Origin: Candidatus Hydrogenedentota bacterium
Lineage (GTDB): Bacteria; Hydrogenedentota; Hydrogenedentia; Hydrogenedentales; CAITNO01
Direction: 5' to 3'
NCBI GenBank assembly: GCA_019455225.1
Contig: JACFMU010000010.1
Location: forward strand, 975-64,974
DNA: 64,000 nucleotides
The position numbers and the translations under genes are program-made. The notes under the pieces were generated by a model. It had not been told where the DNA came from and ran no database searches. It saw only the letters and a program-made list of their open reading frames with translations. This document shows, in pieces, positions 1-64,000 of this stretch. Numbering within the stretch: the first letter of the stretch is position 1; every line of letters begins with the position of its first letter.

Positions 1-1
1 C

Positions 2-1318
2 GAAGTTATCCGGGCGGAGGTCGGGGTGATTGAGGCGCTGGGGGTGCGCGCCGTCACCAACTGCCGAATCGGCAAAGACATCCCGTTCCCGGAACTCCGG
101 AACCGCCACGACGCGGTGGTGATAGCGGTCGGGGCAAAGTGCTCCCGGAAGGTGACCGTGCCGGGCATGGAGGCGCCGGGGGTGATGGGCGGGGTTGAGT
201 TTTTACGGGATGTCGCCCTCGGGAACCCCCCCGAACTGGGCCGGCGTGTCGTCGTGATTGGCGGCGGGAACGTGGCCTACGACGTGGGCCGCACTGTGCT
301 GCGCCAAATATCCTTGGACGCCGCGCGCTCGGCCCTGCGCCGGCCCGGTGTTTCCGAGGTGCATTTGTGCTCGCTCGAATCGCTTGACGAGATGCCCGCG
401 GACGACATCGAAATCATCGAGGGTGACGAGGAGGGGATACTCCGCCACAACAGTGTGGGCCCCAAAGAGATACTTCTGGACAGTGGGGGGCGCGTCCAGG
501 GGGTCCGGTTCCGGCAGTGCCTGGGGGTCTTTGACGCGGACAGGCGTTTCAATCCGCAGTTTGACGACGCGCGGGTGACGGACATCGCCTGCGACAGCGT
601 GCTGCTGGCGGTGGGGCAGGCCTACGACGTGGGCTTTGTGGACGCCGCCCGGGACGGTCTTGAACTGCGGCCCAACGGGATGCTGGTCTGCGACCCGGAA
701 AGCGGCGAGACCGGCCAGCCCGACGTGTTTGTGGCGGGGGACCTCGCCTACGGCCCGAAACTGCTGATTCACGCGGTCGCCTCGGGCAAGGCCGTGGCGC
801 GGGGCGTTTACCGGCGCCTGATGGGTCGGGAGATTTCCCATGCGGACGTTTCCCTCCACTTCCCCATTCCCGATTATGCCCGCGAGAAGGATTACGAAAA
901 AATCCGCAGGGTAAAACCGGCAACCCTGCCCGCCGAAGAGCGGATCAAGGGCCACGACCTCCTTGTGGAGAAAGAACTGGGCGCCGAAGAGGCGCGCCTG
1001 GAGGCGTCGCGCTGCCTGAACTGCGGCGTCAACACCATATTCGACGGCGACCGGTGCGTTTTGTGCGGCGGCTGCGCGGAGGTCTGCCCCACGCTGTGCA
1101 TCCGCATCACTCCCGCGGAGGCGGCGGGCGCGACGGACCGCATGGCGGAGGCGGTCACCGCCCTGCTTGACGGATTTCCCGCCGGTCAGGCCTCCGCCTT
1201 CCTGAAGGACGAAACCCAGTGCATCCGGTGCGCCCTGTGCGCGGACCGGTGCCCCACCGGGGCGATAACCATGGAATCCTTCCACTTCGAGGAGAACCCC
1301 AAATGCCAGACCGTCTAG
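2..1318 (+). CDS. NAD(P)H-binding FAD oxidoreductase (GltD/glutamate-synthase-beta-like) with C-terminal 2x[4Fe-4S] ferredoxin domain; 5' end outside window; likely bc-complex accessory subunit
   Basis: Rossmann motif VVVIGGGNVAYDV and a second dinucleotide fold. The C-terminus has CLNCGVNTIFDGDRCVLCGGCAEVCP and CIRCALCADRCPTG, i.e. two CxxCxxCxxxCP clusters. The frame is open to base 2. It sits immediately upstream of and co-directional with the Rieske/cyt b genes. Confidence 0.75.
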   Translation, partial: EVIRAEVGVIEALGVRAVTNCRIGKDIPFPELRNRHDAVVIAVGAKCSRKVTVPGMEAPGVMGGVEFLRDVALGNPPELGRRVVVIGGGNVAYDVGRTVLRQISLDAARSALRRPGVSEVHLCSLESLDEMPADDIEIIEGDEEGILRHNSVGPKEILLDSGGRVQGVRFRQCLGVFDADRRFNPQFDDARVTDIACDSVLLAVGQAYDVGFVDAARDGLELRPNGMLVCDPESGETGQPDVFVAGDLAYGPKLLIHAVASGKAVARGVYRRLMGREISHADVSLHFPIPDYAREKDYEKIRRVKPATLPAEERIKGHDLLVEKELGAEEARLEASRCLNCGVNTIFDGDRCVLCGGCAEVCPTLCIRITPAEAAGATDRMAEAVTALLDGFPAGQASAFLKDETQCIRCALCADRCPTGAITMESFHFEENPKCQTV

Positions 1319-1770
1319 CCCCCGAACCTGTTCCCCGGCGCGACTTTCTGGGACTGGCCGGCACGGCCGCGGCCGGGCTGGCCGTGGCCGGGTCCCTTGC
1401 CGGACTGGCCCGCCTGCCCAAGCCCAGCGTGTTGCCCGAGGCGTCCCGCCGGTTCCGCGCGGGGAAACCCGAGGAATTCACGCCGGGGACGGTCAAGATT
1501 GTCCAGGAGCACAATGTCCGGCTCATCGGCACGGAGCAGGGGGTGGCGGCGCTGTCCCTTGTGTGCACCCATCTGGGCTGCATCGTCGCGGAGTCCCCGG
1601 AAGGCTTCAAGTGCCCCTGCCACGGGTCGAAGTTCACCCACGAGGGCAAAGTGACGGCGGGCCCCGCGCCGCGTCCGCTCCGCTGGCTGGCGGTTTCGCG
1701 GGCGGCCGACGGCAGCCTCGTGGTGGACAAGGATGTGGAAGTGGCCCCCAACCAGTTTTTCAAGGCTTGA
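1303..1770 (+). CDS. Rieske [2Fe-2S] iron-sulfur protein with Tat signal (bc-complex subunit)
   Basis: Twin-arginine motif RRDFLGLAG. Rieske boxes CTHLGC and CPCHGS. ATG at 1303 overlaps the upstream stop by 16 bp. Confidence 0.9.
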   Translation: MPDRLAPEPVPRRDFLGLAGTAAAGLAVAGSLAGLARLPKPSVLPEASRRFRAGKPEEFTPGTVKIVQEHNVRLIGTEQGVAALSLVCTHLGCIVAESPEGFKCPCHGSKFTHEGKVTAGPAPRPLRWLAVSRAADGSLVVDKDVEVAPNQFFKA

Positions 1771-1786
1771 AAGGAGCGTCTCATTC

Positions 1787-3334
1787 ATGGCATCCAACGG
1801 ACTGGGCACCTTTCTGGAAAACATGGCCGGACTTCCGCGCAATTTCGCCGCATCCCTGATACGGCACGGGGCGCCCACCTCGGACAGGGCGCGGTCCCAG
1901 ACGGTCTTCTCCAATTTTTTCCTCCACGTCCACTCGACCCGCGTCCATCCGGACTCCCTGCGTCCGGCGGCCACCTGGGGGCTGGGCGTGTCCCTTCTTT
2001 CACAGTTTGCCATACTCGCCGTGACGGGCGTGCTGCTCATGGTTTACTACAGCGCCTCCACGGAGCTGGCCTACAACTCCATCAAGGACCTGCATTACGT
2101 GGTGCCCACGGGCCGGTTCGTCCGGAACATCCACCGGTGGGCCGCGCATCTCATGGTGGCGTTTTTGTTCCTGCACATGGCGCGCGTGTTTTACACCTCG
2201 GCCTACAAGGGGCCGAGGGAGTTCAACTGGGTCGTGGGCATGGCGCTCATGGTGCTCACGCTGATGTTCTCCTTCACGGGGTATCTGCTTCCCTGGGACC
2301 AGCTCGCCTATTGGGCCGTCACCATCGGCGCGAACATCGCCGCCTCGCCCAACGAACTGGCCGAGGCACTCGGCCTGCCGCGGGTGTTTCACCTGGGCAG
2401 CCTGCAGAAAGAGCTTCTGCTGGGCGCCTCGAATGTGGGCCAGGAGGCCCTCACCCGCTTCTACCTGCTGCATGTTATGGTGCTGCCCATCCTGTTTCTC
2501 TGCGTGGCGGGGGTCCACCTGTGGCGCATCCGCAAGGACGGGGGTCTGGCGCGCCCGGAAGGCACCCCGACACCGGCGGGAAAAGGGGCGGGCACCATGT
2601 CCCCCACTCCCCGGAGCGCCGAGGAGGCGCCGGAAAAAAGCTACGGGCTGATGGCGGTTGTGCGGGACCGGTCCCCGCACACGGGGAAAAGCATGGACGA
2701 GACCGTCCCGGCCTGGCCCTATCTCATGCGCGCGGAGCTGCTGGTCTTCATGGCGAACATGCTGCTGTGCGTGGCGCTTGGGCTTCTTTTTGACGCGCCG
2801 CTCAAGGAGATGGCCAGTCCGGACATCCCCGAGAACCCGGCCAAGGCGCCCTGGTATTTCCTGGGACTGCAGGAGATGGTCTCCTATTCCGCCTTTGTGG
2901 GCGGCATCGTGATCCCCTCGATTGTGGTGTTCGGCCTGGCCCTCATTCCCTACCTTGACCGGGAGCGCGAGGCGTCGGGCGTGTGGTTCAGCGGGAGGCG
3001 CGGCGTCCGCGTCACCCTGCTGTCCGCGGTGGCGGGCACCGCGCTGGCCGTGGCCTCGGTGGCCTTTCCCGTGAACTATGGCTGGCTCCGCTCATGGTAT
3101 CCGGAGATCCCGCAACTGGTCATTATTTTGATCAATCCGGGCAGCCTGCTGACGGCGGCCTACGCCCTGTGGTCCGTGGCCGTGATCCAGCGGACCCGGT
3201 CCACCCGCATGGGCGCCGTGGCGCTTTTCACCTGCTTCCTGGCGGGCTTTATCGTGCTCACCTACGTCGGCACCAGTCTGCGCGGGCCCAACTGGGACTT
3301 CTACTGGAGCCAAAGCCAATGGCCGTCGCATTAA
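1787..3334 (+). CDS. Cytochrome b (fused cytochrome b6 + subunit IV-like, ~516 aa)
   Basis: Motifs HRWAAHLMV...FLHMARVFYTSAYKGPREFNWVVG...GYLLPWDQLAYWAVTIG are typical of PetB/cyt b6. The C-terminal half is a multi-TM extension. AAGGAG RBS before ATG 1787. Confidence 0.9.
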   Translation: MASNGLGTFLENMAGLPRNFAASLIRHGAPTSDRARSQTVFSNFFLHVHSTRVHPDSLRPAATWGLGVSLLSQFAILAVTGVLLMVYYSASTELAYNSIKDLHYVVPTGRFVRNIHRWAAHLMVAFLFLHMARVFYTSAYKGPREFNWVVGMALMVLTLMFSFTGYLLPWDQLAYWAVTIGANIAASPNELAEALGLPRVFHLGSLQKELLLGASNVGQEALTRFYLLHVMVLPILFLCVAGVHLWRIRKDGGLARPEGTPTPAGKGAGTMSPTPRSAEEAPEKSYGLMAVVRDRSPHTGKSMDETVPAWPYLMRAELLVFMANMLLCVALGLLFDAPLKEMASPDIPENPAKAPWYFLGLQEMVSYSAFVGGIVIPSIVVFGLALIPYLDREREASGVWFSGRRGVRVTLLSAVAGTALAVASVAFPVNYGWLRSWYPEIPQLVIILINPGSLLTAAYALWSVAVIQRTRSTRMGAVALFTCFLAGFIVLTYVGTSLRGPNWDFYWSQSQWPSH

Positions 3335-3347
3335 ACGGGGAGACACC

Positions 3348-4793
3348 GTGATGTCGGAAGAAAAAATCAAATCCCTTGACCACAGGCACAAATGGGCGCT
3401 GCTGGCGGTGAGCCTGGCCACGCTGGCGCTGCTGGCGGCGTCCGCCCTGAGCGAGAACGTGTTCGCCCCCTGGCGCATGGTGCGGGCCAAGTACGCCGCC
3501 ACGCTCGAGTCCAAGGCGGACGACGAGCAGGGGCGGCTGTTGGCGGCGGGGTTCAAGAACGAGATTGTCCAGAATGTCGTGCCCGAGCTGAACGTGGTGG
3601 ACCGCTGCGTCACCTGCCATCCGGGCCTGGACGATCCGCGCATGGCCGACGAGCCGCAGCCGTACCGCACGCATCCGGGCGACTATCTTGAGCATCACCC
3701 CCCCGAGCGCTACGGGTGCACCATCTGCCACCAGGGGCAGGGGCGCGCCACCGTGCTCGCCGACGCGAAGGCCTCGGATGTCCACTGGGACTATCCGCTG
3801 CTGCCCGGCGAGTTTGCGCAGTCAAGTTGCGCCATGTGCCACGCGCCCGACCAGCTCGGCGAGAGCGCCCCGCTGGCGGCGAGGGGATACGCGCTCTTTG
3901 TGGAGAACGGCTGCTTCGGCTGCCACAAAGTCGGCGGGGTCGGCGGGGCCATGGGTCCGGTGCTGGACCGCGTGGGGGTGAAGAAGAAGGCGGCGTACCC
4001 GTTCGCCCACATCGAGGGCGAGCGCACCATCGCCAACTGGCATGTCGAGCACCTGCTTGACCCCCAGAAGATAGTCCCGGACACGACGATGAAAAACTTC
4101 AACTTCTCCCGGGAGGACGCGGTGGCGATCACCAACTACATCCTTTCCCTGCGCGGCCTGGAGATACCCATGAGCTACATCCCCAGGGACCGCATCGCGT
4201 GGGAGTACAACAAGACCTTCCGCCCGACCCTCACCGGCAGGGACCTTTACGGGCGCTACTGCTCGGCCTGCCACCAGGACGGCATGGCCTCCCATTTTGA
4301 TCCGGTGCTGGGCCGCCACATACCCACGGTGAGAAACCCCGCCTTTCTGGCGTTCGCGACGGACGACTTTCTGCGGCAAACCATCGAGCGGGGCCGTCCG
4401 GGGCGGGACATGCCCGCATGGGGCGAAACGGCGGGCGGGCTGCGCGCCGATGAAATAGACAACCTGGTCGCCTATCTCCGGGAGGGCGCGCCCCTCTCGC
4501 CCGACTATGACGAGACCTACCGGGCGGCGGGCGACGCCGGCCGCGGCGGGCTCCTTTTCGAGCGGAACTGCTCGGGCTGCCACGGCGACCACGGGGAGGG
4601 CCTGAAGGCGCCCTCGCTCGCCAACACGGTGTTTCAGGAGACGGCGTCGGACGCGTATCTCCAGGCGACGATAAAGCACGGCCGCCACGGCACGGCCATG
4701 GCGGGCTTTGGCCAGGACTCTCCCTCATTTTCAGCGCTGACCGACAGGGAAGTCGGGGACCTTGTCATGTTCATCAGGGCCTTAAAACGATAA
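3348..4793 (+). CDS. Membrane-anchored hexaheme c-type cytochrome (bc-complex-associated)
   Basis: Six CxxCH motifs (CVTCH, CTICH, CAMCH, CFGCH, CSACH, CSGCH). N-terminal TM helix [19 protein letters not shown]. Confidence 0.85.
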
Positions 4794-4804
4794 AGGAACT
4801 TCCG

Positions 4805-7800
4805 ATGGCTGAGGAAAAGGAGACGCGCGGAGAAAGCACCCGGCGCGAGTTTCTGCGGCAGAGCGCCGCGCTCGGATTTGCGGCGTTTGTCTCGCAGGGC
4901 GCGCGCGCCTGGGGACTGGACACGGCCGCCAACCCGCTGGACAATTACCCGGACCGGGACTGGGAGAAGGTTTACCGCGACCTGTTCCAGCACGACAGCA
5001 CCTTCACCTTTTTGTGCGCGCCGAACGACACCCACAACTGTCTTCTGACGGCGTATATGAAAAACGGGATTCTGACCCGGATCAGCCCGACCTACCGGTA
5101 CGGCGAGGCGTCTGATTTGGACGGGAACAAAGCGTCGCACCGGTGGGATCCGCGCTGCTGCCAGAAGGGCCTCGCGCTGGTGCGCCGTTTTTACGGGGAC
5201 CGCCGCGTGAAGGGGCCCTGCGTCCGCAAGGGCTTCAAGGAGTGGGTGGACGCCGGATTTCCGCGGGACGCGGTGACGGGCGCGCCGCCGGAGCAGTACT
5301 TCCGGCGCGCGGAAGACTCCTGGCTCCAGTTGTCCTGGGACGAGGTGTCGGAGATTTCGGCGAAGGCGCTTCACAACATCGCCGAAGCTTATTCCGGGGA
5401 GGAGGGGGCAGGGCGCCTCAAGGCGCAGGGGCATTATTCGGACGAGATGATAGAGACCTGCCACGGGGCGGGCACGCAGGTGCTCAAGTTCCGCGGGGGG
5501 ATGCCCCTGCTCGGCACGCGGATATACGCGATGAACCGCTTCGCCAACGGCCTGGCGCTGCTGGACAACCACATCCGGAAGACCGGGCCGGAGGGGTCGT
5601 TCGGCGGCCGGGGATGGGACAGCTACTCGTGGCACACGGACCTGCCCCCGGGGCATCCCATGGTCACGGGCCAGCAGACGGTGGACTTTGACCTGTGCTC
5701 CGTGGAGCACTCCAAAATGGTCATCGTCTGGGGGATGAACTGGATTTGCACCAAGATGCCCGACAGCCACTGGCTGACGGAGGCCCGGATGAAGGGCGTG
5801 AAGGTGGTCGTCATCGCCTGCGAGTACAGCGCCACGGCGTCCAAGGGGGACGAGGTGCTTGTGGTGCGCCCGGGGACCACCCCGGCGCTGGCCCTTGGCC
5901 TGGCAGGCGTGATCATGCGGGAAAACCTGCAGGACACGGACTATGTGAAGAAGTACACGGACATGCCGCTGCTGGTCCGGCTGGACACGCGCGCCCTGCT
6001 CAGCGCGCAGGATGTCCTGGGCGGCGAACCGGCGCCCCTGACGAACTTCACCAAAGTGTTCGGGAAAGACGAGACGCCCCCGCCGCCCGTCAGGCAGAGC
6101 ACCCAGTGGATTCCCAAGGAGATGCGCGACGCGTGGGGGGACTTCATCGCGTGGGACACCCGGGAAAACAGGCCCGCCAGGGTCACCCGCGACGATGTGG
6201 GCGAAAACTTCACGCAACTGGGCGTCGAGCCCGCGCTCGAGGGCCGGTTCCAGGTCACCCTGCAGGACGGTAGCACCGTGGAGGCCGCGCCCATTTACGC
6301 GCTCATCAAGGAGCACCTGGAGCGCAACTACAATCCCCAGACGAGCTCGGGGATCACCTGGGCGCCGCCGGAGGCCATCGAGAAACTGGCGCGGGAGATA
6401 GCGAAGAACGCGCGCGCGACCATGTTCCCGGTCGGAATGGGCCCCAACCAGTTCTTCAACAACGACCTGAAGGACCGGTCCGTCTTTCTCCTGGCGGCGC
6501 TCACGGGCAACGTCGGGAACATTGGCGGGAACGTCGGCAGTTACGCCGGCAACTACCGCACCGCCCATTTCAACGGGTACCCCCAGTTCATTTACGAGAA
6601 CCCCTTCGACATCGAGACGGACCCCGCGAAGCCCGCGCGCGTCAAGTCCTACTGGAAGGGCGAGTCCGCCCACTTCTTCAATTACGGCGACCGCGAGCTC
6701 CGCGTGGGGAACAAGAATTTCACGGGGAAGGGCCACACCCCCACGCCGACCAAATCGGTCTGGCTCTCGAACTCGAACTCCATCATCGGCAACGCAAAAT
6801 GGCATTACGACCTCGTCTACAACACGCTTCCCAAGGTGGAGATGCTGGCCGTGTCGGACTGGTGGTGGACCGCGTCCTGCGAGTGGGCGGACATTGTCTT
6901 CGGCGTGGACTCCTGGGCGGAGATGAAAAGTCCGGACATGACCGCGTCGGTGACCAACCCCTTTCTGACTGTTTTCCCGGACACCCCCCTTCCGCGCCTC
7001 TTCGACACGCGCGGGGACATGGAGGTGCTGGCCCTGGTCAGCGACAAACTTGCGGCCATCACCGGCGACACGCGCTTCAGCGACCTGTGGCGGTACGCGC
7101 ACGGCGGGAAAACGCAGGTTTATCTCCAGCGCATATTGAACATGAGCAACTCCGCGGCGGGATACCAGATAGCCGACCTGCTGGGGAGCGCCAAGGAGGG
7201 CGTCCCCGCGCTGATGATGACCCGGACCACGCCCAGGTCGGTGGGGTTCGAGCAGGTCCATGAAAACAGGCCCTGGTACACCAAAACCGGCCGCCTCACC
7301 TTTTACATTGACGAGCGGGAGTTCATCGAAAACGGCGAGAACCTCCCCGTGCACCGGGAGCCCGTGGACTCGACGTTCCATGAGCCGAACGTGATTGTGT
7401 GCGCGCCCGACCCGCTGCTGAACCCGCTAACCCCGCGGGACTGCGGGTTTGCGGAGGACGACCTCGGGGTTGAAACACGGCAGGGCCGCCACGTGATCAA
7501 GCGCTGGGAGGATGTCTCCAAGACCAGCCACCCCCTGATGAAAGACGGCTTCAAGTTCATCATGCACACCCCGAAGTACCGGCACGGCGCGCACACCACG
7601 CCCATAGACACGGACATCATCGCGGTGTATTTCGGCCCCTTCGGGGACATTTTCCGGCATGACACGCGCAAGCCCTTCGTCACCGAGGGGTATGTGGACA
7701 TCAACCCCGGCGACGCCCGTGAAATCGGGGTGGATGACGGCGACTATGTCTGGATTGACGCGGACCCGTCCGACAGGCCCTTCCGAGGCCAGACCGCCGG

Positions 7801-8278
7801 GGACGGGCGCCTCAAGGTCAGCCGGCTTCTGGCGCGCGCCCGCTACTACAACGGCACCCCGAGGGGCGTCACCAGGATGTGGTTCAACATGTATGGGGCA
7901 ACGCCGGGCAGCGTGCGGGGCCAGCGCGAGCGCGGGGACGGGCTCGCAAAAAATCCGGATACCAATTACCAGGCCATGTTCCGCAGCGGATCGCACCAGA
8001 GCGGCACGCGGGCCTGGCTGAAGCCGACGCTGATGACGGACTCCCTGGTCCGCAAGGAGGGCATGGGGCACGCCATCAACAAGGGCTTCCTGGCCGACGT
8101 CCACTGCCCGACCGGCGCGCCCCGCGAGACCTTTGTGAAAATCACCAAGGCGGAGGACGGCGGCATCGGCGGGACGGGGAAGTGGAAGCCCCTGACCATG
8201 GGCATCCGCCCGACAAACGAGAGCGAGACGTTCAGGAAGTACCTGGACGGCGGATTCATAGAAGCGGCCGAACGCTGA
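4805..8278 (+). CDS. Periplasmic molybdopterin oxidoreductase alpha subunit, NarG/NxrA-type (type II DMSO-reductase family), Tat-exported, 1157 aa
   Basis: Tat motif [17 protein letters not shown]. The N-terminal Fe-S (FS0) region [20 protein letters not shown]...DPRCCQKG aligns with NarG HGVNCTGSCSWKIYVKNG...RGCPRG. Its length matches the NxrA/NarG size class. It is followed by the beta, gamma and delta genes. Confidence 0.85.
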
Positions 8279-8288
8279 GGATTGTGTC

Positions 8289-9416
8289 ATGGCCCAAGTA
8301 TTCAATTGGCAGATAGGCCGGGAAATGGACTACTGGTACACGGGGGTGCGTCCCGGCAGGCAGTTCGGCGCGGTCTTTGACATCAACAAGTGCATCGCGT
8401 GCCAGACCTGCACCGTGGCGTGCAAGACCACCTGGACCGGGGGCCGCGGCCAGGAGTACATGTTCTGGAACAACGTTGAAAGCAAGCCCTTCGGGTTCTA
8501 TCCCATCATGTGGGACGTGAAACTGCTCGAGATGCTGGGGCCCGGCGCGTGGCGGGAGGGCGTGTACGAGGGGCGGACCATCTTCGAGTCAGCGCCGGCG
8601 AAGGAGCGGGTGCTGGGCTGGAAGCCCACCGACTATGACTATGCCCACCCGAACCTGGGCGAGGACGAGGCGAGCAGCCCGGTGGACGGCGGGCTCATGA
8701 TGGAGGGGAAGCATGCGGCGTGGATGTTTTATCTGGCGAGAATCTGCAACCACTGCACCTATCCCGCCTGCCTTGCCGCATGCCCCCGCGGCGCCATTTA
8801 CAAGCGGAAAGAGGACGGCATTGTCCTGGTGAACCAGAAAAACTGCCGCGGCTACCAGGAGTGCGTGAAGGCGTGCCCCTACAAAAAAACCTTCTACAAC
8901 GCGGTCGAGGGGGTTTCCCAGAAATGCATCGCGTGCTATCCCGCCGTGGAGCGGGGGTTTCAGCCGCAGTGCTTCAAGGCGTGCATCGGCAAAATCCGAA
9001 TGCAGGGCTGGGCGCATCCGCCGGAGCGGGCCGAAGAGGACAATCCGATAGATTACCTGGTGCATGTCAGGAAACTGGCGCTGCCCCTGCTGCCCCAGCT
9101 CGGCCTGGAGCCGAATGTCTACTACATCCCGCCCGTTCACGCCTCGGACGCGTTTCTGGCCCAGATGTTCGGCCCCGCCGCGAAACAGGCCGTCCAGACC
9201 TATCTTGAAGCCCGGAACGACAAAGTTCTGGCCGGTCTTCTCACCCTGCTCGGGTCAACACACCGGACGGTTGATTATTTCAAAATCGAGGGCGACGAGG
9301 CCGTGGCCCTGGACGCGGAACGGTCCGAATTCTGCCGGGTGCCCATCAGTGAGCCCGTGGTCACCCGGAACGCCTACGATGAAATCGCGCAGGTGGGCCG
9401 CCACAACATTACCTGA
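8289..9416 (+). CDS. Molybdoenzyme beta subunit, NarH/NxrB-type, 4 Fe-S clusters
   Basis: Cys clusters [38 protein letters not shown] and CIACYPAV...CFKACIG. No signal peptide, consistent with a Tat hitch-hiker. Confidence 0.85.
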
Positions 9417-9450
9417 AGTGGAACAAGGAAGGACTGGACAGGTGAGCATC

Positions 9451-10353
9451 ATGAAGAAATCCGGGTTGGCCGCGCTGCTTTTGCTTCTCATGTCGTGCAC
9501 GAAAGTGCCGCCCGCCGCGCCGAACAGAATCATGGCGGGCTATTTGGAGGGTGATCTGGGCGCCCTGAGCATCGGGGACCCCCGGTGGGACGGCGCCGTG
9601 GAGACCCCCATACCGCTCAAACAGCAGCTCATCGCCCTGCCAAAGTCCGAGCAGGACGGGGTGGCGCAGATTGGTGTGCGGGCGTTTTACAACGGGGAAT
9701 GGGCCGCCTTTTTGCTGACCTGGAGCGACCCCACGCCGGACCATCTCACAAAGATGGGCAGTTTCAGCGACGCTGCCGCCATGGAGTTTCCCATGGAGCC
9801 GGGCGACCTGCCGGACAGCGCCATGGGCGGCGCGCCGGGAAGCGCGAAGCCGGTGCTGATTCACCAGTGGAAGGCCGTGTGGCAGGAGGCCGAGGCGGGG
9901 AACATCCAGGGCATAAAAACCTTCTATCCCAACACCTGGAGCGACGTGTATCTCTTCGAGATGCCGGGAACTCCGGAGGCGCGGGCGAAGATGGAGCGCA
10001 CCTTCACCACATCCGTGGCGGCGGAAAACCCCCTGGCACACCACGGCAAGGCGGTTCGCGACCTTGAGGCCGTCGGCTTTGGCTCGGTGAACCCGTCGGA
10101 GGAGCAACTGTCCAAGGGGAACGGCGAGTGGGCGGACGGGAAATGGCGCGTGCTTATTGTCAGGCCGGTGGCAAGGCTGCGGGGGGGGCTGGACACGACC
10201 CGGCTGCTCCACGCCGCCTTTGCGGTCTGGGACGGCGCCAAGGGCGAGGTGGGCGCGCGAAAGATGCAGAGCGCCTGGACGCCCCTGGAGTTCCTTAAAC
10301 CGGCGGCGCATGCCTCCAACCCCAAAGGCGGGAACAGCCGTGGACAACATTAA
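9451..10353 (+). CDS. Gamma subunit, EbdC/NxrC-like periplasmic heme-b protein with Sec/lipoprotein-type signal
   Basis: Signal LAALLLLLMSCT. The soluble domain has no TM helices, unlike NarI. Its position after the beta gene is as in type II enzymes (Ebd/Ser/Ddh/Nxr). Confidence 0.65.
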   Translation: MKKSGLAALLLLLMSCTKVPPAAPNRIMAGYLEGDLGALSIGDPRWDGAVETPIPLKQQLIALPKSEQDGVAQIGVRAFYNGEWAAFLLTWSDPTPDHLTKMGSFSDAAAMEFPMEPGDLPDSAMGGAPGSAKPVLIHQWKAVWQEAEAGNIQGIKTFYPNTWSDVYLFEMPGTPEARAKMERTFTTSVAAENPLAHHGKAVRDLEAVGFGSVNPSEEQLSKGNGEWADGKWRVLIVRPVARLRGGLDTTRLLHAAFAVWDGAKGEVGARKMQSAWTPLEFLKPAAHASNPKGGNSRGQH

Positions 10354-10933
10354 AGACAGCCCGTACGCGAAACTGGTTGGGGACGCGGCGGCCTACCGCC
10401 TGTTTTCCCTTGTCTTTCAGCCGCCGCATCCGGACCTGCCCGCGCAGATTGCCGCGCTGGGCCGAGAGGTCCGGGGGCCCGTGGCGGAATTGCCGAAAGC
10501 ATGCGGCAGCATGGATATGGAGGAGTATCACTTCATCCTCGGCCCGGCGGGCGGATGCTCCCCGTGCGAGTCGGAGTACCTCGGCGACAAGCTTGGGGGC
10601 AAGGGAAGCCTCATGGCGGATGTGGCGGGTTTTTATGACGCGTTTTCCTTTCCCCGCGACGCCGACACCCAGGAGAGGGTTGATCACATTGCGGTCGAGC
10701 TTTCCTTCATGAGTTTTCTCCTCCTCAAGACGGCCTATGCCGCGCACCGCGGCAACGCCCCCGGGGTGAACGTGTGCGCCGATGCGGGGGTCAAGTTCGC
10801 AAAGACCCATTTGCTGCCCTGGCTCAACCCCTTTCGGGAAAGGCTTGACACCGTGGCGCCCGGCTCGTTCTATGCGCGGGCGGCAACGGTGATGTGCGGC
10901 TGCCTGCCGGATGGATTCGGAACGGGTGACTGA
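10310..10933 (+). CDS. NarJ/TorD-family redox enzyme maturation chaperone (delta subunit)
   Basis: All-helical ~200-aa ORF overlapping the gamma gene stop. It is in the canonical position of the NarJ/EbdD/NxrD assembly chaperone. The start could also be GTG 10340. Confidence 0.7.
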   Translation: MPPTPKAGTAVDNIKDSPYAKLVGDAAAYRLFSLVFQPPHPDLPAQIAALGREVRGPVAELPKACGSMDMEEYHFILGPAGGCSPCESEYLGDKLGGKGSLMADVAGFYDAFSFPRDADTQERVDHIAVELSFMSFLLLKTAYAAHRGNAPGVNVCADAGVKFAKTHLLPWLNPFRERLDTVAPGSFYARAATVMCGCLPDGFGTGD

Positions 10934-12150
10934 TGCTGACTGACTGTCTGACTGGAATACGCCCCAAGCCCCGCACGGTCAAAGGCAAACCGTGGCCGGG
11001 GGGGATTTCCTTTGGCCGGGGGGAATGGTCGGGCGCATTTGGAGACATCGGCACGGACCTTCCCCTGCTGGTGGGCGTCATCCTGGTTTCCGGCATGGGT
11101 CCGGGGCGGGTGCTGCTGGTGTTCGGGCTGGCGCAAATCCTCTCCGGCCTGGTCTACCGCATGCCCATGCCCGTGCAGCCCCTAAAAGTTGTTGCGGTCC
11201 TGGTGATGGCCCAGGGCCTCCAGGGCAATGTGATCGCGGGCGGGGGACTCGCCATCGGGGTGGTCATGCTCGCGCTGACACTCACCGGCGCGCTGGACTT
11301 CCTGGCGCGGCTGGTTCCGGTGCCGGTGGTGCGCGGAATTCAGTGCGGACTGGGCGTCAAGCTGGCGCTGCTTGCCGCGGGGGACTATGTCATCGGCCAT
11401 GGCGCGCCGGGCATCCTTATGGCGTTTGCCGCGGTGCTGCTGCTGCCGGTGATGACGGGCCGCCCCAAGATTCCCGCATCGTTGGCCCTTCTGGCGTTGG
11501 GCGCGGCGGCGGCATGGCTCGGCGGGGCCGCCAACGGGGCCGGATGGCAACTGCCGCCGGCGGTTCAGCCGTGGTCCCTTCCGTCCACGGCGGACATCTG
11601 GGCCGGTTTTATCCTGCTGGCGCTTCCCCAGATTCCCCTGTCGCTGGGCAATTCAGTGCTTGCGACGCGCGAGCTGGCCATGGACTGGTTTCCCGAAGCC
11701 CGTGTGTCCGCCAAAAAAATCGGGTTCACGTATTCGCTGTTCAATATTGCCATCGCCTTTGTCGGCGGTGTGCCGGTGTGCCATGGGGCGGGGGGCATCG
11801 CGGGGCATTACGCCTTTGGCGCCCGCACCGGGGGTTCCGTGATTGTCTACGGTGGGTTCTTTGCGCTGCTGGGCGCCTGCGCGCTTCTCGGGCTGGGAAA
11901 TGTTCTGGCGCTGTTTCCGCTCCCCATATTGGGTGTGATTCTGGCCCGGGAAGGGCTCGCGCTCATGGGAAGGGTGCGGGGACTGGGGCATGACCCGGCG
12001 GCGCTGGCCACCGCGCTCCTCGTGTGCGTGCTGGCTGTGTTTCTTGCCAACGGGTTCCTGGCGGGCATGGTCGCCGGAACGCTCTTTTTTTGGGCATGCC
12101 GCAGGATGAGCATGCCCGGCGCCGCGTTGCCTGAAACGGAAACAGAGTGA
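10933..12150 (+). CDS. Polytopic membrane transporter, possibly MOT1/SulP-related molybdate transporter
   Basis: About 12 predicted TM segments. The N-terminal motif GAFGDIGTDLPLL resembles the GDLGT-IPI signature of MOT1-family molybdate transporters. It lies between the molybdoenzyme and Moco genes. Confidence 0.45.
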   Translation: MLTDCLTGIRPKPRTVKGKPWPGGISFGRGEWSGAFGDIGTDLPLLVGVILVSGMGPGRVLLVFGLAQILSGLVYRMPMPVQPLKVVAVLVMAQGLQGNVIAGGGLAIGVVMLALTLTGALDFLARLVPVPVVRGIQCGLGVKLALLAAGDYVIGHGAPGILMAFAAVLLLPVMTGRPKIPASLALLALGAAAAWLGGAANGAGWQLPPAVQPWSLPSTADIWAGFILLALPQIPLSLGNSVLATRELAMDWFPEARVSAKKIGFTYSLFNIAIAFVGGVPVCHGAGGIAGHYAFGARTGGSVIVYGGFFALLGACALLGLGNVLALFPLPILGVILAREGLALMGRVRGLGHDPAALATALLVCVLAVFLANGFLAGMVAGTLFFWACRRMSMPGAALPETETE

Positions 12151-12159
12151 GGGGCGCGC

Positions 12160-13269
12160 ATGGGAACAGGTGCTGAGATTCAGATGGAAGACGCCGGGAG
12201 CCGGCTGGAACGGCTCCCCGTGGCGCTTGTCGCAGGACACAGCGGCTCCGGCAAGACGACGCTCATCGAGCGGCTCGTGCCCCGGCTGATTGCCGGCGGG
12301 CTGAGGGTGGCCGTTGTCAAGCATGACGCGCACGGGCTGAACCTGGACCATCCGGGAAAGGACAGCGACCGGTTTTTCCGCGCGGGCGCGGCGGTGCTGG
12401 CCGGGGGACCGGGCGAGACCTTTCTCCGCATGCCGGGCACATGGGATTTGGAGGACGCCGCGCGCCGTCTGCTGCGGTCGAATGACCTGGTGCTTGTGGA
12501 GGGGCACAAAAACACGCGGGGACCCCTAAAAATCTGGCTGCGCGGCGGGGGAGAGGACGCGCCGCCGCCGGAGGCCGGGGACGCCGTGATGTGTCTTGAC
12601 CGGAACGAGCCGCGCGTTGCGATTGTCCACCGTTTTCTTCTGGAGTGGCTGGCGCGCCAATGGCTGCGCACCCCCGTGCGGGCGGGCGTTCTCATCGGCG
12701 GGAAGTCCTCGCGGATGGGCTCGCCGAAGCATCTGCTCCGCCACGGGGGGAAAAGCTGGGCGGCGCGTGTGGCGGCGGCCTTCGCCGGACACGCCGACTC
12801 CATCGTCCTGCTTGGGGCGGGGGACGCCCCCCCAGAGTTGGGTGAGTGCCCGCGGCTGCCGGATGTGCCCGGGTGCGCGGGCCCCATTGCGGGCATGCGC
12901 GCGGCCATGCGCTGGGACCCGGACGCGTCATGGATATTCGCGCCCTGCGACATGCCCCTTCTCACACCGGAAACCGTCGCCTGGATGCTTGCTCGGCGGA
13001 AGCCCGGAAGATGGGCGGTGATGCCCCGCCAAAGCCGTCAGGAACCGGCCGAGCCGCTGTTTGCCTGGTACGACTTCCGCGCGGCGGAATTGATGGAAAA
13101 GGTGTTAGCCCCGAGGGAATTGGCCGGATGGTCCCGCTCCCACACCGCGCTGATCCCGGGCGCGTTGGGGCGGGCGCTGAAAAACATGAACACGCCGCAT
13201 GACGCCGAAGGGCTCAGGGGCGCCCAGGACGGCCGCAACGCCCCGGCGGCGGCCGCGGGAGGTTTCTGA
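12160..13269 (+). CDS. mobA: MobB-MobA fusion (molybdopterin-guanine dinucleotide biosynthesis)
   Basis: N-terminal MobB P-loop VALVAGHSGSGKTTLIERL. C-terminal MobA-like GVLIGGKSSRMGSPKHLL...FAPCDMPLL. Confidence 0.8.
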   Translation: MGTGAEIQMEDAGSRLERLPVALVAGHSGSGKTTLIERLVPRLIAGGLRVAVVKHDAHGLNLDHPGKDSDRFFRAGAAVLAGGPGETFLRMPGTWDLEDAARRLLRSNDLVLVEGHKNTRGPLKIWLRGGGEDAPPPEAGDAVMCLDRNEPRVAIVHRFLLEWLARQWLRTPVRAGVLIGGKSSRMGSPKHLLRHGGKSWAARVAAAFAGHADSIVLLGAGDAPPELGECPRLPDVPGCAGPIAGMRAAMRWDPDASWIFAPCDMPLLTPETVAWMLARRKPGRWAVMPRQSRQEPAEPLFAWYDFRAAELMEKVLAPRELAGWSRSHTALIPGALGRALKNMNTPHDAEGLRGAQDGRNAPAAAAGGF

Positions 13270-13270
13270 C

Positions 13271-13732
13271 ATGCGCAAACTGTCGCATTTGAACAGCCAG
13301 GGCCGCGCCGTCATGGTGGATGTGGGGAACAAGGAGGTCCAGCGGCGAAACGCCGTAGCCGGGGGGAAGATCCGTCTGGCCGGGGAAACGGTGGCGCTTA
13401 TCCGGGACAGTCTTCTGAAGAAAGGGGACGTTTTGTGTGTCGCGGAAATCGCGGGGATACAGGCGGCCAAGCGGACCGCCGGCTTGATCCCACTCTGCCA
13501 TCCGCTACCCCTGACGGACATCAAAGTGACCGCGACCCTGGAGGATGACGGGGTTAGGGTGACGGGGAGTGTGTCCTGTCTGGGGAGGACGGGCGTGGAG
13601 ATGGAGGCGCTCACCGCCGTCAGCGCCGCGCTGCTGACGGTGTATGACATGTGCAAGGCCGTTGACAAGCACATGGTGATCGGGGACATCGCCCTTTTGA
13701 AGAAGACCAAGCAACCGGCTGGAGGGCGCTGA
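13271..13732 (+). CDS. moaC: Cyclic pyranopterin monophosphate synthase accessory protein MoaC
   Basis: LSHLNSQGRAVMVDVGNKEV...GLIPLCHPLPL...VEMEALTAVSAALLTVYDMCKA is typical of MoaC. Confidence 0.85.
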   Translation: MRKLSHLNSQGRAVMVDVGNKEVQRRNAVAGGKIRLAGETVALIRDSLLKKGDVLCVAEIAGIQAAKRTAGLIPLCHPLPLTDIKVTATLEDDGVRVTGSVSCLGRTGVEMEALTAVSAALLTVYDMCKAVDKHMVIGDIALLKKTKQPAGGR

Positions 13733-13735
13733 GTC

Positions 13736-14704
13736 ATGGCGGTTCACGCGCGGGAAAGTGTTTTTGCGGCAGCGGCCAGGGGGACGGTGGCGTCATTAAA
13801 CGTCTCGGAGTCCAAGGGCACCTGCAAAACGCCGGTTTCCGAGGTGCAGGTGACGGAGCTGGGGTTTGCCGGGGACGCCCATGCGGGCGGCTGGGGCAGG
13901 CAGGTCAGCCTGCTCTCCCTGGAAAGCGTGGGGCGCTTCGGCGGCATCGTCGGAAAAGAGTACAAGCCGGGCGATTTTGCCGAGAACATCACAACCATGG
14001 GGCTTGCGCTGGAAAAGACGGCCCTGCTTGACCGGTTCAGCGCCGCCGATGTGGAGCTTGAAGTCACCCAGTTGGGCAAAAAATGCCACGGCAAGGGCTG
14101 CGCCATCTTCCAGGGGGCGGGCAAATGCCTGATGCCCACGGAGGGGATTTTCACCCGCGTGCGAAGGGGCGGAACCCTGCGCGGGGGGGATGAGATACTC
14201 CACCACCCCAAACGGCTTCGTGTCCGTGTGATCACCCTGAGCGACCGCGCAAGCCGCGGGGTGTATGAGGACCGGAGCGGGCCCAGGATTGTGGAGCTGC
14301 TGGGAAGCCTGTTTGGCGGAAAACCGTGGGAAATGGACACGGACACGCGGCTGCTGCCGGACGACCCGCGGCTGCTGGACGAGGAACTGCGCGGGGCCTG
14401 CCTGGACGGCCTGGACGCGGTGTTCACCACCGGCGGCACGGGAATCGGGCCCAGGGACTGGACCCCCGATGTGGTCACCGCCATGGCCGACAAGACGATA
14501 CCGGGGATCATGGAGGCCGTCCGGATGAAATACGGCGCGGAAAACCCCGCCGCACTGCTCAGCCGGTCCGTGGCCGCAGTCGCGGGCGCCACCCTGATTT
14601 ACACGCTTCCCGGCTCCGTCCGGGCCGTGGAGGAATACCTGGGCGAAATCGCCAAGACCTTTAATCATCTTCTTCTGACCGTCCACGGCATTGACAGCCA
14701 CTGA
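13736..14704 (+). CDS. mogA: MOSC domain fused to MogA/MoaB-type molybdopterin adenylyltransferase
   Basis: N-terminal MOSC beta-barrel (GDFAENITTMG, KCHGKGC). The C-terminal region VITLSDRAS...GGTGIGPRDWTPDV matches MogA. Confidence 0.75.
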   Translation: MAVHARESVFAAAARGTVASLNVSESKGTCKTPVSEVQVTELGFAGDAHAGGWGRQVSLLSLESVGRFGGIVGKEYKPGDFAENITTMGLALEKTALLDRFSAADVELEVTQLGKKCHGKGCAIFQGAGKCLMPTEGIFTRVRRGGTLRGGDEILHHPKRLRVRVITLSDRASRGVYEDRSGPRIVELLGSLFGGKPWEMDTDTRLLPDDPRLLDEELRGACLDGLDAVFTTGGTGIGPRDWTPDVVTAMADKTIPGIMEAVRMKYGAENPAALLSRSVAAVAGATLIYTLPGSVRAVEEYLGEIAKTFNHLLLTVHGIDSH

Positions 14705-14781
14705 CGGCCCTTCGGCAACCATGGGCAACAGACCATCACCGGGCTCCGGCGCGGGAAGACACTTTCAGGAAAGCACGACGC

Positions 14782-15804
14782 ATGGCGGCGGCGGCCAAAA
14801 CAGTCAAATCGGTTGAGTCCGGCATGTTGCGCGACGGATGCGGCCGCGTTCATGACTATCTGCGCATTGCCGTGACGGACCGGTGCAACCTGCGGTGCCT
14901 GTACTGCATGCCCTCCGGTGTCAAATGCGCGGCGCCGGCCGAAACGCTGCTCACGGATGATGAGATTGTCCGGATCAGCCGCCTGTTCGCGCGGCTCGGG
15001 GTGGTCAAAATCCGCCTGACCGGCGGGGAGCCGCTGCTGCGGCCGGGGATTTCCGGCCTTGCGGCCAGACTCGCCGCCGTTTCCGGCATACACACGGTCG
15101 CCGTGACGACCAACGGGCTGCGCCTCGCCGAAAAGGTCCGCGCGCTCCGGGACGCCGGCGTGCGCGGAATCAATGTGAGCCTGGACAGTCTGCGCCCGGA
15201 GCGTTTCCGGCGGATTGCCGGCCATGACGGCCTGGCGCGCGTGCTGGACGGAATCGCGGCGGCGCTTGACTGCGGGATTCAGCCCCTCAAAATCAACATG
15301 GTGGTGATGGGCGGGCTGAACGACGATGAATTGTTGGACTTTGTGGAGCTCACCCGCAACAGCCCGGCATGCGTCAGGTTTATCGAGTTCATGCCGTTTC
15401 CGGGAAATCCCTGGTGCGACGCGCAGGTGGTCCCCCATGCGGCCATGCGGAAAGCCATCGAGTCCCGGCACCCCCTTGAGACGGTTTCCGGCACAGTCCG
15501 GGGGCGGGTCGCGAAAGAGTTCAGGGTGCCCGGTTTCAGGGGGTCCCTCGGCTTCATCACGCCGATGACGGACCATTTCTGCGGGGGCTGCTCCAGGCTC
15601 CGGCTCACTGCGGACGGTTCCCTGAAGACCTGCCTTTTTCATGCGCCCGAATTCAGCCTGCGCGACGCGATGCGCGGCGGGGCGGATGACGGGGACCTGG
15701 CGGACATGGTCCAGAGCGCGCTGAAGGGCAAGCCGCGCGCCCATGCGGAGGGCGCCGTCCTGGTCGCGGGGGGAGGCAGGAGCATGTTTCAGATTGGCGG
15801 TTGA
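14782..15804 (+). CDS. moaA: GTP 3',8-cyclase MoaA (radical SAM)
   Basis: CNLRCLYCM radical-SAM motif. C-terminal CGGCSRLRLTADGSLKTCLF cluster. Confidence 0.9.
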   Translation: MAAAAKTVKSVESGMLRDGCGRVHDYLRIAVTDRCNLRCLYCMPSGVKCAAPAETLLTDDEIVRISRLFARLGVVKIRLTGGEPLLRPGISGLAARLAAVSGIHTVAVTTNGLRLAEKVRALRDAGVRGINVSLDSLRPERFRRIAGHDGLARVLDGIAAALDCGIQPLKINMVVMGGLNDDELLDFVELTRNSPACVRFIEFMPFPGNPWCDAQVVPHAAMRKAIESRHPLETVSGTVRGRVAKEFRVPGFRGSLGFITPMTDHFCGGCSRLRLTADGSLKTCLFHAPEFSLRDAMRGGADDGDLADMVQSALKGKPRAHAEGAVLVAGGGRSMFQIGG

Positions 15805-15841
15805 CGGGCATTGGGTTGATTCGCGCGCAAGGAGCCGGACA

Positions 15842-17041
15842 ATGAAAAAAATGGTTCATCCTGACGAGGCGCTGGAAATGGTTCTAGCCGCCGCAAAACC
15901 AATGGCGCCCGCCCGCGTTCCCATTGAAAACGCAGCGGGGCTGGTTCTGGCCGAGGAGGTCGTCGCGGACCGCCCCTACCCCCCTTTCGACAGGGTGATG
16001 ATGGACGGTTATGCCGTCCGCCTTGCGGATGCGGGCAAAAGTGTTCAGGTGGGCGGGGAGGTTCGGGCGGGCGGCGCCGGGACGGTTGAAGTGGCATCCG
16101 GCAGGGCTGTGCGTGTCATGACCGGCGCGCCGTGCCCGCCCGGAACGGAGACGGTGGTCCCCGTGGAGGAGGTGGAGGAATCCGGCGCGGAGGCCATGCT
16201 TCCCGGCGGCCTGGAGCCGGGAAAGCATATTGCGCCCATGGGAAGCGAGTGCGGACAGGGGGAGGTTGTCGCCCGGAAAGGCTGGGAGATCACCCCGCTG
16301 GTGGTCGCAAATCTCGCCGCATACGGGTACACGGGCATTGGCGTCATTTCCCCCCCCGTGTGCGCTTTGGTCACCACGGGGGATGAGATTGTCCAGTGGG
16401 GGAGCGCCCCGGCGGCCCATCAGATTCGCAACGCCAACGCCCCCATGCTGGCGGTCCAACTGCGGGCGGCGGGCGTGCGGAAAATACTGCGCGGACACGC
16501 CGGCGACAGCATGGGGCAGTTGCGGGCGATGATGGCCCACACCGGACAGGCCGATGTCGTGGTGATTTCGGGCGGCGTCTCCATGGGGGCCTACGACATG
16601 GTGCCGGACGCGCTTCGCGGGCATGGCGTGGAGGTCCATTTTCACAAGGTGTCCCAAAAACCGGGAAAGCCGCTCCTGTTCGGCTCGAAAGACGGACGCC
16701 TGTACTTCGGGCTTCCGGGCAACCCCCTGGCGTGCCATGTGTGCCTCCACCGTTACGTGGTTCCGGCGGTCAGGAAAATGATGGGCAGGCCGGAAAGGGC
16801 GTGCGCGGTGCGGGGAAGGCTTGCGGCCCCACTTGCGAAGAACGGGGCGCGGACGCTGTTCCAGCTTTGCAGCACGGAATGGGACGGACGGCAATGGACA
16901 GTCACGCCGCTGGCGGGACGGGGTTCGGCGGACATCCATGCCGCCGCCCGCGCCAATTCATGTGTGCGCCTGGAGCCCGGCGCCCCGCAGCTCGCCTGCG
17001 GGGCGGAGGTGGAGGCGCAAATGACCGCGCCCGCGTTGTAG
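15842..17041 (+). CDS. moeA: Molybdopterin molybdotransferase MoeA
   Basis: The PYPPFDRVMMDGYAVR motif and a ~400-aa MoeA-like architecture including GNPLAC. Confidence 0.8.
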   Translation: MKKMVHPDEALEMVLAAAKPMAPARVPIENAAGLVLAEEVVADRPYPPFDRVMMDGYAVRLADAGKSVQVGGEVRAGGAGTVEVASGRAVRVMTGAPCPPGTETVVPVEEVEESGAEAMLPGGLEPGKHIAPMGSECGQGEVVARKGWEITPLVVANLAAYGYTGIGVISPPVCALVTTGDEIVQWGSAPAAHQIRNANAPMLAVQLRAAGVRKILRGHAGDSMGQLRAMMAHTGQADVVVISGGVSMGAYDMVPDALRGHGVEVHFHKVSQKPGKPLLFGSKDGRLYFGLPGNPLACHVCLHRYVVPAVRKMMGRPERACAVRGRLAAPLAKNGARTLFQLCSTEWDGRQWTVTPLAGRGSADIHAAARANSCVRLEPGAPQLACGAEVEAQMTAPAL

Positions 17042-17243
17042 GCGGGGCGCGGCCGGGGCATTCCGCAACGGGGATGGGCGGGCGAAACGGCGCGCGATTT
17101 CAACATCCGGACAGGGCTTGTTTTTCCACGGAAAATAGTGGATAATAACATCCATAATAAGGCGGCGGGTGTGCAGGACGGTGAACACGGTCCCGTGGCC
17201 GCGGCGCCGCCCAAGCCAAATCCGTCCGGGAGAGGGTCGGTCC

Positions 17244-17540
17244 ATGAACGGCACAATGCTTGTTGATTCGGGTCCAACGGCCAAGGAAGATTTTTACACG
17301 GGCCGCGACAGTTGCGGTCCGGCGCGGCGGACACGCGGCGAACTGGAAACACTTCTTCTGGACCATGTCGAGATGCTGTATCTCATCGCCCTCCGTTTTG
17401 CGGGGGACCGGCAGCGTGCGGGCAGCCTCGTTTCACGGACGATAGCGGCCGCGCTTCAGGCCCCGGAGCTCAACCAGCGCTTCACGCTTCCAAAGCCCTG
17501 GCTCATCTCAAAACTCAGGCAACTGCACTGCGGGCATTAG
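17244..17540 (+). CDS. Small hypothetical protein with sigma-70 region-2-like segment (no region 4)
   Basis: LETLLLDHVEMLYLIALRFAGDRQRAGSLVSRTIAAAL resembles ECF sigma region 2. The ORF is too short for a full sigma factor. Confidence 0.3.
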   Translation: MNGTMLVDSGPTAKEDFYTGRDSCGPARRTRGELETLLLDHVEMLYLIALRFAGDRQRAGSLVSRTIAAALQAPELNQRFTLPKPWLISKLRQLHCGH

Positions 17541-17627
17541 CCGGGCCCGCCACTCGGCGTTGAATCCGGAGGAGGCATGTCAACACATGGACAGGGTGGA
17601 CGAGATGGGAGAGTTCACTAAAAAACC

Positions 17628-18665
17628 TCACAACTGGGCCTTGTTCACCAGTTCCGCGCACTCGGGGTAATCCCAGGGGATTTCGGGGTAGTCCTGCCAC
17701 ATGCGCACGTCGCGGGTGAGTAGTCCGTACATGTCGGGACGGCGCTGGTGCATGGTGCGCAGGTGCTTGCGCTTCCAGCGCAGTTCGGCGAGGTTGACGG
17801 CGGCGCTGACGCAGGAGTCGCCCTGTTTCTTGATGCGGGGATAGAGGCGCATCTGCTCGTGGGGGTCGCTGTAACCGCCAACGGGGGCCACGCAGCCGGG
17901 TCCGGCGAATCCGGTGTTGAAGCCCGCGGTGATGTTGCCGCCGACCACGCATCCGTAGCACTGGGCGGCCATGATGCAGTGCGAGTCCTCGATCATGCCG
18001 TCCCGGCCGTTGATCCACAGGATGATTTCCGCGCCCATGTAGGAGGTGCAGCCCCAGGCCTCGGGGAAGTAGCCGTCGTAGCACTGCAGTATGCCCACGG
18101 GGCCGAAGTCGAGGTGGAACACCTTGAACTCGCTCCCGAGCACGCCCTGCGCCTCGCTGGCAGAGTCTCCGATGGGCGGCCAGAAATGCGGCGCGGGCCC
18201 GGACGCCGGATGGCTCTTCAGGTACCGCCCCACGAGGCTGCCGCCCCGGTCCACCACCCACGCGCTGGTGGACCACTTGTCCCCGTGCGCCTCGACGCAG
18301 CCGGTGATTGCGTTGATGCGATGCTCCCGCGCCAGGGCGAAGAAGCGCCGCGCCGCGTCGTCCTTCGGGGTGATGCGGTGCCCCAGCACATACTCTGGAA
18401 ACACCACCAGGTCCGCGCCGATGTCGGCGGCCTGGCGAAAGAAGGCGGGCATCCGCTCGATGGCGGGGGCAATGCCCTCGCCCGCGGTCAACTGCACCAG
18501 GGTGATGATTGCGCTGTCGCGCGTGCCCAGCGGGGCATCCGCCTCTTTGTTGGGGGCCGCACCGGCGGCGGCCATGCCCGCACCGGCGGCCATGCCCGCG
18601 CCCGCCGTCATGAACCCGCGCCGGGTCAGGGAACTGTCTTTTGGGGGCTGCTGTTGTCGGCTCAT
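17628..18665 (-). CDS. Carbon-nitrogen hydrolase (nitrilase-superfamily) with Tat signal
   Basis: Twin-arginine SLTRRGFMTAGAGMAAGAGMAAAGAAP. CN-hydrolase core with ...FPEYVLG... and ...CYDGYFPE.... AAGGAG RBS before ATG at 18665. Confidence 0.7.
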   Translation of the reverse strand: MSRQQQPPKDSSLTRRGFMTAGAGMAAGAGMAAAGAAPNKEADAPLGTRDSAIITLVQLTAGEGIAPAIERMPAFFRQAADIGADLVVFPEYVLGHRITPKDDAARRFFALAREHRINAITGCVEAHGDKWSTSAWVVDRGGSLVGRYLKSHPASGPAPHFWPPIGDSASEAQGVLGSEFKVFHLDFGPVGILQCYDGYFPEAWGCTSYMGAEIILWINGRDGMIEDSHCIMAAQCYGCVVGGNITAGFNTGFAGPGCVAPVGGYSDPHEQMRLYPRIKKQGDSCVSAAVNLAELRWKRKHLRTMHQRRPDMYGLLTRDVRMWQDYPEIPWDYPECAELVNKAQL

Positions 18666-18920
18666 GGGGCTTTCTCCTTGTTGCCGTGTCATCATAACGG
18701 AAAAAGTGGCGGGGCTGCGGTCTGCATGCCATAGCATGGACGGGGTGGACGGATGGGACGGGAAGAGAAACCACCGCAAGGAGCGAAGGGAACACGAAGA
18801 GGGGGAGGTTGGAGAAGGGGAGGATTGGCCACAAAAGGCACAGGAAGTACAAAAAAAAGGGGAACGGGACAGGGTGGACAGGAGACGCCGCAAATCACCG
18901 GCGGGAATGTCCCTGTCACG

Positions 18921-20441
18921 TCACCCGTACCAGGGACGTTTGCGGTCTTTGAGGTTGGCCAGCACGTCGAGGGCGGTGTTGACGTTGTTGACCACCTGGA
19001 AATCAAACATGCCCACGCAGAGGAAGTCGGCGCCGTGCTGGAGCGCCCAGTTGAACCCGTCCCGGGGGTCAATGGCGCCCGCCGCGAGGACCTTGAACCC
19101 CATGACGGGGATTTTGGCGCGCTCGACAAAGGCCACGTCCTTTTCGGGGAAGGCGCAGAACATGTTGTCGTGGTACTTGTTGTGGTCGGGGGAGTTTCCA
19201 CCCATCACCTCGTAGGAGGTCCGGTTTTCTACGGGATGGGCCGACCAGTACCGGTCATGGTGCAGGGTCTTCATGTAGTAGTCCGGAACCAGGCCCTGCT
19301 CCTCGCAGCGTATGAGGCCCTCGACGGAGTGCGCGCCCAGGCCGGCCACATAGCCCTGGCCGCGTATCTTGTCCATCATCTTCGCGATCACATCAAGCTG
19401 GTTGTCCCGGGACAGCACGTCCACCCAGTTCCCCTGAATCTGGAGGATGTCCGCCCCACAGTCCATGGCGGCGTTAATCTCGCGGAAGTAGTCGTTCTTC
19501 TCCATGTCGGGGGCCACCTGGGAAATGACCGTCATCTTGCTTCCCGTGGTCTTCTTGTACTTCTGGAGCACGGGGTTGGAGGGCCACCCGATGTTGATGG
19601 TGTTGATGCCCGCCTGCTCCGCCAGCATCAGGGTCTCAAAGATTTTCTTTTCCGTGTTGTACGCCAGGGAGAGGGCGGGCACATAAATCAGGTCGCGCGA
19701 GTGCGCCCAGCCGCCGATCAGGTTGCCCCCCATGACCAGCCGGCTGATCTCGAAATTGCCGATTTTCCCCTTTGGCAGGGTTCCGGCCAGGCTGCCGATG
19801 GACGGCACCTCCAGTTTGATGGTCGCCCCGGAGAACCCGTCCACACCGGTGTCCTGAAGTTCCCGGGACGCGCCGTATCCCATGACGCCGAGCACGGGCA
19901 GCGCGGCGAGGTGCTTCAGCGCCTCGCGGCGCGATTCGCCCGCGGCCTCCCCCGAACCGGCCGCCCGCCGCCGCCTGATGATGCCCGCCAGCCCATGCAG
20001 TCCGTACCCCCGCTCCCCGATGAAAAGGAGCGCCGCCAGCGCCAGGGCCTCGACAACATTCCTGTTCACCAGGTAAAGGGCGCCCTCCGTGCCGTCCGCA
20101 TGAGCGCCGCCAAAGGGGGGGTAGGCGAGGTAGTACAGCGCCAGCAGGGCGATGCCGGATACGGCGGCAAACCGGACCGCGACCCCCGCGAACAGCGCAA
20201 GGCCTATCAGGATTAGGCCGTACATGTTCAGCCGGTCCACCACGGCCAGGACCGCTTCGGTCGAGGCCATCCAGTGATACAGCCCCGACAGGGGCCCCCG
20301 GGCGTTTGCGAGAAAGCCTTTGGCGGTCCAGCCGGCGGATGCCCACTTTGACACCCCCTCGTACAGAAAATGCCAGCCAATGGCGCAGCGCAGGAAGGTT
20401 ACCGCCACTTTTTCCCATCCGGAAGCGTTGTCACGAGTCAT
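18921..20441 (-). CDS. DoxX-family membrane domain fused to uncharacterised ~330-aa soluble (TIM-barrel-like?) domain
   Basis: The N-terminal 170 aa has 4 TM helices (DoxX-like: WEKVAVTFLRCAIGWHFLYEG). The C-terminal domain has no motif I can name with confidence. Confidence 0.5.
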   Translation of the reverse strand: MTRDNASGWEKVAVTFLRCAIGWHFLYEGVSKWASAGWTAKGFLANARGPLSGLYHWMASTEAVLAVVDRLNMYGLILIGLALFAGVAVRFAAVSGIALLALYYLAYPPFGGAHADGTEGALYLVNRNVVEALALAALLFIGERGYGLHGLAGIIRRRRAAGSGEAAGESRREALKHLAALPVLGVMGYGASRELQDTGVDGFSGATIKLEVPSIGSLAGTLPKGKIGNFEISRLVMGGNLIGGWAHSRDLIYVPALSLAYNTEKKIFETLMLAEQAGINTINIGWPSNPVLQKYKKTTGSKMTVISQVAPDMEKNDYFREINAAMDCGADILQIQGNWVDVLSRDNQLDVIAKMMDKIRGQGYVAGLGAHSVEGLIRCEEQGLVPDYYMKTLHHDRYWSAHPVENRTSYEVMGGNSPDHNKYHDNMFCAFPEKDVAFVERAKIPVMGFKVLAAGAIDPRDGFNWALQHGADFLCVGMFDFQVVNNVNTALDVLANLKDRKRPWYG

Positions 20442-20484
20442 GGGGAAGGTCCCGCCTTGTGGCGCGCGCGGCGCCGGTTTTAGT

Positions 20485-22764
20485 TCACTGCACTGGCTCC
20501 GTTGCGGGTTGCTGCGGCACGTTGCCGTCGCATTCCGTCAGCACCCCCCGCCAGAACGCCTGTTCCTCTTCAAGACCGGCGGGCCAGGCCACCGCCAGTT
20601 TCTCCACAGCCGTGTCGGATCGGCCCATCCGAGCCAGCAGCATCATGCGGCGGGGAAGGGTTCCGCCGTCCCCCTCCGCCTCCAGCCACTGGTATTCCGC
20701 GTCCATGTCCGCCAGCACCTCCGTGAAGGGCGGTTTCGGCGACAGGGCGTGCCGGGGCGGCGCGTCCGGCGCCATTTCCGCCGCCATCTGCCAAGGCCAC
20801 AAGGCACTGCTGTGTTTTCCGGCCCGCCATCGGGCATCCCCCAGGGCATGCCAAAGCTCCGGCCAAACGAACGCCTCTATGGACGCATTTGTGCAGGTGT
20901 CCAGCAACTCAAGCGCAGCGGCAAAGTCGCCGCGTCCATAAGCCGCGCGGGCCATGCTAAAAAGGGCCACCGAGCCGGGGATTTCGACCACCCCGGCGCC
21001 GGGCAGCCGCTCCAGCAGAAAGCCGAGGTCCGCCGCCTTCACGGCCTCGCCGTAATAGGGCAGATGTTTAATGGGCTCTCCCACCTCGGACAAAGCGAAC
21101 ATGTCCTTAATTTTCTCGATGGACTGGACGGGGTCCAGGATGCGCGGATGTTCTTTTGCCGCCCCGGTAATGTCCAGAGCCTCCCGGTATTTCACCTCCG
21201 CGCCGTCCCAGTCGCCGCGCAGTTCCGCCGCCATGCCCCCCTCAAGGGCCTTGGCGTAGGCGTCCACCCGGGCGATGGTCCGGTGGTACTGGGTGATGTT
21301 CCAAGCCACAAGCGCCGCGAGCGCCGCCGTCCCCAGCGCGACGCCCCAGGGCCGCCTTTTGGTGTGGCACGGGCGTCCCGCCCGTGAAAAAACATGTCCA
21401 AGATTGGTCTGCGCGGTCTCCGCCTCCTGCGGGGCGCAGGGCGCGGCCAGCATGGCGGCCAGCACGGGAAAGAGGGAGAGCGCCTGGAAGGGCTGGATGG
21501 CCAGCATCCAGAAGAGGACCGCCGCCGTCGCGGCAAGGACCATGCCCAGCCGCCGCCGTTCCGGATCGTCCGAGCGCAGCAGCCCTGTCCAGATGCGGCG
21601 GAAGAGGGCGCCCCAGAACCAGAAGTACCCCGCGAGCCCCAGGATGCCCGTCTCGAAGAGCATCAGGAAGGGCATGCTGTGAATGGCGGTGCCCATCCAC
21701 AGGCGCGGGTCCGCCGCCCGGCCGATGACCTCAGGCGCCGCCCCCAGCCCGCAGCCCAGGAACCAGAACTCCGGCAGGAGTTTCCACGCCAGGCCGAACA
21801 CGTAGAGCCGTGAACGGTACGAGGGGTCGGGGCTGTTGAACCCGCGCAGGGCGCGGAAGACGAGCATCTCCAGATAGCCCCCGGCGTGGAGGAGCGCCAC
21901 CGCGGCCAGCGCAACGGACAGCGCCAGCCCCGCCGTCCGCCACGGGTGGCGCCGCCCCGCCGCGCGGAAACGCCATGCCAGCGCCGCCGCGCCCAGCGCC
22001 GCCACGGCGATGAGTCCGCTCCGCGAGAAAGAGACCAGCACGCCCCCGGCCAGCAGCGCGACCATCAAGACTGGAACGGCAAAGCGCGGAAGGCCGCCCC
22101 CGTCGCCGCGCCGCATGAAGAGCAGCGCCGCGGCGGGCAGGGAGAGCAGCATGGGCAGGATGGCCTGGTTGAAGTCCGGCGTGGCCGCCGCGATGCGGAC
22201 AAAGGCGCCGAAGCGCACGTCCTCCGTGAGGCGCCGCCCGAAATACTCCTGGGTGCCCGCCAGGGCCGGGGTGAGCCATCCCGCCGCGCAGGCCAAGGCC
22301 AGCGCCGCCACCAGCGCGGCGGAGCAGGCGAGGAGCCGCCATGCGGCGGCGTTGTCCTCCGGGCTGCGGAGCAGCGGCAGGGCGGCCAGGAAAAGCGCCA
22401 GATAAAAACCGTACTGTTCGAGCAGTCCCATGGTGGCGTGGATGTCATGGGAATGCACGGCGGACTGGGCGCAGGCGAGGGCCAGCAGCAAAATGGGGCC
22501 GATGAACCCACGAATGGCCAGAAAGTAGTCGCGGCCATATTTCTGAAGCATGGATTCTTGCCGCCATTCGCCCCCGACGGAGAGGATGACCCCCGCCGCC
22601 GCGGCATAGACGGCTGTGCCGACGAAGGGCAGCCGCTGGAAAATTTCCCACGGCCACGCCAGGAGAAACAGGGCCAAACAGAGCCCGCCCACGCCGGGAA
22701 AGAGCGGCGTGTTCAACAGCCGTGCGAGGCGGCCCCCCGCAACCGTGTCACTGTGCGGCGTCAC
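20485..22764 (-). CDS. O-antigen-ligase-like (Wzy_C) polytopic membrane protein with C-terminal TPR region
   Basis: About 12 TM helices with a large periplasmic loop, as in WaaL/O-antigen ligases. C-terminal TPR-like helical repeats. Confidence 0.6.
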   Translation of the reverse strand: MTPHSDTVAGGRLARLLNTPLFPGVGGLCLALFLLAWPWEIFQRLPFVGTAVYAAAAGVILSVGGEWRQESMLQKYGRDYFLAIRGFIGPILLLALACAQSAVHSHDIHATMGLLEQYGFYLALFLAALPLLRSPEDNAAAWRLLACSAALVAALALACAAGWLTPALAGTQEYFGRRLTEDVRFGAFVRIAAATPDFNQAILPMLLSLPAAALLFMRRGDGGGLPRFAVPVLMVALLAGGVLVSFSRSGLIAVAALGAAALAWRFRAAGRRHPWRTAGLALSVALAAVALLHAGGYLEMLVFRALRGFNSPDPSYRSRLYVFGLAWKLLPEFWFLGCGLGAAPEVIGRAADPRLWMGTAIHSMPFLMLFETGILGLAGYFWFWGALFRRIWTGLLRSDDPERRRLGMVLAATAAVLFWMLAIQPFQALSLFPVLAAMLAAPCAPQEAETAQTNLGHVFSRAGRPCHTKRRPWGVALGTAALAALVAWNITQYHRTIARVDAYAKALEGGMAAELRGDWDGAEVKYREALDITGAAKEHPRILDPVQSIEKIKDMFALSEVGEPIKHLPYYGEAVKAADLGFLLERLPGAGVVEIPGSVALFSMARAAYGRGDFAAALELLDTCTNASIEAFVWPELWHALGDARWRAGKHSSALWPWQMAAEMAPDAPPRHALSPKPPFTEVLADMDAEYQWLEAEGDGGTLPRRMMLLARMGRSDTAVEKLAVAWPAGLEEEQAFWRGVLTECDGNVPQQPATEPVQ

Positions 22765-23545
22765 CCGCGCTCTCCCCGGCGGAGGCTATCTCGGCCCGGA
22801 GCAACCGGGCCGCCTCCGCCATTTCCACCCCGTTCCGCGCCGTGTACTCGTCCAGCAGGCGCAGCGCCCCCGCGCTGTCGCCCCGGTTGTGCAGCAGTTT
22901 CGCCGCATGGTACGCGTTTCTGCCGCGCGGCGCCGCCGCATGGCCGCGCCGGTAGGCCGCCAGCGCGTCGTCGGGCCGGTCCAGCGCCTCCAGCGCCTGG
23001 CCCGCATGCCACCAGGCCGACGCCTGGTCGCCCGCGTTGCCCGCCTGTTCCGCCGTTTTCGCCCACGCCTCCGCCGCCTGCACCGTCTCTTCGGGGCGCA
23101 TCGCGGCGCCCAGGGCCTGGCACAGGAAGGCGTGCGCGGGAAGGTAGTCCGGATTCTCCGCCACGCACTCGCGGAGCGCGTCCACGGCCTCCTCCGGGCG
23201 GTTCTCGCGCAACAGCAGCTCGCCCAGCCAGCGCTGCGCCCATTTCCGCTGGTCCCGGCTTTCAAAGGTCATGCCCAGGGCCTTGCGGTAGCCCTCAATC
23301 GCCGCCTCCGCCAGCCCGCCCTGCTCCATCGCCCGCGCGCGGGCCGTCTCGATGTCCCCCAGCCGCCCGCTCATCCGGTCGGCGACGGCGCCGCCGTAAT
23401 TTCCCAGGAGCCACACCGCCGCCGCCAGCGCCACAAAGGCCGCCGCGCCCAGCACCGCCAGCCCGCCCTGCAGCCCGGCAAAGGCCTCCGGCGGGGGGGG
23501 TGCGGCTTCCGTGGATTCCGGCTGTGTCAAAGGCTCACTGCTCAT
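22748..23545 (-). CDS. Membrane-anchored TPR-repeat protein
   Basis: Single TM (LAVLGAAAFVALAAAVWLL) followed by TPR-like repeats. AGGAG RBS before ATG 23545. Confidence 0.6.
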   Translation of the reverse strand: MSSEPLTQPESTEAAPPPPEAFAGLQGGLAVLGAAAFVALAAAVWLLGNYGGAVADRMSGRLGDIETARARAMEQGGLAEAAIEGYRKALGMTFESRDQRKWAQRWLGELLLRENRPEEAVDALRECVAENPDYLPAHAFLCQALGAAMRPEETVQAAEAWAKTAEQAGNAGDQASAWWHAGQALEALDRPDDALAAYRRGHAAAPRGRNAYHAAKLLHNRGDSAGALRLLDEYTARNGVEMAEAARLLRAEIASAGESAGDAAQ

Positions 23546-23694
23546 GAAATACTCCTGGGACGGCGGGACATGTTTCGCCACCGTGGAAATCCTACACCAT
23601 CGGCCGCGCCGGGGCAACGCCGGGCATAAGGTGTGGACAGGATGGACGAGATGGACGGAGTGCTGCCTGCGGTGGCATCCCTGCCGGGGCTGCG

Positions 23695-24105
23695 CTATTT
23701 GTCCTCTTCCGGGGGGGAGGCTCCCTCCTCCACCGGGGGCAGCAGGTCTTTCAGTCCGGCGAAGGCCTGAAACCCCAAGGGCGGCGGCGCCGCCTCGAAC
23801 GCCGAGCCGCCGTAATACCCCCGCTGCTCCGCCGTGCCGTGCTCGGCGTCGTGGCAGTACAGGCAGAGCAGTTCCCAGTTGCTCCCGTCGGGCGGGTTGT
23901 TCATGTGGTCCCCGTCCTTGTGGTGTACGGTGAGTTCACGCAGGTTTTTCCCGGCGAACTCGCGTCCGCAGCGGCCGCAGATATGCGGGAACAGCTTCAT
24001 CGCCCGCTCGCGGTATCCCTGGTCACGGCTTTCCTGGTCGCGGCGGACACTGGCCAGCAGACGCGCCATGCGCTCCGGGTCGGGCTTGATGTTTCTCGGC
24101 GGCAT
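23695..24105 (-). CDS. yajD: YajD-like HNH nuclease family protein
   Basis: GYRERAMKLFPHICGRCGREFAGKNLRELTVHHKDGDHMNNPPDGSNWELLCLYCHDAEH matches E. coli YajD almost motif-for-motif. The longer track ORF merely reads through the upstream REP pair. Confidence 0.75.
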   Translation of the reverse strand: MPPRNIKPDPERMARLLASVRRDQESRDQGYRERAMKLFPHICGRCGREFAGKNLRELTVHHKDGDHMNNPPDGSNWELLCLYCHDAEHGTAEQRGYYGGSAFEAAPPPLGFQAFAGLKDLLPPVEEGASPPEEDK

Positions 24106-24216
24106 CGCTCTTGCGCGGCTCCTCTGGTTTGGGCCAATGCGCATAGCGTAGTGCATCAGGCGCGCCCGCGCAAAATTCAGGGATGGGAGGATGCACATTC
24201 GGGGACAGGCCTGCCT

Positions 24217-24276
24217 GGGAACGCCAATCTCCCGATTGGCCCGCCATAAGATGCCAATCAGGAGATTGGCGTTCCC
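24217..24276. repeat. REPIN-like inverted pair of the 24-27-bp REP unit (GGGAACGCCAATCTCCCGATTGGC ... GCCAATCAGGAGATTGGCGTTCCC)
   Basis: Two units in inverted orientation separated by 12 bp. Each unit contains a 7-bp stem hairpin, GCCAATC / GATTGGC. Confidence 0.9.
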
Positions 24277-24382
24277 GGGAGGTGCGCTCCCAGGCGGGCA
24301 CTCCGCGTTGAACGTCGCGTTCACAGGCCCTTATACTCCGGGGAGAGAGGGCTTTGGGCAATTTTACAGGAGGGCGTTTGCC

Positions 24383-26713
24383 ATGGCGGCATCATCCGGT
24401 TCCGCAGTTCCGCCGCACCGGTTCCGGTACCGCGCGCTTGTCGCGCTGGGTCTGGCGTTCGGCATGTTTGTGGCCTGGACCGGCCACCTGGCCCCGCCGC
24501 CGAAGCCCGCCTCGGCGGACGCGGCGCGGTTCTCCGCCGGACGGGCCATGGCCCATGTGCGGGAGATGGCCCGCGCGCCCCATCCGGCGGGCTCTCCGGA
24601 GAATGAACGGGTGCTGGGCTATATTGCGGAACAGCTCAGGGCGCTGGGCGCGGAGCCGCAACTCCAGGAGGTGATGGTGCACCGGGGGCCGGGCCAGGCG
24701 GCGACGGTGCGCAATTTGATGACGCGGCTGACCGGCACGGACAGCGGCGGGGCGGTGGTCCTGCTGGCGCATTATGACAGTGTGGCCTTCGGGCCGGGCG
24801 CGGCGGACGATGTGGCGGGCTGCGCGGCCCTGCTTGAAGCCTTGCGCGCGGTGAAGGCGGGGCCGCCGCCGAAGAACGACCTGATCTTCCTGTTCACCGA
24901 CGGCGAGGAGGGGCGCATCGCCGGGCATGCCGGGCTGCGCGGCGCCTACGGGTTCACCATGCACCACCCTTGGGCCAGGGAGGTGAAGGTGGCGGTGAAC
25001 TTCGACTGCCGGGGCAACCAGGGCCCGTCGTACATGTACGAGTGCAGCGCGCCGAACCGGTGGCTGGTGCGCCAGTTGAACCTTGCGGGCACGCGGCCCG
25101 TGGCCACCTCGGTGATGTTCGAGATTTACCGCCGGATGCCCCTGGCAAGCGACCTGACCGCATTCCTGGACGCGGGCATTCCGGGGATGAACTTCGCCTT
25201 CATCCACCGCCTGGCCCACTACCACACGGCGCTGGACACCCCGGAGAACCTGTCCCTGAAAAGCCTCCAGCACCACGGCGAGAACGCCCTCGGCATGGCG
25301 CGCCGGCTGGGAAATGTTGATTTGGACGGCGCGGGCGGGGGCGCGAACAGCGTCTATTTCTACCTGCCGCTGGCGGGCATGGTCCAGTACGGCCTGGTTT
25401 GGGTGTGGCCCCTGGCGGCGCTGGCGGCGGCACTCTACGCCGCCGTGGTCGTTGCGGGGTTGCGGCGCGGGCGCATGGACCCCGCAGGCATCGTGTACGG
25501 GCTGGGCCTCCACTTCACGGTGTGGCTGGTCTGCGCCCTCATCGGGCTGGCCATCTTCTGGCTCACGTACCAGAAGCGGGACTTCTATTTTGTGTACCCG
25601 TCCCTGGCGCTCACCGTCACGGCCCTGGCGGCCGCCGGGGGGCTCTTCTGCCTCGTCATGGGGCTGGCCCGGAAACGCCTCGGCCTGCTGAACCTCTGCG
25701 CGGCGGCCCTGCTCCCCTGGCTCTTCCTCCTCGCCGTAACCTCCTGGAAGGTGCCCGGCGCGAGCTACCTCTTCCTGATGCCGCTCCTCACCGCCGTGGC
25801 GGGGCTGTGGTGGATGGTGCTGCACCCGGAAGACCCCGAGCATCCCACCCTCTGGGGCGCGGCGATCCTCACCCTGCTGGGCATGCCCGCCCTGTTCTTC
25901 ATCACCGGCACGGCCCAGGGCCTCTACTCCGCCATACTCCTGCTGGGCGTGGCCGGACAGGTCAGCCTATTCCTGCTGCTGCTCGGCGCGGTGCTGCCGC
26001 AACTGGCCTGGATGGCCGGGGGGCACCTGCGCACCCTGTCCCTGGTCTTCCTCGCCGTCGGCGTCGCCGGGCTTTACGCCGCAGGCCCCCCCGACAAGTT
26101 CTCGCCGGAACGGCCCAGGCTCAACTCCCTCACCTACGCCCTGAACGCCGACACGGGCCAGGGCTTCTGGCTGAGCTGCGACGCGGCGCCGGACGAATGG
26201 ACCGCCCAAAAACTCGGCGACGCGCCCCGGCGCGAGGTCATCCACGACCTGCTGCCCCTGGCCACACGCGCGGACTACCTGCGCGCCGCCGCGCCGGAAT
26301 ACCCCCTCGTCCCGCCCTCCCTCGAGGTGCTCGGGGATGCCGTTGAAAACGGCGTCCGCACCCTGAAACTGCGCGTGGACTCGCCGCGCGGCGCGGAGGT
26401 GCTGGAGATGTGCGCCAACCCCGGACTGGAGGTGGTCGCGGCGCGCCTGAACGGCGCCCCCCTGCTGCCCGTCGAGGGCCGCTGGTTCCTGTGTTACAGC
26501 ATCTACCGGGGCGGCGGGCTGGAACTCGAACTCGATGTGGAGGAGGGCCGGACGGTCCAGCTTCAGTTGACCGATTTCAGTTATGGCCTGCCCGAAGAGG
26601 CCGGCGTCGCGCCCCGTCCCCCCCGCATGATCCCCAAGCCCAACACAGTGGACTTCAACCTCGACCCGCTGAAGACGGATGAGACCGTGGTGACCCGGAT
26701 GGTGAGGCTGTAG
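24383..26713 (+). CDS. M28-family Zn-aminopeptidase domain fused to polytopic membrane domain
   Basis: The motif VVLLAHYDSVAFGPGAADDVAG (metal-binding H/D) is typical of M28 peptidases. The C-terminal ~450 aa has at least 9 TM helices. AGGAGG RBS before ATG 24383. Confidence 0.7.
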   Translation: MAASSGSAVPPHRFRYRALVALGLAFGMFVAWTGHLAPPPKPASADAARFSAGRAMAHVREMARAPHPAGSPENERVLGYIAEQLRALGAEPQLQEVMVHRGPGQAATVRNLMTRLTGTDSGGAVVLLAHYDSVAFGPGAADDVAGCAALLEALRAVKAGPPPKNDLIFLFTDGEEGRIAGHAGLRGAYGFTMHHPWAREVKVAVNFDCRGNQGPSYMYECSAPNRWLVRQLNLAGTRPVATSVMFEIYRRMPLASDLTAFLDAGIPGMNFAFIHRLAHYHTALDTPENLSLKSLQHHGENALGMARRLGNVDLDGAGGGANSVYFYLPLAGMVQYGLVWVWPLAALAAALYAAVVVAGLRRGRMDPAGIVYGLGLHFTVWLVCALIGLAIFWLTYQKRDFYFVYPSLALTVTALAAAGGLFCLVMGLARKRLGLLNLCAAALLPWLFLLAVTSWKVPGASYLFLMPLLTAVAGLWWMVLHPEDPEHPTLWGAAILTLLGMPALFFITGTAQGLYSAILLLGVAGQVSLFLLLLGAVLPQLAWMAGGHLRTLSLVFLAVGVAGLYAAGPPDKFSPERPRLNSLTYALNADTGQGFWLSCDAAPDEWTAQKLGDAPRREVIHDLLPLATRADYLRAAAPEYPLVPPSLEVLGDAVENGVRTLKLRVDSPRGAEVLEMCANPGLEVVAARLNGAPLLPVEGRWFLCYSIYRGGGLELELDVEEGRTVQLQLTDFSYGLPEEAGVAPRPPRMIPKPNTVDFNLDPLKTDETVVTRMVRL

Positions 26714-26872
26714 GGCGCAACACCGCAATTCCACGCCTTTACACTGGGACACGAAGGCCATGGCAACTTCTGTTCAGCATAATTTCCATTACACCGGTAG
26801 ATGATGTTACAGTTTGGGGGAAACGTGTGACCAGGCCCCAAACGGCGCAAACGCCAGAACAAGGAGCATGCC

Positions 26873-27916
26873 ATGAAACGCGGAAACGGCTTTACTCTCA
26901 TTGAACTGCTGGTGGTCATTGCCATTATCGGGATTCTTGCGGCCATCCTGCTGCCGGCGCTGGCCCGCGCGCGCGAGGCGGCGCGGCGCTCCAGTTGCCA
27001 GAACAACCTCAAGCAGTGGGGCCTGGTGCTGAAAATGTACGGCAGCGAGGCCAGGGGCGCCTTCCCCCCGATTCAGGCGGTGCGCGACCGGCGTCCCTTT
27101 GGCGGCGCCGTGGAGCTTGGGCTTGCGGCGGGACCCGCGGTCAACACCATCTATCCCGAATACCTTGCGGACCCCAACATTGTCCTGTGCCCCTCGGACC
27201 CGGGCCTGAGCACCCACCGGCAGGACCTGTATTTCCAGCCCGGCAACCCGGAGAACCAGCGGCCGGACACGCCCCGGTTCGCCTATGAGCCGACCCTCAT
27301 CTCCGCCAGCTACATGTATCTGGGGTATGCCTTCGACAACATCGTCCCCGCGGAGCGGTCGAACGCCTTCCTCATCACGCAGGTGTTCACGGCGCTGGGC
27401 GCCACGTTCACCGGCAACCCCTGGATGCCCATCCAGATGGCCGGCGCCCTGGACGGACTGGTGGACCAGGCCGGCGGAATTGGCGCAATCGCCGGACTGG
27501 CCGGCAACCCCTTCGCCCTGGCCGCCGCGCTCGACCGGGACGCGGACATCAGCCGCGGCGGCCGTCCGGGATACGGCAACGGCGGCGGCAACACGGTATA
27601 CCGCCTGCGCGAGGGCATCGAGCGGTTCCTCATCACGGACATCAACAATCCCGGCGCGTCGAATGTGGCGCAGAGTTCCCTGTTCATCATGATGGACACC
27701 ATCTCCTCCGGCACGACCGAGGCCCTGTTCAACCACATCCCCGGCGGCTGCAATGTGCTGTACATGGACGGCCATGTTGAGTTTCTGCGCTACGTCCCGG
27801 TTCCCGGCCTGGAAGGCGCCGGCTCCTCCGCCGAGGCGACCCAGCGTCTGCGCGGCGGGAACTCCCCCGTGCTCGCGACAGTGGCCACGGTGGTCGCCGG
27901 CATCATGGGCGGATGA
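26873..27916 (+). CDS. Prepilin-type N-terminal cleavage/methylation domain + DUF1559 (H-X9-DG) protein
   Basis: N-terminus [31 protein letters not shown]-terminal [11 protein letters not shown] motif. This family is massively expanded in Planctomycetota and Verrucomicrobiota. Confidence 0.85.
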
Positions 27917-27944
27917 TAACCGCCTTTCGTCACGGATAGCGCAT

Positions 27945-28037
27945 AACTGGGAACGCCCTTCCTGGGAACGCCCTTTCTGGGAACGCCAATCTCCCGATTG
28001 GCTGTTTTAAGATGCCAATCAGGAGATTGGCGTTCCC
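27945..28037. repeat. REP cluster: two degenerate partial units followed by a full inverted REP pair
   Basis: ctgggaacgccctt, cctgggaacgcccttt, then a full forward unit at 27978, an 11-bp spacer and a reverse unit at 28014. Confidence 0.9.
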
Positions 28038-28134
28038 AGAAGAGTGCCGTTCCTAGGAGAGTGCTGTCCCTCTGGCAATGTCGCCGCCGGGGAGGGTATC
28101 ATGGTTGCCGGCAAAACAAGGGGATCCGGAATCC

Positions 28135-29868
28135 ATGTTTGAGCAAGTCTTCAAGAACGTTGACGATGTCCTGTGGAAAGAGGCCGGCTGCACCACGGAG
28201 CTGGACTACACCGAGCAGTCGTCGTGGCTACTTTTCCTGAAATACTTGGACGAACTGGAGCAGGACCGGGCAATGGAGGCGGAACTGGAGGGGCGGGCGT
28301 ATTCGTTCATACTCGACAGTCCGTACCGCTGGGAAAGCTGGGCCGCGCCCAAGGGTCCGGACGGGAAGGTTGACCACAACAGGGCGCTCACGGGCGACGA
28401 CCTGCGCGACTTCGTGAACCTGAAACTCTTCCCCTACCTGCACGGGTTCAAGCAGAAGGCCAGCGGGCCGAACACCATCGAGTACAAGATTGGCGAGATT
28501 TTCGGCGAGCTCAAGAACCGGATTCAGAGCGGCTACAACCTGCGCGAGATCATTGACCACATAGACGAACTGCGCTTCCGCTCGCAGACCGAGAAGCACG
28601 AGCTGTCGCACCTCTACGAGGCGAAGATCAGGAACATGGGCAACGCCGGGCGCAACGGCGGCGAGTACTACACCCCGCGCCCGCTCATCCGCGCCATTGT
28701 CCGGGTGGTGAAACCCAAAATCGGGGAAACCATCTACGATGGGGCCTGCGGCTCCGCGGGCTTCCTGTGCGAGGCTTTCGAGTATCTCAAAAACCCCGGG
28801 AACGACAATCCTGGGAACTACAATCTCCCGATTGGCTCGTCAAAATCTGCCAATCAGGAGATTGGCGTTCCCGGGGAAAGAGCCAATCAGGAGATTGGCG
28901 TTCCCAGGAGAAGCGCTACCGGGCTGAGCGTAAAAGACCTGCAAACGCTCCAGGAACGGACCTTCTACGGCAAGGAGAAGAAGAGCCTCGCCTACGTCAT
29001 CGCCATCATGAACATGATCCTCCACGGCATTGACGCGCCGAACATCCTCCACACGAACACGCTCACGGAGAACCTGGCCGACGTGCAGGAGAAGGACCGT
29101 TTCGACGTGATCCTCGCCAATCCGCCCTTTGGTGCCAAGGAGCGCAGGGAGGTCCAGCAGAACTTCCCCATCCGCACCGGCGATACCGCCTACCTCTTCC
29201 TACAGCACTTCATCAAGATGCTCCGGGCCGGGGGCCGCGCGGGCGTGGTCATCAAGAACACCTTCCTGTCCAACACGGACAACGCCTCCGTCAGCCTGCG
29301 CAGGCTGCTCCTCGAAAGCTGCAACCTGCACACCGTCCTCGACTGCCCCGGCGGCACCTTCTTGGGGGCGGGCGTGAAGACCGTCGTCCTCTTTTTCGAG
29401 AAGGGCGCGCCCACCCGGAAAATCTGGTACTACCAGCTCGACCCCGGACGCAGCCTCGGCAAGACCAACCCCCTCAACGACGACGACCTCGCCGAGTTCG
29501 TCGAACTGCAAAAGACCTGCGCCAACTCCCCCAAAAGCTGGACGGTGGACGCCGCGACCATAGACAAGACGACCTTTGACCTTTCCGTGAAGAACCCCAA
29601 CGGCGGCGAGGAGGTCATCCACCGCAGCCCGCTGGACATCTTGGACGAAATCGCCGCGCTGGACGCCGAAAGCGCCGAAGTGCTGGAAAACATCCGGGTG
29701 TTGCTCACCACCGACTCCGAAAACACCCCCTATGGGAACGCCTCCCCTGGGAACGCCAATCTCCCGATTGGCTCTTCTTCCTCCTCCACCCCTGAAAACG
29801 CCCATCACCCGGTTGGCGAACTGGGGGATGCCAATCGGGAGATTGGCGTTCCCAGGAGGGGAAAATGA
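28135..29868 (+). CDS. hsdM: Type I restriction-modification methyltransferase HsdM (N6-adenine), carrying in-frame REP insertions
   Basis: HsdM_N region (SWLLFLKYLDELE), motif I (YDGACGSAGFL) and motif IV (NPPFG). Repeat-derived peptides NPGNYNLPIGSSKSANQEIGVPGERANQEIGVP sit between motif I and the YGKE block. A second REP pair at the C-terminus precedes the stop. The stop overlaps the hsdS ATG (ATGA). Confidence 0.9.
   Translation: MFEQVFKNVDDVLWKEAGCTTELDYTEQSSWLLFLKYLDELEQDRAMEAELEGRAYSFILDSPYRWESWAAPKGPDGKVDHNRALTGDDLRDFVNLKLFPYLHGFKQKASGPNTIEYKIGEIFGELKNRIQSGYNLREIIDHIDELRFRSQTEKHELSHLYEAKIRNMGNAGRNGGEYYTPRPLIRAIVRVVKPKIGETIYDGACGSAGFLCEAFEYLKNPGNDNPGNYNLPIGSSKSANQEIGVPGERANQEIGVPRRSATGLSVKDLQTLQERTFYGKEKKSLAYVIAIMNMILHGIDAPNILHTNTLTENLADVQEKDRFDVILANPPFGAKERREVQQNFPIRTGDTAYLFLQHFIKMLRAGGRAGVVIKNTFLSNTDNASVSLRRLLLESCNLHTVLDCPGGTFLGAGVKTVVLFFEKGAPTRKIWYYQLDPGRSLGKTNPLNDDDLAEFVELQKTCANSPKSWTVDAATIDKTTFDLSVKNPNGGEEVIHRSPLDILDEIAALDAESAEVLENIRVLLTTDSENTPYGNASPGNANLPIGSSSSSTPENAHHPVGELGDANREIGVPRRGK
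28813..28905. repeat. Three REP units (1 forward, 2 reverse) inside hsdM coding sequence, frame preserved
   Basis: Variant forward unit CTGGGAACTACAATCTCCCGATTGGC, spacer TCGTCAAAATCT, then two GCCAATCAGGAGATTGGCGTTCCC units. Confidence 0.85.
29731..29853. repeat. REP pair (forward + exact reverse-complement unit) at 3' end of hsdM. The reverse unit abuts the hsdS RBS (gcgttcccAGGAGGGGAAAATG).
   Basis: Partial unit tatgggaacgcctcc, a full forward unit at 29747, a 57-bp spacer, and a reverse unit GCCAATCGGGAGATTGGCGTTCCC at 29830. Confidence 0.85.
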
Positions 29869-31007
29869 AAAAGGGGTGGGAGATTAAGACACTGGGCGAA
29901 GTGTGTGAAATCCTGGACCATAAGCGAAAGCCTGTTACCAAGCGGCACCGTGTTAGCGGTCAATACCCATACTATGGTGCAACCGGCATTCAGGATTATG
30001 TGGCCGACTATCTTTTTGATGAGCCACTTGTGTTGGTAGGTGAAGATGGCGCGAAGTGGGGGTCGGGTGAGTGTACGGCTTTTGCGGTAGAAGGAAAATG
30101 CTGGGTCAATAACCATGCTCATGTACTTCGACCATTTCGTGACATCGTCCTTGACAACTGGTTAATTCATTACCTAAATCATTCTGACTTGTCTGAGTAC
30201 GTGTCAGGCTTAACAGTTCCCAAGTTAAATCAAGGTAATCTTCGAGATATCCTCATCCCCCTCCCGCCCCTTGCCGAACAGCGGCGGATCGTGGGCATCC
30301 TCGACGAGGCGTTTGCGGGCATCGCCACCGCCAAGGCCAACGCCGAAAAGAACCTCCAAAACGCCCGCGCCCTCTTTGAAAGCCACCTGAACGCCGTCTT
30401 CACGCAGAAGGGCGAGGGATGGGTGGAGAGGAGGCTGGGGGATGTGTCAGAGGAGTTTGGGCGTGGCAAATCCAAGCATCGCCCACGAAATGATCCAAAG
30501 CTCTACGGCGGAAAATATCCATTTATTCAAACAGGTGATGTGCGTAACTGTGACCACAGAATTACAGCCTACACCCAAACGTACAATGCGATGGGGCTTG
30601 CCCAAAGCAAGTTATGGCCGAAAGGAACTCTCTGTATCACAATTGCAGCCAACATCGCGGAGACTGGTATTCTCGACTTTGACGCCTGTTTTCCCGACAG
30701 TGTCATTGGTGTCGTGGCGGATGAGAAGTCGACGAGCAATAAGTTTTTGGAATACCTTCTCCGAAGCTTCAAGACTCGGTTGCAAGCTCAGGGGAAAGGA
30801 AGCGCCCAAGACAACATCAACCTTGCCACTTTCGAAAATCAAGTTTTCCCATTTCCCGGAAGGCGGGTTCAAGACCAACTCGTCATTGAGCTCGACTCGT
30901 TACGAAAAGACACCCGCCGCCTCGAATCCGTCTACCAGCGCAAGGTTGCCGCACTGGAGGTGTTGAAGAAGTCGCTGCTGCATGAAGCGTTCACGGGGGC
31001 CTTATGA
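29865..31007 (+). CDS. hsdS: Type I R-M specificity subunit HsdS with two target-recognition domains of visibly lower G+C
   Basis: GWEIKTLGEVCEILD start. The central conserved helix is LPPLAEQRRIVGILDEAF...LFESHLNAVF and the C-terminal helix is ...LESVYQRKVAALEVLKKSLLHEAF. Both TRD-encoding segments are AT-richer than their surroundings. Confidence 0.85.
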   Translation: MKKGWEIKTLGEVCEILDHKRKPVTKRHRVSGQYPYYGATGIQDYVADYLFDEPLVLVGEDGAKWGSGECTAFAVEGKCWVNNHAHVLRPFRDIVLDNWLIHYLNHSDLSEYVSGLTVPKLNQGNLRDILIPLPPLAEQRRIVGILDEAFAGIATAKANAEKNLQNARALFESHLNAVFTQKGEGWVERRLGDVSEEFGRGKSKHRPRNDPKLYGGKYPFIQTGDVRNCDHRITAYTQTYNAMGLAQSKLWPKGTLCITIAANIAETGILDFDACFPDSVIGVVADEKSTSNKFLEYLLRSFKTRLQAQGKGSAQDNINLATFENQVFPFPGRRVQDQLVIELDSLRKDTRRLESVYQRKVAALEVLKKSLLHEAFTGAL

Positions 31008-32053
31008 CGCAGGAAAACACCGCTCCTGGGAACGCCAATCTCCCGATTGGCTCTTCAAAATCTGATGCTTCGACCCGGAGGGAAGAGGCCAATCGGGAGA
31101 TTGGCGTTCCCCGGAGGGAAGAGGCCAATCGGGAGATTGGCGTTCCCAGGGGGGAAGAGGCCAATCGGGAGATTGGCGTTCCCAGGGGGGAAGAGGCCAA
31201 TCAGGAGATTGGCGTTCCCAGGGGTGGCGTTCCAAGGGAGGAGGATGACGGAGAGGGCCGGTGGCGCAGCCGGGGTTATTTGCCGCATTTTGATAAGGCG
31301 GAGCGCGCGCAGCATGTGACGTTCCATTTGTCGGACAGTCTGCCGTGGCATGTCCTGAAACGGATGGAGGAGGAGGTCCGCGGATTGCCTGAGGATAAAC
31401 GGGATGTGGAACGGCGCAGGAAAGTGGAAAACTGGCTGGACGCGGGACATGGCTCGTGTGTGCTGCGTGTGCCGGAGGTCGCCCGGAAGGTGCAGGAGTC
31501 GCTGCTCTTTTTCGACGGACAGCGGTACCGCCTCATCGCGTGGGTGGTCATGCCAAACCATGTGCACACGCTTTTTGAACCGCTGCCCGGCTGGTCACTG
31601 AACAAGATTGTCGCGTCGTGGAAGAAGTTCACCGCGCGGATGATCCGCGATTATGAACGGGCGCATCCTGGGAACGGTCCTGGGAACGCGGATCCTGGGA
31701 ACGCCAATCTCCCGATTGGCATCTTCAATACGGCCAATCAGGAGATTGGCGTTCCCAGAGGAGAAGTTCCCGAGAAAATAAACGGGGTTTGGCATCGTGA
31801 GTTCTGGGACCGGTATGTCCGGGATGAACGGCATTTCGAGCGGGTGGTGGAATATATCCACGGGAATCCGGTGACGGCGGGGCTGGTGAAGGTGGCGGAG
31901 GATTGGCCGTGGGGGAGTGCGGGGGTGATTGGAAGGGCCAATCGGGAGATTGGCGTTCCCAAGGAGGAGGCTCCTCGGGGTGAGGGTGCCGGGGAAAGAG
32001 CCAATCAGGAGATTGGCGTTCCCAGGGAGGACGTTCCCAGGGAGGAGGAATAG
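31004..32053 (+). CDS. REP-associated tyrosine transposase (RAYT; IS200/Y1 HuH family). The core is about 31262-31934. The ORF is extended at both ends and interrupted internally by in-frame REP units.
   Basis: WRSRGYLPHFDKAERAQHVTFHLSDSLP is a RAYT N-terminal signature. The HuH motif is NHVHTLF. The C-terminal motif is EFWDRYVRDERHFERVVEYIHGNPVTAGLVKVAEDWPWGSA (Tyr motif plus NPV...DWPW). No IS ends are present. It is flanked by REPs, and its ATG overlaps the hsdS stop (ATGA). Confidence 0.75.
   Translation: MTQENTAPGNANLPIGSSKSDASTRREEANREIGVPRREEANREIGVPRGEEANREIGVPRGEEANQEIGVPRGGVPREEDDGEGRWRSRGYLPHFDKAERAQHVTFHLSDSLPWHVLKRMEEEVRGLPEDKRDVERRRKVENWLDAGHGSCVLRVPEVARKVQESLLFFDGQRYRLIAWVVMPNHVHTLFEPLPGWSLNKIVASWKKFTARMIRDYERAHPGNGPGNADPGNANLPIGIFNTANQEIGVPRGEVPEKINGVWHREFWDRYVRDERHFERVVEYIHGNPVTAGLVKVAEDWPWGSAGVIGRANREIGVPKEEAPRGEGAGERANQEIGVPREDVPREEE
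31025..31219. repeat. REP array: one forward unit then four reverse units arranged as a 36-bp-period tandem repeat (31088, 31124, 31160, 31196)
   Basis: (GGAAGAG)GCCAATCGGGAGATTGGCGTTCCC(AGGGGG) x4 encodes the peptide repeats EEANREIGVPRG. Confidence 0.9.
31677..31766. repeat. Two degenerate partial units plus a full REPIN (forward, 12-bp spacer, reverse) inside the RAYT core ORF
   Basis: cctgggaacggt, cctgggaacgcggat, then CCTGGGAACGCCAATCTCCCGATTGGC ATCTTCAATACG GCCAATCAGGAGATTGGCGTTCCC. Confidence 0.85.
31937..32023. repeat. Two reverse-orientation REP units at 3' end of RAYT ORF
   Basis: GCCAATCGGGAGATTGGCGTTCCC at 31937 and GCCAATCAGGAGATTGGCGTTCCC at 32000. Confidence 0.85.
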
Positions 32054-32172
32054 GGGGTTCTGTCTCACTGGTGAGGCATTCCGGGGCTTTTGTCTCTTTT
32101 TTGCGGTATTTTGAGACGCAAATGGAATATGATTGAGTCTTTGGGGTGGATAATTCGCCCCATGGAGCGGTT

Positions 32173-34662
32173 ATGAATGAAGCCGAAACGAGAGCCGAGC
32201 ACATTGATCCCGCGCTGAAGGCGGCGGGATGGGGTGTGGTGGAGGGCAGCCGCATTCTCCGGGAGCACCGGATCGCGCCGGGACGGCTGCAGGGGGGCGG
32301 GAAACGGCACAAGCCGGAGATCGCGGACTATGTGCTGGTGTACCGCAACCTGAAGCTGGCGGTGGTGGAGGCAAAGCCCTGGGGCGCGCCGTACACGGAG
32401 GGGGTGGCCCAGGCCAAGGAGTACGCGAAAAAACTGGCCGTCCGCTTCACCTATTCGACCAACGGGCAGAAGATTTACGGGATTGACATGGAAACGGGCA
32501 AGGAGGGGGATGTCGCCGACTATCCCGGCCCGGAGGCGCTGTGGACGCTGACCTTTGCGGAGCAGAACGAGTGGCGGGACCGCTTTGCCAAGGTGCCCTA
32601 TGAGGACAAGGGCGGCAGCCACTGCACGCGCTATTATCAGGACATCGCCATCCAGAACGTGATGGAGGCGATTGCGGGCGGGGAGGAGCGGATTCTGCTG
32701 ACGCTGGCCACGGGCACCGGAAAGACCTTCATCGCGTTCCAGATCGCGTGGAAGCTCTTCCACAGCCGCTGGACCCTGAACCGGGACGCCCAGCGGCGCC
32801 CGCGCATCCTCTTCCTGGCGGACCGCAACATTCTGGCGGACCAGGCGTACAACGCCTTTTCCGCGTTCCCGGAGGATGCGATGGTGCGGATTGCCCCGGA
32901 GGACATCCGCAAGAAGGGGAAGGTGCCCAAGAACGGGAGTATCTTCTTCACCATCTTCCAGACTTTCATGTGCGAAAATGGCAACACGACCTCTGGAAAC
33001 GCACTGCCCGGGAACGCCAATCTCCCGATTGGCTCTTCCTCCCCTGGGAACGCCAATCTCCCGATTGGCTCTTCAAAGTCTGCCAATCAGGAGATTGGCG
33101 TTCCCAGGGAGGACATTCCCAGGGAGGACGGCCCCGCGTATTACTTCGGCGGGTACCCGCAGGATTTCTTTGACCTGATCATCATTGACGAGTGCCACCG
33201 GGGCGGCGCGAACGATGAAAGCAGTTGGCGGGGCATCATGGAGTATTTTTCGCCCGCCGTGCAGTTGGGGCTGACCGCCACGCCGAAGCGGAAGGAGAAC
33301 GCGGACACCTACAAGTATTTTGGCGAGCCGGTGTTCGTGTATTCCCTGAAGGACGGCATCAACGACGGCTACCTCACGCCGTTCAAGGTGAGGCAGATAT
33401 CCACCACGCTGGACGAGTATGTGTACACCCCGGACGATGTGCTGGTCGAGGGCGAGGTCGAACAGGGGAAGCGGTACACGGAGAAGGACTTCAACAAGAT
33501 CATCGAGATAAAGGAGCGCGAGGCGTACCGGGTGGGGCTGTTCATGGAGATGATTGACCAGCGGGAAAAGACGCTGGTGTTCTGCGCCACACAATTGCAC
33601 GCGCTGGCCGTGCGCGACCTGGTCAACCAGATGAAGTCCGCCAAGGACCCGGACTACTGCCACCGGGTGACCGCTGACGACGGGAAGCTGGGCGACCAAT
33701 GGCTGCGCGACTTTCAGGACAACGAGAAGAGCGTTCCGACCATCCTGACCACCTCGCAGAAACTCTCCACCGGGGTGGACGCGCGCAATGTGCGCAACAT
33801 CGTGCTGATGCGCCCCGTCAACTCGATGATCGAGTTCAAGCAGATCATCGGGCGCGGCACCCGGCTCTATGACGGCAAGGACTACTTCACCATATACGAC
33901 TTCGTGAAGGCGCACCACCATTTCAGCGACCCGGAGTGGGACGGGGAACCTGCGGAACCGACGGGGCCGACAATAACGCGCGTGAAAGAGGACCCGCCGG
34001 AACCGCCGTACCCCGGCCCGGAGCCCCCGGAACCGCGCAAGGAGAAAATTCGGATTAAACTGGCCGACGGGAAGGAGCGCGCCATCCAGCACATGGCGGC
34101 GACCACTTTCTGGAGCCCGGACGGCACGCCGATGTCCGCCGCCCAGTTCCTCGAAAGCCTCTTCGGTGCGCTGCCGGACTTCTTTAAAAACGAGGACGAG
34201 TTGCGGGCCATATGGAGCGTTCCGGACACACGGAAGGCGTTTCTCCAAGGGTTGGCCGACAGGGGCTTTGGCCCGGAGCCGATGGCGGAGATGCAGCGGA
34301 TAATTGACGCCGAAAAGAGCGACCTCTTCGACGTGCTGGCCTATGTGGCGTTTGCCATGCCGACCGTCACCCGCGCGGAGCGCGCCGCCGCCGCCAGGAC
34401 CCGCCTGCATGGGCGCTTCACCGCGAAGCAGGAGGCCTTCCTCGACTTTGTGCTGTCCCATTATGTGCGCCAGGGCGTGGAGGAACTGGACCAGGAGAAA
34501 CTGGCCCCGTTGATCAGGCTCCGCTACAACAACGCCGTGGCCGACGCTGTCGCCGACCTGGGCAAACCCCATGAAATCAGGCGGATTTTTACCGGGTTCC
34601 AGAAGTACCTCTACCAGCCCGCCCATGGCGGCACACATCGGTACGGTTTCGCCTCCGCCTGA
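32173..34662 (+). CDS. hsdR: Type I restriction enzyme R subunit HsdR (helicase/nuclease) with in-frame REP insertion
   Basis: N-terminal nuclease region (AETRAEHIDPALKAAGW...YVLVYRNLKLAVVEAK). Helicase motif I is LATGTGKTF and DEAH-type motif II is IIIDECHRG. The repeat-derived peptide ALPGNANLPIGSSSPGNANLPIGSSKSANQEIGVP lies between motifs Ia and II. Confidence 0.85.
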   Translation: MNEAETRAEHIDPALKAAGWGVVEGSRILREHRIAPGRLQGGGKRHKPEIADYVLVYRNLKLAVVEAKPWGAPYTEGVAQAKEYAKKLAVRFTYSTNGQKIYGIDMETGKEGDVADYPGPEALWTLTFAEQNEWRDRFAKVPYEDKGGSHCTRYYQDIAIQNVMEAIAGGEERILLTLATGTGKTFIAFQIAWKLFHSRWTLNRDAQRRPRILFLADRNILADQAYNAFSAFPEDAMVRIAPEDIRKKGKVPKNGSIFFTIFQTFMCENGNTTSGNALPGNANLPIGSSSPGNANLPIGSSKSANQEIGVPREDIPREDGPAYYFGGYPQDFFDLIIIDECHRGGANDESSWRGIMEYFSPAVQLGLTATPKRKENADTYKYFGEPVFVYSLKDGINDGYLTPFKVRQISTTLDEYVYTPDDVLVEGEVEQGKRYTEKDFNKIIEIKEREAYRVGLFMEMIDQREKTLVFCATQLHALAVRDLVNQMKSAKDPDYCHRVTADDGKLGDQWLRDFQDNEKSVPTILTTSQKLSTGVDARNVRNIVLMRPVNSMIEFKQIIGRGTRLYDGKDYFTIYDFVKAHHHFSDPEWDGEPAEPTGPTITRVKEDPPEPPYPGPEPPEPRKEKIRIKLADGKERAIQHMAATTFWSPDGTPMSAAQFLESLFGALPDFFKNEDELRAIWSVPDTRKAFLQGLADRGFGPEPMAEMQRIIDAEKSDLFDVLAYVAFAMPTVTRAERAAAARTRLHGRFTAKQEAFLDFVLSHYVRQGVEELDQEKLAPLIRLRYNNAVADAVADLGKPHEIRRIFTGFQKYLYQPAHGGTHRYGFASA
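32994..33105. repeat. REP units inside hsdR (two forward, one reverse, plus a partial)
   Basis: Forward units at 33008 and 33043, spacer TCTTCAAAGTCT, reverse unit at 33082. Confidence 0.85.
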
Positions 34663-34780
34663 GCATCCCGCCTTTCCGTTGACTTTTTCGCGTTGTTGCG
34701 GTACTGTTCCGTTGTGTCCGGCGGTGGATGGCCGGGGACGGAAAGCAGCGCGCACGGCGACCAACTCACGGGAGGCCCGC

Positions 34781-36196
34781 ATGACCACAGGGGAAAACCG
34801 CACGCAGGGGGGGGCGCGCATGACCCGCCAGGACAAGGCGCGCATCTTCGCCCTGTTCGGACGCCACATCAACAAGAACCAGATCAAGTACCTGAGCGCG
34901 GGGCATCTGGACGTGTTCGAGTCCCGGCGCGAGGGGGTGGGCTTCACGGACCCCGTGTCGGGCCGGCAGATGTATGACTGCTTCACGGCGGCGGGCTGTT
35001 TCAATGTGTCGCGGCGGAACCCTGAGGTGGTGGCGGCGCTGGAAGCGGCGGCGGACGAGCTGGACATGGGCAGCCGCCTGCTGTCCTCGCCGGAACGGGA
35101 GGAGCTGGCGCGGCGGCTGGCGGCGCTGGCGCCGGAGGGGCTGGACCGGGTGCTCTTCGCGGCGGGCGGGGGCGAGGCGGTGGACTGCGCCCTGAAACTG
35201 GCGCGGGGCGCGACGGGCCGCGGCGGGATTGTCTCCACCGTGAAGGCCTACCACGGCCACACGGGCTTCGCCCTGAGCGCGAACGGCAAGGAGCATTACC
35301 GGCACTGTTTCGAGCCGCTGATGCCGGGCTTCTCGTTTGTCCCCTTCAACGATTTGGGCGCGATGACGGCGGCGGTGTCAAAGGACACTGCGGCGGTCAT
35401 CATCGAGCCGGTGCAGGGCGAGGCGGGCATCTTCCCCGCCACCGCAGAATACCTGCGGGGTCTGCGCGCGCTCTGCGACCGGCACGGCGCGCTGCTCATT
35501 TTCGACGAGATACAGACGGGCTTCGGGCGCACGGGGCGCGTGTTCGCCTCGGAGCATTCGGGGGTGGTCCCGGACCTGATGACGGTGGCCAAGTCCCTGG
35601 GCGGGGGACTCTGCGCGAACGCCGCGCTGCTCTACCGGGACACGCCCAGGCTGCGCGGCTTTGTGGAGGCGCACCCGGATTTCCATGAGACGTATGCGGG
35701 CGGCGGGGGCATCGCGTGCCGGGTCTCGCTGAAGGTGCTGGACTATCTGGAGAAGCACCGGCTCTGGGAGAACGCGGCGCGGCAGGGCGCGCGGCTGAAG
35801 GAGACCCTGGAGGGGCTGAAGCGCGAGAATCCCGGCATCATCCTCCATGTGCGGGGCCTGGGCCTGATGGTGGGGCTGGAGTACACCCACGAGTTCATGG
35901 GCCCCATGATGTCCGACGCGCTGGCAAAACGCGGGGTCTTCGCCGCCTACTCGGGGAACGCGCCGCAGGTGATGCGGTTCATGGTCCCCATCACGGTGTC
36001 GGACGCGGAGCTGGACGAGATTACCGCGGCAATTCGCGGGGCCGTGAAGGACATGAAGACCCTGCTGCCGCTCGCCCTGCTGGCGGCCAAAATTCCCGGG
36101 GTGCTGCGGCTGCTGAACAACGAGAAGATTCAGACAACCCTCTTCACCTATGTCAGAAAACTGGAAGCGCTGCTGCCGCGCGGCGGGGGGAACTGA
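34781..36196 (+). CDS. Class-III (PLP) aminotransferase
   Basis: Ornithine/acetylornithine/GABA-aminotransferase-like motifs: LIFDEIQTGFGRTG and TVAKSLGGG (PLP lysine). GGAGG RBS before ATG 34781. Confidence 0.8.
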   Translation: MTTGENRTQGGARMTRQDKARIFALFGRHINKNQIKYLSAGHLDVFESRREGVGFTDPVSGRQMYDCFTAAGCFNVSRRNPEVVAALEAAADELDMGSRLLSSPEREELARRLAALAPEGLDRVLFAAGGGEAVDCALKLARGATGRGGIVSTVKAYHGHTGFALSANGKEHYRHCFEPLMPGFSFVPFNDLGAMTAAVSKDTAAVIIEPVQGEAGIFPATAEYLRGLRALCDRHGALLIFDEIQTGFGRTGRVFASEHSGVVPDLMTVAKSLGGGLCANAALLYRDTPRLRGFVEAHPDFHETYAGGGGIACRVSLKVLDYLEKHRLWENAARQGARLKETLEGLKRENPGIILHVRGLGLMVGLEYTHEFMGPMMSDALAKRGVFAAYSGNAPQVMRFMVPITVSDAELDEITAAIRGAVKDMKTLLPLALLAAKIPGVLRLLNNEKIQTTLFTYVRKLEALLPRGGGN

Positions 36197-36200
36197 GGCC

Positions 36201-37355
36201 ATGGCAATGATTCTGGAGGGAAAACGGCAGGGCGCCCATTTCTTTGACACGGAGGGGCGGCGCTATCTGGACGCGGACAGTTCGGCGGGCATTTTCAACC
36301 TGGGCCGGAGACATCCGGAACTGGCGGCCGCGCTGAAAGCCGCCGTCCGCGAAACGGACCAGGGCAATTTCCCCATCATCAGCGAGGAGAAGGCCCTGCT
36401 CGCCGCCGCGCTGGCGGACTTCGTGCCCGGCCCGCTGGAGTGCAGCCTTTTCGGCGTGACGCGGGGCGAGGCCTTTGACGCGGCCTGCAAGGTGGCGCGG
36501 GGCCTCACGAAACGCCCGGGCCTCCTCGCCCTTGAGGGCGGCTGGCACGGCCACACGGGCTTCGCCATGAGCCTGTCCCGGCGGGAAGACCGGGACCTTT
36601 ACGGACCGCTGATGCCCGGCGCGGGCTTTCTACCCTTCGGCGACCTGGCGGCGGCGGAGCGCGCCGTGGGTCCGGACACGGCGGCGGTGTTCCTGGAGCC
36701 GGTGCAGGCGGAGAACGGCTGCCGGGCCGTGGACGCGGCCTACGCCAAGGGGCTGGCGGAGCTCTGCCGCGCGCGGGGCGCGCTGCTGGTCCTCGACGAG
36801 ACGCAGACGAATTTCGGGCGGACGGGGGCGCCGTTCTGCTTTGAACGGCTCGGCGCGGCGCCGGACATGCTCATTCTGGGCGAGGCCCTCGGCGGCGGCA
36901 TCTTCCCGATTACGGTGACCATGATGACCCCGCGGGTGAACCAGTTCATGAACGACCACCCGCTCATCCACCTGTCCACCTTCGGCGGCTCGGATGTGGG
37001 CTGCCGCGTGGCCCTGGCCGCGCTGGAACTGTACCGCCGCCTGGAGCCCTGGAAGAACGCCGCCGTCATGGGCGCGCGCCTGCGCGCGGCATGCGACGGG
37101 CTGGCGGGCCAATTTCCGTCCCTCCTGCAGGGGGTGGACGGCGCCGGACTGCTGCTGTCGCTGAAAACGGCCTCGCCCGAGGCCGCGCGGGCGCTCTGCG
37201 CCGCCTGCCTCGACGCGGGGCTTTTGGCGGCGCCGGGCAGGGTGGCGGCGGACACGGTGGTGCTGCGTCCCAGCCTGCTGCTCACGGAAGCGGAGACGGA
37301 TGAACTGGCGGCGGCGCTGGAGACGGCGCTGCGCGCGCTGGCGGCGGGCGCGTGA
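36201..37355 (+). CDS. Class-III (PLP) aminotransferase, paralogue
   Basis: LVLDETQTNFGRTG...LGEALGGG and the same fold. It overlaps its neighbours' stop and start codons. Confidence 0.8.
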   Translation: MAMILEGKRQGAHFFDTEGRRYLDADSSAGIFNLGRRHPELAAALKAAVRETDQGNFPIISEEKALLAAALADFVPGPLECSLFGVTRGEAFDAACKVARGLTKRPGLLALEGGWHGHTGFAMSLSRREDRDLYGPLMPGAGFLPFGDLAAAERAVGPDTAAVFLEPVQAENGCRAVDAAYAKGLAELCRARGALLVLDETQTNFGRTGAPFCFERLGAAPDMLILGEALGGGIFPITVTMMTPRVNQFMNDHPLIHLSTFGGSDVGCRVALAALELYRRLEPWKNAAVMGARLRAACDGLAGQFPSLLQGVDGAGLLLSLKTASPEAARALCAACLDAGLLAAPGRVAADTVVLRPSLLLTEAETDELAAALETALRALAAGA

Positions 37356-38557
37356 AGGCGCTGTACTTCGAGAACGACCCGCCGCGCTACGCGCTCTACC
37401 GCGCGGCGCGGATGGTCCACCCCTTTCCGAGGCTCGGCCCGCTGTCCCCGGTGCGGTATGCCGAAGTGCCGGAGCCGTCGCCGCCCAACGGCCGCTGGCT
37501 TCTGGTGCGGAACACGGCCTGCGGCCTCTGCGGCACGGACATCCATTTCCTGCTGATGGACATGTCGCCGAAGAGCTACTCGGCGGCCCTGCCGGGGATC
37601 AAGCGCAAGTACCTGGGCCATGAGGCCGCGGGCGTGGTGGAGGCGGCGGGCGCGGAGGCGGACGGGTTCCAGCCGGGCGACCGGGTGGCCCTGCGGCTGG
37701 ACTGGCCCTCGTGCGCGCAAATGGAGATCAGCCCGCCCTGCGGCCCGTGCGCGGCGGGCAGTTACATGCTCTGCGAGAATCTGGGTGCCGCCCCCATGCC
37801 GGAGGCCGTGGGCGGCGGCTTCTCCCCCCGCATGGCGGTGCACCGCAGCCAGCCCTTCAAAATCCCCGGCAGCGTGGGCGATGACGCGGCGGTGCTGCTG
37901 GAGCCCATGGCCTGCGCGGTCCACGGCGTGCTGAAGGCGGCGGACCGTCTGGCGCCGGGCGCGCGGGTGCTGGTCATCGGCGGCGGCACCATCGGTCTGC
38001 TGGCGGCGGCGGCGTGCCGCGCCCTGGCCCCCGGCGTGGAGGTGTTCCTGTCGGCGCGGTACCCGTTCCAGGCGCGGGCGGCGGAGGCCCTGGGCGCGCG
38101 GGTGCTGGACGGCGGCGGAAAACTCTTTTCCCAGTCCGCCGCCGCCACGGGCGGGCGGCACGCGCGCGGCCTTTTCGGCAACGAGATCGTGCTGGGCGGC
38201 TTTGACGCGGTGCTGGACAGCGTCGGCGGCGGGGAGAGTTTCGGGCAGGCCCTGCGCCTGGCCCGCGCGGGCGGCATGGTCGTCCTGCTGGGCATCAACT
38301 TCGCCCCCGCAAGCCTGGACTACTCGCCCGTGTGGGCCCGCGAGGTGCTGGTGACGGGCATCAACTGCCACGGCACCGAGCGCGACGGGCGCAGCTCCTT
38401 TGCGGTGGCGGCGGAGCTGCTGGCGGGCCTGCCGGAACTCCCCGGCCTGCTCATCACGCACCGCTTCCCCATGCGGGAATACCGGAAGGCCGTCCGGGCT
38501 TTCATGGACAAAGGCAAATCCGGGGCGATAAAGATTGTGCTGGATCACGGGGAGTAA
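37352..38557 (+). CDS. Zn-dependent medium-chain dehydrogenase/reductase (ADH/sorbitol-threonine-DH-like)
   Basis: CGLCGTDIHF catalytic Zn motif, structural Zn cysteines (C..C..C...C), GHEAAGVV, and an Rossmann fold VLVIGGGTIGL. Confidence 0.8.
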   Translation: MKALYFENDPPRYALYRAARMVHPFPRLGPLSPVRYAEVPEPSPPNGRWLLVRNTACGLCGTDIHFLLMDMSPKSYSAALPGIKRKYLGHEAAGVVEAAGAEADGFQPGDRVALRLDWPSCAQMEISPPCGPCAAGSYMLCENLGAAPMPEAVGGGFSPRMAVHRSQPFKIPGSVGDDAAVLLEPMACAVHGVLKAADRLAPGARVLVIGGGTIGLLAAAACRALAPGVEVFLSARYPFQARAAEALGARVLDGGGKLFSQSAAATGGRHARGLFGNEIVLGGFDAVLDSVGGGESFGQALRLARAGGMVVLLGINFAPASLDYSPVWAREVLVTGINCHGTERDGRSSFAVAAELLAGLPELPGLLITHRFPMREYRKAVRAFMDKGKSGAIKIVLDHGE

Positions 38558-38570
38558 GGGGGATGTCTTC

Positions 38571-38597
38571 CCTGGGAACGCCAATCTCCTGATTGGC
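38571..38597. repeat. REP unit, TCCT-loop variant (CCTGGGAACGCCAATCTCCTGATTGGC)
   Basis: Direct match to the repeat family, 13 bp after the dehydrogenase stop. Confidence 0.85.
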
Positions 38598-38621
38598 ATC
38601 CATGAAACAGGAACATCCCCC

Positions 38622-38697
38622 GGCGCTAAAGCGCCACCCCCTTCGGAAGGGGGAATTTGTGGGCGCTTGAACTTTTTGGTTGCTGTTTTTTTTGCTG
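38622..38697 (+). terminator. Putative intrinsic terminator: two tandem GC hairpins followed by a T-rich tract
   Basis: GGCGCTAAAGCGCC and CCCCCTTCGGAAGGGGG followed by ...CTTTTTGGTTGCTGTTTTTTTTGC. This is the only strongly AT-rich segment in the region. Confidence 0.6.
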
Positions 38698-38723
38698 TAA
38701 TGGGTGTCACACTGGAAAGAAGA

Positions 38724-38791
38724 GCCAATCAGGAGATTGGCGTTCCCAGGAAGCCGCAATGGGAAGAGCCTATCAGGAGATTGGCGTTCCC
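38724..38791. repeat. Two reverse-orientation REP units (the second has a gcCTatc variant)
   Basis: GCCAATCAGGAGATTGGCGTTCCC at 38724 and CCTATCAGGAGATTGGCGTTCCC at 38768. Confidence 0.85.
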
Positions 38792-38836
38792 AGGCGGGCT
38801 TTCCAAAAGGCATCTTGGACATTTTCTGGAGCAGGC

Positions 38837-39529
38837 ATGGCTGGCAACATTCTCCGCGCGGTGGTCTTCGACTTTGACGGGCTGATCCTGGACACGGAAA
38901 GCACGCTCTACGGGACGTGGGTGGAGACTTATGCCCGCTTCGGGTGCGAGCTGCCGCCGGACCTGTGGACGGCGAACATCGGCGGGTACTCGTATGAGAC
39001 GTTCCACCCGCTGGACCACCTGGAGGAGTGCCTGGGCCGGCCCATTGACCGGGACGCGGTGAACAACGCCCGGCGTGAGGTGTACCGCGCGCGGGTGCGG
39101 GTGCAGCCGCCCATGCCGGGCGCGGCGGAGGCAGTCCGCGCGGCGCGTGACCTGGGCCTGCGGCTGGGGGTGGCGTCCAGTTCGGAGCGGTCCTGGGTGG
39201 CGGGCCACCTGGAGCGCCTGGGCCTGCTGCCGCTCTTCGACGCGGTGGTCTGCGGGGACGAGGTGACGCGGGTGAAGCCGGACCCGGAACTTTACCGGGC
39301 CGTGCTGGATACACTGGGGGTGGACGCGCGGGCCGCCTTCGCGCTGGAGGACTCCCCCAAGGGGGTTGCCGCGGCCCGGGCCGCTTCCCTATACTGCGTG
39401 GCGGTGCCCAATCCGGTCACCCGCGTCATGGACCTGGGCGGCGCGGACCGGCTGCTTCCGGCGCTGGACGCCATGCCCTTTTCCGAACTGGTCCGGGACA
39501 TCGAGGAACACCTTTTCCGTGCGCTTTGA
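38837..39529 (+). CDS. HAD-superfamily hydrolase (HAD-IA, beta-phosphoglucomutase-like)
   Basis: Motif I VVFDFDGLILDTE. A later motif is ...VASSSER...LEDSPKGVAAARAA (K/D). Confidence 0.75.
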   Translation: MAGNILRAVVFDFDGLILDTESTLYGTWVETYARFGCELPPDLWTANIGGYSYETFHPLDHLEECLGRPIDRDAVNNARREVYRARVRVQPPMPGAAEAVRAARDLGLRLGVASSSERSWVAGHLERLGLLPLFDAVVCGDEVTRVKPDPELYRAVLDTLGVDARAAFALEDSPKGVAAARAASLYCVAVPNPVTRVMDLGGADRLLPALDAMPFSELVRDIEEHLFRAL

Positions 39530-40772
39530 ACTGTATGTCGCCCTCCGCTACCTGCGCGGCAAGCGCAAGACGCGGTTCATCAGCCTGATCACGTTCATCT
39601 CCGTGGCCGGGGTGAGCGTCGGCGTCATCGCGCTGATCGTCGTGATGAGCGTGATGACCGGCTTCGACAATGCCCTGCGCGAGACCATCATCGGGAACCG
39701 CGCCCACCTGACGGTGTTTCTGCCCGCGGGCCGCGAGATGGTTGACTACGAGCGGGCGATAGACGAGGTCCGGGCCATCGCGCCCGAGGTCACCGGCGCG
39801 GGCCCCATCATGCAGATCGAGGCGCTGCTGAAGCGGGACGGCCAGACGACGGGGGGCTTCATCCTGGGCGTGGACCCCGCGCGCGAGGCGGAGGTGACGG
39901 ACCTGGGAGAGAACCTCACGAAGAACGGCGGGCGCCTCTTCGGCTCGGGCAGGCTGCCGGGCGACAAGGAAATCGTGCTGGGCTACCGGCTCGCCCACCG
40001 CATCGGGGCGCGCATCGGCTCGGAGATCGCCGTGCTCACGGACAAGCCCACAGTGACGCCCTTCGGCATGCGCCCGGGCAACCAGGTCTACCTCACCGTG
40101 AGCGGCCTGTCCCAGGCCAAGATGTCCGACTTCGACAACCTCTACGCCTTTGTGGACATCAACACCGCGAAAATGCTGACGGGCCGCGCGGGCGTGGACG
40201 GCATCCACCTGAAACTGACGAACCCCTTCCTGGCCGACGCCGTGTCGCAGCGCGTCTCCGACCGGCTGCCCTACCGCGCCGAGACTTGGTACCAGAACCA
40301 GGAGGCCTTTTTCGAGGCGCTGAAGCAGGAAAAGGTCGCCATGTTCGTCATTCTGGTCTTCATCATCCTCGTGGCCGCGTTCAACATCACCAGCACGCTC
40401 ATCATGATCGTCATGGAGAAGCGGCGCGACATCGGCATCCTGCGCACCCTGGGCTCGAGCGGCTGGTCCATCCTGTGGCTCTTCGTGCTCGAGGGACTCC
40501 TCATCGGCGTGAGCGGCACCGTCATCGGCGTGGTCGCGGGCACCATCCTCGCCTACAACATCAACCCCGTCGCCGAGTTCATCGCCGGGCTCATGGGCGT
40601 GGACCTGTTCAACAGCACCATCTACTACTTCGACGGCATCCCCGTCGCCGTGGTCCCCTTCGACATTCTCTGGATCACCGTGTCCGCCGTGGCGCTCACC
40701 TTCCTCTCCACGCTTTATCCCGCGTGGAGCGCCTCGCGGCTCAACCCCGTGGACGCGCTGCGCTATGAGTAA
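39519..40772 (+). CDS. FtsX/MacB-type ABC permease, LolC/LolE-like
   Basis: ELYVALRYLRGKRK N-terminus. A TM helix, a large periplasmic domain and three C-terminal TM helices. The GTG start overlaps the HAD stop. Confidence 0.75.
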   Translation: MRFELYVALRYLRGKRKTRFISLITFISVAGVSVGVIALIVVMSVMTGFDNALRETIIGNRAHLTVFLPAGREMVDYERAIDEVRAIAPEVTGAGPIMQIEALLKRDGQTTGGFILGVDPAREAEVTDLGENLTKNGGRLFGSGRLPGDKEIVLGYRLAHRIGARIGSEIAVLTDKPTVTPFGMRPGNQVYLTVSGLSQAKMSDFDNLYAFVDINTAKMLTGRAGVDGIHLKLTNPFLADAVSQRVSDRLPYRAETWYQNQEAFFEALKQEKVAMFVILVFIILVAAFNITSTLIMIVMEKRRDIGILRTLGSSGWSILWLFVLEGLLIGVSGTVIGVVAGTILAYNINPVAEFIAGLMGVDLFNSTIYYFDGIPVAVVPFDILWITVSAVALTFLSTLYPAWSASRLNPVDALRYE

Positions 40773-41460
40773 GGCGGGCAACGGAAACATCATCGAGTGC
40801 CGGGGCGTGGCCAAGGCCTACCATGACGGCGCGCGCACCCTGGAGATACTCCGGGGCGTGGACCTGGCCGTGCCCGAGGGGAAAATCCTCGCCATCAGCG
40901 GGCCCTCCGGCGTGGGCAAGAGCACCCTGCTGCACATCATGGGCACCCTGGACAAGCCCACCGGCGGCGAGGTCCTCTTCCGGGGCGAGCCGCTCCACCG
41001 CATGGGCGCGGGCCGGGTCAACGCCATCCGCAACCGCGAGATAGGCTTCGTCTTCCAGTTCTACCACCTCCTGCCCGAGTTCACGGCGCTGGAAAACGTC
41101 ATGATGCCCTCCCTGTGCAAGAACGCCACCCGCCGCGCCTGCCGCGGGCGCGCCGAGGCCCTGCTGGAAAAGGTCGGCCTCACGGAGCGCATGACCCACA
41201 AGCCCGGCAAGCTCAGCGGCGGCGAACAGCAGCGCGTCGCCATCGCCCGCGCCCTCTTCAACAGCCCCGCCGTCGTCCTCACGGACGAGCCCACAGGCAA
41301 CCTCGACGAGCGCACGGGCCAGGAAATTGTCGAGCTCCTCTGGAACCTCAATGCGGACGACGGCGTCACCATCGTCCTGGTCACCCACGACGAGTCCCTC
41401 GCCCGCCGCGCCCACCACTGGACCGCCATCCACGGCGGCCATGCGGAGAAACGCGCGTAG
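40765..41460 (+). CDS. lolD: ABC transporter ATP-binding protein, LolD-like
   Basis: Walker A GPSGVGKST, signature LSGGEQQRVAIARAL, Walker B VVLTDEPTGNLD. Confidence 0.8.
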   Translation: MSKAGNGNIIECRGVAKAYHDGARTLEILRGVDLAVPEGKILAISGPSGVGKSTLLHIMGTLDKPTGGEVLFRGEPLHRMGAGRVNAIRNREIGFVFQFYHLLPEFTALENVMMPSLCKNATRRACRGRAEALLEKVGLTERMTHKPGKLSGGEQQRVAIARALFNSPAVVLTDEPTGNLDERTGQEIVELLWNLNADDGVTIVLVTHDESLARRAHHWTAIHGGHAEKRA

Positions 41461-41530
41461 CGGCGGCGTTTGCGTTCCACGCCGTTTTCGCCAATAATGC
41501 CTGCGGCAATGCCGCCAACGGAGACCCGCC

Positions 41531-42928
41531 ATGAACCCGATGCTCCTCCCCCTGCTTGTGCTGTCCGCCGCCACGCCGCCGCCCGCGCCGCTGTTGCCGG
41601 TGCCCACCCCGGCGCAGCTCGAATGGCAGCGCATGGAGTTCGGCATGTTCTGCCATTTCGGGATCAACACCTTCCACAACATGGAGTGGACGGACGGCAC
41701 GAAGGACCCGCAGACCTTCAACCCGGTGGAGTTCGACCCCGCGCAGTGGGCGGACACGGCGAAGAACGCGGGAATGAAGTACCTGGTCTTCACGGCGAAG
41801 CACCATGACGGGTTCGCGCTGTACCCGACGGAGCACAGCGCCTACAGCGTGAAGGCCAGCCCCTGGCGCGGCGGCAAGGGCGACGCCCTGCGCGAGGTGG
41901 CGGACACAACCCGCGCCGCCGGGCTCATGTTCGGGTTCTACCTGTCGCCGTGGGACCGGCACGAGCCGAAGTACGCGGATTCAAAGGCCTATGACGATCA
42001 TTTCAAGGCCATGCTCCGGGAAATCATCACGGGCTACGGGCCGGTGGGCGAGGTCTGGTTTGACGGCGCGGGCTCGGAGGGGCATGTCTACGACTGGGAC
42101 GGCTATTACGCCCTCATCCGCGAACTGGCGCCGCAGGCGCTCATCGCCATCTGCGGTCCGGACATCCGCTGGGTGGGCAATGAGGACGGCCTAGGCCCGG
42201 AGACGCTGTGGAACCCGCAGCCCTTCCAAATCCCCGTGCCCGGCGAGGCGCCCCGCACGGAAATGCGCTGGTGGCCCTCCGAGTGCGACGTGCCCATCCG
42301 CGAGGGGCAGTGGTTCTTCCACACGGACGGCGAGAAACACCTGCGCAGTCTGGAAAACCTGCTGGACATCTATTACCGCTCCATCGGCCACGGCGCGGCG
42401 CTGCTCATGAACCTCACGCCGGACCGGCGCGGGCTCCTGCCCGACGCGGATGTGGCGCGCCTGCTGGAACTGCGCGCCGTGCTGGATGAGACCTTCGCCG
42501 TGGACCTTGCGGCGGGCGCGGCAACCACGGCCAACAACACCCGCGGCGGTGACCCGGCCTTTGCGCCGGGAAAGGCTGTGGACGGCGACCAGGACAGTTA
42601 TTGGGCCGCCGATGACGGCGTCACAGACGGCTGGATTGAGTTGGACCTGGGCGGGGCAAAGACCTTTGACCGGGTGGTGCTCCAGGAGCAGATCGCCCTC
42701 GGGCAGCGGATCGAGGAGCATGCGGTCCACACGTGGGACGGCGCCGCATGGAACAGTGCCGCCACAGGCACCACCATCGGCTACAAGCGCATCCACTGCT
42801 TCCCGCCCGTCACCGCGTCAAAAATCAGGGTTGCCGTCACCAAAGCCAAAGCCTGCCCGACCCTGTCCCATGTGGGCGTGTTCAAGGCATCGCCAAGGGA
42901 CACGGGAGCGGTGGAGAAAAGAAACTGA
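41531..42928 (+). CDS. Secreted alpha-L-fucosidase (GH29) with C-terminal F5/8 type C (discoidin) domain
   Basis: Signal peptide. The motif FGMFCHFGINTF...KYLVFTAKHHDGFALYPT is typical of GH29. The C-terminal ~130 aa is discoidin-like. Confidence 0.8.
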   Translation: MNPMLLPLLVLSAATPPPAPLLPVPTPAQLEWQRMEFGMFCHFGINTFHNMEWTDGTKDPQTFNPVEFDPAQWADTAKNAGMKYLVFTAKHHDGFALYPTEHSAYSVKASPWRGGKGDALREVADTTRAAGLMFGFYLSPWDRHEPKYADSKAYDDHFKAMLREIITGYGPVGEVWFDGAGSEGHVYDWDGYYALIRELAPQALIAICGPDIRWVGNEDGLGPETLWNPQPFQIPVPGEAPRTEMRWWPSECDVPIREGQWFFHTDGEKHLRSLENLLDIYYRSIGHGAALLMNLTPDRRGLLPDADVARLLELRAVLDETFAVDLAAGAATTANNTRGGDPAFAPGKAVDGDQDSYWAADDGVTDGWIELDLGGAKTFDRVVLQEQIALGQRIEEHAVHTWDGAAWNSAATGTTIGYKRIHCFPPVTASKIRVAVTKAKACPTLSHVGVFKASPRDTGAVEKRN

Positions 42929-42970
42929 CTCCCCTTGTCGTGTCAGTGATACGCCCCTGAAAAACGGCAC

Positions 42971-43834
42971 TTATACGGGTTGGAACAGGGTCGCAGGCGA
43001 GATTTTTCGTTCCAGATTATTCAGGATTATGTCCAGATCAATCTTTGCCTTGGCCTGAAGACCCAGCGCGGTGGATATCCCGGCGCTGTCCGTGCTCATT
43101 CGTCCATCAAGACGGATGGCATAAGAGGCTCCTTTTCGCTCAAGACCGTAGGTGTGGAAATGCATGGCATCTCCTGCACGGGCCTGGTTGAGGTGCGAGA
43201 ATGAAAACTCCGTCTTCATGTAATCAAACAGGCAATCCTGAACAACCACAACAAGATGCCGTGAAAGATGCTCGAAAGTGTCAACCTTGTGGTGCAACTG
43301 CACAAGAATGGTTTTCGCGGTCATTTTCCAGTTCATGCCAAAAGGTTTGCGTGATTCTGTTGCAGCCGTGTCGCACGCAAATCCCATGTCCCGTAAAAAC
43401 CGTTCCCTGGCGGGCCACACTGTGCCCGTGGTGTCAAGCGTCTGAATCTCAATCCCCACGAAATCCACCGGTTTGTCGTTTCGCACCGAAACAAGGAAAT
43501 AATCAACACTGCCGCCCGGGACGGGGACCTCCGGCACCAGATGCAACTGATTGCCCGGCTCATGGCGCGTGAGGAGATGCAGGGAATCAACAAATATCTG
43601 CCGCCTTTCGAGAAACCGGTTCGGGCATATCAGAATGGGGCCGCACTCTTTTCCGTAACCCACGGAGCATGTTCCAATGGAGATGCCGGGCTGGCTCTTT
43701 CGGACCTTGTAACACCGCCTTTTTGTGAACGGGCATAACTGCCGCGAGATGATGTCTTCCCACGCTTTGCGTTTTGTGGAGCGCGTGTCATGGCCAAAGA
43801 GTTCCAAAATTGCGCTCATAGCAGTGTCCAACAC
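42971..43834 (-). CDS. Putative type II restriction endonuclease (partner of adjacent methyltransferase)
   Basis: No recognisable motif. The call rests on a 19-bp overlap with the MTase gene, shared lower G+C, and the typical R-M size. Confidence 0.4.
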   Translation of the reverse strand: MLDTAMSAILELFGHDTRSTKRKAWEDIISRQLCPFTKRRCYKVRKSQPGISIGTCSVGYGKECGPILICPNRFLERRQIFVDSLHLLTRHEPGNQLHLVPEVPVPGGSVDYFLVSVRNDKPVDFVGIEIQTLDTTGTVWPARERFLRDMGFACDTAATESRKPFGMNWKMTAKTILVQLHHKVDTFEHLSRHLVVVVQDCLFDYMKTEFSFSHLNQARAGDAMHFHTYGLERKGASYAIRLDGRMSTDSAGISTALGLQAKAKIDLDIILNNLERKISPATLFQPV

Positions 43835-44937
43835 CTGTTTTCAGCCATACGGACATAGTCGCCGGAAATGTCTATCCCCACAGATTTGCGCCCGAGTTGA
43901 AGGGCAACCAGGTTCGTTGTCCCTGTTCCGCAAAATGGGTCGAGCGCCATGCCGCCTGCCGGACAGGTCGCTAGAATGGGAATTCTGCAAAGGTCCTCCG
44001 GGTAGGGTGCGAAATGGGCACCGCGCATTTGCGTGTCTTCCGGGATAATCTCCCAGACATCACCCGGCTTGCTCCCATTGGGATGATATTTCAGGAAATA
44101 GAAACCCTTATCGCGAAGCTCCTTGGCGCGCCCGGACAAGTTCTCGGAGTCTGAATGCGTGGTCCGCTGCTGTCCCCTGATAATCATTCGAAAATCCGAG
44201 ATTTCCCTGTTTCTGACCTGGTCCAGCATGCCTTCCAACGCCGCCAGGGCATTTGCCTTCTCATCTTCGGAGAGCGCTGTTGACAACTCGATCTGCCGTT
44301 TGTACCTCACACCGCTCACCCCCGTGGCGGAGATGACGGCGCCGTTCACGACCTGCGCCTGCCTTGGCGTGCTTCTGACTGCGTCAACATCATAGTAATA
44401 ACCATTGGCGTTTTTCACAAAATGGAACAGCGGTTCATGAATGTTGCGGAGTCTGTCTTTTGAGTTGTCCGGCCCCCCTTTTACCTTGTTCCACACCACT
44501 TGATTGCGCAGTATCCACCCCTGTCCATCCATCATGGCTATCGCGACACGCCACGGAATCCCCAACAACTGCTTGCTCTCATAGCTGTCGCCGACATTAA
44601 GCCAAAAGGAGCCCGAGGGCTTCAAAACCCTGCGCACCTCCCCAAACACTTCCAGCAGCGCTCGGACATACTCTTCCGGACTGTCCTCAAGGCCAATCCC
44701 GCCATTGCTGTATTCGCGCTTCTTCCAGTACGGGGGGCTTGTCATGCAAAAGTCAACGCTGGATTCGGGCAGAACCGAAAGGACACCGCAGGCTTCCCCG
44801 GTAAAAAACAGCGGGCGAAGGGCGGCGCCCTGGACATACTCCCGAAACGCTCCAGCCACGAGGGCCTCCCGCTCCTTTGCCGGAGAAATGCGCCGCATCC
44901 TGTTGAGTGTGTCTGTGTGAATGGATGGGTTCTGCAT
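43816..44937 (-). CDS. DNA N4/N6 methyltransferase (beta-class, ParB-like-free)
   Basis: Motif IV (SPPY) precedes motif I (DPFCGTGTT), which is the beta-class order. Lower G+C than the flanks. Confidence 0.8.
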   Translation of the reverse strand: MQNPSIHTDTLNRMRRISPAKEREALVAGAFREYVQGAALRPLFFTGEACGVLSVLPESSVDFCMTSPPYWKKREYSNGGIGLEDSPEEYVRALLEVFGEVRRVLKPSGSFWLNVGDSYESKQLLGIPWRVAIAMMDGQGWILRNQVVWNKVKGGPDNSKDRLRNIHEPLFHFVKNANGYYYDVDAVRSTPRQAQVVNGAVISATGVSGVRYKRQIELSTALSEDEKANALAALEGMLDQVRNREISDFRMIIRGQQRTTHSDSENLSGRAKELRDKGFYFLKYHPNGSKPGDVWEIIPEDTQMRGAHFAPYPEDLCRIPILATCPAGGMALDPFCGTGTTNLVALQLGRKSVGIDISGDYVRMAENRCWTLL

Positions 44938-45156
44938 GATAATCAAAGCACCGCCATACTGTTTTGCATGCTGGTCAAGGCTGTGATCGGCTCCGGGCAA
45001 ATGGCCGTGCCGGCTTCCTGTCCCGGTGTCACGTCATATATCAGCGCGGTTAAGCCGACAACAACACAACAACGACACCTTTAATTTTTAAGGATGATAA
45101 CATAGCGGCGGCATCTTGGGAGGACGAGAGCACGATTGGAAATCGCCTGGGTAATG

Positions 45157-45519
45157 TCACCCCTTCGGCTTCCTTGACCTTCCGGCGCGTTTCTTGGGTG
45201 GCGGGGCGTCGTCCTCGGCCTCGGCGGCGAGGAGGAGGAAGAGGTCGGAGATCATCTCCCTTCCGGCGAGGCGGTTGATGCGGCGGATAATTTCCCATTT
45301 GCAGTAGGCGAAGGTGTTCATCCAGGCGGTGTCGTCCACGGCCACCTTCAGCACTTTGTCCTTCACGCCGACGGGCCGGCCATGGCCCGCGAGCTGCTGT
45401 CCGGCGACGGCGGGCCAGTGCTCCCAGATGCGGGCCTCGTCCAGCACCCTGCCCAGGGGGGTGGTGCGGGCCAGTTTGCGCAGGATGTCCTTGATGTTCG
45501 CCGGGTCATTCTCTTTCAA
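45157..45519 (-). CDS. DUF721/DciA-like protein
   Basis: A ~120-aa protein with WEHWPAVAG...VKDKVLKVAVDDTAWMNTF, immediately downstream of recF, as in conserved recF-DUF721-gyrB neighbourhoods. Confidence 0.6.
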   Translation of the reverse strand: MKENDPANIKDILRKLARTTPLGRVLDEARIWEHWPAVAGQQLAGHGRPVGVKDKVLKVAVDDTAWMNTFAYCKWEIIRRINRLAGREMISDLFLLLAAEAEDDAPPPKKRAGRSRKPKG

Positions 45520-46579
45520 GGCGGCCGCCCTCCATGCGGAACATGTCCGGCGCGGGCACGCCCCCCCGCAGGGGGTGCTCCGGCTGGGTGGTGGTGATGA
45601 GGGACTGCACGCCCTCCGGCACGGCGGCGAAGAGGCGCCGGGCGCGCTCCGGATCGAGCTCGGCGAGCACCTCGTCGAGCATGAGCACGGGCCAGACTCC
45701 GGCGCGGCGGCGCACCAGTTCCACCTCGGCCAGTTTCAGGGCGAGCACGGCGGACTTCTGCTGTCCCTGCGAGCCGAAGACCCGCGCGGGCTGCCCGTCT
45801 ATGAGCAGTTCCAGGTCGTCCCGGTGGGGGCCGCGCCCGGTCATGCGCTGGCGCAGGTCGGCGGCGCGGGCGCGGGCCAGTGTCGCGGCGAGGTCCTCCG
45901 CGCGGCGCACGTCGGGCAGGTAGGCCATGGACAGGGACTCGTTCCCCGCGATGGTCCGGTAGACCCCCTCGGCCAGTTCCGACAGCTCGGCGACAAAGGC
46001 CGCGCGCGCCTCCATCAGCGTCTGCCCGTGCCGGACCAGTTGAACGTCCCACACGTCCAGCATTTCCCCGTCGGGCGCGGCGGCGCGCAGCAGCTCGTTC
46101 CGCTGGCGCAGCGCCTGCCGGTACTGCTGGAGCGCCGCCAGATAGACCGGCTGGAGTTGGGAGAGTTCCATGTCCATGAGGCGGCGGCGCACCGATGCGG
46201 AGCCCTTCACCAGCGCCACGTCGTCCGGGCAGAACAGCACCACCTTGAGGCGTCCCAGCAGGTCGCTCAGGCGGCCCTGGGCGACGCCGTTCACCTTGAA
46301 GCGCTTTGCGCCGTTCCACCAGTTCGCCTCGATGTCGAGGCTTTCCCCGTCGTGCTCCGCCTCAATCCGCACGTGGAACCGGTCCTCCCCGTGCCGGACC
46401 AGTTCCGTCTCCGCTGCGGTGCGGTGGCTTTTCGTGGTGGCGGCGTAGAGCACCGCCTCCAGGAGCGTGGTCTTCCCCTGGGCGTTCTGGCCGTGGATGA
46501 CGTTCACCCCCGGCCCCGGCGTGAAGTCCACCGAGGTCAGGCTCCTGAAGTTCCGGCAGATGACGCGGGTGAGGCGCAT
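45506..46579 (-). CDS. recF: DNA replication and repair protein RecF
   Basis: MRLTRVICRNFRS...NVIHGQNAQGKTTLLEA Walker A and the SMC-like signature. Confidence 0.9.
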   Translation of the reverse strand: MRLTRVICRNFRSLTSVDFTPGPGVNVIHGQNAQGKTTLLEAVLYAATTKSHRTAAETELVRHGEDRFHVRIEAEHDGESLDIEANWWNGAKRFKVNGVAQGRLSDLLGRLKVVLFCPDDVALVKGSASVRRRLMDMELSQLQPVYLAALQQYRQALRQRNELLRAAAPDGEMLDVWDVQLVRHGQTLMEARAAFVAELSELAEGVYRTIAGNESLSMAYLPDVRRAEDLAATLARARAADLRQRMTGRGPHRDDLELLIDGQPARVFGSQGQQKSAVLALKLAEVELVRRRAGVWPVLMLDEVLAELDPERARRLFAAVPEGVQSLITTTQPEHPLRGGVPAPDMFRMEGGRLERE

Positions 46580-46947
46580 GCGCTGGGGCTCACATTCCCG
46601 CAACGGCGGGTATGGTGTTGATTTTGGCGGGTGCGGACATGGGGGAACGCCTCCGGGTTGATGGCCGGCCCATTATAGCCGTTGCGGAAACCAATGCCCA
46701 ACAGAAACACGGAACCGATGCCGTGCTAACTTGGAGACACACCGCTGAAAATCTACCGGATTTATAGAAATTCGTGAAACACCGGTTTTTCTCTTTGACG
46801 GGGGAATATGCTATGCTGGACCGGTTGACAGGCCAGTGGCAGTGGTGTGTTTCGGCGTCGCCGCCCGTTGTGTTCAGGAATGCGCATGGTGCCTTTCCAG
46901 CGGCGAATGCCGGCCTGCCAGGGACTTATTTTCAAGGGAGACGGGTC

Positions 46948-49353
46948 ATGAGACATTGGAACAGAAAACTGGGGCGGCGGCTGGTGATGCTGGCGGTGGT
47001 GTTCGCGGTGCTTGCCGGCGGCGCGGTGCCCGCCCAGGCGGAGCGCATCCCCCGCGTGATGTACATCGGGGACAGTTGGACGGGCTTCCTGTGGGCGTTC
47101 CGCACGCTTCGGGACGTGCTTCCGGAGTACGGCCTGGGCCGCTGGGTCGAGGTGGGCGCGCGCACGGCGGTCATGGGCTCAAAGGCCTTCGAGTGGCTGA
47201 CCCCGGCGCGTCTTGGGGTGGTGGCCGAGGAGCTGGCCAACAACCCGAACGTGGACGTGGTCGTGGTGACCCTGGGCGGCAACGACTTCTCGGGCGGCAC
47301 GAAGAACGTGATTCCGGGAAACATGGGCCGCGAGGTGGACTATTACGACTGGTATTATGACAACTACGACACGGTGGACCGGAATTTTAACAACAACTGG
47401 GCCAGTTGGAAGACCTGGTATCAGACGGGGTCCAACGCCGGCGAGAATTTCGCCGAGAAGTTCTGCCCCCCGGCCTCCGGCTGCTGGGACCGCGACCTGC
47501 TGATGAACAAGGTCAAGGGCGAAATCAAGCAACTGGTGCAGTACATCCTTGACCTGCGCCCGGACCTCCGCGTGGTCATCGTGGGCTACGACTATCCCGC
47601 CCGCTGGCCCAAGAGCCGCATGCCCCAGAACATGAACGGGGTGCGCCTCCAGAACGAGGGCCTGTTCAGCATGGAACTCACCAAGTTCGAAATCGCCCAA
47701 GAGCTGGCCTCCTCCGGATACGCGGGCCGGGTCCGCTTTGTGCAGAACCTCGGCATGATGCAGCACACCTATGGCGCGTACAAGGGCAACGAGCGGGCCA
47801 ACACCCCCTGGGCCGGCGTGGTGAACCCGAACATCGCCCCCGGCACTCTGCCGCTCCCCGGCAGCGGCGACACCTGGCAGGTGGGCGGCGACCCGGACTG
47901 CCTCGCCCCGCTCGACTCGTACATTGACCTGGACATCCACCTCACGGCGCCGGGCTACGAGGTCATCGCGCGGCGCTTCCTGGACGACTGTGTGGCCGAG
48001 TGGCTGAACTATCCGAAGGTGCTGTCCATCCTCCCCGACGAGGGCAAGGCCGCGCAGTTGAAGTTCACCGTGACCTTCTCGCACCCCGTGACCGGCGTGG
48101 ACGCCTCGGACTTCGAGGTCTTCCTCGGCGCGGACAAGGCCATGTCCATCGTGGGCGTGACGGGTTCCGGCGACACCTACCGGGTGACGGCCGACCCCGG
48201 CGGCGCCTCGGGCAATGTGCTCATCCGCGTGGTGGACAATGACAGCATCGCCCGCTCGGACAACAGCGTGAAGCTCGGCGGACCCGGCGCGGGGAACGGC
48301 CTCTTCGAGTACAACGGCACCTACGAGCACGCCGACATCGTCCGCCCCGGCGACGACGACTTCACCGCCGCCATCAACTACCTGTACCTGAACTCGCGCG
48401 CCTATGAGGACCTGCTCTTCGGGTTCAGCTTCAACCCGGCGGTCTTCGACGCGAACGGCAACGTGTTCCTCGAGGGCAACATCTCGAGCGAGCCCTACAT
48501 CATCCCCGGCAACGGCCTGCTGGACGTGTACGAGTTCACGCTCATCCAGTGGTGCGTCCAGAACCCCGGACTTGACCTCAGCGGCCGCGGCGGAATCAAC
48601 GCGGCGGAGGTGGCCGCCGCATGGCGGAGCAACATCACCGCGATGCAGACCACCCTCGGCGGCGACGGCGGCCTGGCCGACCTGATCCTGCCCGGGCTCG
48701 ACACCATCCTCACGGGCTACATGACCCTGGGCGACCCGAACTCGACGCTGCTTCCCTCGGTGCTGGTGCCCATGCTGGCCGAACTGAAGGACCAGGGATT
48801 CCCCGTCAACATCGGCGCGTTCATCCCCACGGACTACACGGGATTCGCCGCACTCCTCGGCAAGGACGGTGACGCGGACAAGGACGGCTGGTCGAACGAG
48901 CAGGAGTACGCCTATTTCGCCTGCGAGGGCGCCCTGGCCTACGCCGCCGCCGCCCTGAACCCGAACCTCAAGCCGAAAACCGGCGAGGGCCGCTTTGAGG
49001 AGGGAGGCGCACTGCGCGTGGCCATCCTGAGCACCGGCGCGCTTTCCCCGGCCTACAACTCGACCTACCAGTGGTACCGCGACGGGGTCGCGCTCCAGGA
49101 CAACGGCCGCATTTCCGGCAGCAACACCCGCTGCCTGAACATCCTCTCCACGAATGTGGCCGACACCGGCGCCTACACCTGCGTCTACCAGAAGAAGGGC
49201 GCGGTCAATCCCAAGGACCGCGTGACCGAGACCTACGGTCCCATCCAGGTCCGCACGGTGAAACAGTTGCCCGTCGCGGGTGGTCTGGGTCTGGCGGCTC
49301 TTGCCCTGGCGACGGCCCTGGGCGGCCTGGCCGCGGTGCGCCGCAGGAAATAG
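46948..49353 (+). CDS. Secreted SGNH/GDSL-family hydrolase with Ig-like domain and C-terminal hydrophobic/Arg-rich anchor
   Basis: Signal peptide. YIGDSWT (GDS block) and GGNDF. An I-set-like Ig motif is YTCVYQ. The C-terminal tail is GLGLAALALATALGGLAAVRRRK. Confidence 0.6.
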   Translation: MRHWNRKLGRRLVMLAVVFAVLAGGAVPAQAERIPRVMYIGDSWTGFLWAFRTLRDVLPEYGLGRWVEVGARTAVMGSKAFEWLTPARLGVVAEELANNPNVDVVVVTLGGNDFSGGTKNVIPGNMGREVDYYDWYYDNYDTVDRNFNNNWASWKTWYQTGSNAGENFAEKFCPPASGCWDRDLLMNKVKGEIKQLVQYILDLRPDLRVVIVGYDYPARWPKSRMPQNMNGVRLQNEGLFSMELTKFEIAQELASSGYAGRVRFVQNLGMMQHTYGAYKGNERANTPWAGVVNPNIAPGTLPLPGSGDTWQVGGDPDCLAPLDSYIDLDIHLTAPGYEVIARRFLDDCVAEWLNYPKVLSILPDEGKAAQLKFTVTFSHPVTGVDASDFEVFLGADKAMSIVGVTGSGDTYRVTADPGGASGNVLIRVVDNDSIARSDNSVKLGGPGAGNGLFEYNGTYEHADIVRPGDDDFTAAINYLYLNSRAYEDLLFGFSFNPAVFDANGNVFLEGNISSEPYIIPGNGLLDVYEFTLIQWCVQNPGLDLSGRGGINAAEVAAAWRSNITAMQTTLGGDGGLADLILPGLDTILTGYMTLGDPNSTLLPSVLVPMLAELKDQGFPVNIGAFIPTDYTGFAALLGKDGDADKDGWSNEQEYAYFACEGALAYAAAALNPNLKPKTGEGRFEEGGALRVAILSTGALSPAYNSTYQWYRDGVALQDNGRISGSNTRCLNILSTNVADTGAYTCVYQKKGAVNPKDRVTETYGPIQVRTVKQLPVAGGLGLAALALATALGGLAAVRRRK

Positions 49354-49448
49354 CGTCTTAGGGGTATCCCAAAGCCGCCGGCCGGACTGGCCGGCGGCTT
49401 TTTCTGTTTCTTACGCCCGCGTGGGTTGTTCCTACTGGATGGACATAA

Positions 49449-49520
49449 GGGACGGAAGGGACCGAAGGGACCGAAGGGACCGAGTGGACAGAGTGGACAG
49501 AGTGGACAGAGTGAACTGGG
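49449..49520. repeat. Eight consecutive 9-bp units (AGGGACCGA x4, GTGGACAGA x3-4), followed at 49530-49568 by opposing GTCCGTGNCC units
   Basis: Direct reading of the sequence. Perfect 9-bp periodicity. Confidence 0.9.
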
Positions 49521-49672
49521 TAGTCCGTGCCAGTCCGTGTCCGTCCGTGTCCGTCCGCGTCGTGTCTTTTCTCGGTGCGGGGCTTGTGGTACCATAGGGT
49601 CAGGATGACCCATCCATGCGGGGCCGCGCGGGTGCGCAAATTGCCAAAATTGCCGCGGCCGGGGACGAAAGC

Positions 49673-49987
49673 ATGTCTGAAACCAACCCGAAAACACGGT
49701 CCGACACCGCCCTCTGTGACAAGCAGGAGACGGCGGAGCCGCCGCTGTACCGGGTGCTGCTGCTGAACGACGACTACACGACCATGGAATTTGTGGTAAA
49801 AATCCTTCAGGACGTGTTCCGCAAGCCCCATGACGAGGCGACAAAGATTATGTTGTCGGTGCACAGGCATGGCACGGGGCTTGCCGGTGTTTACGTGAAG
49901 CAGATTGCGGAAACCAAGTGCGCGACGGTGCATCGTCTTGCCCGCGCCGAGGGGTTTCCCCTGCGCTGCGCCATGGAGCCGGAATAG
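49673..49987 (+). CDS. clpS: ATP-dependent Clp protease adaptor ClpS
   Basis: The core LYRVLLLNDDYTTMEFVVKILQDVF...ATKIMLSVHRHG is canonical ClpS. Confidence 0.85.
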   Translation: MSETNPKTRSDTALCDKQETAEPPLYRVLLLNDDYTTMEFVVKILQDVFRKPHDEATKIMLSVHRHGTGLAGVYVKQIAETKCATVHRLARAEGFPLRCAMEPE

Positions 49988-50021
49988 GCCGGACGGCGCG
50001 AAAGGAAAGAGCAAGGAAATC

Positions 50022-52382
50022 ATGTTGAGCCGTGAACTGGAGGTTGCCCTGGGGCTGGCGCTTCAGGAGGCCCGCTCGCGGCGGCACGAGTATCTGTGCG
50101 TGGAGCATGTCCTCTACGCCCTGACCTTGGACCGCCGCGGGGCGGAAATCATCGAGTCGTGCGGCGGGAACGTCAAGGCGCTGCGCGGCGCGCTGGAGAC
50201 TTTTTTCAACCGGAGCCTGGAGGCGGCGCCGGAGGGCGCCCGCGTCTCCCTGCAGCAGACCGAGGCCCTCGAGCGGATGATGCAGCGCGCCTTTCTGCAC
50301 GTCCAGTTCTCCGGCAAGAAATCCGTGGACGCGGGGGACATTCTCGCCGCCATCCTCGAGGAGGATGACCTGCACGCGGCCCATTTCCTCCGCCGCCAGG
50401 GCATCACCCGCCTAGACGTGCTGGACCACATCTCGCACGGCGTGGTGAAGGAGCGGGGCGGGGACGGCGGGCCGCTGGTGCCCGGCGGCGCCCAGTTCGG
50501 TGCGGCCCCGCCCGCTGCGAACGACCCCGGCGACGGGCTGGACGACCTGGAGGAGGAGGACGACGAGGAGGATGAGGAGGAGGACGGCGGGGAGCGCGGG
50601 AAGCCCGCGCCCAGCGCGCTGGACACCTTCACCGTCTCCCTGAGCCGGAAGGCCGCCGAGGGAAAGCTGGACCCGCTCATCGGCCGGGACCGTGAAATCC
50701 GCCGGGCCCTTCGGGTGCTCTGCCGCCGCAGGAAAAACAACCCCGTCTTTGTGGGCGAGCCGGGAACGGGCAAGACGGCCATGGCGGAGGGGCTGGCCCT
50801 GCGCCTGTATGAGGCCGCGCTGGGCCGCTGCCGGGTCCATGTGCCGGAGGAGCTCAGGAACGCCGAAATCCTCTCGCTCGACGTGGCCGGGATGCTGGCG
50901 GGCACCAAGTTCCGGGGTGACTTCGAGCAGCGGGTGAAGGCGGTGGTGCGCGAGGCGGCCCGGCGGCCCGGGGTCATCCTGTTCATAGACGAAATCCACA
51001 CCCTGGTGGGCGCGGGCGCCACGTCGGAGTCCACCATGGACGCCTCGGCGATCCTGAAGCCCGCCCTGGCCTCGGGCGAGCTGCGATGCATCGGCGCGAC
51101 GACCCACGGCGACTTCAAGAACCACTTCGAGAAGGACCACGCCCTGGCGCGGCGCTTCCAGAAAATTGACATCAACGAGCCGACCGTCGGCGAGACGGTC
51201 CAGATACTCAAGGGGCTCCAGTCCCGCTACGAGGAGCACCACGGCATCCGCTACACCGAGTCCGCCCTGACGGCGGCGGCGGAGCTCTCGGCGCGCCACC
51301 TGAACGACCGGTTCCTCCCGGACAAGGCGATTGACCTGCTGGACGAGGCGGGCGCCGGGGCGCGCACGGACGGGCCGGCGCGGCGGAAGACCATCCGCCC
51401 CCGCGACATCGAGCAGGTGGTCTCGGAACTGGCCCAGATTCCCGCGCGGAGCGTCTCCGGCACGGACAAGGAGCGCCTGGGCACCCTTGAGACCGAGCTG
51501 ACGGCGTCGGTGTTCGGGCAGGACGAGGCCATCGCGCAGGTGGTGCGGGCCGTGAAGCGGGCGCGGGCCGGACTCGGCCGGCCGGACAAGCCCATCGGCT
51601 CCTTCCTGTTCACCGGGCCCACGGGTGTCGGGAAAACCGAGGTGGCCCGCCGCCTCGCCGAGGTGCTGGGCAACCATTTCGCCCGCTACGACATGAGCGA
51701 GTACATGGAGAAGCACGCCGTGTCGCGGCTGATCGGCGCGCCCCCGGGCTATATCGGCTTTGACCAGGGCGGGCTGCTGGTGGACGAAATCCGCCGCCAC
51801 CCCTACACGGTGCTGCTCCTGGACGAGATCGAGAAGGCGCACCCGGACCTCTTCGGCATCCTGCTGCAGGTGATGGACAACGCCGCCCTCACGGACAACG
51901 CGGGCCGCAAGGCGGACTTCCGCAACGTCATCCTCATCATGACCTCGAACGCGGGCGCGCGGGAGATGGCCGCGTCCAGCATCGGCTTCAACGCGGGCCC
52001 CGGCGATGCGGCGGGCAAGGGCATGAAGGCCATAGAGAAGGCGCTCACCCCCGAGTTCCGCAACCGCCTCGACGGGATCATGACCTTCAACCCGCTGCCC
52101 ATGCCGGTGGTGATGATGGTCGTGGACAAGTTCATCCGGCAGTTGAACCGGCAGCTCGCGGAGCGCCGCGTCACCCTCGCGCTCTCGGACGAGGTGCGCC
52201 GGTGGATTGCCGAGACGGGCTACGACCCCAAGTTCGGCGCGCGGCCCCTGGCCCGGAAAATCGAGCAGGAAATCGAGACGCCCCTGGCGGATGAAATCCT
52301 CTTCGGGAAACTCGAGCGCGGCGGCGTGGTCACGGTGCTCCTGAAAGACGGAAAGCCCGTGTTCGAGGCGGTCTCCGCATGA
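50022..52382 (+). CDS. clpA: ATP-dependent Clp protease ATP-binding subunit ClpA
   Basis: ClpA N-domain. Two AAA+ modules with Walker A motifs GEPGTGKT and GPTGVGKT. It is adjacent to clpS. Confidence 0.9.
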   Translation: MLSRELEVALGLALQEARSRRHEYLCVEHVLYALTLDRRGAEIIESCGGNVKALRGALETFFNRSLEAAPEGARVSLQQTEALERMMQRAFLHVQFSGKKSVDAGDILAAILEEDDLHAAHFLRRQGITRLDVLDHISHGVVKERGGDGGPLVPGGAQFGAAPPAANDPGDGLDDLEEEDDEEDEEEDGGERGKPAPSALDTFTVSLSRKAAEGKLDPLIGRDREIRRALRVLCRRRKNNPVFVGEPGTGKTAMAEGLALRLYEAALGRCRVHVPEELRNAEILSLDVAGMLAGTKFRGDFEQRVKAVVREAARRPGVILFIDEIHTLVGAGATSESTMDASAILKPALASGELRCIGATTHGDFKNHFEKDHALARRFQKIDINEPTVGETVQILKGLQSRYEEHHGIRYTESALTAAAELSARHLNDRFLPDKAIDLLDEAGAGARTDGPARRKTIRPRDIEQVVSELAQIPARSVSGTDKERLGTLETELTASVFGQDEAIAQVVRAVKRARAGLGRPDKPIGSFLFTGPTGVGKTEVARRLAEVLGNHFARYDMSEYMEKHAVSRLIGAPPGYIGFDQGGLLVDEIRRHPYTVLLLDEIEKAHPDLFGILLQVMDNAALTDNAGRKADFRNVILIMTSNAGAREMAASSIGFNAGPGDAAGKGMKAIEKALTPEFRNRLDGIMTFNPLPMPVVMMVVDKFIRQLNRQLAERRVTLALSDEVRRWIAETGYDPKFGARPLARKIEQEIETPLADEILFGKLERGGVVTVLLKDGKPVFEAVSA

Positions 52383-52885
52383 GTGATCCGGCGAAAGGGG
52401 ACGGGGCCGCGCCGGTCATCCGCCATGAGACGGCGGGCGGCGTGGTGGTCAACGGCGCCGGGCGCGTGCTGGTGCTCCTGCGCGACGTGTGGCGTGACGG
52501 CGGCGCCGTGCATGAAATCCGCCTGCCCAAGGGCCACATAGACGCGGGCGAGACCCCCGAACAGGCGGCGGTTCGCGAGGTGCGCGAGGAGTCCGGATAC
52601 CGGGGGCTGGAGATTGTTGCTGACCTGGGCGAGTCAGAAAGCCGCTACGCGTTCCGGGGATGCCGCCATGAGCGCCGGGAACGGTACTACCTCATGCGCC
52701 TCACAGACCCGGAACGCGGCGACCCACAGCCCATGGGCGCCGAAGAAGCGCTCTTCGAGCCCGCGTGGCTCGCGCCGGAGGACGCCGCGCAGCGGCTCAC
52801 CTATCCGAGCGAGCGGGACTTTGTCCGCAGGGCCATGGAGCGGCTGGCGGGTGCGGCGGCGGACCGGGACTCAACGGGCGGATAA
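52379..52885 (+). CDS. NUDIX hydrolase
   Basis: The Nudix box is GHIDAGETPEQAAVREVREESG. Confidence 0.75.
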   Translation: MSDPAKGDGAAPVIRHETAGGVVVNGAGRVLVLLRDVWRDGGAVHEIRLPKGHIDAGETPEQAAVREVREESGYRGLEIVADLGESESRYAFRGCRHERRERYYLMRLTDPERGDPQPMGAEEALFEPAWLAPEDAAQRLTYPSERDFVRRAMERLAGAAADRDSTGG

Positions 52886-53800
52886 GAACCGCACCGCGTC
52901 CCCCGGATAGTCCGTGAAGAGGCCGTCCACGCCGAAATCCACATAAAACGCCCGCAGTTCCTCCTCGAACGAGCCGTACTTCGGCGCCACCAGGTCCCTG
53001 CGGAGGGTGTAGGGGTGCACCTTGAGTCCCGCCGCGTGCGCGCGCTTCACCAGGTCCGGGTCCTTCTCCACGCGCCGCCGGTCCGGGCCGATGCCGTTTG
53101 CATATTCGGCAATCGCCTTCAGTCCCTCGTCCGCCACGAGCGTGTTCTGGATGGAGCTGTCCGAAATCAGTTGGATTTGGGGCAGTTCCGAGCCCAGTTC
53201 CTGGCGCATTTTCTTGAGCGGGCCGGGATCAAAGCACTGCACAAAGATATTCGCGCCCGGCCCCTTGTAGCCGTACTTGGCGCAGATTTCCAGGAACGCC
53301 CCCTCCATTTCCAGGCCCTCCTTGCGGTGGAAGACCGGGTCCTTCAGCTCGGGATAAATCCCCGCCTCGCGCCCCGTGGTTTTGTTCATGCCCTGCACCA
53401 GCTCGATGGCCTCCTCAAACGTCGGGATTTGGAAGGACGCGGCGCCTTTCGGGAACCGGTTCGGCAGCCGCTCCACCGCGCGCATGGTCCGGATTTCCGC
53501 CAGCGTGAAGTCCGCCGCATACCAGCGCCCGTCCGCGCGCGCGCGGTCCGGGAAGACCTCCGCCACGTTTGTGGTGTCATCCAGGTGGATGTCGTGCCGG
53601 CAGATGAAGGCCCCATCCTTCGTCCGGACCAGGTCCTGCTCGATGTAGTCCGCGCCAAGCGCGTGCGCCGCGGCGTAGGCCACCAGCGTGTGCTCCGGCA
53701 CAAACCCGCTCGCGCCCCGGTGCGCGATGACCACCTGCTGCGCGTGGGCGGCGAGTGAAAGAAGGAAGAGAACCGCCAGAAACGGCATCATTCTGTTCAT
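52871..53800 (-). CDS. Secreted glycerophosphodiester phosphodiesterase (GDPD)
   Basis: Signal peptide followed by VIAHRGASGFVPEHT (HR(G) catalytic motif), EQDLVRTKDG and FxCRHD. Confidence 0.8.
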   Translation of the reverse strand: MNRMMPFLAVLFLLSLAAHAQQVVIAHRGASGFVPEHTLVAYAAAHALGADYIEQDLVRTKDGAFICRHDIHLDDTTNVAEVFPDRARADGRWYAADFTLAEIRTMRAVERLPNRFPKGAASFQIPTFEEAIELVQGMNKTTGREAGIYPELKDPVFHRKEGLEMEGAFLEICAKYGYKGPGANIFVQCFDPGPLKKMRQELGSELPQIQLISDSSIQNTLVADEGLKAIAEYANGIGPDRRRVEKDPDLVKRAHAAGLKVHPYTLRRDLVAPKYGSFEEELRAFYVDFGVDGLFTDYPGDAVRFLSAR

Positions 53801-53834
53801 TGAAAGACTCCTGTGTGAGCGGCGGGCCGCACGG

Positions 53835-53875
53835 CTATGGACAGTATGGACAGTATGGACGGCATGGACGGCACG
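53835..53875. repeat. 9-bp tandem units TATGGACAG x2 / TATGGACGG / CATGGACGG
   Basis: Direct reading of the sequence. Confidence 0.85.
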
Positions 53876-53983
53876 ACGCAACGCGCCTTGACAGGGGGAC
53901 TGGCTCCCAGCGTGCGTTTAAGCGGTGGTGTCTCAATCACACGGTTTGTGCAACCGGCGCCCATGCCCGAAACCTTGTTCCCC

Positions 53984-56356
53984 TCACCGCCTGATGAGCC
54001 ACACCTCGGCGACGCGGGACCGCTGGCGCCAGGGGGTCTCCTTTTCGTCCTCCGGGTGGTCCCAGGTCACGGTCAGTTTGCGGTCTTTCAGAAGTTCGGC
54101 GGGCACGGCGTATTCCTTGATTTCGCCGAGGCCGCGCCCGTCAATCTCCGGCCGAAGCCGCACGCCGTCCGCGGACAGGATTTCCTGGCCGTAGCCGCAG
54201 GTGCGCACACGGTATGCGGCGTCCGGATCGAGGCCCTCGTAGACCGCCGCCTCGGGCCAGTCCATGGTGAGCTGCCACGAGAGGCGCTGGCGGCTCTTGC
54301 CGTCGTCCCACCACCAGAAGAGCGGCTCGGGCCGGGCCTCCTCCGCCGGGTTGCTGAAGAAAACCTCGCTGCGCTGAATCCGGGGGGACTTCGCGGTGTT
54401 GCCAATGTCGTCGTAGAAACTGCCCGGGCCGGGATGCTCCCACAGGGCGATTTCACGGAGGCGGGCCACTTTGTCCGCCTCCACCGCCATTTCAGCCACC
54501 TTCTTGAACTCGTCCTCAAGCCACCAGCGGTTGTTCAGGGGGATGTCAATGAAGTCCAGCGACGCGCCGCGCTCGGCGCCGCTGGCGCCGTATTTCTCCA
54601 CGCTCGACTGGAGGCCGATGGAGTGGAAAAGGTCGTTGTAAAGCTCGATGACACGCTCGCGCAGGCTCTCCAGAGGGGGCTCCGTGTCGGCACGGCCCAG
54701 TATGGCGAGGGCCTCCTCCATGGCCGGTCCCGCGCCCAGGGTGTCCGCGCGGAGCAGCGCGGCGTTGGCCTCGCTTTCCAGGGCGGTCTCATTCAGCAGG
54801 CGCGCGCGGACAAGGGCGTCGTAATATGCCCGGACCAGGCACATCTGCCAGCGCCAGTTGCCCGCCAGTTCCGGTGCAAGGGACTCCAGTTCGCGCCACA
54901 GCCGCAGGGTGCCCATCACGGCGCCGTTGTCCGCGAGGCTGCCGCGCCAGTTGTTCTCCAGGGCGGAAATGCCGTCCGCGGCCATATACGTGACTCCGGG
55001 ACCGAAGAAGACCCGCGTGTAGTCCATGAGTATGTCCCGAAGCGGCGTGGCGGGGTCCCAGGCCAGCGCGCTCCAGACGGTCTTGTTCACGTCGTCATGC
55101 ACGCCGTCCGAGTAGGAGATGAACCCGTCGCAGTAGGGCTGGAACCAGTTGTGGATGTAGGCGTACTGCGCGGGGCGGGGGTTGATGGCCTCGCGCCCGA
55201 GGGTCAGGGCGTAGGCCTGGTCCCACCAGGGCACGGGGTACTGGCAGAGCTTGTTGTGCGTGATGTCGGGGTACATGCGCAGGCCGTAGTGCTTCGGCAG
55301 GCGGTTGCGCAGCAGGGCGATGGGCGGGCTGGACGGCCCCTCGCAGAGCCCGCCCAGCCAGGGCAGGCGGTTCGCGTTGAGGAAGTCGAGGACATAATCC
55401 GTCTGCGCCTCGGTGAACCCCTGGAGGGAGAGCCAGATTTTGGCCTTGGGATGCGCCTTCAGCAGCAGTTTCGAGAGGTCCTCCAGGAAGGGCAGGACCA
55501 GTTCCGGGGGATTGTCGCCCGGGTCGCCGCCGGGGAAGAAGATGCCCGTCAATTCGGGGCAGTCCCGGTAGAGGTCCTCGTGCCGCTTCAGCAGCTCGTC
55601 CCGCTTCTCCGTGTCGTTCAGGTCGAAAGTGGCCGGGGTCCACACCCAGTATTCCAGCCCGTACCGGGCGCATATTTTGCTCATGGCGATGTTCATGTCG
55701 CGCCGGTCCATCTTCATCAGCGGGGCGCGGCGGTCATCCTGGAAGGGGATGTTCTCGATGGCGTTCGCGCCGAAAAAGGCCAGTTCGCGGATGTACTGGT
55801 CGAACTGTGCCGCGTCCCAGGCGTCCCACGAGTTGGCCGCGGCGCGGTAGCCCAACTGGTGCCCCCGTATCGGCGAGACCGGGCTGGTCGTGAAGTTCAG
55901 CGGCCCCGCGAGGCCCAGGCGGCCCGAGCCCCATTCCAGCTTGCGCAGCAGCGCCCCCGCGCCATACAGGACACCGCGCGGGTCCGCGCCCACCACCCAC
56001 ACCACGGGCATGCCCGAGGCGGTGGTGTCGGTGAAGAGGCCGAAGGCGTCTGTCTTGTCCGGGACACCCGCCGGGATGTCATGGCTCCAGCCCTCCACCC
56101 GCGCTTCGGAGGTCAGGGCGATGACGGGCCGGTCGTCCGGCCAGGTGCTGCGCCGCTCCAGGGTGACGCCCGTCCGTTTCGCCACCTCCTCGACGAGCAC
56201 GACGGCGGCGGACTCCTCCGCGGCGGGCAGCTCCCCCGGACGCGACACCAGCACGGCGTTGTTCAGGGAAAGGGGCGCGGCCGCCGCCGCACCAAGCGCC
56301 GAGAGAAGCGCCGCGGCAAGACAGGGCAGGAGACATGCGGTTTTGAAAAAAGTCAT
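53984..56356 (-). CDS. Secreted large hydrolase-like protein (possible glycoside-hydrolase fold, family unassigned)
   Basis: Signal peptide MMTFFKTACLLPCLAAALLSALGAAAA. A ~780-aa multi-domain protein. I cannot assign a CAZy family from motifs alone. Confidence 0.35.
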   Translation of the reverse strand: MTFFKTACLLPCLAAALLSALGAAAAAPLSLNNAVLVSRPGELPAAEESAAVVLVEEVAKRTGVTLERRSTWPDDRPVIALTSEARVEGWSHDIPAGVPDKTDAFGLFTDTTASGMPVVWVVGADPRGVLYGAGALLRKLEWGSGRLGLAGPLNFTTSPVSPIRGHQLGYRAAANSWDAWDAAQFDQYIRELAFFGANAIENIPFQDDRRAPLMKMDRRDMNIAMSKICARYGLEYWVWTPATFDLNDTEKRDELLKRHEDLYRDCPELTGIFFPGGDPGDNPPELVLPFLEDLSKLLLKAHPKAKIWLSLQGFTEAQTDYVLDFLNANRLPWLGGLCEGPSSPPIALLRNRLPKHYGLRMYPDITHNKLCQYPVPWWDQAYALTLGREAINPRPAQYAYIHNWFQPYCDGFISYSDGVHDDVNKTVWSALAWDPATPLRDILMDYTRVFFGPGVTYMAADGISALENNWRGSLADNGAVMGTLRLWRELESLAPELAGNWRWQMCLVRAYYDALVRARLLNETALESEANAALLRADTLGAGPAMEEALAILGRADTEPPLESLRERVIELYNDLFHSIGLQSSVEKYGASGAERGASLDFIDIPLNNRWWLEDEFKKVAEMAVEADKVARLREIALWEHPGPGSFYDDIGNTAKSPRIQRSEVFFSNPAEEARPEPLFWWWDDGKSRQRLSWQLTMDWPEAAVYEGLDPDAAYRVRTCGYGQEILSADGVRLRPEIDGRGLGEIKEYAVPAELLKDRKLTVTWDHPEDEKETPWRQRSRVAEVWLIRR

Positions 56357-56382
56357 CATGGGTTCCTTCTGATGGTTGCGGC

Positions 56383-57414
56383 TCAGGCCTTTCGGGGCGT
56401 CCACGTTTCCTCGCCGCCGGCCAGGGTCTCAAGAAAGGCGGCCTCCCGCTCCGCCAGCCGGTCAATCCACGGCTGCGCGCCGCAGGGCCGGTGTATCCCG
56501 TTTTCGTCCATCCATTGGACGGTCTCCCGCACGCCGTCCTCCCACGGTTTCAGGTCCGTGAACTCCGGCACGTCGGCCTTCAGCGCGGCGTTCGAGTAGG
56601 CCGCGTTGTACTGGAAGTTTTCCCGGAGCATCTGCGTCTGGTCTTTGGGCGCGCCCGCCGCGATTTGGCGCGTGGTCATGGGCACGATGTTCGCCTCGCG
56701 GCCCAGGGCGCGGGCCATGCGCTTGTGGAAATTCCGCCAGTTCATGATCTCGTCGCCGACGACGTTGTAGGCCCTGCCGAGGGTGGCCGGACGGCCCAGC
56801 GCGCCAACAAAGCCCTTGGCCACGTCGTCCACATGCCCCGGCTGCCACAGGCCGCGCCCGTCGCCGGGCACGATGATGGGCCGCCCCTCGCGGATTCGGC
56901 TCACCAGGCAGGGGTTGTACCCCCAGATGTCCAGCAGGGGCTGTCCCGGCCCGTAGCAGTGGGACGGGCGGAATATGGTCACGGGAAACCCGTCCTTCCC
57001 GAAGGCCGCCATGAACACCGCCTCGGCCGCGCTCTTGCCGCGCCCATACTCGCTCACCGGCTTGTGCGGCTCGTCCTCCGTCGCGGGGATGCTGTCCAGC
57101 GGCCCGCCATAGACGCACACGGTGCTGCAGAAGAGATACTGCCCGGTCTTTCCCGAAAACACCTCCACCGCGTGCCGCGCCCGCCCCGCGTCATAGGTGA
57201 TCATGTCAATCACCGCGTCCGCGTTCACGCCGCGAACCTTCTCCGCAAACGCCGTGTTGTCGCCCCGGTCCCCCTTGATGACGCGCGCCTCCCCGCGGAG
57301 ACGGGGCGACGTGGTGCCCCGGTTGAACAGCACCGGCTCATGGCCGCAGTCCAGCAGACGGTTCACAATGGCCGTGCTGATTAATCCAGTTCCGCCGATG
57401 ACAAGCACGCGCAT
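56383..57414 (-). CDS. NAD-dependent epimerase/dehydratase (extended SDR)
   Basis: MRVLVIGGTGLIS Rossmann motif and a YxxxK catalytic dyad (YGRGK). Confidence 0.8.
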   Translation of the reverse strand: MRVLVIGGTGLISTAIVNRLLDCGHEPVLFNRGTTSPRLRGEARVIKGDRGDNTAFAEKVRGVNADAVIDMITYDAGRARHAVEVFSGKTGQYLFCSTVCVYGGPLDSIPATEDEPHKPVSEYGRGKSAAEAVFMAAFGKDGFPVTIFRPSHCYGPGQPLLDIWGYNPCLVSRIREGRPIIVPGDGRGLWQPGHVDDVAKGFVGALGRPATLGRAYNVVGDEIMNWRNFHKRMARALGREANIVPMTTRQIAAGAPKDQTQMLRENFQYNAAYSNAALKADVPEFTDLKPWEDGVRETVQWMDENGIHRPCGAQPWIDRLAEREAAFLETLAGGEETWTPRKA

Positions 57415-57543
57415 GGTTTGATTCCTTGTGTCCGGGTTCCGGGAAAAGGAGCATCCGCCACCATGATAACCCAAGACAGTGGAGAATGGACAACGGATAA
57501 TGGACAGCGGGACGGAATGGACAGGGCGGACAGGGTGGGCGGG

Positions 57544-58206
57544 TTAACGCCGACAGCAGGCGCCGCCGGGGTTCCACGCGCCCACGGCCAGCAGCATCTG
57601 CGCCGTGTAGTACGCCGCCAGACTCGCCAAAAGGCTCGCGGGCGTGGCCGCCGCGTAGCGCGCGTGCATGTACAGGAAGCCCGCCAGCACGAGGCATGCG
57701 GCCCCCGCGAAGGCCGTGCGGTTTTTGGCCACCACGCCGCCCGCCAGCGCGGTGATTATGGTGGCCAGCACGGCGTAGGCCCAGAACACCGGCACCTCCT
57801 CGCGGGGGGACACCTCGCCCGAGAGCCAGCCGAAGAGCGCGGCGTTCACCGCCAGCGCCGCCACCCCCGCAATGAGGACGTGTTTCCAGCGCGGCCGGTC
57901 AAGGAGAAACCCGACGGGCAGGAAGAGGTGCGCCAGAATCATGGTGGCCAGTTGCACCACCATGTCCCCGCGCCCAAAAGTTCCCGCCGCCAGCATGGCC
58001 AGCAGCATGGCGATCACCATGCGCCCGTAACAGGCCGACAGCCCCCGGAGAAGCAGGGCGCCCAACAGGGCCACCGGGGCATACAGCCCCAGGACCCTGC
58101 CCGGGTCGCCCCTAAGTCCGGCCCACATGGCCAGGGGAATCAGGGCCGCCATAAAAACGGCCAGCCCAAACCGCCACTTCGCCGAGGCGACAAACTTGTT
58201 GTTCAT
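57544..58206 (-). CDS. Hypothetical polytopic membrane protein
   Basis: About 6 TM helices. AGGAG RBS before ATG 58206. No diagnostic motifs. Confidence 0.4.
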   Translation of the reverse strand: MNNKFVASAKWRFGLAVFMAALIPLAMWAGLRGDPGRVLGLYAPVALLGALLLRGLSACYGRMVIAMLLAMLAAGTFGRGDMVVQLATMILAHLFLPVGFLLDRPRWKHVLIAGVAALAVNAALFGWLSGEVSPREEVPVFWAYAVLATIITALAGGVVAKNRTAFAGAACLVLAGFLYMHARYAAATPASLLASLAAYYTAQMLLAVGAWNPGGACCRR

Positions 58207-58502
58207 GGGTTGCTCCTGCGGACATTGTAAGAAGAAAACTATTCCGTCGCAAAAAAGATGGCGGGTACAGCCACCTGCGCGGACACGATCAGGTTCTCCG
58301 GGACATGGCCATGGGCCGCGCCGTTGGCAGTCCCCCGCGCTTTTGCCAAGGGGACTGGCAACGGTTGCGCCGACGGCCCGGTACCATATCCACACCCCAA
58401 CTTCGCAACCGGTGCCTGTACCCGCCGCCCTATCCACCGTTTATTAAATGAAAACGCCGCGCCCCGGCGCATCCGGGACGCGGCGCGGCGTCATGCGTCA
58501 GT

Positions 58503-59903
58503 TTAGCAGGGCAGCTCCCAGCCCTTGCGGTATTCCTTGCTCACAATCTGCTCCGGATTGGCGGTGTTGGTGACCACGCCCTTCACATTGTCCCAGTGCA
58601 GCTTCTCGCCGGACTTCACCACGAGGTTGCCGAACTGGACCATCTCGGTGAAGGGGCCCGCGTACTCGAAATTCGAGCAGGGGAGTTTGCCCGTCTTGCA
58701 GCCGCGAATCCAGTCGAAATAGGGGCTCTCGTCCGGGATGCGCTCGATGGTCTCGTCGGGGAACTTGTAGTCCTTCATGTGCTCGACGGGCAGCAGGCGC
58801 GGCTCGCCGCCGTATTCGCCCGCCGTCAGCACGCACTTGTCGCCGACGAAGAACGAGCCGTTCAGGTCCTTGTCGCCGAGCACCGCGTCCGCGGGGACGT
58901 TCGCCGGGCGCGCGGGCCGGTTGTAGACGGGCTGCCCCGCCGCGTCCGGCTCGTGCCCGTCGTACCAGTAGACGTCCACCGGCGGCATGCTCCCCCGCGC
59001 CGGGAAGGAGTACTTGATGGTCGTGACCACCGGGAAGGTCTGGGAGTTGCGCCCGCGCTGCATCACCACCTCGACGGTGTAGTCCGTCGCCTCGACCAGT
59101 TTCAGCGCCATGTAGGCCGGGTCCATGATGTGGCAGGCCATGTCGCCCAGGGAACCGCCGCCGAAGTCCAGCCAGGCGCGCCAGTCGTGCGGGGCGAGCT
59201 TGTGGTTGTACGGGCGCCAGGGCGCGCAGCCGATCCAGCGGTCCCAGTCAAGGTTTTCGGGCGTCTTCTCCGGGGGCAGGGGCTCCGTCATCCCCTGGTT
59301 GTCCCACACCGGGCGGTGCGTCCAGATGTGCGCCTCGCGCACGTCGCCGATGGCGCCGCTCCAGATCATCTCGCACAGGGTGCGCACGCCGTTCCCGCAG
59401 TGGCCCTGGTTGCCCATCTGCGACATCACCCCCGTCTCCTTCGCCGTGTTCTTCAGCAGGCGCGCCTCGGCGACGGTGTGCGTCAGCGGCTTCTGCACGT
59501 AGACGTGCTTGCCCATCTTCATGGCCATGTACGCCGCCGGGGCGTGGGTGTGGTCCGGCGTCGAGATGGTCACCGCGTCAATCTCGGGCATCGCCTCGAG
59601 CATGTTGCGGTAGTCTTTGAACTTCTTCGCGTTGGGCAGGCGGTAGAAGGCCTCCTCCGCGCGGTCCCAGTCCACGTCGCACAGGGCCACCACGTTCTCG
59701 CCCAGCTTGTGGCAGCTCATGATGTCCGACGTGCCCTTGCCGCCCGCGCCGATGGCGGCAATGTTCAGCTTCTCGTTCGGCGACTCCTTGCCCGGCACCA
59801 CCCGCGCCGTGTTCGGCTTGTCGGCGGCCCCCGCCGCGCCCACCGCCACAGTGGTGGTGGCCGCCGCGATGAACGCCCTGCGTGTAAGCATTCCCTGATC
59901 CAT
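58503..59903 (-). CDS. Gfo/Idh/MocA-family oxidoreductase with Tat signal
   Basis: Tat motif LTRRAFIAAATTTVAVGAAGA. Rossmann motif NIAAIGAGGKG. The EKP-like motif is VYVQKPL. Confidence 0.8.
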   Translation of the reverse strand: MDQGMLTRRAFIAAATTTVAVGAAGAADKPNTARVVPGKESPNEKLNIAAIGAGGKGTSDIMSCHKLGENVVALCDVDWDRAEEAFYRLPNAKKFKDYRNMLEAMPEIDAVTISTPDHTHAPAAYMAMKMGKHVYVQKPLTHTVAEARLLKNTAKETGVMSQMGNQGHCGNGVRTLCEMIWSGAIGDVREAHIWTHRPVWDNQGMTEPLPPEKTPENLDWDRWIGCAPWRPYNHKLAPHDWRAWLDFGGGSLGDMACHIMDPAYMALKLVEATDYTVEVVMQRGRNSQTFPVVTTIKYSFPARGSMPPVDVYWYDGHEPDAAGQPVYNRPARPANVPADAVLGDKDLNGSFFVGDKCVLTAGEYGGEPRLLPVEHMKDYKFPDETIERIPDESPYFDWIRGCKTGKLPCSNFEYAGPFTEMVQFGNLVVKSGEKLHWDNVKGVVTNTANPEQIVSKEYRKGWELPC

Positions 59904-60012
59904 TGACCAATTCCTTTGTTGGGGTTGAGGGGAAAAACACAAACTTGCGGACATGATAGCACGCCGCCGTTTTGACCTCCACATGCCGCAATTTGGGGTT
60001 TTACAAATGCGC

Positions 60013-60209
60013 TCCCCCCCCTGCCCCCCCGCAAGCAGGGGGGAATAAGTGGGAGTGCAAGCAGGGGGGATAAAAGAGACGCAAGCAATGGAGATAAAAT
60101 AGATGCAAGCAGGGGCAGCAGTGAGTCAAGCGTAGTGAAGTGCCGTGTCATCTAGGCCAAACCCATGACTCTCCAATCCCCCCTGCTTGCGGGGGGGCAG
60201 GGGGGGGGA
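60013..60209. mobile_element. MITE-like element: ~32-bp G/C-homopolymer terminal inverted repeats enclosing four ~24-bp direct repeats (GCAAGCAGGGGGGA + 10-12 nt)
   Basis: The left terminal repeat CCCCCCCCTGCCCCCCCGCAAGCAGGGGGG is the reverse complement of the right one, TCCCCCCTGCTTGCGGGGGGGCAGGGGGGGGG. Internal repeats start near 60031, 60057, 60081 and 60105. Confidence 0.55.
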
Positions 60210-60304
60210 TACTACCAGCAATGCCCAATATTGCGGCGGCGAAACTTGCCCCCCGCGCGTCCGGTCTATTCCCCGTTGAAAAGCAACCCCAAAGGAGCCC
60301 CGCC

Positions 60305-61639
60305 ATGCGCCGCTTTTTCCCGCTTTGTGCGCTGTTATTGGTTTTGTGCCTCGGTTTTTCCGCCTGCCAGACCGCCGGCAAGGCCCCGGACGCCGCAAAG
60401 GCCCCGGCGGACGGCGGCTCGTTCAATGTGTCCGCCACGGCCACGGCGGACGACGCGAAACTGGCGGACAAGCCGAAAGAGGAGGCCCCGGCGCCTCTCC
60501 CGGCGGACCACTGGCTCGCGGGCACCAGCGACGCGCCGGATATGGTCCCCGCCACCATCGCGGCGCCCGCGCCGCGCGTGCTGCTGCGCGAGCACGGCCC
60601 GGCCTATCTGGAACAAATCGGCGACGAGCGGGTGCTTCACCTCAAGGGCACCCACTATGACATGGGCTTCCAGCACGGTGCGCTGATGAAGGACGAGATC
60701 ATGGAGGCCTCGGCCAAGATTCTGGCCGTGGGCAACTTGTCCTGGAAGGGGAATTTCCAGGCGAGCCTGGACGAGGCGTGGAACCGCACCAGCCCCTTCC
60801 TCCCGGAGAAGTACAAGGAGGAAATCCGGGGCATGGCCGACGCGACGGGGCTCTCGGTGCAGCAGGTGCAGAACTTCACCATCTTCCCCGAGCTCTTCCA
60901 CTGCAGCGGCTTCGCCCTGTGGGGCACGGCCACGGCGGACGGCGAGCTCCTGCACGGGCGCGTGCTGGACTACATGCGCTCGGCGGGGCTGGACAAGTAT
61001 TCCCTGATCATCATCCAGGAGCCGGAGGGCGCGAACGCCTTTGTGAACGTCGCCTATTCGGGCATGATCGGCAGCGTCACCGGCATGAACGACCGGCAGA
61101 TCGGCGTGGGCGAGATGGGCGGCGGCGGCGCTGAGAAATGGGACGGCATGCCCATGACCTTCCTCATCCGCGAGTGCCTGGAGTCCGGCAGCGTGCTGGA
61201 CGACGTGGTGCGCATCATGCGCGACACGGCGCGGACCTGCCAGTACTACTATGTCATCAGCGACGCCAAGGCGGAGAACGGCCGGGGCATGGCCTACGGC
61301 GTGGCCGCGGAGACCGACGGCATCCAGTTCATCGGCCCGAACGAGTTCCACCCGCAGCTTCCCCTGCCGGTGGAGGACGCGGTGCTCCTCTCGGCGGGCG
61401 ACCGCTACCGGGTGCTGGCGGAGCGCGCGAAAAAGATGCACGGGCAGTTCACCCCGCAACTGGCGCTGGACCTGATGGCCCGGGGCGTCTCCATGACCAG
61501 CAACATGCACAACGCCCTCTTCAAGCCGAAGACCATGGAGCTGTGGGTGGCGAACTCCACCGTGCGCCAGCCCGCCTGCAACCGCGCCTACCGCCACTAC
61601 GACATCCGCGCCCTGATGGCCTCAAAGCCGGGGAAATAA
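60305..61639 (+). CDS. Lipoprotein, C45-family (acyl-CoA:6-APA acyltransferase-like) peptidase/acyltransferase fold
   Basis: Lipobox LGFSAC. The motif FHCSGFALWG resembles the autoproteolytic Cys-nucleophile region of C45/Ntn proteins. A low-complexity Ala/Pro linker follows the signal. Confidence 0.5.
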   Translation: MRRFFPLCALLLVLCLGFSACQTAGKAPDAAKAPADGGSFNVSATATADDAKLADKPKEEAPAPLPADHWLAGTSDAPDMVPATIAAPAPRVLLREHGPAYLEQIGDERVLHLKGTHYDMGFQHGALMKDEIMEASAKILAVGNLSWKGNFQASLDEAWNRTSPFLPEKYKEEIRGMADATGLSVQQVQNFTIFPELFHCSGFALWGTATADGELLHGRVLDYMRSAGLDKYSLIIIQEPEGANAFVNVAYSGMIGSVTGMNDRQIGVGEMGGGGAEKWDGMPMTFLIRECLESGSVLDDVVRIMRDTARTCQYYYVISDAKAENGRGMAYGVAAETDGIQFIGPNEFHPQLPLPVEDAVLLSAGDRYRVLAERAKKMHGQFTPQLALDLMARGVSMTSNMHNALFKPKTMELWVANSTVRQPACNRAYRHYDIRALMASKPGK

Positions 61640-61906
61640 CCCCCGGACACGCCGCCGCGGGCACCTTTTCCTGCTCTTGCTTTTGCTCTTCATCTTGCTC
61701 CCGCTTAAAATCCCCCAACGATTTCGGATTCCGCACCCCGGACCCCGCCCAGCCGGGGTCCGGCGGCCCCGGTTGTGCTACACTTTCCGCGCCGTCCGTC
61801 CCCCGGGGCGCCGCTCCGGGAATGCGCCCCGGCACGGCGGCGTTCCGATTTATTGGCAGTCCGGCGCGACGGCCGCAAGCAGTAAAACAACACAAGGAGC
61901 GGATCC

Positions 61907-64000
61907 ATGCTGTTTGACCTTGACATGATTCAGGCGGTGTACGCGCGGATGGCGGGACGTGTGGCGGCGGCGCGGGAGGTTGTCGGGCGCCCCCTGACAC
62001 TGGCGGAGAAAATCCTGTACGCGCACCTGTGGGACGGAACGCCGGACCGCGCCTTTGCCCGCGGGGTGGATTATGTGGACTTCGCCCCGGACCGGGTGGC
62101 CATGCAGGACGCCACGGCGCAGATGGCGCTGCTCCAGTTCATGTCGGCGGGACGCGCCCGCGCGGCCGTGCCCAGCACGGTCCACTGCGACCACCTGATC
62201 CAGGCGAAAACGGGCGCGGCGGCGGACCTGGCCGAGGCGGTCACGGCGAACAAAGAGGTCTACGATTTCCTCGCCTCCGTGTCGAACAAGTACGGCATCG
62301 GCTTCTGGAAGCCCGGCGCGGGCATCATCCACCAGGTGGTCCTGGAAAACTACGCCTTCCCCGGCGGCATGATGATCGGCACCGACTCGCACACACCGAA
62401 CGCGGGCGGCCTGGGCATGGTGGCCATCGGCGTGGGCGGCGCGGACGCCGTGGACGTGATGGCGGGCATGGCCTGGGAACTGAAGTTCCCGAAGCTCATC
62501 GGCGTGAAACTGACGGGCAAGTTAAGCGGCTGGGCCTCGCCCAAGGACATCATCCTGAAGGTCGCGGGCATCCTCACCGTGAAGGGCGGCACGGGCGCCA
62601 TTGTCGAGTATTTCGGCGGGGGCTCCGAGGCCATGTCCTGCACGGGCAAGGGGACCGTCTGCAACATGGGCGCGGAAATCGGCGCCACCACCTCGCTCTT
62701 CGCCTTTGACGAGTCCATGGTCCGCTACCTGGAGTCCACGGGCCGCGCCGACGTGGCCGCGGCGGCGAAGGCCGCGGCGGACTGTCTGCGCCCCGACCCG
62801 GAGGTCTACGCGGACCCGGCGGCCTATTACGACCAGTTGATCGAGATCAACCTCAGCGAACTGGAGCCGCTGCTGAACGGGCCGTTCACGCCCGACCTGG
62901 CCACGCCCGTGTCGAAAATGCGCGCCGTGATGGCGGAGAAGGGCTGGCCCGAAAAGGTCGAGGTCGCCCTCATCGGCTCCTGCACCAACTCCTCCTACGA
63001 GGACATGGCCCGCTGCGCCTCCATCGCGCGCCAGGCGAAAGAGAAGAACATCGAGGCGAAGGCCGAGTTCACCATCACCCCCGGCTCGGAACTGGTCCGC
63101 CACACCCTGGAGAAGGACGGACTGCTGGAGGACTTCGCGGGCATCGGCGGCGTGGTCCTGGCGAACGCCTGCGGGCCCTGCATCGGCCAGTGGGCGCGCC
63201 ACCGCTCCGGCCCGGCGGACGAGCCGAACACCATTGTCACCTCCTTCAACCGGAATTTCGCCAAGCGCAACGACGGCAACCCGAAGACCCACGCCTTTGT
63301 GGCCTCGCCGGAGATGGTGACGGCCCTGGCGCTCTCGGGCGACCTGGGCTTCAACCCCGCCGTGGACGCCCTGCTGAACCGCGACGGCGTGCCGGTGAAA
63401 CTGGACCCGCCCGCGGGGGACGAGCTGCCCCGCAACGGCTTCTCCTGTGACGACCCGGGCTACCAGGCGCCCGCCGAGGACGGAAGCGGCGTCGCCGTGA
63501 TTGTCCGCCCCGACTCGGACCGCCTCCAGCTCCTGGAGCCCTTCGCCGCGAACGCGGGCGACCTGCGCGGGCTGAAACTGCTCCTGAAGGCCAAGGGCAA
63601 ATGCACCACGGACCACATCTCCATGGCCGGGCCGTGGCTGAAGTACCGGGGCCACCTGGACAACATCTCGAACAACTGCTTCATCGGTGCCATCAACGCC
63701 TTCAACGACAAGGCGAACACCGTGAAGAACCCCGTCACCGGCGAATACGGCGAGGTGCCCGCCACGGCCCGCGCCTGCAAGGCGGCGGGGATTGGCACGG
63801 TGGTCGTGGGCGACGAGAACTACGGCGAGGGCTCCTCGCGCGAGCACGCCGCCATGGAGCCGCGCCACCTCGGCGTGCGGGCTGTGCTGGTCCGCAGTTT
63901 CGCCCGCATCCACGAGACGAACCTGAAGAAGCAGGGCATGCTCGCCGTCACCTTCGCGAACCCGGCGGACTACGACAGGATTCAGGAGGACGACACCATT
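61907..64000 (+). CDS. Aconitate hydratase (mitochondrial-type aconitase), 3' end outside window
   Basis: The motifs [33 protein letters not shown] and SFNRNF are canonical aconitase cluster-ligand and active-site motifs. AAGGAG RBS. It is not in the ORF track because no stop occurs before the window ends. Confidence 0.85.

Follow-up and report, generated by a model that had tools for sequence, protein, structure and literature searches.

The window (the whole 64,000 nt stretch of Candidatus Hydrogenedentota DNA that was analyzed) contains a type I restriction-modification (R-M) operon with the gene order hsdM-hsdS-RAYT-hsdR, in which a REP-associated tyrosine transposase (RAYT) gene is embedded, together with a family of short hairpin repeats lying both within and around the operon. 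The features of the region are as follows.

24184..24300, no strand assigned: 117-bp REPIN-like palindrome lying between genes, upstream of an M28 peptidase gene
27924..28062, no strand assigned: REP complex, intergenic, in the gap between a DUF1559 gene and hsdM
28078..29868, + strand: hsdM, type I methyltransferase (Pfam N6_Mtase 200 bits, HsdM_N; PADLOC MTase_I 525 bits)
29865..31007, + strand: hsdS, specificity subunit (Pfam Methylase_S 158 bits)
31004..32053, + strand: RAYT, 349 aa (NF047646, PF01797, 4er8 alignment)
32146..34662, + strand: hsdR, EcoAI-family type I restriction subunit (NF046051 794.7 bits, cut-off 550)
38574..38791, no strand assigned: REP units, intergenic, in the gap between Zn-ADH and HAD genes

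The genes of the operon are tightly packed; the hsdS start overlaps the hsdM stop, and the hsdS stop overlaps the RAYT start (ATGA), an arrangement that couples the RAYT gene translationally to hsdS. An ATG at 28135 is a possible alternative start for hsdM. The type I R-M motifs ATGTGKT, DECH and NPPF are intact. The system resembles EcoAI and other type IB systems in having an EcoAI/FtnUII equivalog HsdR and a single hsdM/hsdS/hsdR operon, but differs from them in the RAYT gene between hsdS and hsdR and in the REP-coded loops of HsdM and HsdR.

A dense family of hairpin repeats

The repeat unit has the consensus GGGAAC-GCCAATC-NNNN-GATTGGC, in which the stem is preceded by a conserved 5' foot, CCYGGGAAC. 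The core GCCAATCNNNNGATTGGC (with up to one mismatch) has 23 matches in the window, spanning 24223-38785, where dinucleotide shuffles of the window give an expectation of 0.05 and a maximum of 1. Scanning both strands with the 24-mer GGGAACGCCAATCTCCCGATTGGC (up to four mismatches) identifies 24 units, which group into ten clusters with first positions 24217, 27979, 28813, 29749, 31028, 31697, 31937, 33010, 38574 and 38724, in agreement with the preliminary description of a dense hairpin repeat at ten loci. All 24 are confined to 24217-38791, and the same scan finds none in the remaining ~49 kb of the window. There is one additional, more degenerate unit with five mismatches (29791-29814), and 12-15-nt foot copies of CTGGGAACGCC are also present among the clusters.

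The commonest arrangement is an inverted pair, a form previously described as frequent, in which a forward (F) unit is followed by a reverse (R) one; there are seven such F->R pairs in the window, most often 36 nt from start to start, and the R->F order was never found, either in the window or in other genomes. The conserved 12-bp spacer attributed to these pairs is only partly borne out: TC(T/G)TCAAA(A/G)TCT is found in three of the in-ORF clusters, but the other spacers in the window differ, and they are variable in other genomes. Three of the loci are intergenic. The 117-bp element contains units at 24217-24240 (F) and 24253-24276 (R) with degenerate outer feet, and the complex upstream of hsdM has two 15-nt foot copies, units at 27979-28002 (F) and 28014-28037 (R), and degenerate right-hand feet. 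The third locus has units at 38574-38597 (F, with a TCCT loop), 38724-38747 (R) and 38768-38791 (R, two mismatches), and all three are also present in the NCBI MAG contig L122.

RNA structure prediction of single units and doublets confirms the 7-bp stem and 4-nt loop. A single unit has a fold energy of -6.5 kcal/mol (z -3.0), and a doublet folds into a long hairpin of -33.2 kcal/mol (z -10.7); the values for the 117-bp element and the complex upstream of hsdM are -37.3 kcal/mol (z -6.1) and -44.2 kcal/mol (z -10.5), respectively. Two-sided compensatory changes of the stem are of five kinds, including GCCATTC/GAATGGC, GCCACTC/GAGTGGC, GCCAGTC/GACTGGC and GCCGATC/GATCGGC. As in REPs, a short multi-copy hairpin with a conserved unpaired tag at one end is combined with a RAYT gene that it flanks, units being present at either end of this ORF. 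The tag of the described superfamilies is absent; these units have a GGGAAC foot (GTTCCC on the opposite strand) and no GTAG or CGTC adjoins the stem.

The RAYT gene

The assignment of the ORF at 31004-32053 to the Y1 transposases, made previously from motifs, is upheld by matches to NCBIfam NF047646 (REP_Tyr_transpos; 84.6 bits, cut-off 80) and Pfam PF01797 (32 bits, cut-off 23). Its HUH motif at H186-V-H188 aligns with the HMH of the Escherichia coli TnpA-REP (PDB 4er8) and its Tyr284 (VEYIHGNP) with Y115 (VDYIYINP); both positions are invariant across 71 homologues, and the 36 invariant columns of the family are conserved in the ORF. The folded core comprises approximately aa 96-228 and 257-312, and in an AlphaFold2 model these blocks have pLDDT values of 80-94 and the REP-coded segments values below 50. 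The top Foldseek match of the model in the PDB is 4er8_A (E 2.6e-5, probability 1.00, TM 0.62 normalized to target length), followed by the ISDra2 and IS608 TnpA proteins. E. coli TnpA-REP with its REP hairpin is thus the best match in both sequence and fold, although the identity over the fold alignment is ~14% and the RAYT described here is longer by ~150 residues that are REP-coded and has an additional helical region (aa ~115-170). Predicted fold and sequence together support the view that the gene encodes the cognate Y1/HUH RAYT of the hairpin family.

An IS200/IS605 insertion sequence was considered and rejected: the match to the IS200 equivalog NF033573 reaches 24.2 bits where 55 are required, a systematic search of 18-46 kb of the window identified one RAYT ORF, and there is no tnpB among the annotated ORFs. 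The RAYT shares its fold family with the IS200/IS605 TnpA Y1 enzymes (IS608, ISDra2), and the chemistry on single-stranded hairpins is presumably alike, as is insertion beside a short target without obvious target duplication. Here, in contrast, it is short hairpins that are amplified and not the transposase gene.

The REP-coded residues of the RAYT lie in three places. An N-terminal array (31025-31249) has an F unit at 31028 and R units at 31088, 31124, 31160 and 31196 spaced by 36 nt; an insert between the HUH and Tyr motifs (31667-31777, aa ~222-258) has units at 31697 (F) and 31733 (R); and a C-terminal tail (31937-32050) has R units at 31937 and 32000. Reading of the ORF found no alternative in-frame ATG, GTG or TTG upstream of the conserved core.

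In-frame insertions and a single reading frame

Insertions of the same kind occur in hsdM and hsdR, and there are no units in hsdS. In hsdM an internal insertion (28795-28926, aa 240-283) has units at 28813 (F), 28849 (R) and 28882 (R), and a C-terminal tail (~29731-29862) has units at 29749 (F) and 29830 (R) flanking the degenerate copy at 29791. Alignments of HsdM to PDB 5ybb and 3ufb skip aa 240-283, where these structures have short connections (213-217 and 240-245, respectively). Likewise, the hsdR insertion (32974-33144, aa 277-333; units 33010 F, 33046 F and 33082 R) corresponds to a jump from aa 276 to 334 in the alignment to PDB 3h1t, whose connection is residues 287-295. Relative to the solved homologues the insertions are loops or tails. 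Taking hsdM, hsdR and the RAYT gene together, 17 units lie in frame inside genes and the other seven of the 24 are intergenic, so that most of the elements here are not 'extragenic'.

All 17 of the intragenic units are read in the same phase (phase 0), encoding PGNANLPIG or ANxEIGVPR, and 29 units within hsdM or hsdR at other loci are all in this frame too. Among RAYT homologues, the two peptides of this frame are found in 104 and 77 proteins, and those of the other frames in 3, 3 and 2. The peptide of the favoured frame has a GRAVY value of -0.75 and is 74% polar. Units are present at a similar position in the hsdR homologues L006, L125, L127/128 and L136; because diverged hsdR and hsdM genes have insertion sites in common, many of the in-ORF copies are inherited rather than recent, and the independent observations of frame number about seven sites and not 17 or more units.

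The single frame, together with the inclusion of PGNANLPIG...EIGxP in the consensus N-terminus of the RAYT family, raises the question of whether coding for protein is the main role of the repeat, with its peptides under selection and its palindromy secondary. We consider this highly improbable. Intergenic units make up seven of the 24 in the window, and in other genomes a rough test placed only seven of ~136 clusters in a long coding-like ORF; units occur in both orientations, the DNA of the stem shows compensatory changes, one of the intergenic copies is present in one strain and missing from another (see below), and the peptide is predicted to be disordered.

Polymorphism in a sister strain

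The sister strain L125 lacks the 117-bp element, and the two sequences are colinear once the element is removed. Its empty site, CCGGGA|CTCCGC, is 85/88 identical across the junction, and the proteins flanking it are 96-98% identical to those of the window. This clean empty site is consistent with mobility of the element, although as a single case of presence and absence it could reflect a deletion and not an insertion. At the position of the complex upstream of hsdM, L125 has instead 1.8 kb with three ORFs, and no nucleotide-level match to the first target recognition domain of hsdS (TRD1, ~29911-30256) was found in L125. Elsewhere the arrays of the two strains differ in copy number by whole 33-36-nt units.

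Such whole-unit differences within existing arrays, the insertion sites shared by diverged lineages, and the poorly structured REP-coded residues of the RAYT would also be expected if the repeats spread only by slippage, gene conversion and recombination, with the RAYT an inactive relic disabled by insertions of its own REPs. We regard this as quite improbable: the RAYT ORF is intact with the HUH, Tyr and invariant family positions all conserved, and an in-frame insert between HUH and Tyr, which lies away from the active site (PMC6006769), is also present in 34 of 120 RAYT homologues. Moreover, the 117-bp element was gained or lost as a discrete piece, and no other repeat copy adjoins its site.

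Distribution and linkage to restriction genes

The identical 24-mer is present in genomes labelled as belonging to more than ten phyla, in which the RAYT cores are ~50-65% identical. The units in other genomes are dispersed and mostly intergenic, for the most part as singles (92) or F->R doublets (about 44-45), a dispersal that speaks only indirectly to whether the repeat might be a local artefact in the present genome. At E <= 1e-10 the homologues of the RAYT itself form 3032 clusters, a good number of them named RayT at source, and this type of REP follows the identity of the RAYT core, being present at 14 of 15 loci with at least 60% identity and at 8 of 48 loci below 55%.

The order hsdS-RAYT-hsdR is recurrent, and at 15 of 17 such loci the RAYT starts between -14 and +25 nt from the hsdS stop; these loci include L203, whose RAYT is 47% identical and which lacks the consensus REP. 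In metagenome loci with sufficient upstream DNA, hsdS is directly upstream of the RAYT in 11 of 56, and on the RAYT tree 14 of the 18 R-M-linked RAYTs have another R-M-linked RAYT as nearest neighbour, a level reached in none of 1000 permutations. The cassette has a GC content of 0.56-0.61 against ~0.67 in its flanks, an Acidobacteriota hsdM pseudogene (74-78% identical) has a REP at the site used in hsdM, and a NotI-like R-M system nearby is REP-free. All of these would fit a RAYT and REPs that are a functional, co-evolving part of the type I R-M cassette and not a parasite, with the RAYT either processing the hsd REP hairpins or their transcripts so as to tune or vary restriction, or being carried with its REPs between phyla by the cassette. 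We nonetheless think this unlikely, since most RAYTs of the clade and almost all REP copies elsewhere do not adjoin hsd genes, no PADLOC model matches the RAYT, and the linkage can be explained if the RAYT entered, once and long ago, an operon that is non-essential and moves horizontally. The array changes also stay in frame, so that switching of the genes on and off is not possible.

Relationship to described REP systems

Among the closest described systems are the TnpA-REPs of subclass 2.4 of Quentin et al. 2018 (group 4 of Bertels), which also have in-gene REPs (PMC6006769). Shared features are a Y1 nuclease with HUH and Tyr motifs flanked by cognate hairpins, 'double-foot' REPs that have the foot on one side and its reverse complement on the other (here GGGAAC...GTTCCC), and an in-frame REP between the HuH and Y of tnpA-REP (here H188-Y284). 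The foot differs, however (GT[AG]G/C[TC]AC in subclass 2.4, GGGAAC/GTTCCC here), and of the motifs NH[IFV]H, WQ and YIxNNP, the first is fitted by NHVH, with W-H and YIHGNP in place of the others (family consensus YIHxNP). The location of the RAYT within a type I R-M operon whose neighbouring genes are also decorated is a further difference from that subclass.

The suggestion that REP/RAYT might be new to Planctomycetota-like genomes fails, because REPs of the PVC superphylum, including intragenic ones, are already published (PMC3733652, PMC6006769). The source names of exactly matching proteins identify the host as a MAG of Candidatus Hydrogenedens/Hydrogenedentota and not of Planctomycetota. 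REP/RAYT in the PVC group, REPs within genes and in-frame REPs within RAYT genes are all thus known. The intragenic REPs of Opitutus terrae and the Rickettsia palindromic elements discussed by Di Nocera et al. 2013 (PMC3733652) are similarly short palindromes, as singles, dimers and groups, in frame within genes, and insertions of this type add ~20-80 residues, often to genes of DNA metabolism. Those families carry a GTAG or CGTC tag and most are confined to one species or lineage, in contrast to the GGGAAC foot and wide distribution described here, and in the accessible part of the paper we found no R-M genes as targets, single-frame rule or cross-phylum identity.

A proposed colonization of the restriction operon

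We propose that a REP/RAYT system (a REPtron with REPIN-like doublets) belonging to a large RAYT clade has probably colonized the hsdM-hsdS-RAYT-hsdR operon of this Hydrogenedentota genome. Two observations weigh against this reading, namely that the GGGAAC foot departs from the tags of the described superfamilies and that the RAYT gene and all 24 units share a stretch of only 14.6 kb. Each unit consists of a 7-8-bp hairpin with its 5' foot, and an F->R pair forms a long hairpin of ~60-130 nt. The HUH/Tyr nuclease may, like E. coli TnpA-REP and the IS200/IS605 enzymes, recognize the hairpin and foot on single-stranded DNA, and would cut and rejoin there to relocate elements, the sole empty site being GGGA^CTCC. 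The arrays could then gain or lose 33-36-nt steps by slippage or recombination. Copies within genes would be expected to persist if their length is a multiple of three and they lie in surface loops or tails and are read in the one frame that yields a polar, Gly/Pro/Asn-rich peptide, which is predicted to be disordered in the RAYT segments.

Our literature search found no earlier account of the same repeat sequence in a wide range of phyla, or of restriction genes being linked to it repeatedly. Three aspects of the system appear to be undescribed in the literature searched: the identity of the 24-mer across this breadth of phyla, the start of the RAYT gene close to the hsdS stop, and the single reading frame of the gene-internal units.

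Organization of the repeat family

The window contains a family of short hairpin repeats concentrated in one region, and all 23 matches to the core GCCAATC-N4-GATTGGC with no more than one mismatch lie between coordinates 24223 and 38785, compared with 0.05 expected by chance from shuffled sequences. Scanning both strands for the 24-mer including its foot (GGGAACGCCAATCTCCCGATTGGC, up to four mismatches) identifies 24 units in ten clusters, together with one additional degenerate unit and tandem 12-15-nt copies of the foot (CTGGGAACGCC). The preliminary description of this repeat is accurate apart from its conserved 12-bp spacer, which is present among some of the copies within genes but not among the others. 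As single-stranded DNA, a single unit folds with -6.5 kcal/mol (z -3.0) and a doublet with -33.2 kcal/mol (z -10.7), and the two long intergenic elements have fold energies of -37 and -44 kcal/mol. No Rfam family matches the window at the gathering score; at relaxed thresholds the doublets are matched by generic miRNA-precursor hairpin models alone, which we take to be chance. A CRISPR-like array is ruled out, as the 'spacers' are 9-12 nt long and repeated, and units also occur singly and in both orientations. A tandem-duplication or assembly artefact is likewise ruled out, because orthologous sites carry the same units in four independent assemblies (L122, a MAG contig from NCBI; L125, from a sister strain; L006, a Victivallales MAG; and L127, a Victivallaceae contig).

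Seven of the 24 units are intergenic (24217-24276, 27979-28037 and 38574-38791), and the other 17 are spread over hsdM, the RAYT (REP-associated tyrosine transposase) gene and hsdR, all of them in codon phase 0. In this phase forward (F) units are read as GNANLPIG and reverse (R) units as ANxEIGVP.

Genes of the repeat-containing region, from Pfam/NCBIfam scans and ORF listing, with the assignment of hsdR from its equivalog model
24383-26713, M28 peptidase
26873-27916, DUF1559/prepilin-type protein
28078-29868, hsdM
29865-31007, hsdS
31004-32053, RAYT ORF
32146-34662, hsdR (EcoAI-family equivalog, 794.7 bits against a cut-off of 550)
Downstream of hsdR, two class-III aminotransferases, then a Zn-dependent alcohol dehydrogenase and a HAD hydrolase

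The hsdM/hsdS and hsdS/RAYT junctions are both ATGA overlaps, and the GC content is 0.56-0.61 across 28-34 kb compared with about 0.67 in the flanks. The last unit in the hsdM tail has the foot sequence GTTCCCAGGAGGGGAAAATGA (29845-29868), which provides both the HsdM C-terminus and, immediately before the hsdS ATG, a Shine-Dalgarno-like AGGAGG. A second restriction-modification (R-M) system lies 8 kb from the RAYT-containing type I system (42971-45000, minus strand), encoding a NotI-like endonuclease (PF12183) and an N4/N6 DNA methylase (PF01555); it occupies a patch with a GC content of 0.60-0.62 and carries no REP unit. The host was initially likened to Planctomycetota, which is inaccurate: exact copies of the alcohol dehydrogenase and HAD hydrolase are named at NCBI as Candidatus Hydrogenedens sp. 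or Candidatus Hydrogenedentota bacterium (MAG GCA_012515115.1).

The RAYT protein

The 349-residue RAYT ORF matches the NCBIfam REP_Tyr_transpos model (84.6 bits, cut-off 80) and Pfam Y1_Tnp (32 bits, cut-off 23), and scores below the cut-off of the IS200 equivalog (24.2 against 55). The Y1-transposase assignment is thus borne out, and the REP/RAYT interpretation is right as far as it went; what it missed is the gene context, namely the type I R-M operon and the presence of units within genes. An AlphaFold2 model built with 70 homologues has pLDDT values of 80-94 in the core blocks and below 50 throughout the REP-coded segments (residues 2-95, 229-256 and 313-348). Its best fold match in the PDB is 4er8 (Escherichia coli TnpA-REP with a REP hairpin), followed by the TnpA proteins of ISDra2 and IS608. 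E. coli TnpA-REP, IS608 and ISDra2 are those for which the HUH/Tyr single-strand mechanism is established. By analogy with TnpA-REP and IS200/IS605 elements, RAYT would recognize the hairpin together with its foot in single-stranded DNA, and cleave and rejoin the strand at a short target; slippage would then alter the length of the arrays.

A REP-free core query retrieves 3032 clusters at E <= 1e-10, and for many of these the source annotation is 'REP element-mobilizing transposase RayT'. REP-coded peptides are a common feature of the closest relatives, being present in 114 of the best 120 homologues (108 at the N-terminus, 81 at the C-terminus and 34 between the HUH and Tyr motifs). An exact look-up of the RAYT protein in databases gave no match, and its absence as a called gene may result from assemblers breaking at REP repeats; a 1222-bp Logan contig (SRR27370451) corresponding to approximately 29832-31053 contains hsdS alone and has both of its ends inside REP units. 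No PADLOC defence-system model matches RAYT.

In-gene copies share one reading frame

Sequence and structural alignments indicate that the in-gene copies are insertions into genes that are otherwise intact. Alignment of HsdM with its homologues 5ybb and 3ufb gives two blocks that leave out residues 240-283 (chain residues 213-217 and 240-245), that of HsdR with 3h1t stops at residue 276 and resumes at 334 (chain residues 287-295), and in RAYT the connection from the HUH strand to the W/Y helix comprises about 65 residues, compared with 24 in 4er8. The motifs DGACGSAGF and NPPF of HsdM, ATGTGKT and DECH of HsdR, and H186-V-H188 and Y284 of RAYT are all intact. Four head-to-tail R units at 31088-31219, with an exact period of 36 nt (12 codons), encode (E/R)EEANREIGVPR four times over in the RAYT N-terminus. 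From the ATG at 31004 to the conserved core no other in-frame start codon occurs, so that any RAYT protein produced must include the 80-residue N-terminal stretch encoded by five REP units.

The same frame (frame A; PGNANLPIG in F units, ANxEIGVPR in R units) recurs in relatives. Using REP-free queries and stop-to-stop ORFs (a version based on tblastn HSPs was discarded owing to cross-matches between REP peptides), we find that all 29 internal units in the hsdM and hsdR ORFs of R-M-linked loci are in frame A, and that the off-frame matches there fall within ORF extensions upstream, which are part of the RAYT tail, or within one split hsdM. HsdR homologues with 57-96% identity carry units at a similar position (approximately residues 275-357 of the stop-to-stop ORFs), and among the best 120 RAYT homologues frame-A peptides are found in 104 and 77, and other-frame peptides in 3, 3 and 2. 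The probability that all of approximately seven independent sites would share one frame by chance is about (1/3)^6. All three sense frames of the doublet lack stop codons; the peptide encoded by frame A is polar (GRAVY -0.75, with polar or disorder-promoting residues making up 74%), that of frame B hydrophobic (+0.31), and that of frame C contains three Trp and a Cys. With every frame open, these compositions lead us to infer that the single frame results from selection on the encoded peptide. A phase-specific targeting mechanism could also produce it.

Turnover of units between related strains

The sister strain (L125) has the same operon and shares 96-98% identity with the window in its M28, DUF1559, HsdR and aminotransferase proteins. 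It lacks the segment at 24184-24300, and removing these 117 bp from the window sequence makes the two colinear again (85 of 88 positions identical) across the empty site CCGGGA|CTCCGC, as would be consistent with mobility of the element. The arrays also differ, with F-R-R-R-R in the window and F-R-R in the sister strain at the RAYT N-terminus, F-(degenerate F)-R and F-F-R at the hsdM C-terminus, and R-R and R at the RAYT C-terminus. Between the DUF1559 gene and hsdM, at the exact position of the 139-bp REP complex of the window (27924-28062), L125 has 1.8 kb (5168-7005) with three ORFs (88 aa, DUF2089 and 288 aa). The first target-recognition domain of hsdS (approximately 29911-30256) has no nucleotide match in L125, with flanks 90-93% identical and HsdS 66% identical overall, and from the alignment it looks like a swapped specificity domain.

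The same repeat in other genomes

When one genome for each GTDB species is scanned for exact matches, at least 120 stretches with the repeat are found, several of those listed being on contigs of 0.4-5 Mb. By the phylum labels of the MAG records, the stretches listed are mostly from Acidobacteriota, with others from Hydrogenedentota, Victivallales, Planctomycetota, Verrucomicrobiota (Chthoniobacteraceae, Opitutales), Nitrospirales, Cytophagia, Armatimonadota, Sumerlaeota/BRC1, Desulfobacteraceae, Binataceae and Dormibacterota. Their consensus is CCYGGGAACGCCAATCTCCYGATTGGCG, and they include 92 singles and 44 F-to-R doublets, mostly 36 nt from start to start, and never R-to-F. Seven of about 136 clusters in these stretches lie in a coding-like long ORF by a crude GC3-based test, which is only indicative, since at least one of its three off-frame calls, that in L006, comes from an ORF in the wrong frame. 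Among the variants, compensatory changes on both sides of the stem are of five kinds and show selection for the hairpin; the right-hand REP arm of L006 has the compensatory stem GCCACTC/GAGTGGC.

A RAYT gene is present in only four of the 120 listed stretches, in line with what dispersed REPs would give. Between the RAYT cores of these phyla and that of the window, identity is about 50-65%, and among 80 metagenome loci the REP type is present in 14 of the 15 with a core identity of at least 60%, compared with 8 of the 48 below 55%, which supports a cognate REP-RAYT pairing. Neither phages nor plasmids emerge as vectors: only seven stretches were found among 2.9 million viral contigs, and the best RAYT relatives in PLSDB, a collection poor in these phyla, are 26-34% identical.

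Association with type I restriction systems

The order hsdS-RAYT-hsdR recurs in two Victivallaceae contigs (L127 and L128), and in L006 RAYT is followed by hsdR, with an ORF at approximately 500-1600 between them that we take to be rhuM-like from its appearance. The gene directly upstream of RAYT is hsdS in 17 loci, including the window and L125, and in 15 of these RAYT starts -14 to +25 nt from the hsdS stop; among them is L203, which has a RAYT with only 47% identity and lacks consensus REPs. Among metagenome loci with at least 600 nt upstream, hsdS is directly upstream in 11 of 56. The nearest neighbour is itself R-M-linked for 14 of the 18 R-M-linked RAYTs, a figure reached in none of 1000 permutations, on a simple neighbour-joining tree which, like the linkage statistics, draws on short contigs. 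An Acidobacteriota chromosome (OY970275.1; L082, 5758-7760) contains an hsdM pseudogene that shares 74-78% identity with the gene in the window, has an internal stop and is truncated beside a DDE-type transposase ORF; REP units are present at two in-frame sites, one of which is the FEYLK site of the window.

Our literature search found neither a link of RAYTs with type I restriction systems nor REPs in Hydrogenedentes. That hsdM-hsdS-RAYT-hsdR constitutes a coherent, horizontally mobile cassette, with RAYT and the REPs either functional accessories or hitch-hikers using it as a vehicle, seems to us rather improbable. If true, it would explain how a REP identical over 24 nt reached genomes assigned to more than ten phyla, at odds with the prevailing view of REPIN-RAYT pairs as vertically inherited and lineage-specific.

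Relationship to known elements and implications

Elements of this kind, and the in-frame insertion of such repeats into their own transposase gene, are already known from Di Nocera et al. and Quentin et al. Di Nocera et al. 2013 (PMC3733652) describe GTAG- and CGTC-tagged REPs in eight phyla and in-frame intragenic REPs, which are most numerous in Opitutus terrae and Rickettsia; the eight phyla include the PVC group, and the novelty by phylum proposed in the preliminary description is therefore mistaken. Bertels et al. 2017 (PMC5581495) argue that RAYTs are inherited mainly vertically over short times, and that horizontal transfer is possible on longer time scales. What differs from the known systems is the GGGAAC foot, the identity of the REP across phyla, and the repeated placement in type I R-M operons with other genes decorated.

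In current descriptions, REPIN-RAYT systems are partners of their hosts that are inherited vertically and are specific to a lineage. A REP with the same 24-nt core in Acidobacteriota, Hydrogenedentota, Planctomycetota, Verrucomicrobiota, Armatimonadota and others would run counter to this, as would a RAYT found repeatedly inside a defence operon, and a concrete route for horizontal spread would also be provided. The repeats also break short-read assemblies, inflate ORF calls, and make unrelated proteins in metagenome databases look similar through spurious 'PGNANLPIG/ANREIGVP' matches. The in-gene copies, which use one frame in every gene-internal case examined and are kept in diverged orthologues, are a clean natural data set on the tolerance of proteins to insertions, helicase/nuclease and methyltransferase cores included.

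Follow-up and report, generated by a model that had tools for sequence, protein, structure and literature searches.

Genes and REP repeats of the operon

The window, namely the whole 64-kb stretch of DNA that was analysed, which derives from an uncultured Hydrogenedentes bacterium, contains an operon with the gene order hsdM-hsdS-rayT-hsdR, and the identities of the genes were obtained from Pfam and NCBIfam profile searches (Table 1). The ORF of hsdM opens at 28078, and homology (MFEQVFKN...) supported the start at 28135 that had been proposed before; the ORF of hsdR opens at 32146 and the true ATG is the one at 32173. Motif I (ACGSAGFL) and NPPF are both intact in HsdM, as are all motifs of HsdR, including the nuclease residues D..EAK (D61/E75/K77), GTGKT, DECH, TATP and QIIGRGTR, and the catalytic motifs of both subunits all fall in invariant columns of the alignment (A1). 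HsdR scored 794.7 bits against the EcoAI-family equivalog NF046051 (cut-off 550) and is encoded together with HsdM and HsdS. The complete set of motifs, the overlapping genes and the variable target-recognition domains of HsdS are shared with type IB (EcoAI family) R-M systems. Judged from its genes and motifs, the region is an intact EcoAI-family (type IB) R-M operon, for which methylation and restriction are predicted.

The gene between hsdS and hsdR encodes a RAYT, as the original prediction held for the ORF at 31004, with 84.6 bits against NCBIfam NF047646 (REP_Tyr_transpos; cut-off 80) and TnpArep (4er8) as the sole PDB match. The HUH motif is PNHVH, the catalytic tyrosine lies within YIHGNPV, the core begins with WRSRGYLPHF, and the catalytic motifs are retained in almost all relatives. 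The Y1 HUH transposase fold and motifs (Pfam Y1_Tnp) are common to this protein and IS200/IS605 elements, whose hairpin ends are recognised in single-stranded DNA. Unlike IS200/IS605, the locus gave no sign of a multi-copy autonomous element with left and right ends around the transposase gene alone. Assignment as an IS200 transposase was rejected, with 24.2 bits against NF033573 (cut-off 55).

The genes of the operon are tightly packed. An ATGA overlap joins hsdM to hsdS, an AGGAGG is located directly 3' of the last GTTCCC and 6 nt before the hsdS ATG, and the hsdS stop overlaps the RAYT ATG (TTATGA). Since the genes overlap, their translational coupling is plausible. A weak terminator-like site follows RAYT at 32083, but the promoter/terminator scan counts were at chance level and were given no weight.

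Table 1. Genes and REP sites of the window, with positions counted from its first letter.
Feature	Position	Strand	Description
Dispersed REP pair	24217..24276		Outside the cassette; peptidase-like ORF nearby
Left border of island	27947..28037		15-nt tag-only repeats (CTGGGAACGCCCTTC x2.7), then REPIN 27979-28037
hsdM	28135..29868	+	Type I methyltransferase; N6_Mtase and HsdM_N; PADLOC MTase_I 525 bits
HsdM-loop REP cluster	28798..28905	+	One degenerate + unit (TACAATC stem), two - units; encodes PGNDNPGNYNLPIGSSKSANQEIGVPGERANQEIGVP
hsdM 3' REP pair	29734..29853	+	Decayed middle copy; read through as 53-codon HsdM C-terminal extension
hsdS	29865..31007	+	Specificity subunit; Methylase_S x2, i.e., two target-recognition domains
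RAYT	31004..32053	+	REP-associated tyrosine (Y1/HUH) transposase; NF047646, Pfam Y1_Tnp
RAYT N-terminal REP array	31028..31238	+	One + unit, four - units, 36-nt period, then tag-only repeat
Mid-RAYT REP inverted pair	31661..31756	+	With tag repeats, in frame between HUH and Tyr motifs
RAYT C-terminal REPs	31937..32046	+	Two - units and tag repeats; encode the RAYT C-terminus
hsdR	32173..34662	+	EcoAI-family (type IB) restriction/translocase subunit; equals NCBI protein P0001 (829 aa)
HsdR-loop REP cluster	33010..33129	+	+, + and - units, then tag repeats, in frame
Three dispersed REP units	38574..38791		Intergenic gap, stop 38557 to ATG 38838

The repeats in and around the operon are genuine REP/REPIN units, in agreement with the original prediction. 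Each unit consists of 24 nt, in which the tag GGGAAC is followed by a 7-bp stem with a 4-nt loop (GCCAATC-TCCC-GATTGGC), i.e., a short imperfect palindrome with a conserved unpaired tag adjoining the stem. The core GCCAATCTCC[C/T]GATTGGC with GGGAAC directly before it was found 24 times in the window, compared to 0.01 expected from shuffles, and one further degenerate copy was observed. Folding of inverted doublets (REPINs) gave hairpins of -26 to -36 kcal/mol (z about -10), in which a stem of 23 bp carries a single C.A / G.T asymmetric mismatch (-26 kcal/mol). No RNA family was matched in the Rfam search of 23.5-39.5 kb.

The hairpin with a conserved unpaired 5' tag, the inverted doublets folding into long, asymmetrically mismatched hairpins, the RAYT flanked by its own REPs and carrying HUH and Tyr motifs, and the dispersed, mostly extragenic copies all correspond to known REPIN-RAYT systems (E. 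coli TnpArep/YafM with REP/BIME; Pseudomonas Group 2/3). Unlike those systems, the tag is GGGAAC (GTTCCC on the opposite strand) and belongs to neither the GTAG- nor the CGTC-tagged superfamily defined by Di Nocera et al. (2013; PMC3733652), the RAYT gene sits within a type I R-M operon that occupies different genomic places in different phyla and diverges in parallel with it, and the REPs are translated within RAYT and its neighbours.

Outside the cassette, the REP copies of the window are intergenic, and the pair next to the peptidase-like ORF probably lies 5' of the real start of that ORF. The exact 24-mer was also present in more than 120 metagenome stretches, where 77 of 80 loci were without cassette genes and 70 of 82 REP sites were without a spanning ORF, indicating dispersed and predominantly extragenic copies. 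The REP was also present on seven viral contigs, none of which has cassette genes.

The possibility that the arrangement is an artefact, either a mis-assembly of the metagenome bin or an ordinary protein motif (GNANLPIG/ANREIGVP) mistaken for a DNA element, was considered, because the source of the window is a metagenome-assembled genome, assembly is easily misled by short repeats, and a second assembly (L001, from Logan SRR27370451) breaks exactly at the REPs. However, L001, which ends inside REPs on both sides, matches the window at 100% identity over 29832-31053, both hsdS junctions included, the architecture recurs in dozens of assemblies of independent origin, some of them megabase-scale contigs or complete chromosomes (e.g., L014, L022, L034), and the unit is a DNA palindrome that occurs in non-coding DNA and in other reading phases as well, so that an artefact is extremely improbable.

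In-frame REP sites in hsdM, rayT and hsdR

A total of 17 or 18 REP units are located inside the operon with open frames throughout, and the region 27979-33105 spans 17 intragenic units together with the pair just upstream of hsdM. The reading phase was 0 for all 17 intragenic units, and the encoded peptides are GNANLPIG from one strand and AN[R/Q]EIGVP from the opposite one. Inserts and spacers are all multiples of 3, with periods of 36, 33 and 15 nt. A search of a set of 5.8 billion proteins with a 46-aa REP-encoded peptide as query gave no match.

The REPIN at the left border lies about 100 nt upstream of the hsdM ATG and folds at -26.2 kcal/mol as single-stranded DNA (z = -9.8); REPs just upstream of hsdM were also observed in several other cassettes. 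Within HsdM, about 40 extra codons are inserted in frame between aa 239 and 284 (corresponding to residues 213-217 of 5ybb), after motif I and before TFYGKE, and this site is occupied by REPs at 13 of the related loci. Homologous hsdM genes end with ...LL* and an ATGA overlap, whereas the hsdM of the window is without that stop and continues through 53 REP-derived codons before hsdS, and the loss of the stop codon proposed earlier was thereby borne out. One related cassette (L009) has the same 3' REP pair with the stop codon kept, so the pair is intergenic there.

The RAYT gene is flanked by cognate REPs at both ends (Table 1), and the same was observed in at least 30 related loci. There is no in-frame start codon from the N-terminal array to the RAYT core, and M-x(4-8)-PGNANLPIG...ANxEIGxP-WHSRGYLPHF is the norm of this RAYT family for the N-terminus. 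The inverted pair in the middle of the gene folds at -26.1 kcal/mol (z = -10) and its site is REP-occupied at seven related loci, and the C-terminal REPs are conserved across cassettes.

In HsdR, the REP cluster (-35.6 kcal/mol, z = -9.9) lies in a loop between FQTFM and YFGGYPQDFFDLIIIDECH, before the DECH box and corresponding to residues 287-295 of 3h1t. This loop comprises 57 aa, whereas 99 of 120 homologues have 11 aa there and the closest one has 21 aa, and its length ranges from 7 to 76 aa among homologues. The site is REP-occupied at ten related loci and in seven further HsdR proteins. Rather than being cleanly inserted, the REP pair takes the place of 13-15 nt that are present in the REP-free loop. 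A reading of the REP-free loop as a REP scar, in which GCCGAAGGACGGC is a mini-palindrome, was judged too speculative, and an AlphaFold2 model of HsdR from a 14-sequence alignment (mean pLDDT 38) was too poor to place the loops.

Alignment with REP-free homologues, the check set for this locus, placed the flanks of the HsdM and HsdR inserts in the same frame, and the inserts are therefore multiples of 3, in loops between catalytic motifs as had been proposed, and these loops may be exposed at the protein surface. The original prediction that REPs are extragenic by definition is not supported as a ground for surprise, since intragenic in-frame REPs, including those in helicases and an N-6 DNA methylase, and REPs overlapping the ends of RAYT genes were documented before (Di Nocera et al. 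2013, PMC3733652), as were the in-frame intragenic Rickettsia palindromic elements (RPEs; Ogata et al. 2000, as cited in PMC3733652). As with RPEs, the inserts are multiples of 3, the host ORFs are kept and insert-free homologues exist, and as in the intragenic REPs and RPEs, small palindromes interrupt the genes of known proteins without breaking the frame, frequently in dimers or clusters that contribute 20-80 aa; many hosts of intragenic REPs are DNA-metabolism enzymes, too. Unlike those cases, the decorated genes are the operon partners of the RAYT itself, the insertion sites are common to cassettes of different phyla, and the units are sequence-perfect and homogenised within the cassette.

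Partial inactivation of the R-M system had been suggested, and in its stronger form the R-M genes would be pseudogenes or crippled, with frames kept open merely by a stop-free REP and by G+C richness. The C-variant of the REP has zero stop codons in all six frames, a related cassette carries a frameshift (L007) and others are fragmented (L046, L058, L065), and the window copy has unusually expanded REP arrays in addition to the 53-codon HsdM tail, all of which fit such a decay. It is nevertheless improbable, because the lengths of the inserts and spacers are all divisible by 3, the catalytic motifs are all intact with HsdR far above the EcoAI cut-off, frames of 838, 596 and 380 codons are maintained in a stretch of only 51-63% G+C, and 73-78% amino-acid identity to relatives in other phyla is retained with saturated synonymous sites. 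An inactivation on the terminal branch alone may have occurred.

Distribution and evolution of the cassette

The 80 closest RAYT loci in public one-genome-per-species contigs were compared. In 33 of the 80 loci, the order hsdM-hsdS-RAYT-hsdR was observed, with the RAYT between hsdS and an EcoAI-type hsdR, in at least seven phyla (Acidobacteriota, Chloroflexota, Hydrogenedentota, Lentisphaerota, Bacteroidota, Nitrospirota and Syntrophia-type Deltaproteobacteria); the same order was also present in L002/L003, L004, L206 and L207. Gene order and REP positions recur in at least 30 genomes, in line with the earlier suggestion of a module rather than an accident, and five REP sites are shared, namely the loop between motifs I and II of HsdM, both ends and the middle of RAYT, and the HsdR loop before DECH. 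A Y1_Tnp gene was located immediately upstream of hsdR in all five REP-bearing HsdR contexts looked up, and none was found upstream of the REP-free HsdR relatives P0002, P0003 and P0009. Since many RAYT-bearing cassettes are without REPs in the HsdR loop, an adjacent RAYT is insufficient for REPs in that loop.

RAYTs of the same clade also occur outside R-M operons, and 13 such loci had no common neighbourhood theme; a Dcm/Vsr-like pair is located near one RAYT outside R-M operons (L017). In three loci (L053, L060, L030), the RAYT persists after loss of R-M genes, with hsdS or hsdM remnants kept. A search of the literature for RAYT, IS200 or COG1943 with type I R-M found nothing relevant, subscription-only papers being outside its scope; no earlier report of a conserved RAYT/R-M cassette was thus found, and in-frame intragenic REPs as such were already known.

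Comparisons of cassettes across phyla gave amino-acid identities of 0.73-0.78 and third-codon identities of 0.36-0.54. The REP 24-mer was identical at 24 of 24 positions across phyla although synonymous sites are saturated. REPs at different sites of one cassette differ by 1.71 nt, compared to 2.69 nt for the same site in different cassettes, and 0 of 2000 permutations reached this contrast; a derived variant with a 33-nt insert was copied to several sites of one cassette. The REPs thus evolve in concert within each cassette. RAYT and HsdR co-diverge, with a distance correlation of 0.67-0.73 compared to 0.63-0.70 for within-gene controls. REPs as recombination breakpoints found no support, as the correlations across them (M1-M2 0.70, R1-R2 0.68) were not below the within-segment control (0.63).

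The cassette occupies different genomic positions. Homology spans exactly from the hsdM start to the hsdR stop, the flanks of 44 cassettes share almost nothing even where hsdR is 84-90% identical at the nucleotide level, and the G+C content is 0.51-0.65 in the cassette and 0.65-0.75 in the flanks. R-M systems have reportedly been regarded as selfish mobile units by Kobayashi and co-workers, and the compact cassette, the unrelated chromosomal positions and the deviating G+C content resemble such units. Unlike them, the cassette of the window has the RAYT and the REPs as its sole mobility-related features; neither an integrase nor long flanking repeats or target duplications were identified, no carrier for transfer was found, and PLSDB plasmids and IMG/VR viral contigs had no relatives of the RAYT. 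According to Bertels & Rainey (bioRxiv 10.1101/2021.07.10.451892), RAYTs are inherited vertically and do not occur on elements that are transferred horizontally. The presence of this RAYT in an R-M cassette with unrelated flanks in at least seven phyla departs from vertical inheritance at a fixed locus and is at odds with the view that RAYTs never ride on mobile DNA.

Origin and possible role of the association

For this locus, the preferred explanation (probability about 0.6) is a type IB R-M cassette that is mobile and houses a RAYT, in which active REPINs occupy permissive loops and stay in frame owing to selection on the R-M genes. The four genes would evolve and move as a unit, with a different chromosomal position in each genome. 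Cognate REP hairpins flank the RAYT gene as they flank all RAYTs, and since the genes overlap and leave almost no intergenic space, these REPs are translated as the RAYT N- and C-termini. Further REPINs would have been seeded nearby, in one length-variable loop each of HsdM and HsdR, where only in-frame and stop-free versions would survive because the R-M genes are under purifying selection. The units would stay 'live' at the nucleotide level, probably via RAYT-dependent copying or replacement, which would account for their identity across phyla and their homogeneity within each cassette, and the RAYT presumably services the dispersed, mostly extragenic REPs of the host genome too. The RAYT/REPIN pair most likely hitch-hikes on the addictive, horizontally spreading R-M cassette and would render no service to restriction itself. 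The comparisons show the anatomy of the cassette, its conservation, the co-divergence and concerted evolution and the different genomic positions; RAYT activity on the REPs, the tolerance of the loops and hitch-hiking as the cause of the association are inferred here.

The strict conservation of intragenic REPs at the nucleotide level, and the fact that the same two loops are occupied again and again, might just as well reflect an operon function, with the RAYT and the in-gene REPINs being a working part of the R-M system. Strong hairpins of mRNA or ssDNA in hsdM and hsdR could adjust the R:M ratio while the cassette establishes itself in a new host, the RAYT could excise REPINs from the two loops and re-insert them as an on/off or modulatory switch, or the HUH nuclease could act as an effector of defence from its position between hsdS and hsdR. 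A cargo slot at this place is known from type I loci with accessory genes, and in sister operons it holds Fic (P0002 locus) or M78/PIN-like genes (DUF2513/M78/DUF4411; L005); unlike type IB R-M loci in general, the cargo here is a RAYT whose DNA sites lie inside the R-M coding sequences. An operon function would be consistent with the cargo of the sister operons, with REP sites and gene overlaps conserved across phyla, and with nucleotide-level REP conservation despite saturated synonymous sites. A REP doublet of 63 nt in the HsdR loop also distinguishes two cassettes (L007 and L002) whose hsdR genes are about 90% identical in nucleotides across the 3' 1.5 kb, a difference that likewise fits recent turnover under the preferred explanation. 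The same REP or relatives of the window RAYT were found in other R-M and MTase genes, and a defence role was already speculated for RAYTs, whose host function is an acknowledged open question (PMC5581495). In contrast, the genes are intact in many cassettes without REPs in the HsdR or HsdM loop, RAYTs of the clade outlive the R-M genes, no excess recombination signal was observed at REP sites, the RAYT matched no PADLOC defence family (E <= 0.01), and most REP copies are dispersed and extragenic like those of ordinary REPIN systems. A functional role in the R-M system is considered unlikely, though clearly less so than decay of the operon.

A broader proposal, in which this RAYT clade and its REPINs are a selected and integral part of the mobile R-M cassette, as its vehicle-borne passenger and/or as a controller of R-M, is put forward only tentatively. 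As a vehicle, the addictive and spreading cassette would deliver the RAYT together with compatible REPINs horizontally to new hosts and seed new REPIN populations there; as a control system, REPINs would be reversibly gained and lost in the HsdM and HsdR loops, or their hairpins would tune the R:M balance. The benefit of RAYTs to their hosts (PMC5581495) and the way in which REPIN-RAYT systems reach new lineages (bioRxiv 10.1101/2021.07.10.451892) are stated open questions, and the cassette gives both a concrete system, suggesting as answers the vehicle and a defence-related role of the RAYT.

The cassette can also be regarded as a natural experiment on the tolerance of a type I methyltransferase and translocase to foreign peptides, with a loop of up to 57 aa in the window and 76 aa in L037, and DNA-level selection on the repeat and protein-level selection on the host ORF share the same nucleotides. 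In addition, REPs were found in three unrelated MTase genes and RAYTs were nested in frame in DUF1156 methylases, which points toward a broader affinity of the family for DNA-methyltransferase and defence genes and would agree with the proposal of an integral part.

REP units within the restriction-modification operon

The gene order hsdM-hsdS-RAYT-hsdR agreed with the original prediction (see table). HsdR scored 794.7 bits against the NCBIfam EcoAI/FtnUII equivalog (cut-off 550), and the exact protein was already on record from a Candidatus Hydrogenedentes metagenome-assembled genome. RAYT scored 84.6 bits on the NCBIfam model 'REP-associated tyrosine transposase' (cut-off 80) and 24.2 bits on the IS200 model, below its cut-off of 55, and its sole relative of solved structure was E. 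coli TnpArep (4er8). G+C content was 51-65% in the operon versus 65-75% in the flanks. That the operon is decaying is improbable, since the catalytic motifs were intact throughout HsdM, HsdR and RAYT. The gene directly upstream of the island encodes a prepilin-type N-terminus (read by eye), and two aminotransferase-like ORFs lie downstream of hsdR.

The window contained 24 copies of the 18-nt core of the REP unit, GGGAAC-GCCAATC-TCC[C/T]-GATTGGC, where chance would give 0.01. Seventeen units lay inside hsdM, RAYT and hsdR, two directly upstream of hsdM, and the remainder at 24.2 kb and 38.6-38.8 kb, where the latter copies were clearly intergenic. Inverted pairs folded into hairpins of 23 bp containing one C.A mismatch (G.T when the opposite strand is read), with an energy of -26 kcal/mol (z ~ -10), as is characteristic of REPINs. 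Tandem repeats of the unpaired tag (GGGAAC) with a 15-nt period (CTGGGAACGCC... / CGTTCCCAGGGAGGA) and no hairpin were found on the outer sides of the REP clusters, encoding ...PREDIPRED / VPREDVPREEE.

The original claim of in-frame REPs in hsdM, hsdR and RAYT was borne out in every particular checked: all 17 intragenic units shared one phase, encoding GNANLPIG or AN[R/Q]EIGVP (predicted as ANREIGVP), the C-variant was stop-free across six frames, and the array periods of 36, 33 and 15 nt were multiples of three. The RAYT ATG overlapped the hsdS stop and the RAYT N-terminus was REP-encoded, as foreseen, with no in-frame start codon between the REP array and the catalytic core. An artefact is very improbable, since an independent assembly from another read set matched both hsdS junctions exactly. 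The ends of that assembly fell inside REPs. The starting assumption that every REP is extragenic by definition did not hold and overstated the surprise, because in-frame intragenic REPs have been documented, with helicases and an N-6 DNA methylase among the host proteins (Di Nocera et al. 2013, PMC3733652), as have REPs overlapping RAYT gene ends; Rickettsia RPEs are cited in the same paper.

Coordinates of genes, repeats and related loci (L, public genome or metagenome contigs; P, database proteins)
Feature	Sequence	Coordinates	Strand	Basis
hsdM	window	ORF from 28078, ATG 28135, end 29868	+	ORF listing, profile searches; ATG by homology
hsdS	window	29865-31007	+	ORF listing, profile searches
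RAYT (Y1/HUH transposase)	window	31004-32053	+	ORF listing, profile searches
hsdR	window	ORF from 32146, ATG 32173, end 34662	+	ORF listing, profile searches; ATG by homology
Prepilin-type gene	window	26873-27916
Aminotransferase-like ORFs	window	34.8-37.4 kb
Tag-only tandem repeats	window	27947-27987, 31210-31238, 31661-31704, 32017-32046, 33101-33129
Other repeat family, HsdR loop	L038	within 10573-13368
RAYT ORF, HsdR-like start	L021	590-1435
RAYT ORF, HsdR-like start	L008	1966-2787
RAYT ORF, HsdR-like start	L010	7285-8181
RAYT ORF, HsdM-like start	L030	9857-10648
Second RAYT-like copy	L007	5963-6805
hsdR frameshift (coordinates listed with L007)	L007	11400-11500
Intragenic 24-mer site	L086	5171-5237
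Intragenic 24-mer site	L091	1847-1870
Intragenic 24-mer site	L123	1059-1082
Intragenic 24-mer site	L132	3321-3344
RAYT within methylase ORF (P0225)	L210	952-2781
RAYT outside R-M operon	L017	11403-12948

Insertion boundaries in HsdM and HsdR

Alignment to solved structures located both predicted insertions. HsdM residues 239-284 corresponded to residues 213-217 of the methyltransferase 5ybb, giving about 40 extra codons between motif I and TFYGKE, where REP-free cassette relatives carry KAKKNLTTKDL. HsdR residues 276-334 corresponded to residues 287-295 of 3h1t; this loop comprised 57 aa in the window versus 21 aa in the closest homologue, and 11 aa (SGPPKDGxPSP) in 99 of the 120 best database homologues. 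The REP pair stood in place of 13-15 nt of the REP-free HsdR loop and was not a clean insertion. Both REP-bearing loops are presumably surface-exposed. At the hsdM 3' end, relatives terminate in ...LL* with an ATGA overlap, and the window gene continued for 53 further codons through a REP pair up to the ATGA overlap with hsdS, in line with the predicted replacement of the stop; the Hydrogenedentales relative L009 had the REP pair at the same place and kept its stop codon.

In the Smithellaceae cassette L038, the HsdR loop held another repeat family (peptides TLRSFDKLRTNG...AQGERN...ELVEPQ, also noted as SFDKLRTNG...AQGERN), which suggests an independent insertion at one site, so that the loop is a permissive or preferred site struck more than once. 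The two closest HsdR homologues, P0002 and P0003, lacked the REP insert; in the linker that precedes their C-terminal EcoEI_R_C domain they had some 40 additional Cys-rich residues with repeated CxxC / CxC motifs (columns 617-670 of HsdR alignment A1).

Distribution, movement and REP turnover of the cassette

The HsdR alignment contained homologues from other organisms with shorter inserts of matching peptides in the matching loop. Loci of REP-bearing homologues showed the order hsdM, hsdS, Y1_Tnp, hsdR with overlapping genes (L208 retained Y1_Tnp-hsdR alone), and REP peptides in HsdM, the RAYT N- and C-termini, the RAYT interior and HsdR at the positions seen in the window. A RAYT adjoined REP-bearing HsdR in 5/5 loci examined and adjoined none of the REP-free relatives P0002, P0003 and P0009, whose hsdS-hsdR slot held Fic, an M78/PIN-like pair or nothing. 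Scanning one-genome-per-species contigs with the RAYT core gave 394 relatives, and 33 of the best 80 were embedded in hsdM-hsdS-RAYT-hsdR, with hosts in Acidobacteriota, Chloroflexota (Anaerolineales, Caldilineaceae), Hydrogenedentales, Lentisphaerota and Victivallales, Bacteroidota, Nitrospirales, and Smithellaceae and Syntrophus. Embedded RAYTs occupied one large inner clade of the neighbour-joining tree, and more distant RAYTs lay outside R-M operons. These comparisons show the window operon to be a conserved cassette rather than a local accident.

Some non-embedded RAYTs of the clade had an hsdS 3' end or HsdM N-terminus remnant upstream, indicating that the R-M genes were lost secondarily. 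Some RAYT ORFs started with a duplicate of the N-terminal part of HsdR (MNEAET...; among them those of L021, L008 and L010), and that of L030 with an HsdM-like sequence (MFEQSLKNI). In L053 and L060, RAYT was preceded by the hsdS 3' end translated out of frame; these two loci and L030 had no R-M genes. All these are traces of RAYT joining and later leaving the operon. In the Acidobacteriota cassette L007, a further RAYT-like copy lay upstream of hsdM, and hsdR was frameshifted by 1 nt.

RAYT-HsdR distance correlations (0.67-0.73) equalled the within-gene controls (0.63-0.70). Homology began at the start of hsdM and ended at the stop of hsdR, broken only at the hsdS target-recognition domains, and 44 flanks (2.8-10 kb) had almost nothing in common, even where hsdR was 84-90% nucleotide-identical. 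The cassette thus seems to be inherited as a unit and to move; no RAYT relatives were present in PLSDB plasmids or IMG/VR contigs, and no carrier was found there.

Cassettes from different phyla carried the exact 24-mer GGGAACGCCAATCTCCCGATTGGC at orthologous positions, with hsdR third-codon identity at 0.36-0.54 (saturated) versus amino-acid identity of 0.73-0.78. REPs differed by 1.71 nt between different sites within a cassette versus 2.69 nt at the same site between cassettes, a within-cassette similarity reached by 0 of 2000 permutations. Between L002 and L007, about 90% nucleotide-identical in the 3' part of hsdR, the HsdR loop of L002 held a 63-nt REP doublet and that of L007 was REP-free. 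These patterns suggest that the in-gene REPs are 'live'. In L206, L207 and P0052, a derived REP variant had its hairpin interrupted by 33 additional nt (peptide GNATSAPSRGVSGMNLPIG). It recurred in the HsdM loop, the RAYT C-terminus and the HsdR loop, and one cassette had it at several sites; the insert resembles a small element that sits within the REP and is copied together with it.

We favour, with a probability of roughly 0.6, a putatively mobile R-M cassette of the EcoAI type that houses a RAYT. The REPINs of this RAYT flank its gene and would have spread over short distances into two permissive loops. Selection acting on the R-M genes would hold them in frame, RAYT-dependent turnover would keep them sequence-perfect, and the RAYT/REPIN pair would profit from the horizontal spread and addictiveness of the cassette. 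Functional integration, with RAYT and REPINs serving as regulator, switch or effector, is a less likely but tenable alternative. According to the current account, REPINs are almost exclusively extragenic, and RAYTs are vertically inherited and absent from horizontally transferred elements (bioRxiv 10.1101/2021.07.10.451892); the cassette is an exception, and our literature search found no earlier description of a type I R-M operon with a RAYT inside it. The same authors regard RAYT host function as unclear and have floated a defence role (PMC5581495), a question on which the cassette bears.

REP and RAYT outside the cassette

The exact 24-mer was present in >120 metagenome stretches. Among the matches listed, 77 of 80 loci had no cassette genes and 70 of 82 sites no spanning ORF; outside the cassette, this REP behaves as a dispersed family of the usual kind. 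Four of the 82 listed sites were genuinely intragenic. The host genes of three of them encode DNA methyltransferases unrelated to one another, one Type ISP/MmeI-like and the other two N6_N4_Mtase proteins; they were read in other phases (ERQSPDW, QSGDWRS, GTPISRL), with no RAYT nearby.

RAYT relatives within a single long ORF with other genes were observed in P0225, P0205, P0196 and P0247. The first three are DUF1156/D12-type adenine methylases, P0196 additionally with AAA_21, and P0247 has a Metallophos domain fused to RAYT. The methylase sequence of P0225 picks up again past RAYT, which is thus nested in frame and bordered by REP-like sequence; in P0205 and P0196 the flanks consist of another repeat (peptides GARASRPQ / KRAGRPRS). 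About 1 kb downstream of the L017 RAYT, on the other strand, lie a Dcm-like cytosine methyltransferase and a Vsr-like gene, both called from N-terminal motifs alone.

What the first reader, a model, noticed from the sequence alone, without database searches (positions are those of the whole stretch)
29731..31219. hsdS behaves like a REP-bounded cassette with foreign (low-GC) target-recognition domains
The specificity gene is bracketed by a forward/reverse REP pair on its 5' side (29747-29853) and by a forward REP plus a 4x tandem reverse array on its 3' side (31025-31219). The RAYT gene lies immediately adjacent. Both TRD-encoding segments of hsdS are clearly AT-richer than the conserved inter-TRD and C-terminal helices and than the flanking genes. 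This indicates horizontally acquired specificity domains. Inference: single-strand cleavage and joining by the RAYT at the flanking hairpins could provide a route for exchanging hsdS alleles. That would be a REP-mediated specificity switch, distinct from known invertase-driven hsdS shufflons. This is speculative.
Basis: inference. Interest (0 to 1): 0.6.

Follow-up and report, generated by a model that had tools for sequence, protein, structure and literature searches.

The report
Ordinary hsdS domain swap beside RAYT
The restriction-enzyme specificity gene does carry foreign, low-GC recognition domains and does sit between REP hairpins, but a close relative shows that one domain was swapped by ordinary recombination inside the gene, not at the hairpins; the unexpected part is that the REP transposase and its hairpins live inside this restriction operon in several phyla.

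Summary
The REPs lie where stated (23 cores in the window against 0.05 expected). Both TRDs are AT-rich at synonymous sites: GC3 is 0.46 and 0.52, against 0.83 and 0.73 in the conserved hsdS segments and 0.83-0.89 in neighbouring genes.

The proposed mechanism is not supported.
- A syntenic relative (L082, HsdM 90% identical) is collinear at 91-96% everywhere except window 29911-30255, which is TRD1.
- Both breakpoints lie inside hsdS: 54 nt past the 5' REP, and at the TRD1/central-helix border.
- A REP-free operon (L168) uses the same 3' junction.
- TRD1 and TRD2 assort independently across database HsdS proteins.
- hsdS has lower GC3 than hsdM and hsdR in 47 of 47 operons of this family.
- REP/RAYT-free operon pairs with 90-97% identical HsdM all carry different TRDs.

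This is classical TRD reassortment in an EcoAI-family Type I system.

The REPs are not extragenic. They are read in frame inside hsdM, the RAYT gene and hsdR. The hsdS-RAYT-hsdR arrangement, with the same REP family, recurs in about 15 loci whose named hosts span four phyla. REPs were found only in RAYT-bearing operons (4/4 against 0/76). I found no description of this in the literature searched.

The parts
28078..29868 (+). hsdM. This is the longest ORF; NCBI annotates 577 aa, so the start is probably 28135. The stop overlaps the hsdS ATG.
   Evidence: Pfam N6_Mtase 7.5e-59 and HsdM_N. P0001 is 100% identical.
28810..28908 (+). REP cluster (one degenerate forward, two reverse) read in frame inside the HsdM loop after AdoMet motif I. 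It is translated as PGNYNLPIG...ANQEIGVP...ANQEIGVP.
   Evidence: The same loop carries REPIN-coded inserts in about 30 of the top 120 HsdM clusters and in L002, L012, L059, L085 and L091.
29746..29856 (+). REPIN (forward 29746-29772, reverse 29830-29856) forming the in-frame C-terminal tail of HsdM.
   Evidence: It folds at -40.7 kcal/mol, z -9.45. It is present only in the window and L082 among the RAYT-bearing operons examined.
29865..31007 (+). hsdS, 380 aa, with two TRDs and two conserved helices.
   Evidence: Pfam Methylase_S 2.9e-46, two stretches. An independent Logan unitig carries the identical gene.
29911..30255 (+). TRD1, the segment replaced between the window and L082. GC3 is 0.46.
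   Evidence: A blastn gap and an unalignable DNA/protein stretch between conserved flanks. GC3.
30256..30434 (+). Central conserved region (CR1), with host-like GC3 of 0.83. Its 5' edge is the recombination junction.
   Evidence: 97.8% nt identity to L082. L168 homology starts exactly at 30256.
30435..30869 (+). TRD2, GC3 0.52, shared with L082 (87.6% nt).
   Evidence: TRD2-only sharers are listed.
30870..31007 (+). C-terminal conserved region (CR2), GC3 0.73.
31004..32053 (+). RAYT ORF of 349 aa. The ATG overlaps the hsdS stop. The catalytic core is at 31256-31933, with the HUH motif (HVH) and the Tyr motif (EYIHGNP) intact.
   Evidence: Pfam Y1_Tnp. NCBIfam REP_Tyr_transpos 84.6 bits against a cutoff of 80, and PDB 4ER8 at 3.5e-9. 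Alignment A3 shows the invariant residues.
31025..31224 (+). Forward REP (31025-31051) plus four tandem reverse REPs (31080-31224, period 36). These are read in frame as the RAYT N-terminal extension.
   Evidence: In L082 the exact REP core matches only the forward REP here, and its RAYT is 33 aa shorter.
31694..31759 (+). REPIN read in frame inside the RAYT, between the HUH and Tyr motifs.
   Evidence: The same loop carries REP-coded inserts in P0121, P0122, P0123, P0127, P0161 and P0229.
31937..32026 (+). Two reverse REPs forming the in-frame C-terminal tail of the RAYT.
32173..34662 (+). hsdR of the EcoAI family.
   Evidence: NCBIfam restrict_EcoAI 794.7 bits against a cutoff of 550. Pfam ResIII and EcoEI_R_C.
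33007..33108 (+). Two forward REPs and one reverse REP read in frame inside the HsdR motor domain, upstream of the DECH box.
   Evidence: Also present in L082 at 14816-14917.
24214..24279 (.). Intergenic REPIN that is absent from L082, an insertion/absence polymorphism.
   Evidence: L082 4474/4471 joins directly across it.
27976..28040 (.). Intergenic REPIN upstream of hsdM. L082 has 1.8 kb with three genes at this place.
   Evidence: It folds at -30.3 kcal/mol, z -11.6.
38571..38794 (.). Intergenic REPs (one forward, two reverse), the outermost copies in the window.

Best explanation
The locus is an EcoAI-family (type IB) Type I restriction-modification operon, hsdM-hsdS-hsdR, in a Candidatus Hydrogenedentes MAG. 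Its hsdS evolves in the classical way. Each target-recognition domain is an independently exchangeable module. It is replaced by homologous recombination or gene conversion, with crossovers in the conserved hsdS segments (the N-terminal 15 codons, the central helix and the C-terminal helix). The TRDs come from a horizontally circulating pool, which is why they keep low GC3 while the conserved segments match the host.

The REPs belong to a RAYT-REPIN module lodged between hsdS and hsdR. That module recurs in this operon family in several phyla and has seeded REPINs, in frame, into permissive loops and termini of HsdM, the RAYT and HsdR. In the Hydrogenedentes lineage it also seeded nearby intergenic sites. 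The bracketing of hsdS by REPs is a by-product of this local REPIN proliferation, not the boundary of an exchange unit.

Shown: the anatomy, the TRD1 replacement and its breakpoints, independent TRD assortment, the family-wide GC3 offset, and the REP/RAYT co-occurrence. Inferred: homologous recombination as the enzymatic route, and translation of the REP-coded peptides.
For: Family identity of the four genes.

The swap. Window and L082 are collinear at 91-96% nt except 29911-30255. The DNA alignment shows identity running from the REP through hsdS codon 15 and resuming at CCCCCTCCCGCCCC, position 30256. The protein alignment gives 15/15 N-terminal residues conserved except one, TRD1 unrelated, and residues 131-380 about 93% identical.

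Other pairs. Breakpoints also fall inside hsdS in L012/L059, L002/L012, L085/L012 and L085/L059. The REP-free L168 shares the 30256 junction.

Mosaicism. Nine clusters share TRD1 (74-79%) but not TRD2 (15-19%). Seven share TRD2 (83-91%) but not TRD1 (18-32%).

Composition. The GC3 step function sits at the TRD borders. L082's different TRD1 also has GC3 0.47. hsdS GC3 is below hsdM/hsdR in 47/47 operons, by 0.18 on average.

Turnover control. All 39 RAYT-free operon pairs with HsdM 90-97% identical have HsdS only 24-42% identical.

Other mechanisms. There is no second hsdS copy in the 64-kb window.

REP module. REPs occur only in RAYT-bearing operons, 4/4 against 0/76. The hsdS-RAYT-hsdR order is seen in L002, L004, L012, L059, L082, L085, L086, L088, L089, L091, L095, L101, L169 and L170. 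Recombination between TRDs as the driver of Type I diversification is established knowledge (PMC3874165).
Against: No enzyme activity was tested. E. coli TnpA_REP bound to a BIME cleaves ssDNA at CT dinucleotides more than 400 nt away from it (PMC3333891). Breakpoints 54 nt and about 400 nt from a REPIN therefore do not by distance alone exclude a RAYT nick as the initiating lesion.

Only one close relative of the window was available, so only one replacement event was seen in this lineage.

The constant 0.18 GC3 deficit of hsdS, even in mid-GC hosts, may have a component other than foreign origin, such as relaxed codon selection.

CR1 is more similar between the window and L082 (97.8%) than the flanks are (about 91%). 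This could reflect a recent conversion tract whose initiation is unknown.
Confidence: 0.8

Rival explanations
1. The RAYT cuts single-stranded DNA at the REP hairpins flanking hsdS and rejoins it, exchanging whole hsdS alleles or TRDs as REP-bounded cassettes.
For: Same-orientation REPs exist on both sides of hsdS, and an intact RAYT is adjacent. An alternative allele does exist between homologous REP flanks in L082. TnpA_REP can cleave at a distance from its REP and performs strand transfer in vitro (PMC3333891). REP copy number and presence differ between the window and L082, so the elements are or were recently active.
Against: The replaced unit is TRD1 alone, with both junctions inside hsdS at the borders of conserved sequence. 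The identical junction is used in a REP/RAYT-free operon. Other RAYT-bearing operons have no REP at the hsdM/hsdS junction, yet have equally diverse hsdS. TRD turnover is not faster with a RAYT. TRD mosaicism and low GC3 are family-wide.
Confidence: 0.05
2. The REPINs at the gene borders act as cis-regulatory structures, for example as mRNA stabilisers, partial terminators or translational pauses. They would tune the HsdM:HsdS:RAYT:HsdR ratio in a translationally coupled operon. This is not exclusive of the best explanation.
For: There are very stable hairpins at every gene junction. ATGA start/stop overlaps are preserved despite REP copy-number changes between the window and L082. Classical REPs are known to affect mRNA stability; this rests on my own knowledge and is only touched on in the PMC3479197 abstract.
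Against: No expression data exist. Most operons of the family work without any REP (76/80). The REPs also sit in internal loops of HsdM, HsdR and the RAYT, where a regulatory role is less obvious.
Confidence: 0.1
3. The low GC of the TRDs reflects amino-acid composition or relaxed codon usage, not horizontal origin.
For: hsdS is 0.18 lower in GC3 than hsdM/hsdR in all 47 operons, whatever the host GC. This hints at a systematic, non-historical component.
Against: The deficit is at third codon positions, with sharp steps at the TRD borders. TRD1 is physically replaced by an unrelated sequence in the sister lineage. The same TRDs occur at 74-91% aa identity in unrelated hosts and in other combinations.
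Confidence: 0.03
4. The mosaic is an assembly artefact: a MAG contig chimeric between strains at the repeats.
For: REPs break de Bruijn graphs. The Logan unitig carrying hsdS ends inside the REPs on both sides.
Against: That unitig, from an independent run, contains the complete hsdS with both TRDs and 33 and 46 nt of flank, identical to the window. L082 is an independent 117-kb scaffold with the same organisation. The TRD1 junctions are not at repeats.
Confidence: 0.02

Closest known systems
TRD reassortment ('domain shuffling') in Type I R-M specificity subunits (EcoAI/type IB and other families; review PMC3874165; natural examples PMC3077401, 10.1101/2022.09.01.506293)
   Same: Two TRDs are separated by conserved helices. 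Single TRDs are replaced with crossovers in the conserved regions. TRDs assort independently across hosts. hsdS composition deviates from the rest of the operon.
   Different: Nothing essential. The only addition is that the operon also hosts a RAYT and REPINs.
RAYT/REPIN (TnpA_REP/BIME, 'REPtron') systems of Pseudomonas and Enterobacteria (PMC3116915, PMC3333891, PMC5581495)
   Same: The transposase is a Y1 HUH enzyme with the RAYT signature, flanked on both sides by inverted REP pairs. REP doublets form long hairpins. There are tandem REP arrays. Copy number and presence are polymorphic between relatives.
   Different: The RAYT here is an operon member between hsdS and hsdR, with overlapping start/stop codons. 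Six of nine REP sites in the window are in frame inside coding sequence. All 23 REPs lie within 14.6 kb of the RAYT. The same RAYT+REP+operon combination occurs in several phyla. The published picture is of extragenic, genome-wide, mostly vertically inherited REPINs.
Phase-variable hsdS shufflons/invertons (Streptococcus pneumoniae SpnD39III/cod locus and others; PMC4948785, PMC7672463, PMC7394358)
   Same: Specificity changes through exchange of TRD-coding segments.
   Different: Those systems need extra silent hsdS copies in inverted orientation, inverted repeats inside hsdS and usually a site-specific recombinase. None of these is present here. The change seen here is between lineages, not within a clone.
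Rickettsia palindromic elements inserted in frame in protein-coding genes (own knowledge: Ogata et al. 2000; mentioned in PMC1779305, PMC10969869)
   Same: Palindromic mobile repeats are tolerated in frame within ORFs, in surface loops, and add peptide segments.
   Different: RPEs have no known cognate transposase and are scattered across many genes. Here the repeats sit in and next to the operon that encodes their RAYT, and are always read in one frame (PGNANLPIG / ANxEIGVPR).
IS200/IS605 'peel and paste' single-strand transposition (PMC5027513)
   Same: The catalytic family of the enzyme is the same, and hairpins serve as recognition elements.
   Different: No element with defined left and right ends encloses hsdS. 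The polymorphism boundaries do not coincide with hairpin-proximal sites.

Membership tests
Type I R-M, EcoAI/type IB family | HsdR matching the EcoAI/FtnUII equivalog model above its curated cutoff | tested here: met
   NF046051 scores 794.7 bits against a cutoff of 550. Pfam ResIII and EcoEI_R_C also match.
Type I R-M, EcoAI/type IB family | HsdM gamma-class N6-adenine methyltransferase with an HsdM_N domain, followed by hsdS in the same operon | tested here: met
   N6_Mtase 7.5e-59 and HsdM_N 1.3e-8. The hsdM stop overlaps the hsdS start.
Type I R-M, EcoAI/type IB family | HsdS with two TRDs alternating with two conserved helical regions | tested here: met
   Two Methylase_S stretches. Conserved N-terminal, central and C-terminal segments alternate with variable TRDs across 120 homologues.
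Type I R-M, EcoAI/type IB family | Bipartite recognition sequence, ATP-dependent restriction, complementation with EcoAI subunits | not testable with these tools
   This needs methylome sequencing or biochemistry.
RAYT/REPIN system | Y1 HUH transposase of the RAYT clade, with intact HUH and catalytic Tyr motifs | tested here: met
   NF047646 scores 84.6 bits against a cutoff of 80. IS200 scores only 24 bits against a cutoff of 55. PDB 4ER8 is the only hit. H102, H104 and Y165 are invariant in A3.
RAYT/REPIN system | RAYT gene flanked on both sides by its cognate REPs in inverted pairs | tested here: met
   The 5' side has a forward REP plus four reverse REPs. The 3' side has two reverse REPs. 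The same holds in L002, L004, L012, L059, L085 and others.
RAYT/REPIN system | REPs are extragenic and dispersed through the genome in tens to hundreds of copies | tested here: not met
   Within the data available, six of nine REP sites are in frame in ORFs. All 23 REPs lie within 24.2-38.8 kb of a 64-kb window. In the 21-kb loci L012 and L059, REPs occur only inside the operon. The rest of the genome could not be examined.
RAYT/REPIN system | Single-copy, vertically inherited RAYT (PMC5581495) | tested here: inconclusive
   There is a single copy in the window. The same RAYT clade, in the same operon position, occurs in Hydrogenedentes, Acidobacteriota, Syntrophus and Kryptoniota contigs. RAYT-bearing operons are not monophyletic by HsdM/HsdR identity. 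No proper tree reconciliation was done.
Phase-variable hsdS shufflon/inverton | Additional full or partial hsdS copies in the locus | tested here: not met
   tblastn of HsdS against the whole window finds only 29865-31004.
Phase-variable hsdS shufflon/inverton | Adjacent site-specific (Tyr/Ser) recombinase and inverted repeats inside hsdS | tested here: not met
   The neighbours are an M28 peptidase, a DUF1559 protein, the RAYT, hsdR and an aminotransferase. L082 has the same neighbours. Inverted repeats inside hsdS were not searched for separately.
REP-bounded (IS200/IS605-like) mobile cassette containing hsdS | Presence/absence or allele polymorphism whose boundaries coincide with the hairpin ends | tested here: not met
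   The boundaries lie at 29911 and 30256, inside hsdS. Sequence between the REP and the boundary is conserved. The same is seen.
REP-bounded (IS200/IS605-like) mobile cassette containing hsdS | Excised circles or empty sites in sequencing reads | not testable with these tools
   There is no read-level access. The Logan unitig ending in REPs is a graph break, not evidence of excision.

The most novel reading that the evidence does not exclude
A clade of RAYTs and its REPINs has become a horizontally travelling, translationally coupled passenger of EcoAI-type Type I R-M operons. Named hosts are Hydrogenedentes, Acidobacteriota, Syntrophus and Kryptoniota. Its REPIN population lives mainly inside that operon, in frame within hsdM, hsdR and the RAYT gene itself, and is probably translated as PGNANLPIG/ANxEIGVPR peptides. 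It does not live in the genome's intergenic space. This would contradict the current view of REPIN-RAYT systems as extragenic, genome-wide and vertically inherited. It would also leave open that RAYT nicking contributes to operon mobility or to initiating TRD conversion.
Probability: 0.4. Interest if true: 0.65.

Novelty: new variant of a known kind. Interest (0 to 1): 0.42.

Why it matters
For the claim as made, the result is a clean negative. It shows ordinary TRD reassortment, so no new specificity-switch mechanism is needed.

For the locus, the result is more useful. It documents a RAYT/REPIN system whose habitat is a mobile defence operon, with REPINs kept in frame inside three different proteins. 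If this holds up, R-M operons are a route by which REPIN-RAYT systems reach new phyla. It would also provide a tractable case (one operon, under 25 REPs) for studying RAYT activity, and for asking whether REP-coded peptides are translated and tolerated in a methyltransferase and a helicase motor.

Tried and rejected
- Exact-sequence look-ups of HsdR with two alternative starts found nothing.
- The exact look-up of HsdS found only a 1.2-kb Logan unitig that ends inside the REPs on both sides. I considered this as possible evidence of an excised REP-bounded unit. I rejected it because unitigs break at any repeat.
- P0329/L168 looked like a third Hydrogenedentes allele (TRD2 91%). It turned out to be a REP-free operon with DUF2513 downstream. 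It served as a control instead.
- I looked for extra hsdS copies in the window and checked the Pfam domains of the neighbouring genes for a recombinase. Both were negative, so a shufflon is excluded.
- I asked whether RAYT-bearing operons form one clade, which would indicate a single acquisition. By HsdM/HsdR identity they do not: there is one Acidobacteriota cluster, the Hydrogenedentes pair and three singletons. The family is too star-like for a firm conclusion.
- Literature searches linking RAYT/REPIN to R-M systems or hsdS returned nothing relevant.
- The genome-contig scan did not contain the source genome. A genome-wide REP census was therefore impossible.

Full report
**1. What is at the coordinates**

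The window (65.7% GC) carries, on the + strand:
- hsdM (28078/28135-29868)
- hsdS (29865-31007)
- a Y1 transposase ORF (31004-32053)
- hsdR (32173-34662)

Pfam and NCBIfam assign N6_Mtase/HsdM_N, Methylase_S (two stretches) and ResIII+EcoEI_R_C. HsdR passes the EcoAI/FtnUII equivalog (795 bits, cutoff 550). The Y1 protein passes REP_Tyr_transpos (84.6 bits, cutoff 80), and its only PDB relative is E. coli TnpA_REP, 4ER8. NCBI names the identical HsdM and HsdS as coming from a Candidatus Hydrogenedentes MAG.

**2.

The REP is CCTGGGAAC-GCCAATC-TCCC-GATTGGC and its reverse complement. The core occurs 23 times, all between 24223 and 38785, against 0.05 expected.

- forward 29746-29772 and reverse 29830-29856 upstream of hsdS
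- forward 31025-31051 and four reverse copies with a 36-nt period (31080-31224) downstream

Forward/reverse pairs fold into long hairpins with z-scores of -9 to -11.6.

Both TRDs are AT-rich, and the deficit is at synonymous sites:

| Segment | GC3 |
|---|---|
| TRD1 | 0.46 |
| TRD2 | 0.52 |
| Central helix (CR1) | 0.83 |
| C-terminal helix (CR2) | 0.73 |
| hsdM | 0.83 |
| hsdR | 0.85 |
| Flanking genes | 0.86-0.89 |

So the refutation 'explained by amino-acid composition' fails.

Two corrections are needed. First, the REPs are not spacers. The 5' pair is the in-frame C-terminal tail of HsdM, and the 3' array is the in-frame N-terminal part of the RAYT ORF, with ATGA start/stop overlaps at both hsdS borders. 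Second, hsdS is not singled out. hsdM, the RAYT and hsdR all have REPs at their ends or inside them.

**3. The decisive comparison**

The HsdM search found one close relative, P0002 (90% aa), on a 117-kb ENA scaffold. Its locus, L082, is syntenic: M28 peptidase, DUF1559 protein, hsdM, hsdS, Y1_Tnp, hsdR.

blastn shows collinear identity of 91-96% across 16 kb, with one hole: window 29912-30255 against L082 11805-12163.

- The DNA alignment places the 5' junction after ...GGCGAAGTGTGTGA(A/G)A, which is hsdS codon 15, position about 29910. That is 54 nt downstream of the end of the REP, and the intervening sequence is conserved.
- The 3' junction is at CCCCCTCCCGCCCC (30256), the start of the central conserved helix.
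- At protein level the N-terminal 15 residues are conserved, residues 16-130 are unrelated, and residues 131-380 are about 93% identical.
- CR1, TRD2 and CR2 are 97.8%, 87.6% and 88.4% identical in DNA.

So an alternative allele does exist between homologous REP flanks. But the exchanged unit is TRD1 alone, and both crossovers are in conserved hsdS sequence. L082's different TRD1 is equally AT-rich at third positions (0.47).

**4. The pattern is general and independent of REPs**

(a) Among more distant RAYT-bearing operons, four pairs (L012/L059, L002/L012, L085/L012, L085/L059) lose homology about 15 nt into hsdS. They regain it about 95-100 nt before the hsdS stop, which is inside CR2 and upstream of the REPIN.

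(b) L168 is an operon without REPs or a RAYT. It matches the window from exactly 30256 to the hsdS stop (83% nt) and not in TRD1.

(c) Of the 120 best HsdS clusters, nine share TRD1 (74-79% aa) but not TRD2 (15-19%). Seven share TRD2 (83-91%) but not TRD1 (18-32%). Many share both, in hosts as different as Desulfomonile, Chitinophaga, Aeromonas, Methylobacter and Nostoc.

(d) In 47 of 47 operons of this family with a full-length hsdS, hsdS GC3 is lower than that of its own hsdM/hsdR, by 0.18 on average. Only three of these 47 (L004, L012, L059) have a RAYT or REPs.

(e) In all 39 RAYT-free operon pairs whose HsdM proteins are 90-97% identical, HsdS identity is only 24-42%, meaning both TRDs differ. 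The RAYT-bearing pair window/L082, at 96% HsdM, still shares one TRD. There is thus no sign that REP/RAYT speeds up hsdS turnover.

(f) The REPIN at the hsdM/hsdS junction exists only in the window and L082. The other RAYT-bearing operons lack it.

(g) No second hsdS copy exists in the window, and no recombinase is among the neighbouring genes. A shufflon is therefore excluded.

**5. Most likely mechanism**

This is classical Type I TRD reassortment. Incoming DNA carrying an hsdS of the same family recombines through the conserved N-terminal, central or C-terminal segments and replaces one TRD. Recombination between TRDs is the recognised driver of Type I diversification (PMC3874165). The junction positions and the independence of the two TRDs are shown here. 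The enzymology (RecA-dependent recombination or conversion) is inferred.

One caveat is needed. E. coli TnpA_REP, once bound to a BIME, cleaves ssDNA at CT dinucleotides more than 400 nt away (PMC3333891). Distance from the REP therefore does not by itself rule out a RAYT nick as the initiating lesion. The arguments against the RAYT model are the controls in section 4, not distance. I put the REP-mediated model at about 0.05.

**6. What the REPs really are**

The RAYT with its REPs is a module that sits in this operon family repeatedly.

- Among the 80 best hsdM loci from species-representative genomes, four have a RAYT homologue between hsdS and hsdR with the same REP family: L002 (Acidobacteriota), L004 (Syntrophus), and L012 and L059 (Acidoferrum/Acidiferrum). 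The RAYT homologues are 48-54% identical over the whole ORF and 59-62% over the core. REPs occur in those four loci and in none of the other 76.
- Three of the four, plus L085 and L091, also have a REPIN in the HsdM loop after motif I, at the same codon position as window 28810-28908.
- About 30 of the top 120 HsdM clusters carry such REP-coded inserts (PGNANLPIG...ANQEIGVP or AIQENGVP).
- Both insert-bearing clusters that I looked up have Y1_Tnp between hsdS and hsdR (L169, L170).
- Starting from the RAYT instead, two of four long-contig homologues are in hsdM-hsdS-RAYT-hsdR operons with 4-nt gene overlaps (L085; L086 from Kryptoniota). Two are elsewhere.
- In a metagenome scan, 6 of 55 informative loci have hsdR directly downstream and 11 of 61 have hsdS directly upstream. 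These are concentrated among the closest relatives.
- By HsdM/HsdR identity the RAYT-bearing operons are not one clade. Repeated capture or frequent loss is therefore likely.

**7. In-frame REPs**

In the window, six of nine REP sites are inside ORFs: the HsdM loop, the HsdM tail, the RAYT head, the RAYT loop, the RAYT tail, and the HsdR motor domain before the DECH box. They are always read as PGNANLPIG (forward) or AN(Q/R)EIGVPR (reverse), although all six frames of the REP are open.

Across RAYT loci, 51 of 63 REPs lying within 400 nt upstream of the RGYLPH motif are in that same frame relative to the core. They occur at many different distances that are multiples of three. Predicted RAYTs of the family almost all begin with a REP-coded head. 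The counts are not phylogenetically independent, but they suggest selection to keep the REPs translatable.

**8. REP dynamics between the two relatives**

- A REPIN at 24214-24279 is present only in the window.
- A REPIN at 27976-28040 sits where L082 has 1.8 kb with three genes.
- The HsdM tail has one forward and one reverse REP in the window, against two forward and one reverse in L082. The 45-nt difference keeps the frame.
- At the RAYT head the window has a forward REP plus four reverse REPs. In L082 the exact REP core matches only the forward one, and its RAYT is 33 aa shorter.
- The RAYT tail has two reverse REPs against one.

The elements have therefore moved or been amplified since the two lineages split. 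Over the same period hsdS changed only by the TRD1 replacement.

**9. Comparison with what is known, and novelty**

The hsdS part is already known biology. The RAYT/REPIN part meets the family's core criteria: the RAYT signature, and REPs flanking the gene in inverted pairs. It departs from the published picture of extragenic, genome-wide and mostly vertically inherited REPINs (PMC3116915, PMC5581495, 10.1101/2021.07.10.451892).

Full-text searches for RAYT or REPIN together with restriction-modification or hsdS found no description of this association. This is absence in the searched library only. The nearest precedent for in-frame palindromic repeats is the Rickettsia palindromic element (own knowledge).

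I rate the whole as a new variant of a known kind. The specific claim under review is not supported.

**10. Limits**

- Only one close relative of the window was available.
- No read-level data and no genome-wide REP census could be obtained.
- No phylogenetic reconciliation was done.
- Translation of the REP-coded segments is inferred from frame conservation only.

Noticed in passing
window 28810-28908 (hsdM), 31694-31759 (RAYT), 33007-33108 (hsdR): REPINs are inserted in frame inside conserved enzymes, always translated as PGNANLPIG / AN(Q/R)EIGVPR. The HsdM-loop insert recurs in about 30 of the top 120 HsdM clusters.
   Followed up: partly
L002, L004, L012, L059, L082, L085, L086, L088, L089, L091, L095, L101, L169, L170: The gene order hsdM-hsdS-RAYT-hsdR, with the same REP family, recurs in contigs named as Acidobacteriota, Syntrophus, Kryptoniota and Hydrogenedentes. 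REPs are found only in RAYT-bearing operons (4/4 against 0/76).
   Followed up: partly
RAYT loci L002-L170; window 31025-31255: REPs upstream of the RAYT catalytic core are in frame with it in 51 of 63 cases, at many different distances. Predicted RAYTs of the family nearly all start with a REP-coded head. This suggests the REPIN is translated.
   Followed up: partly
window 24214-24279 and 27942-28058 vs L082 4471-4474 and 8097-9934: There are REPIN polymorphisms between close relatives. One REPIN is present only in the window. Another sits exactly where L082 has a 1.8-kb segment with three genes (an 88-aa ORF, DUF2089 and a 288-aa ORF).
   Followed up: partly
L002 8755-9850: A second RAYT copy, apparently duplicated or broken, lies upstream of hsdM with five REPs. 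A 256-nt direct repeat occurs three times.
   Followed up: no
HsdM clusters P0090, P0100, P0113 (same loop as window 28810-28908): A different low-complexity insert (for example NGTDGKHGSHGSHKSHVSHQSH) occupies the same HsdM loop. It may be another repeat family, or simply a hypervariable loop.
   Followed up: no
47 operons among L003-L081: hsdS GC3 is lower than that of its own hsdM/hsdR in every operon, by a nearly constant 0.18, even in mid-GC hosts. The constancy is not fully explained by foreign origin.
   Followed up: partly
L001 (Logan unitig SRR27370451_675933): An independent assembly yields a 1,222-nt unitig holding exactly hsdS and ending inside the flanking REPs. This is a graph break at repeats that could be mistaken for a REP-bounded excision product.
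   Followed up: yes
L085 3907-6014; L169 9454-11845; L170 9791-12229: Some RAYT-bearing operons look eroded or rearranged. L085 has a split hsdM and a half-size hsdS (197 aa). L169 and L170 have hsdR split from its EcoEI_R_C domain.
   Followed up: no
L168 1877-1965: A stray copy of the hsdS C-terminal conserved region (84% to window 30911-30999) lies downstream of the DUF2513 gene. It looks like a remnant of an earlier hsdS rearrangement.
   Followed up: no
window 30256-30434 vs L082 12164-12342: The central conserved region is 97.8% identical between the two relatives, while the flanks are about 88-93%. This may be the conversion tract of the TRD1 replacement, or strong constraint.
   Followed up: no
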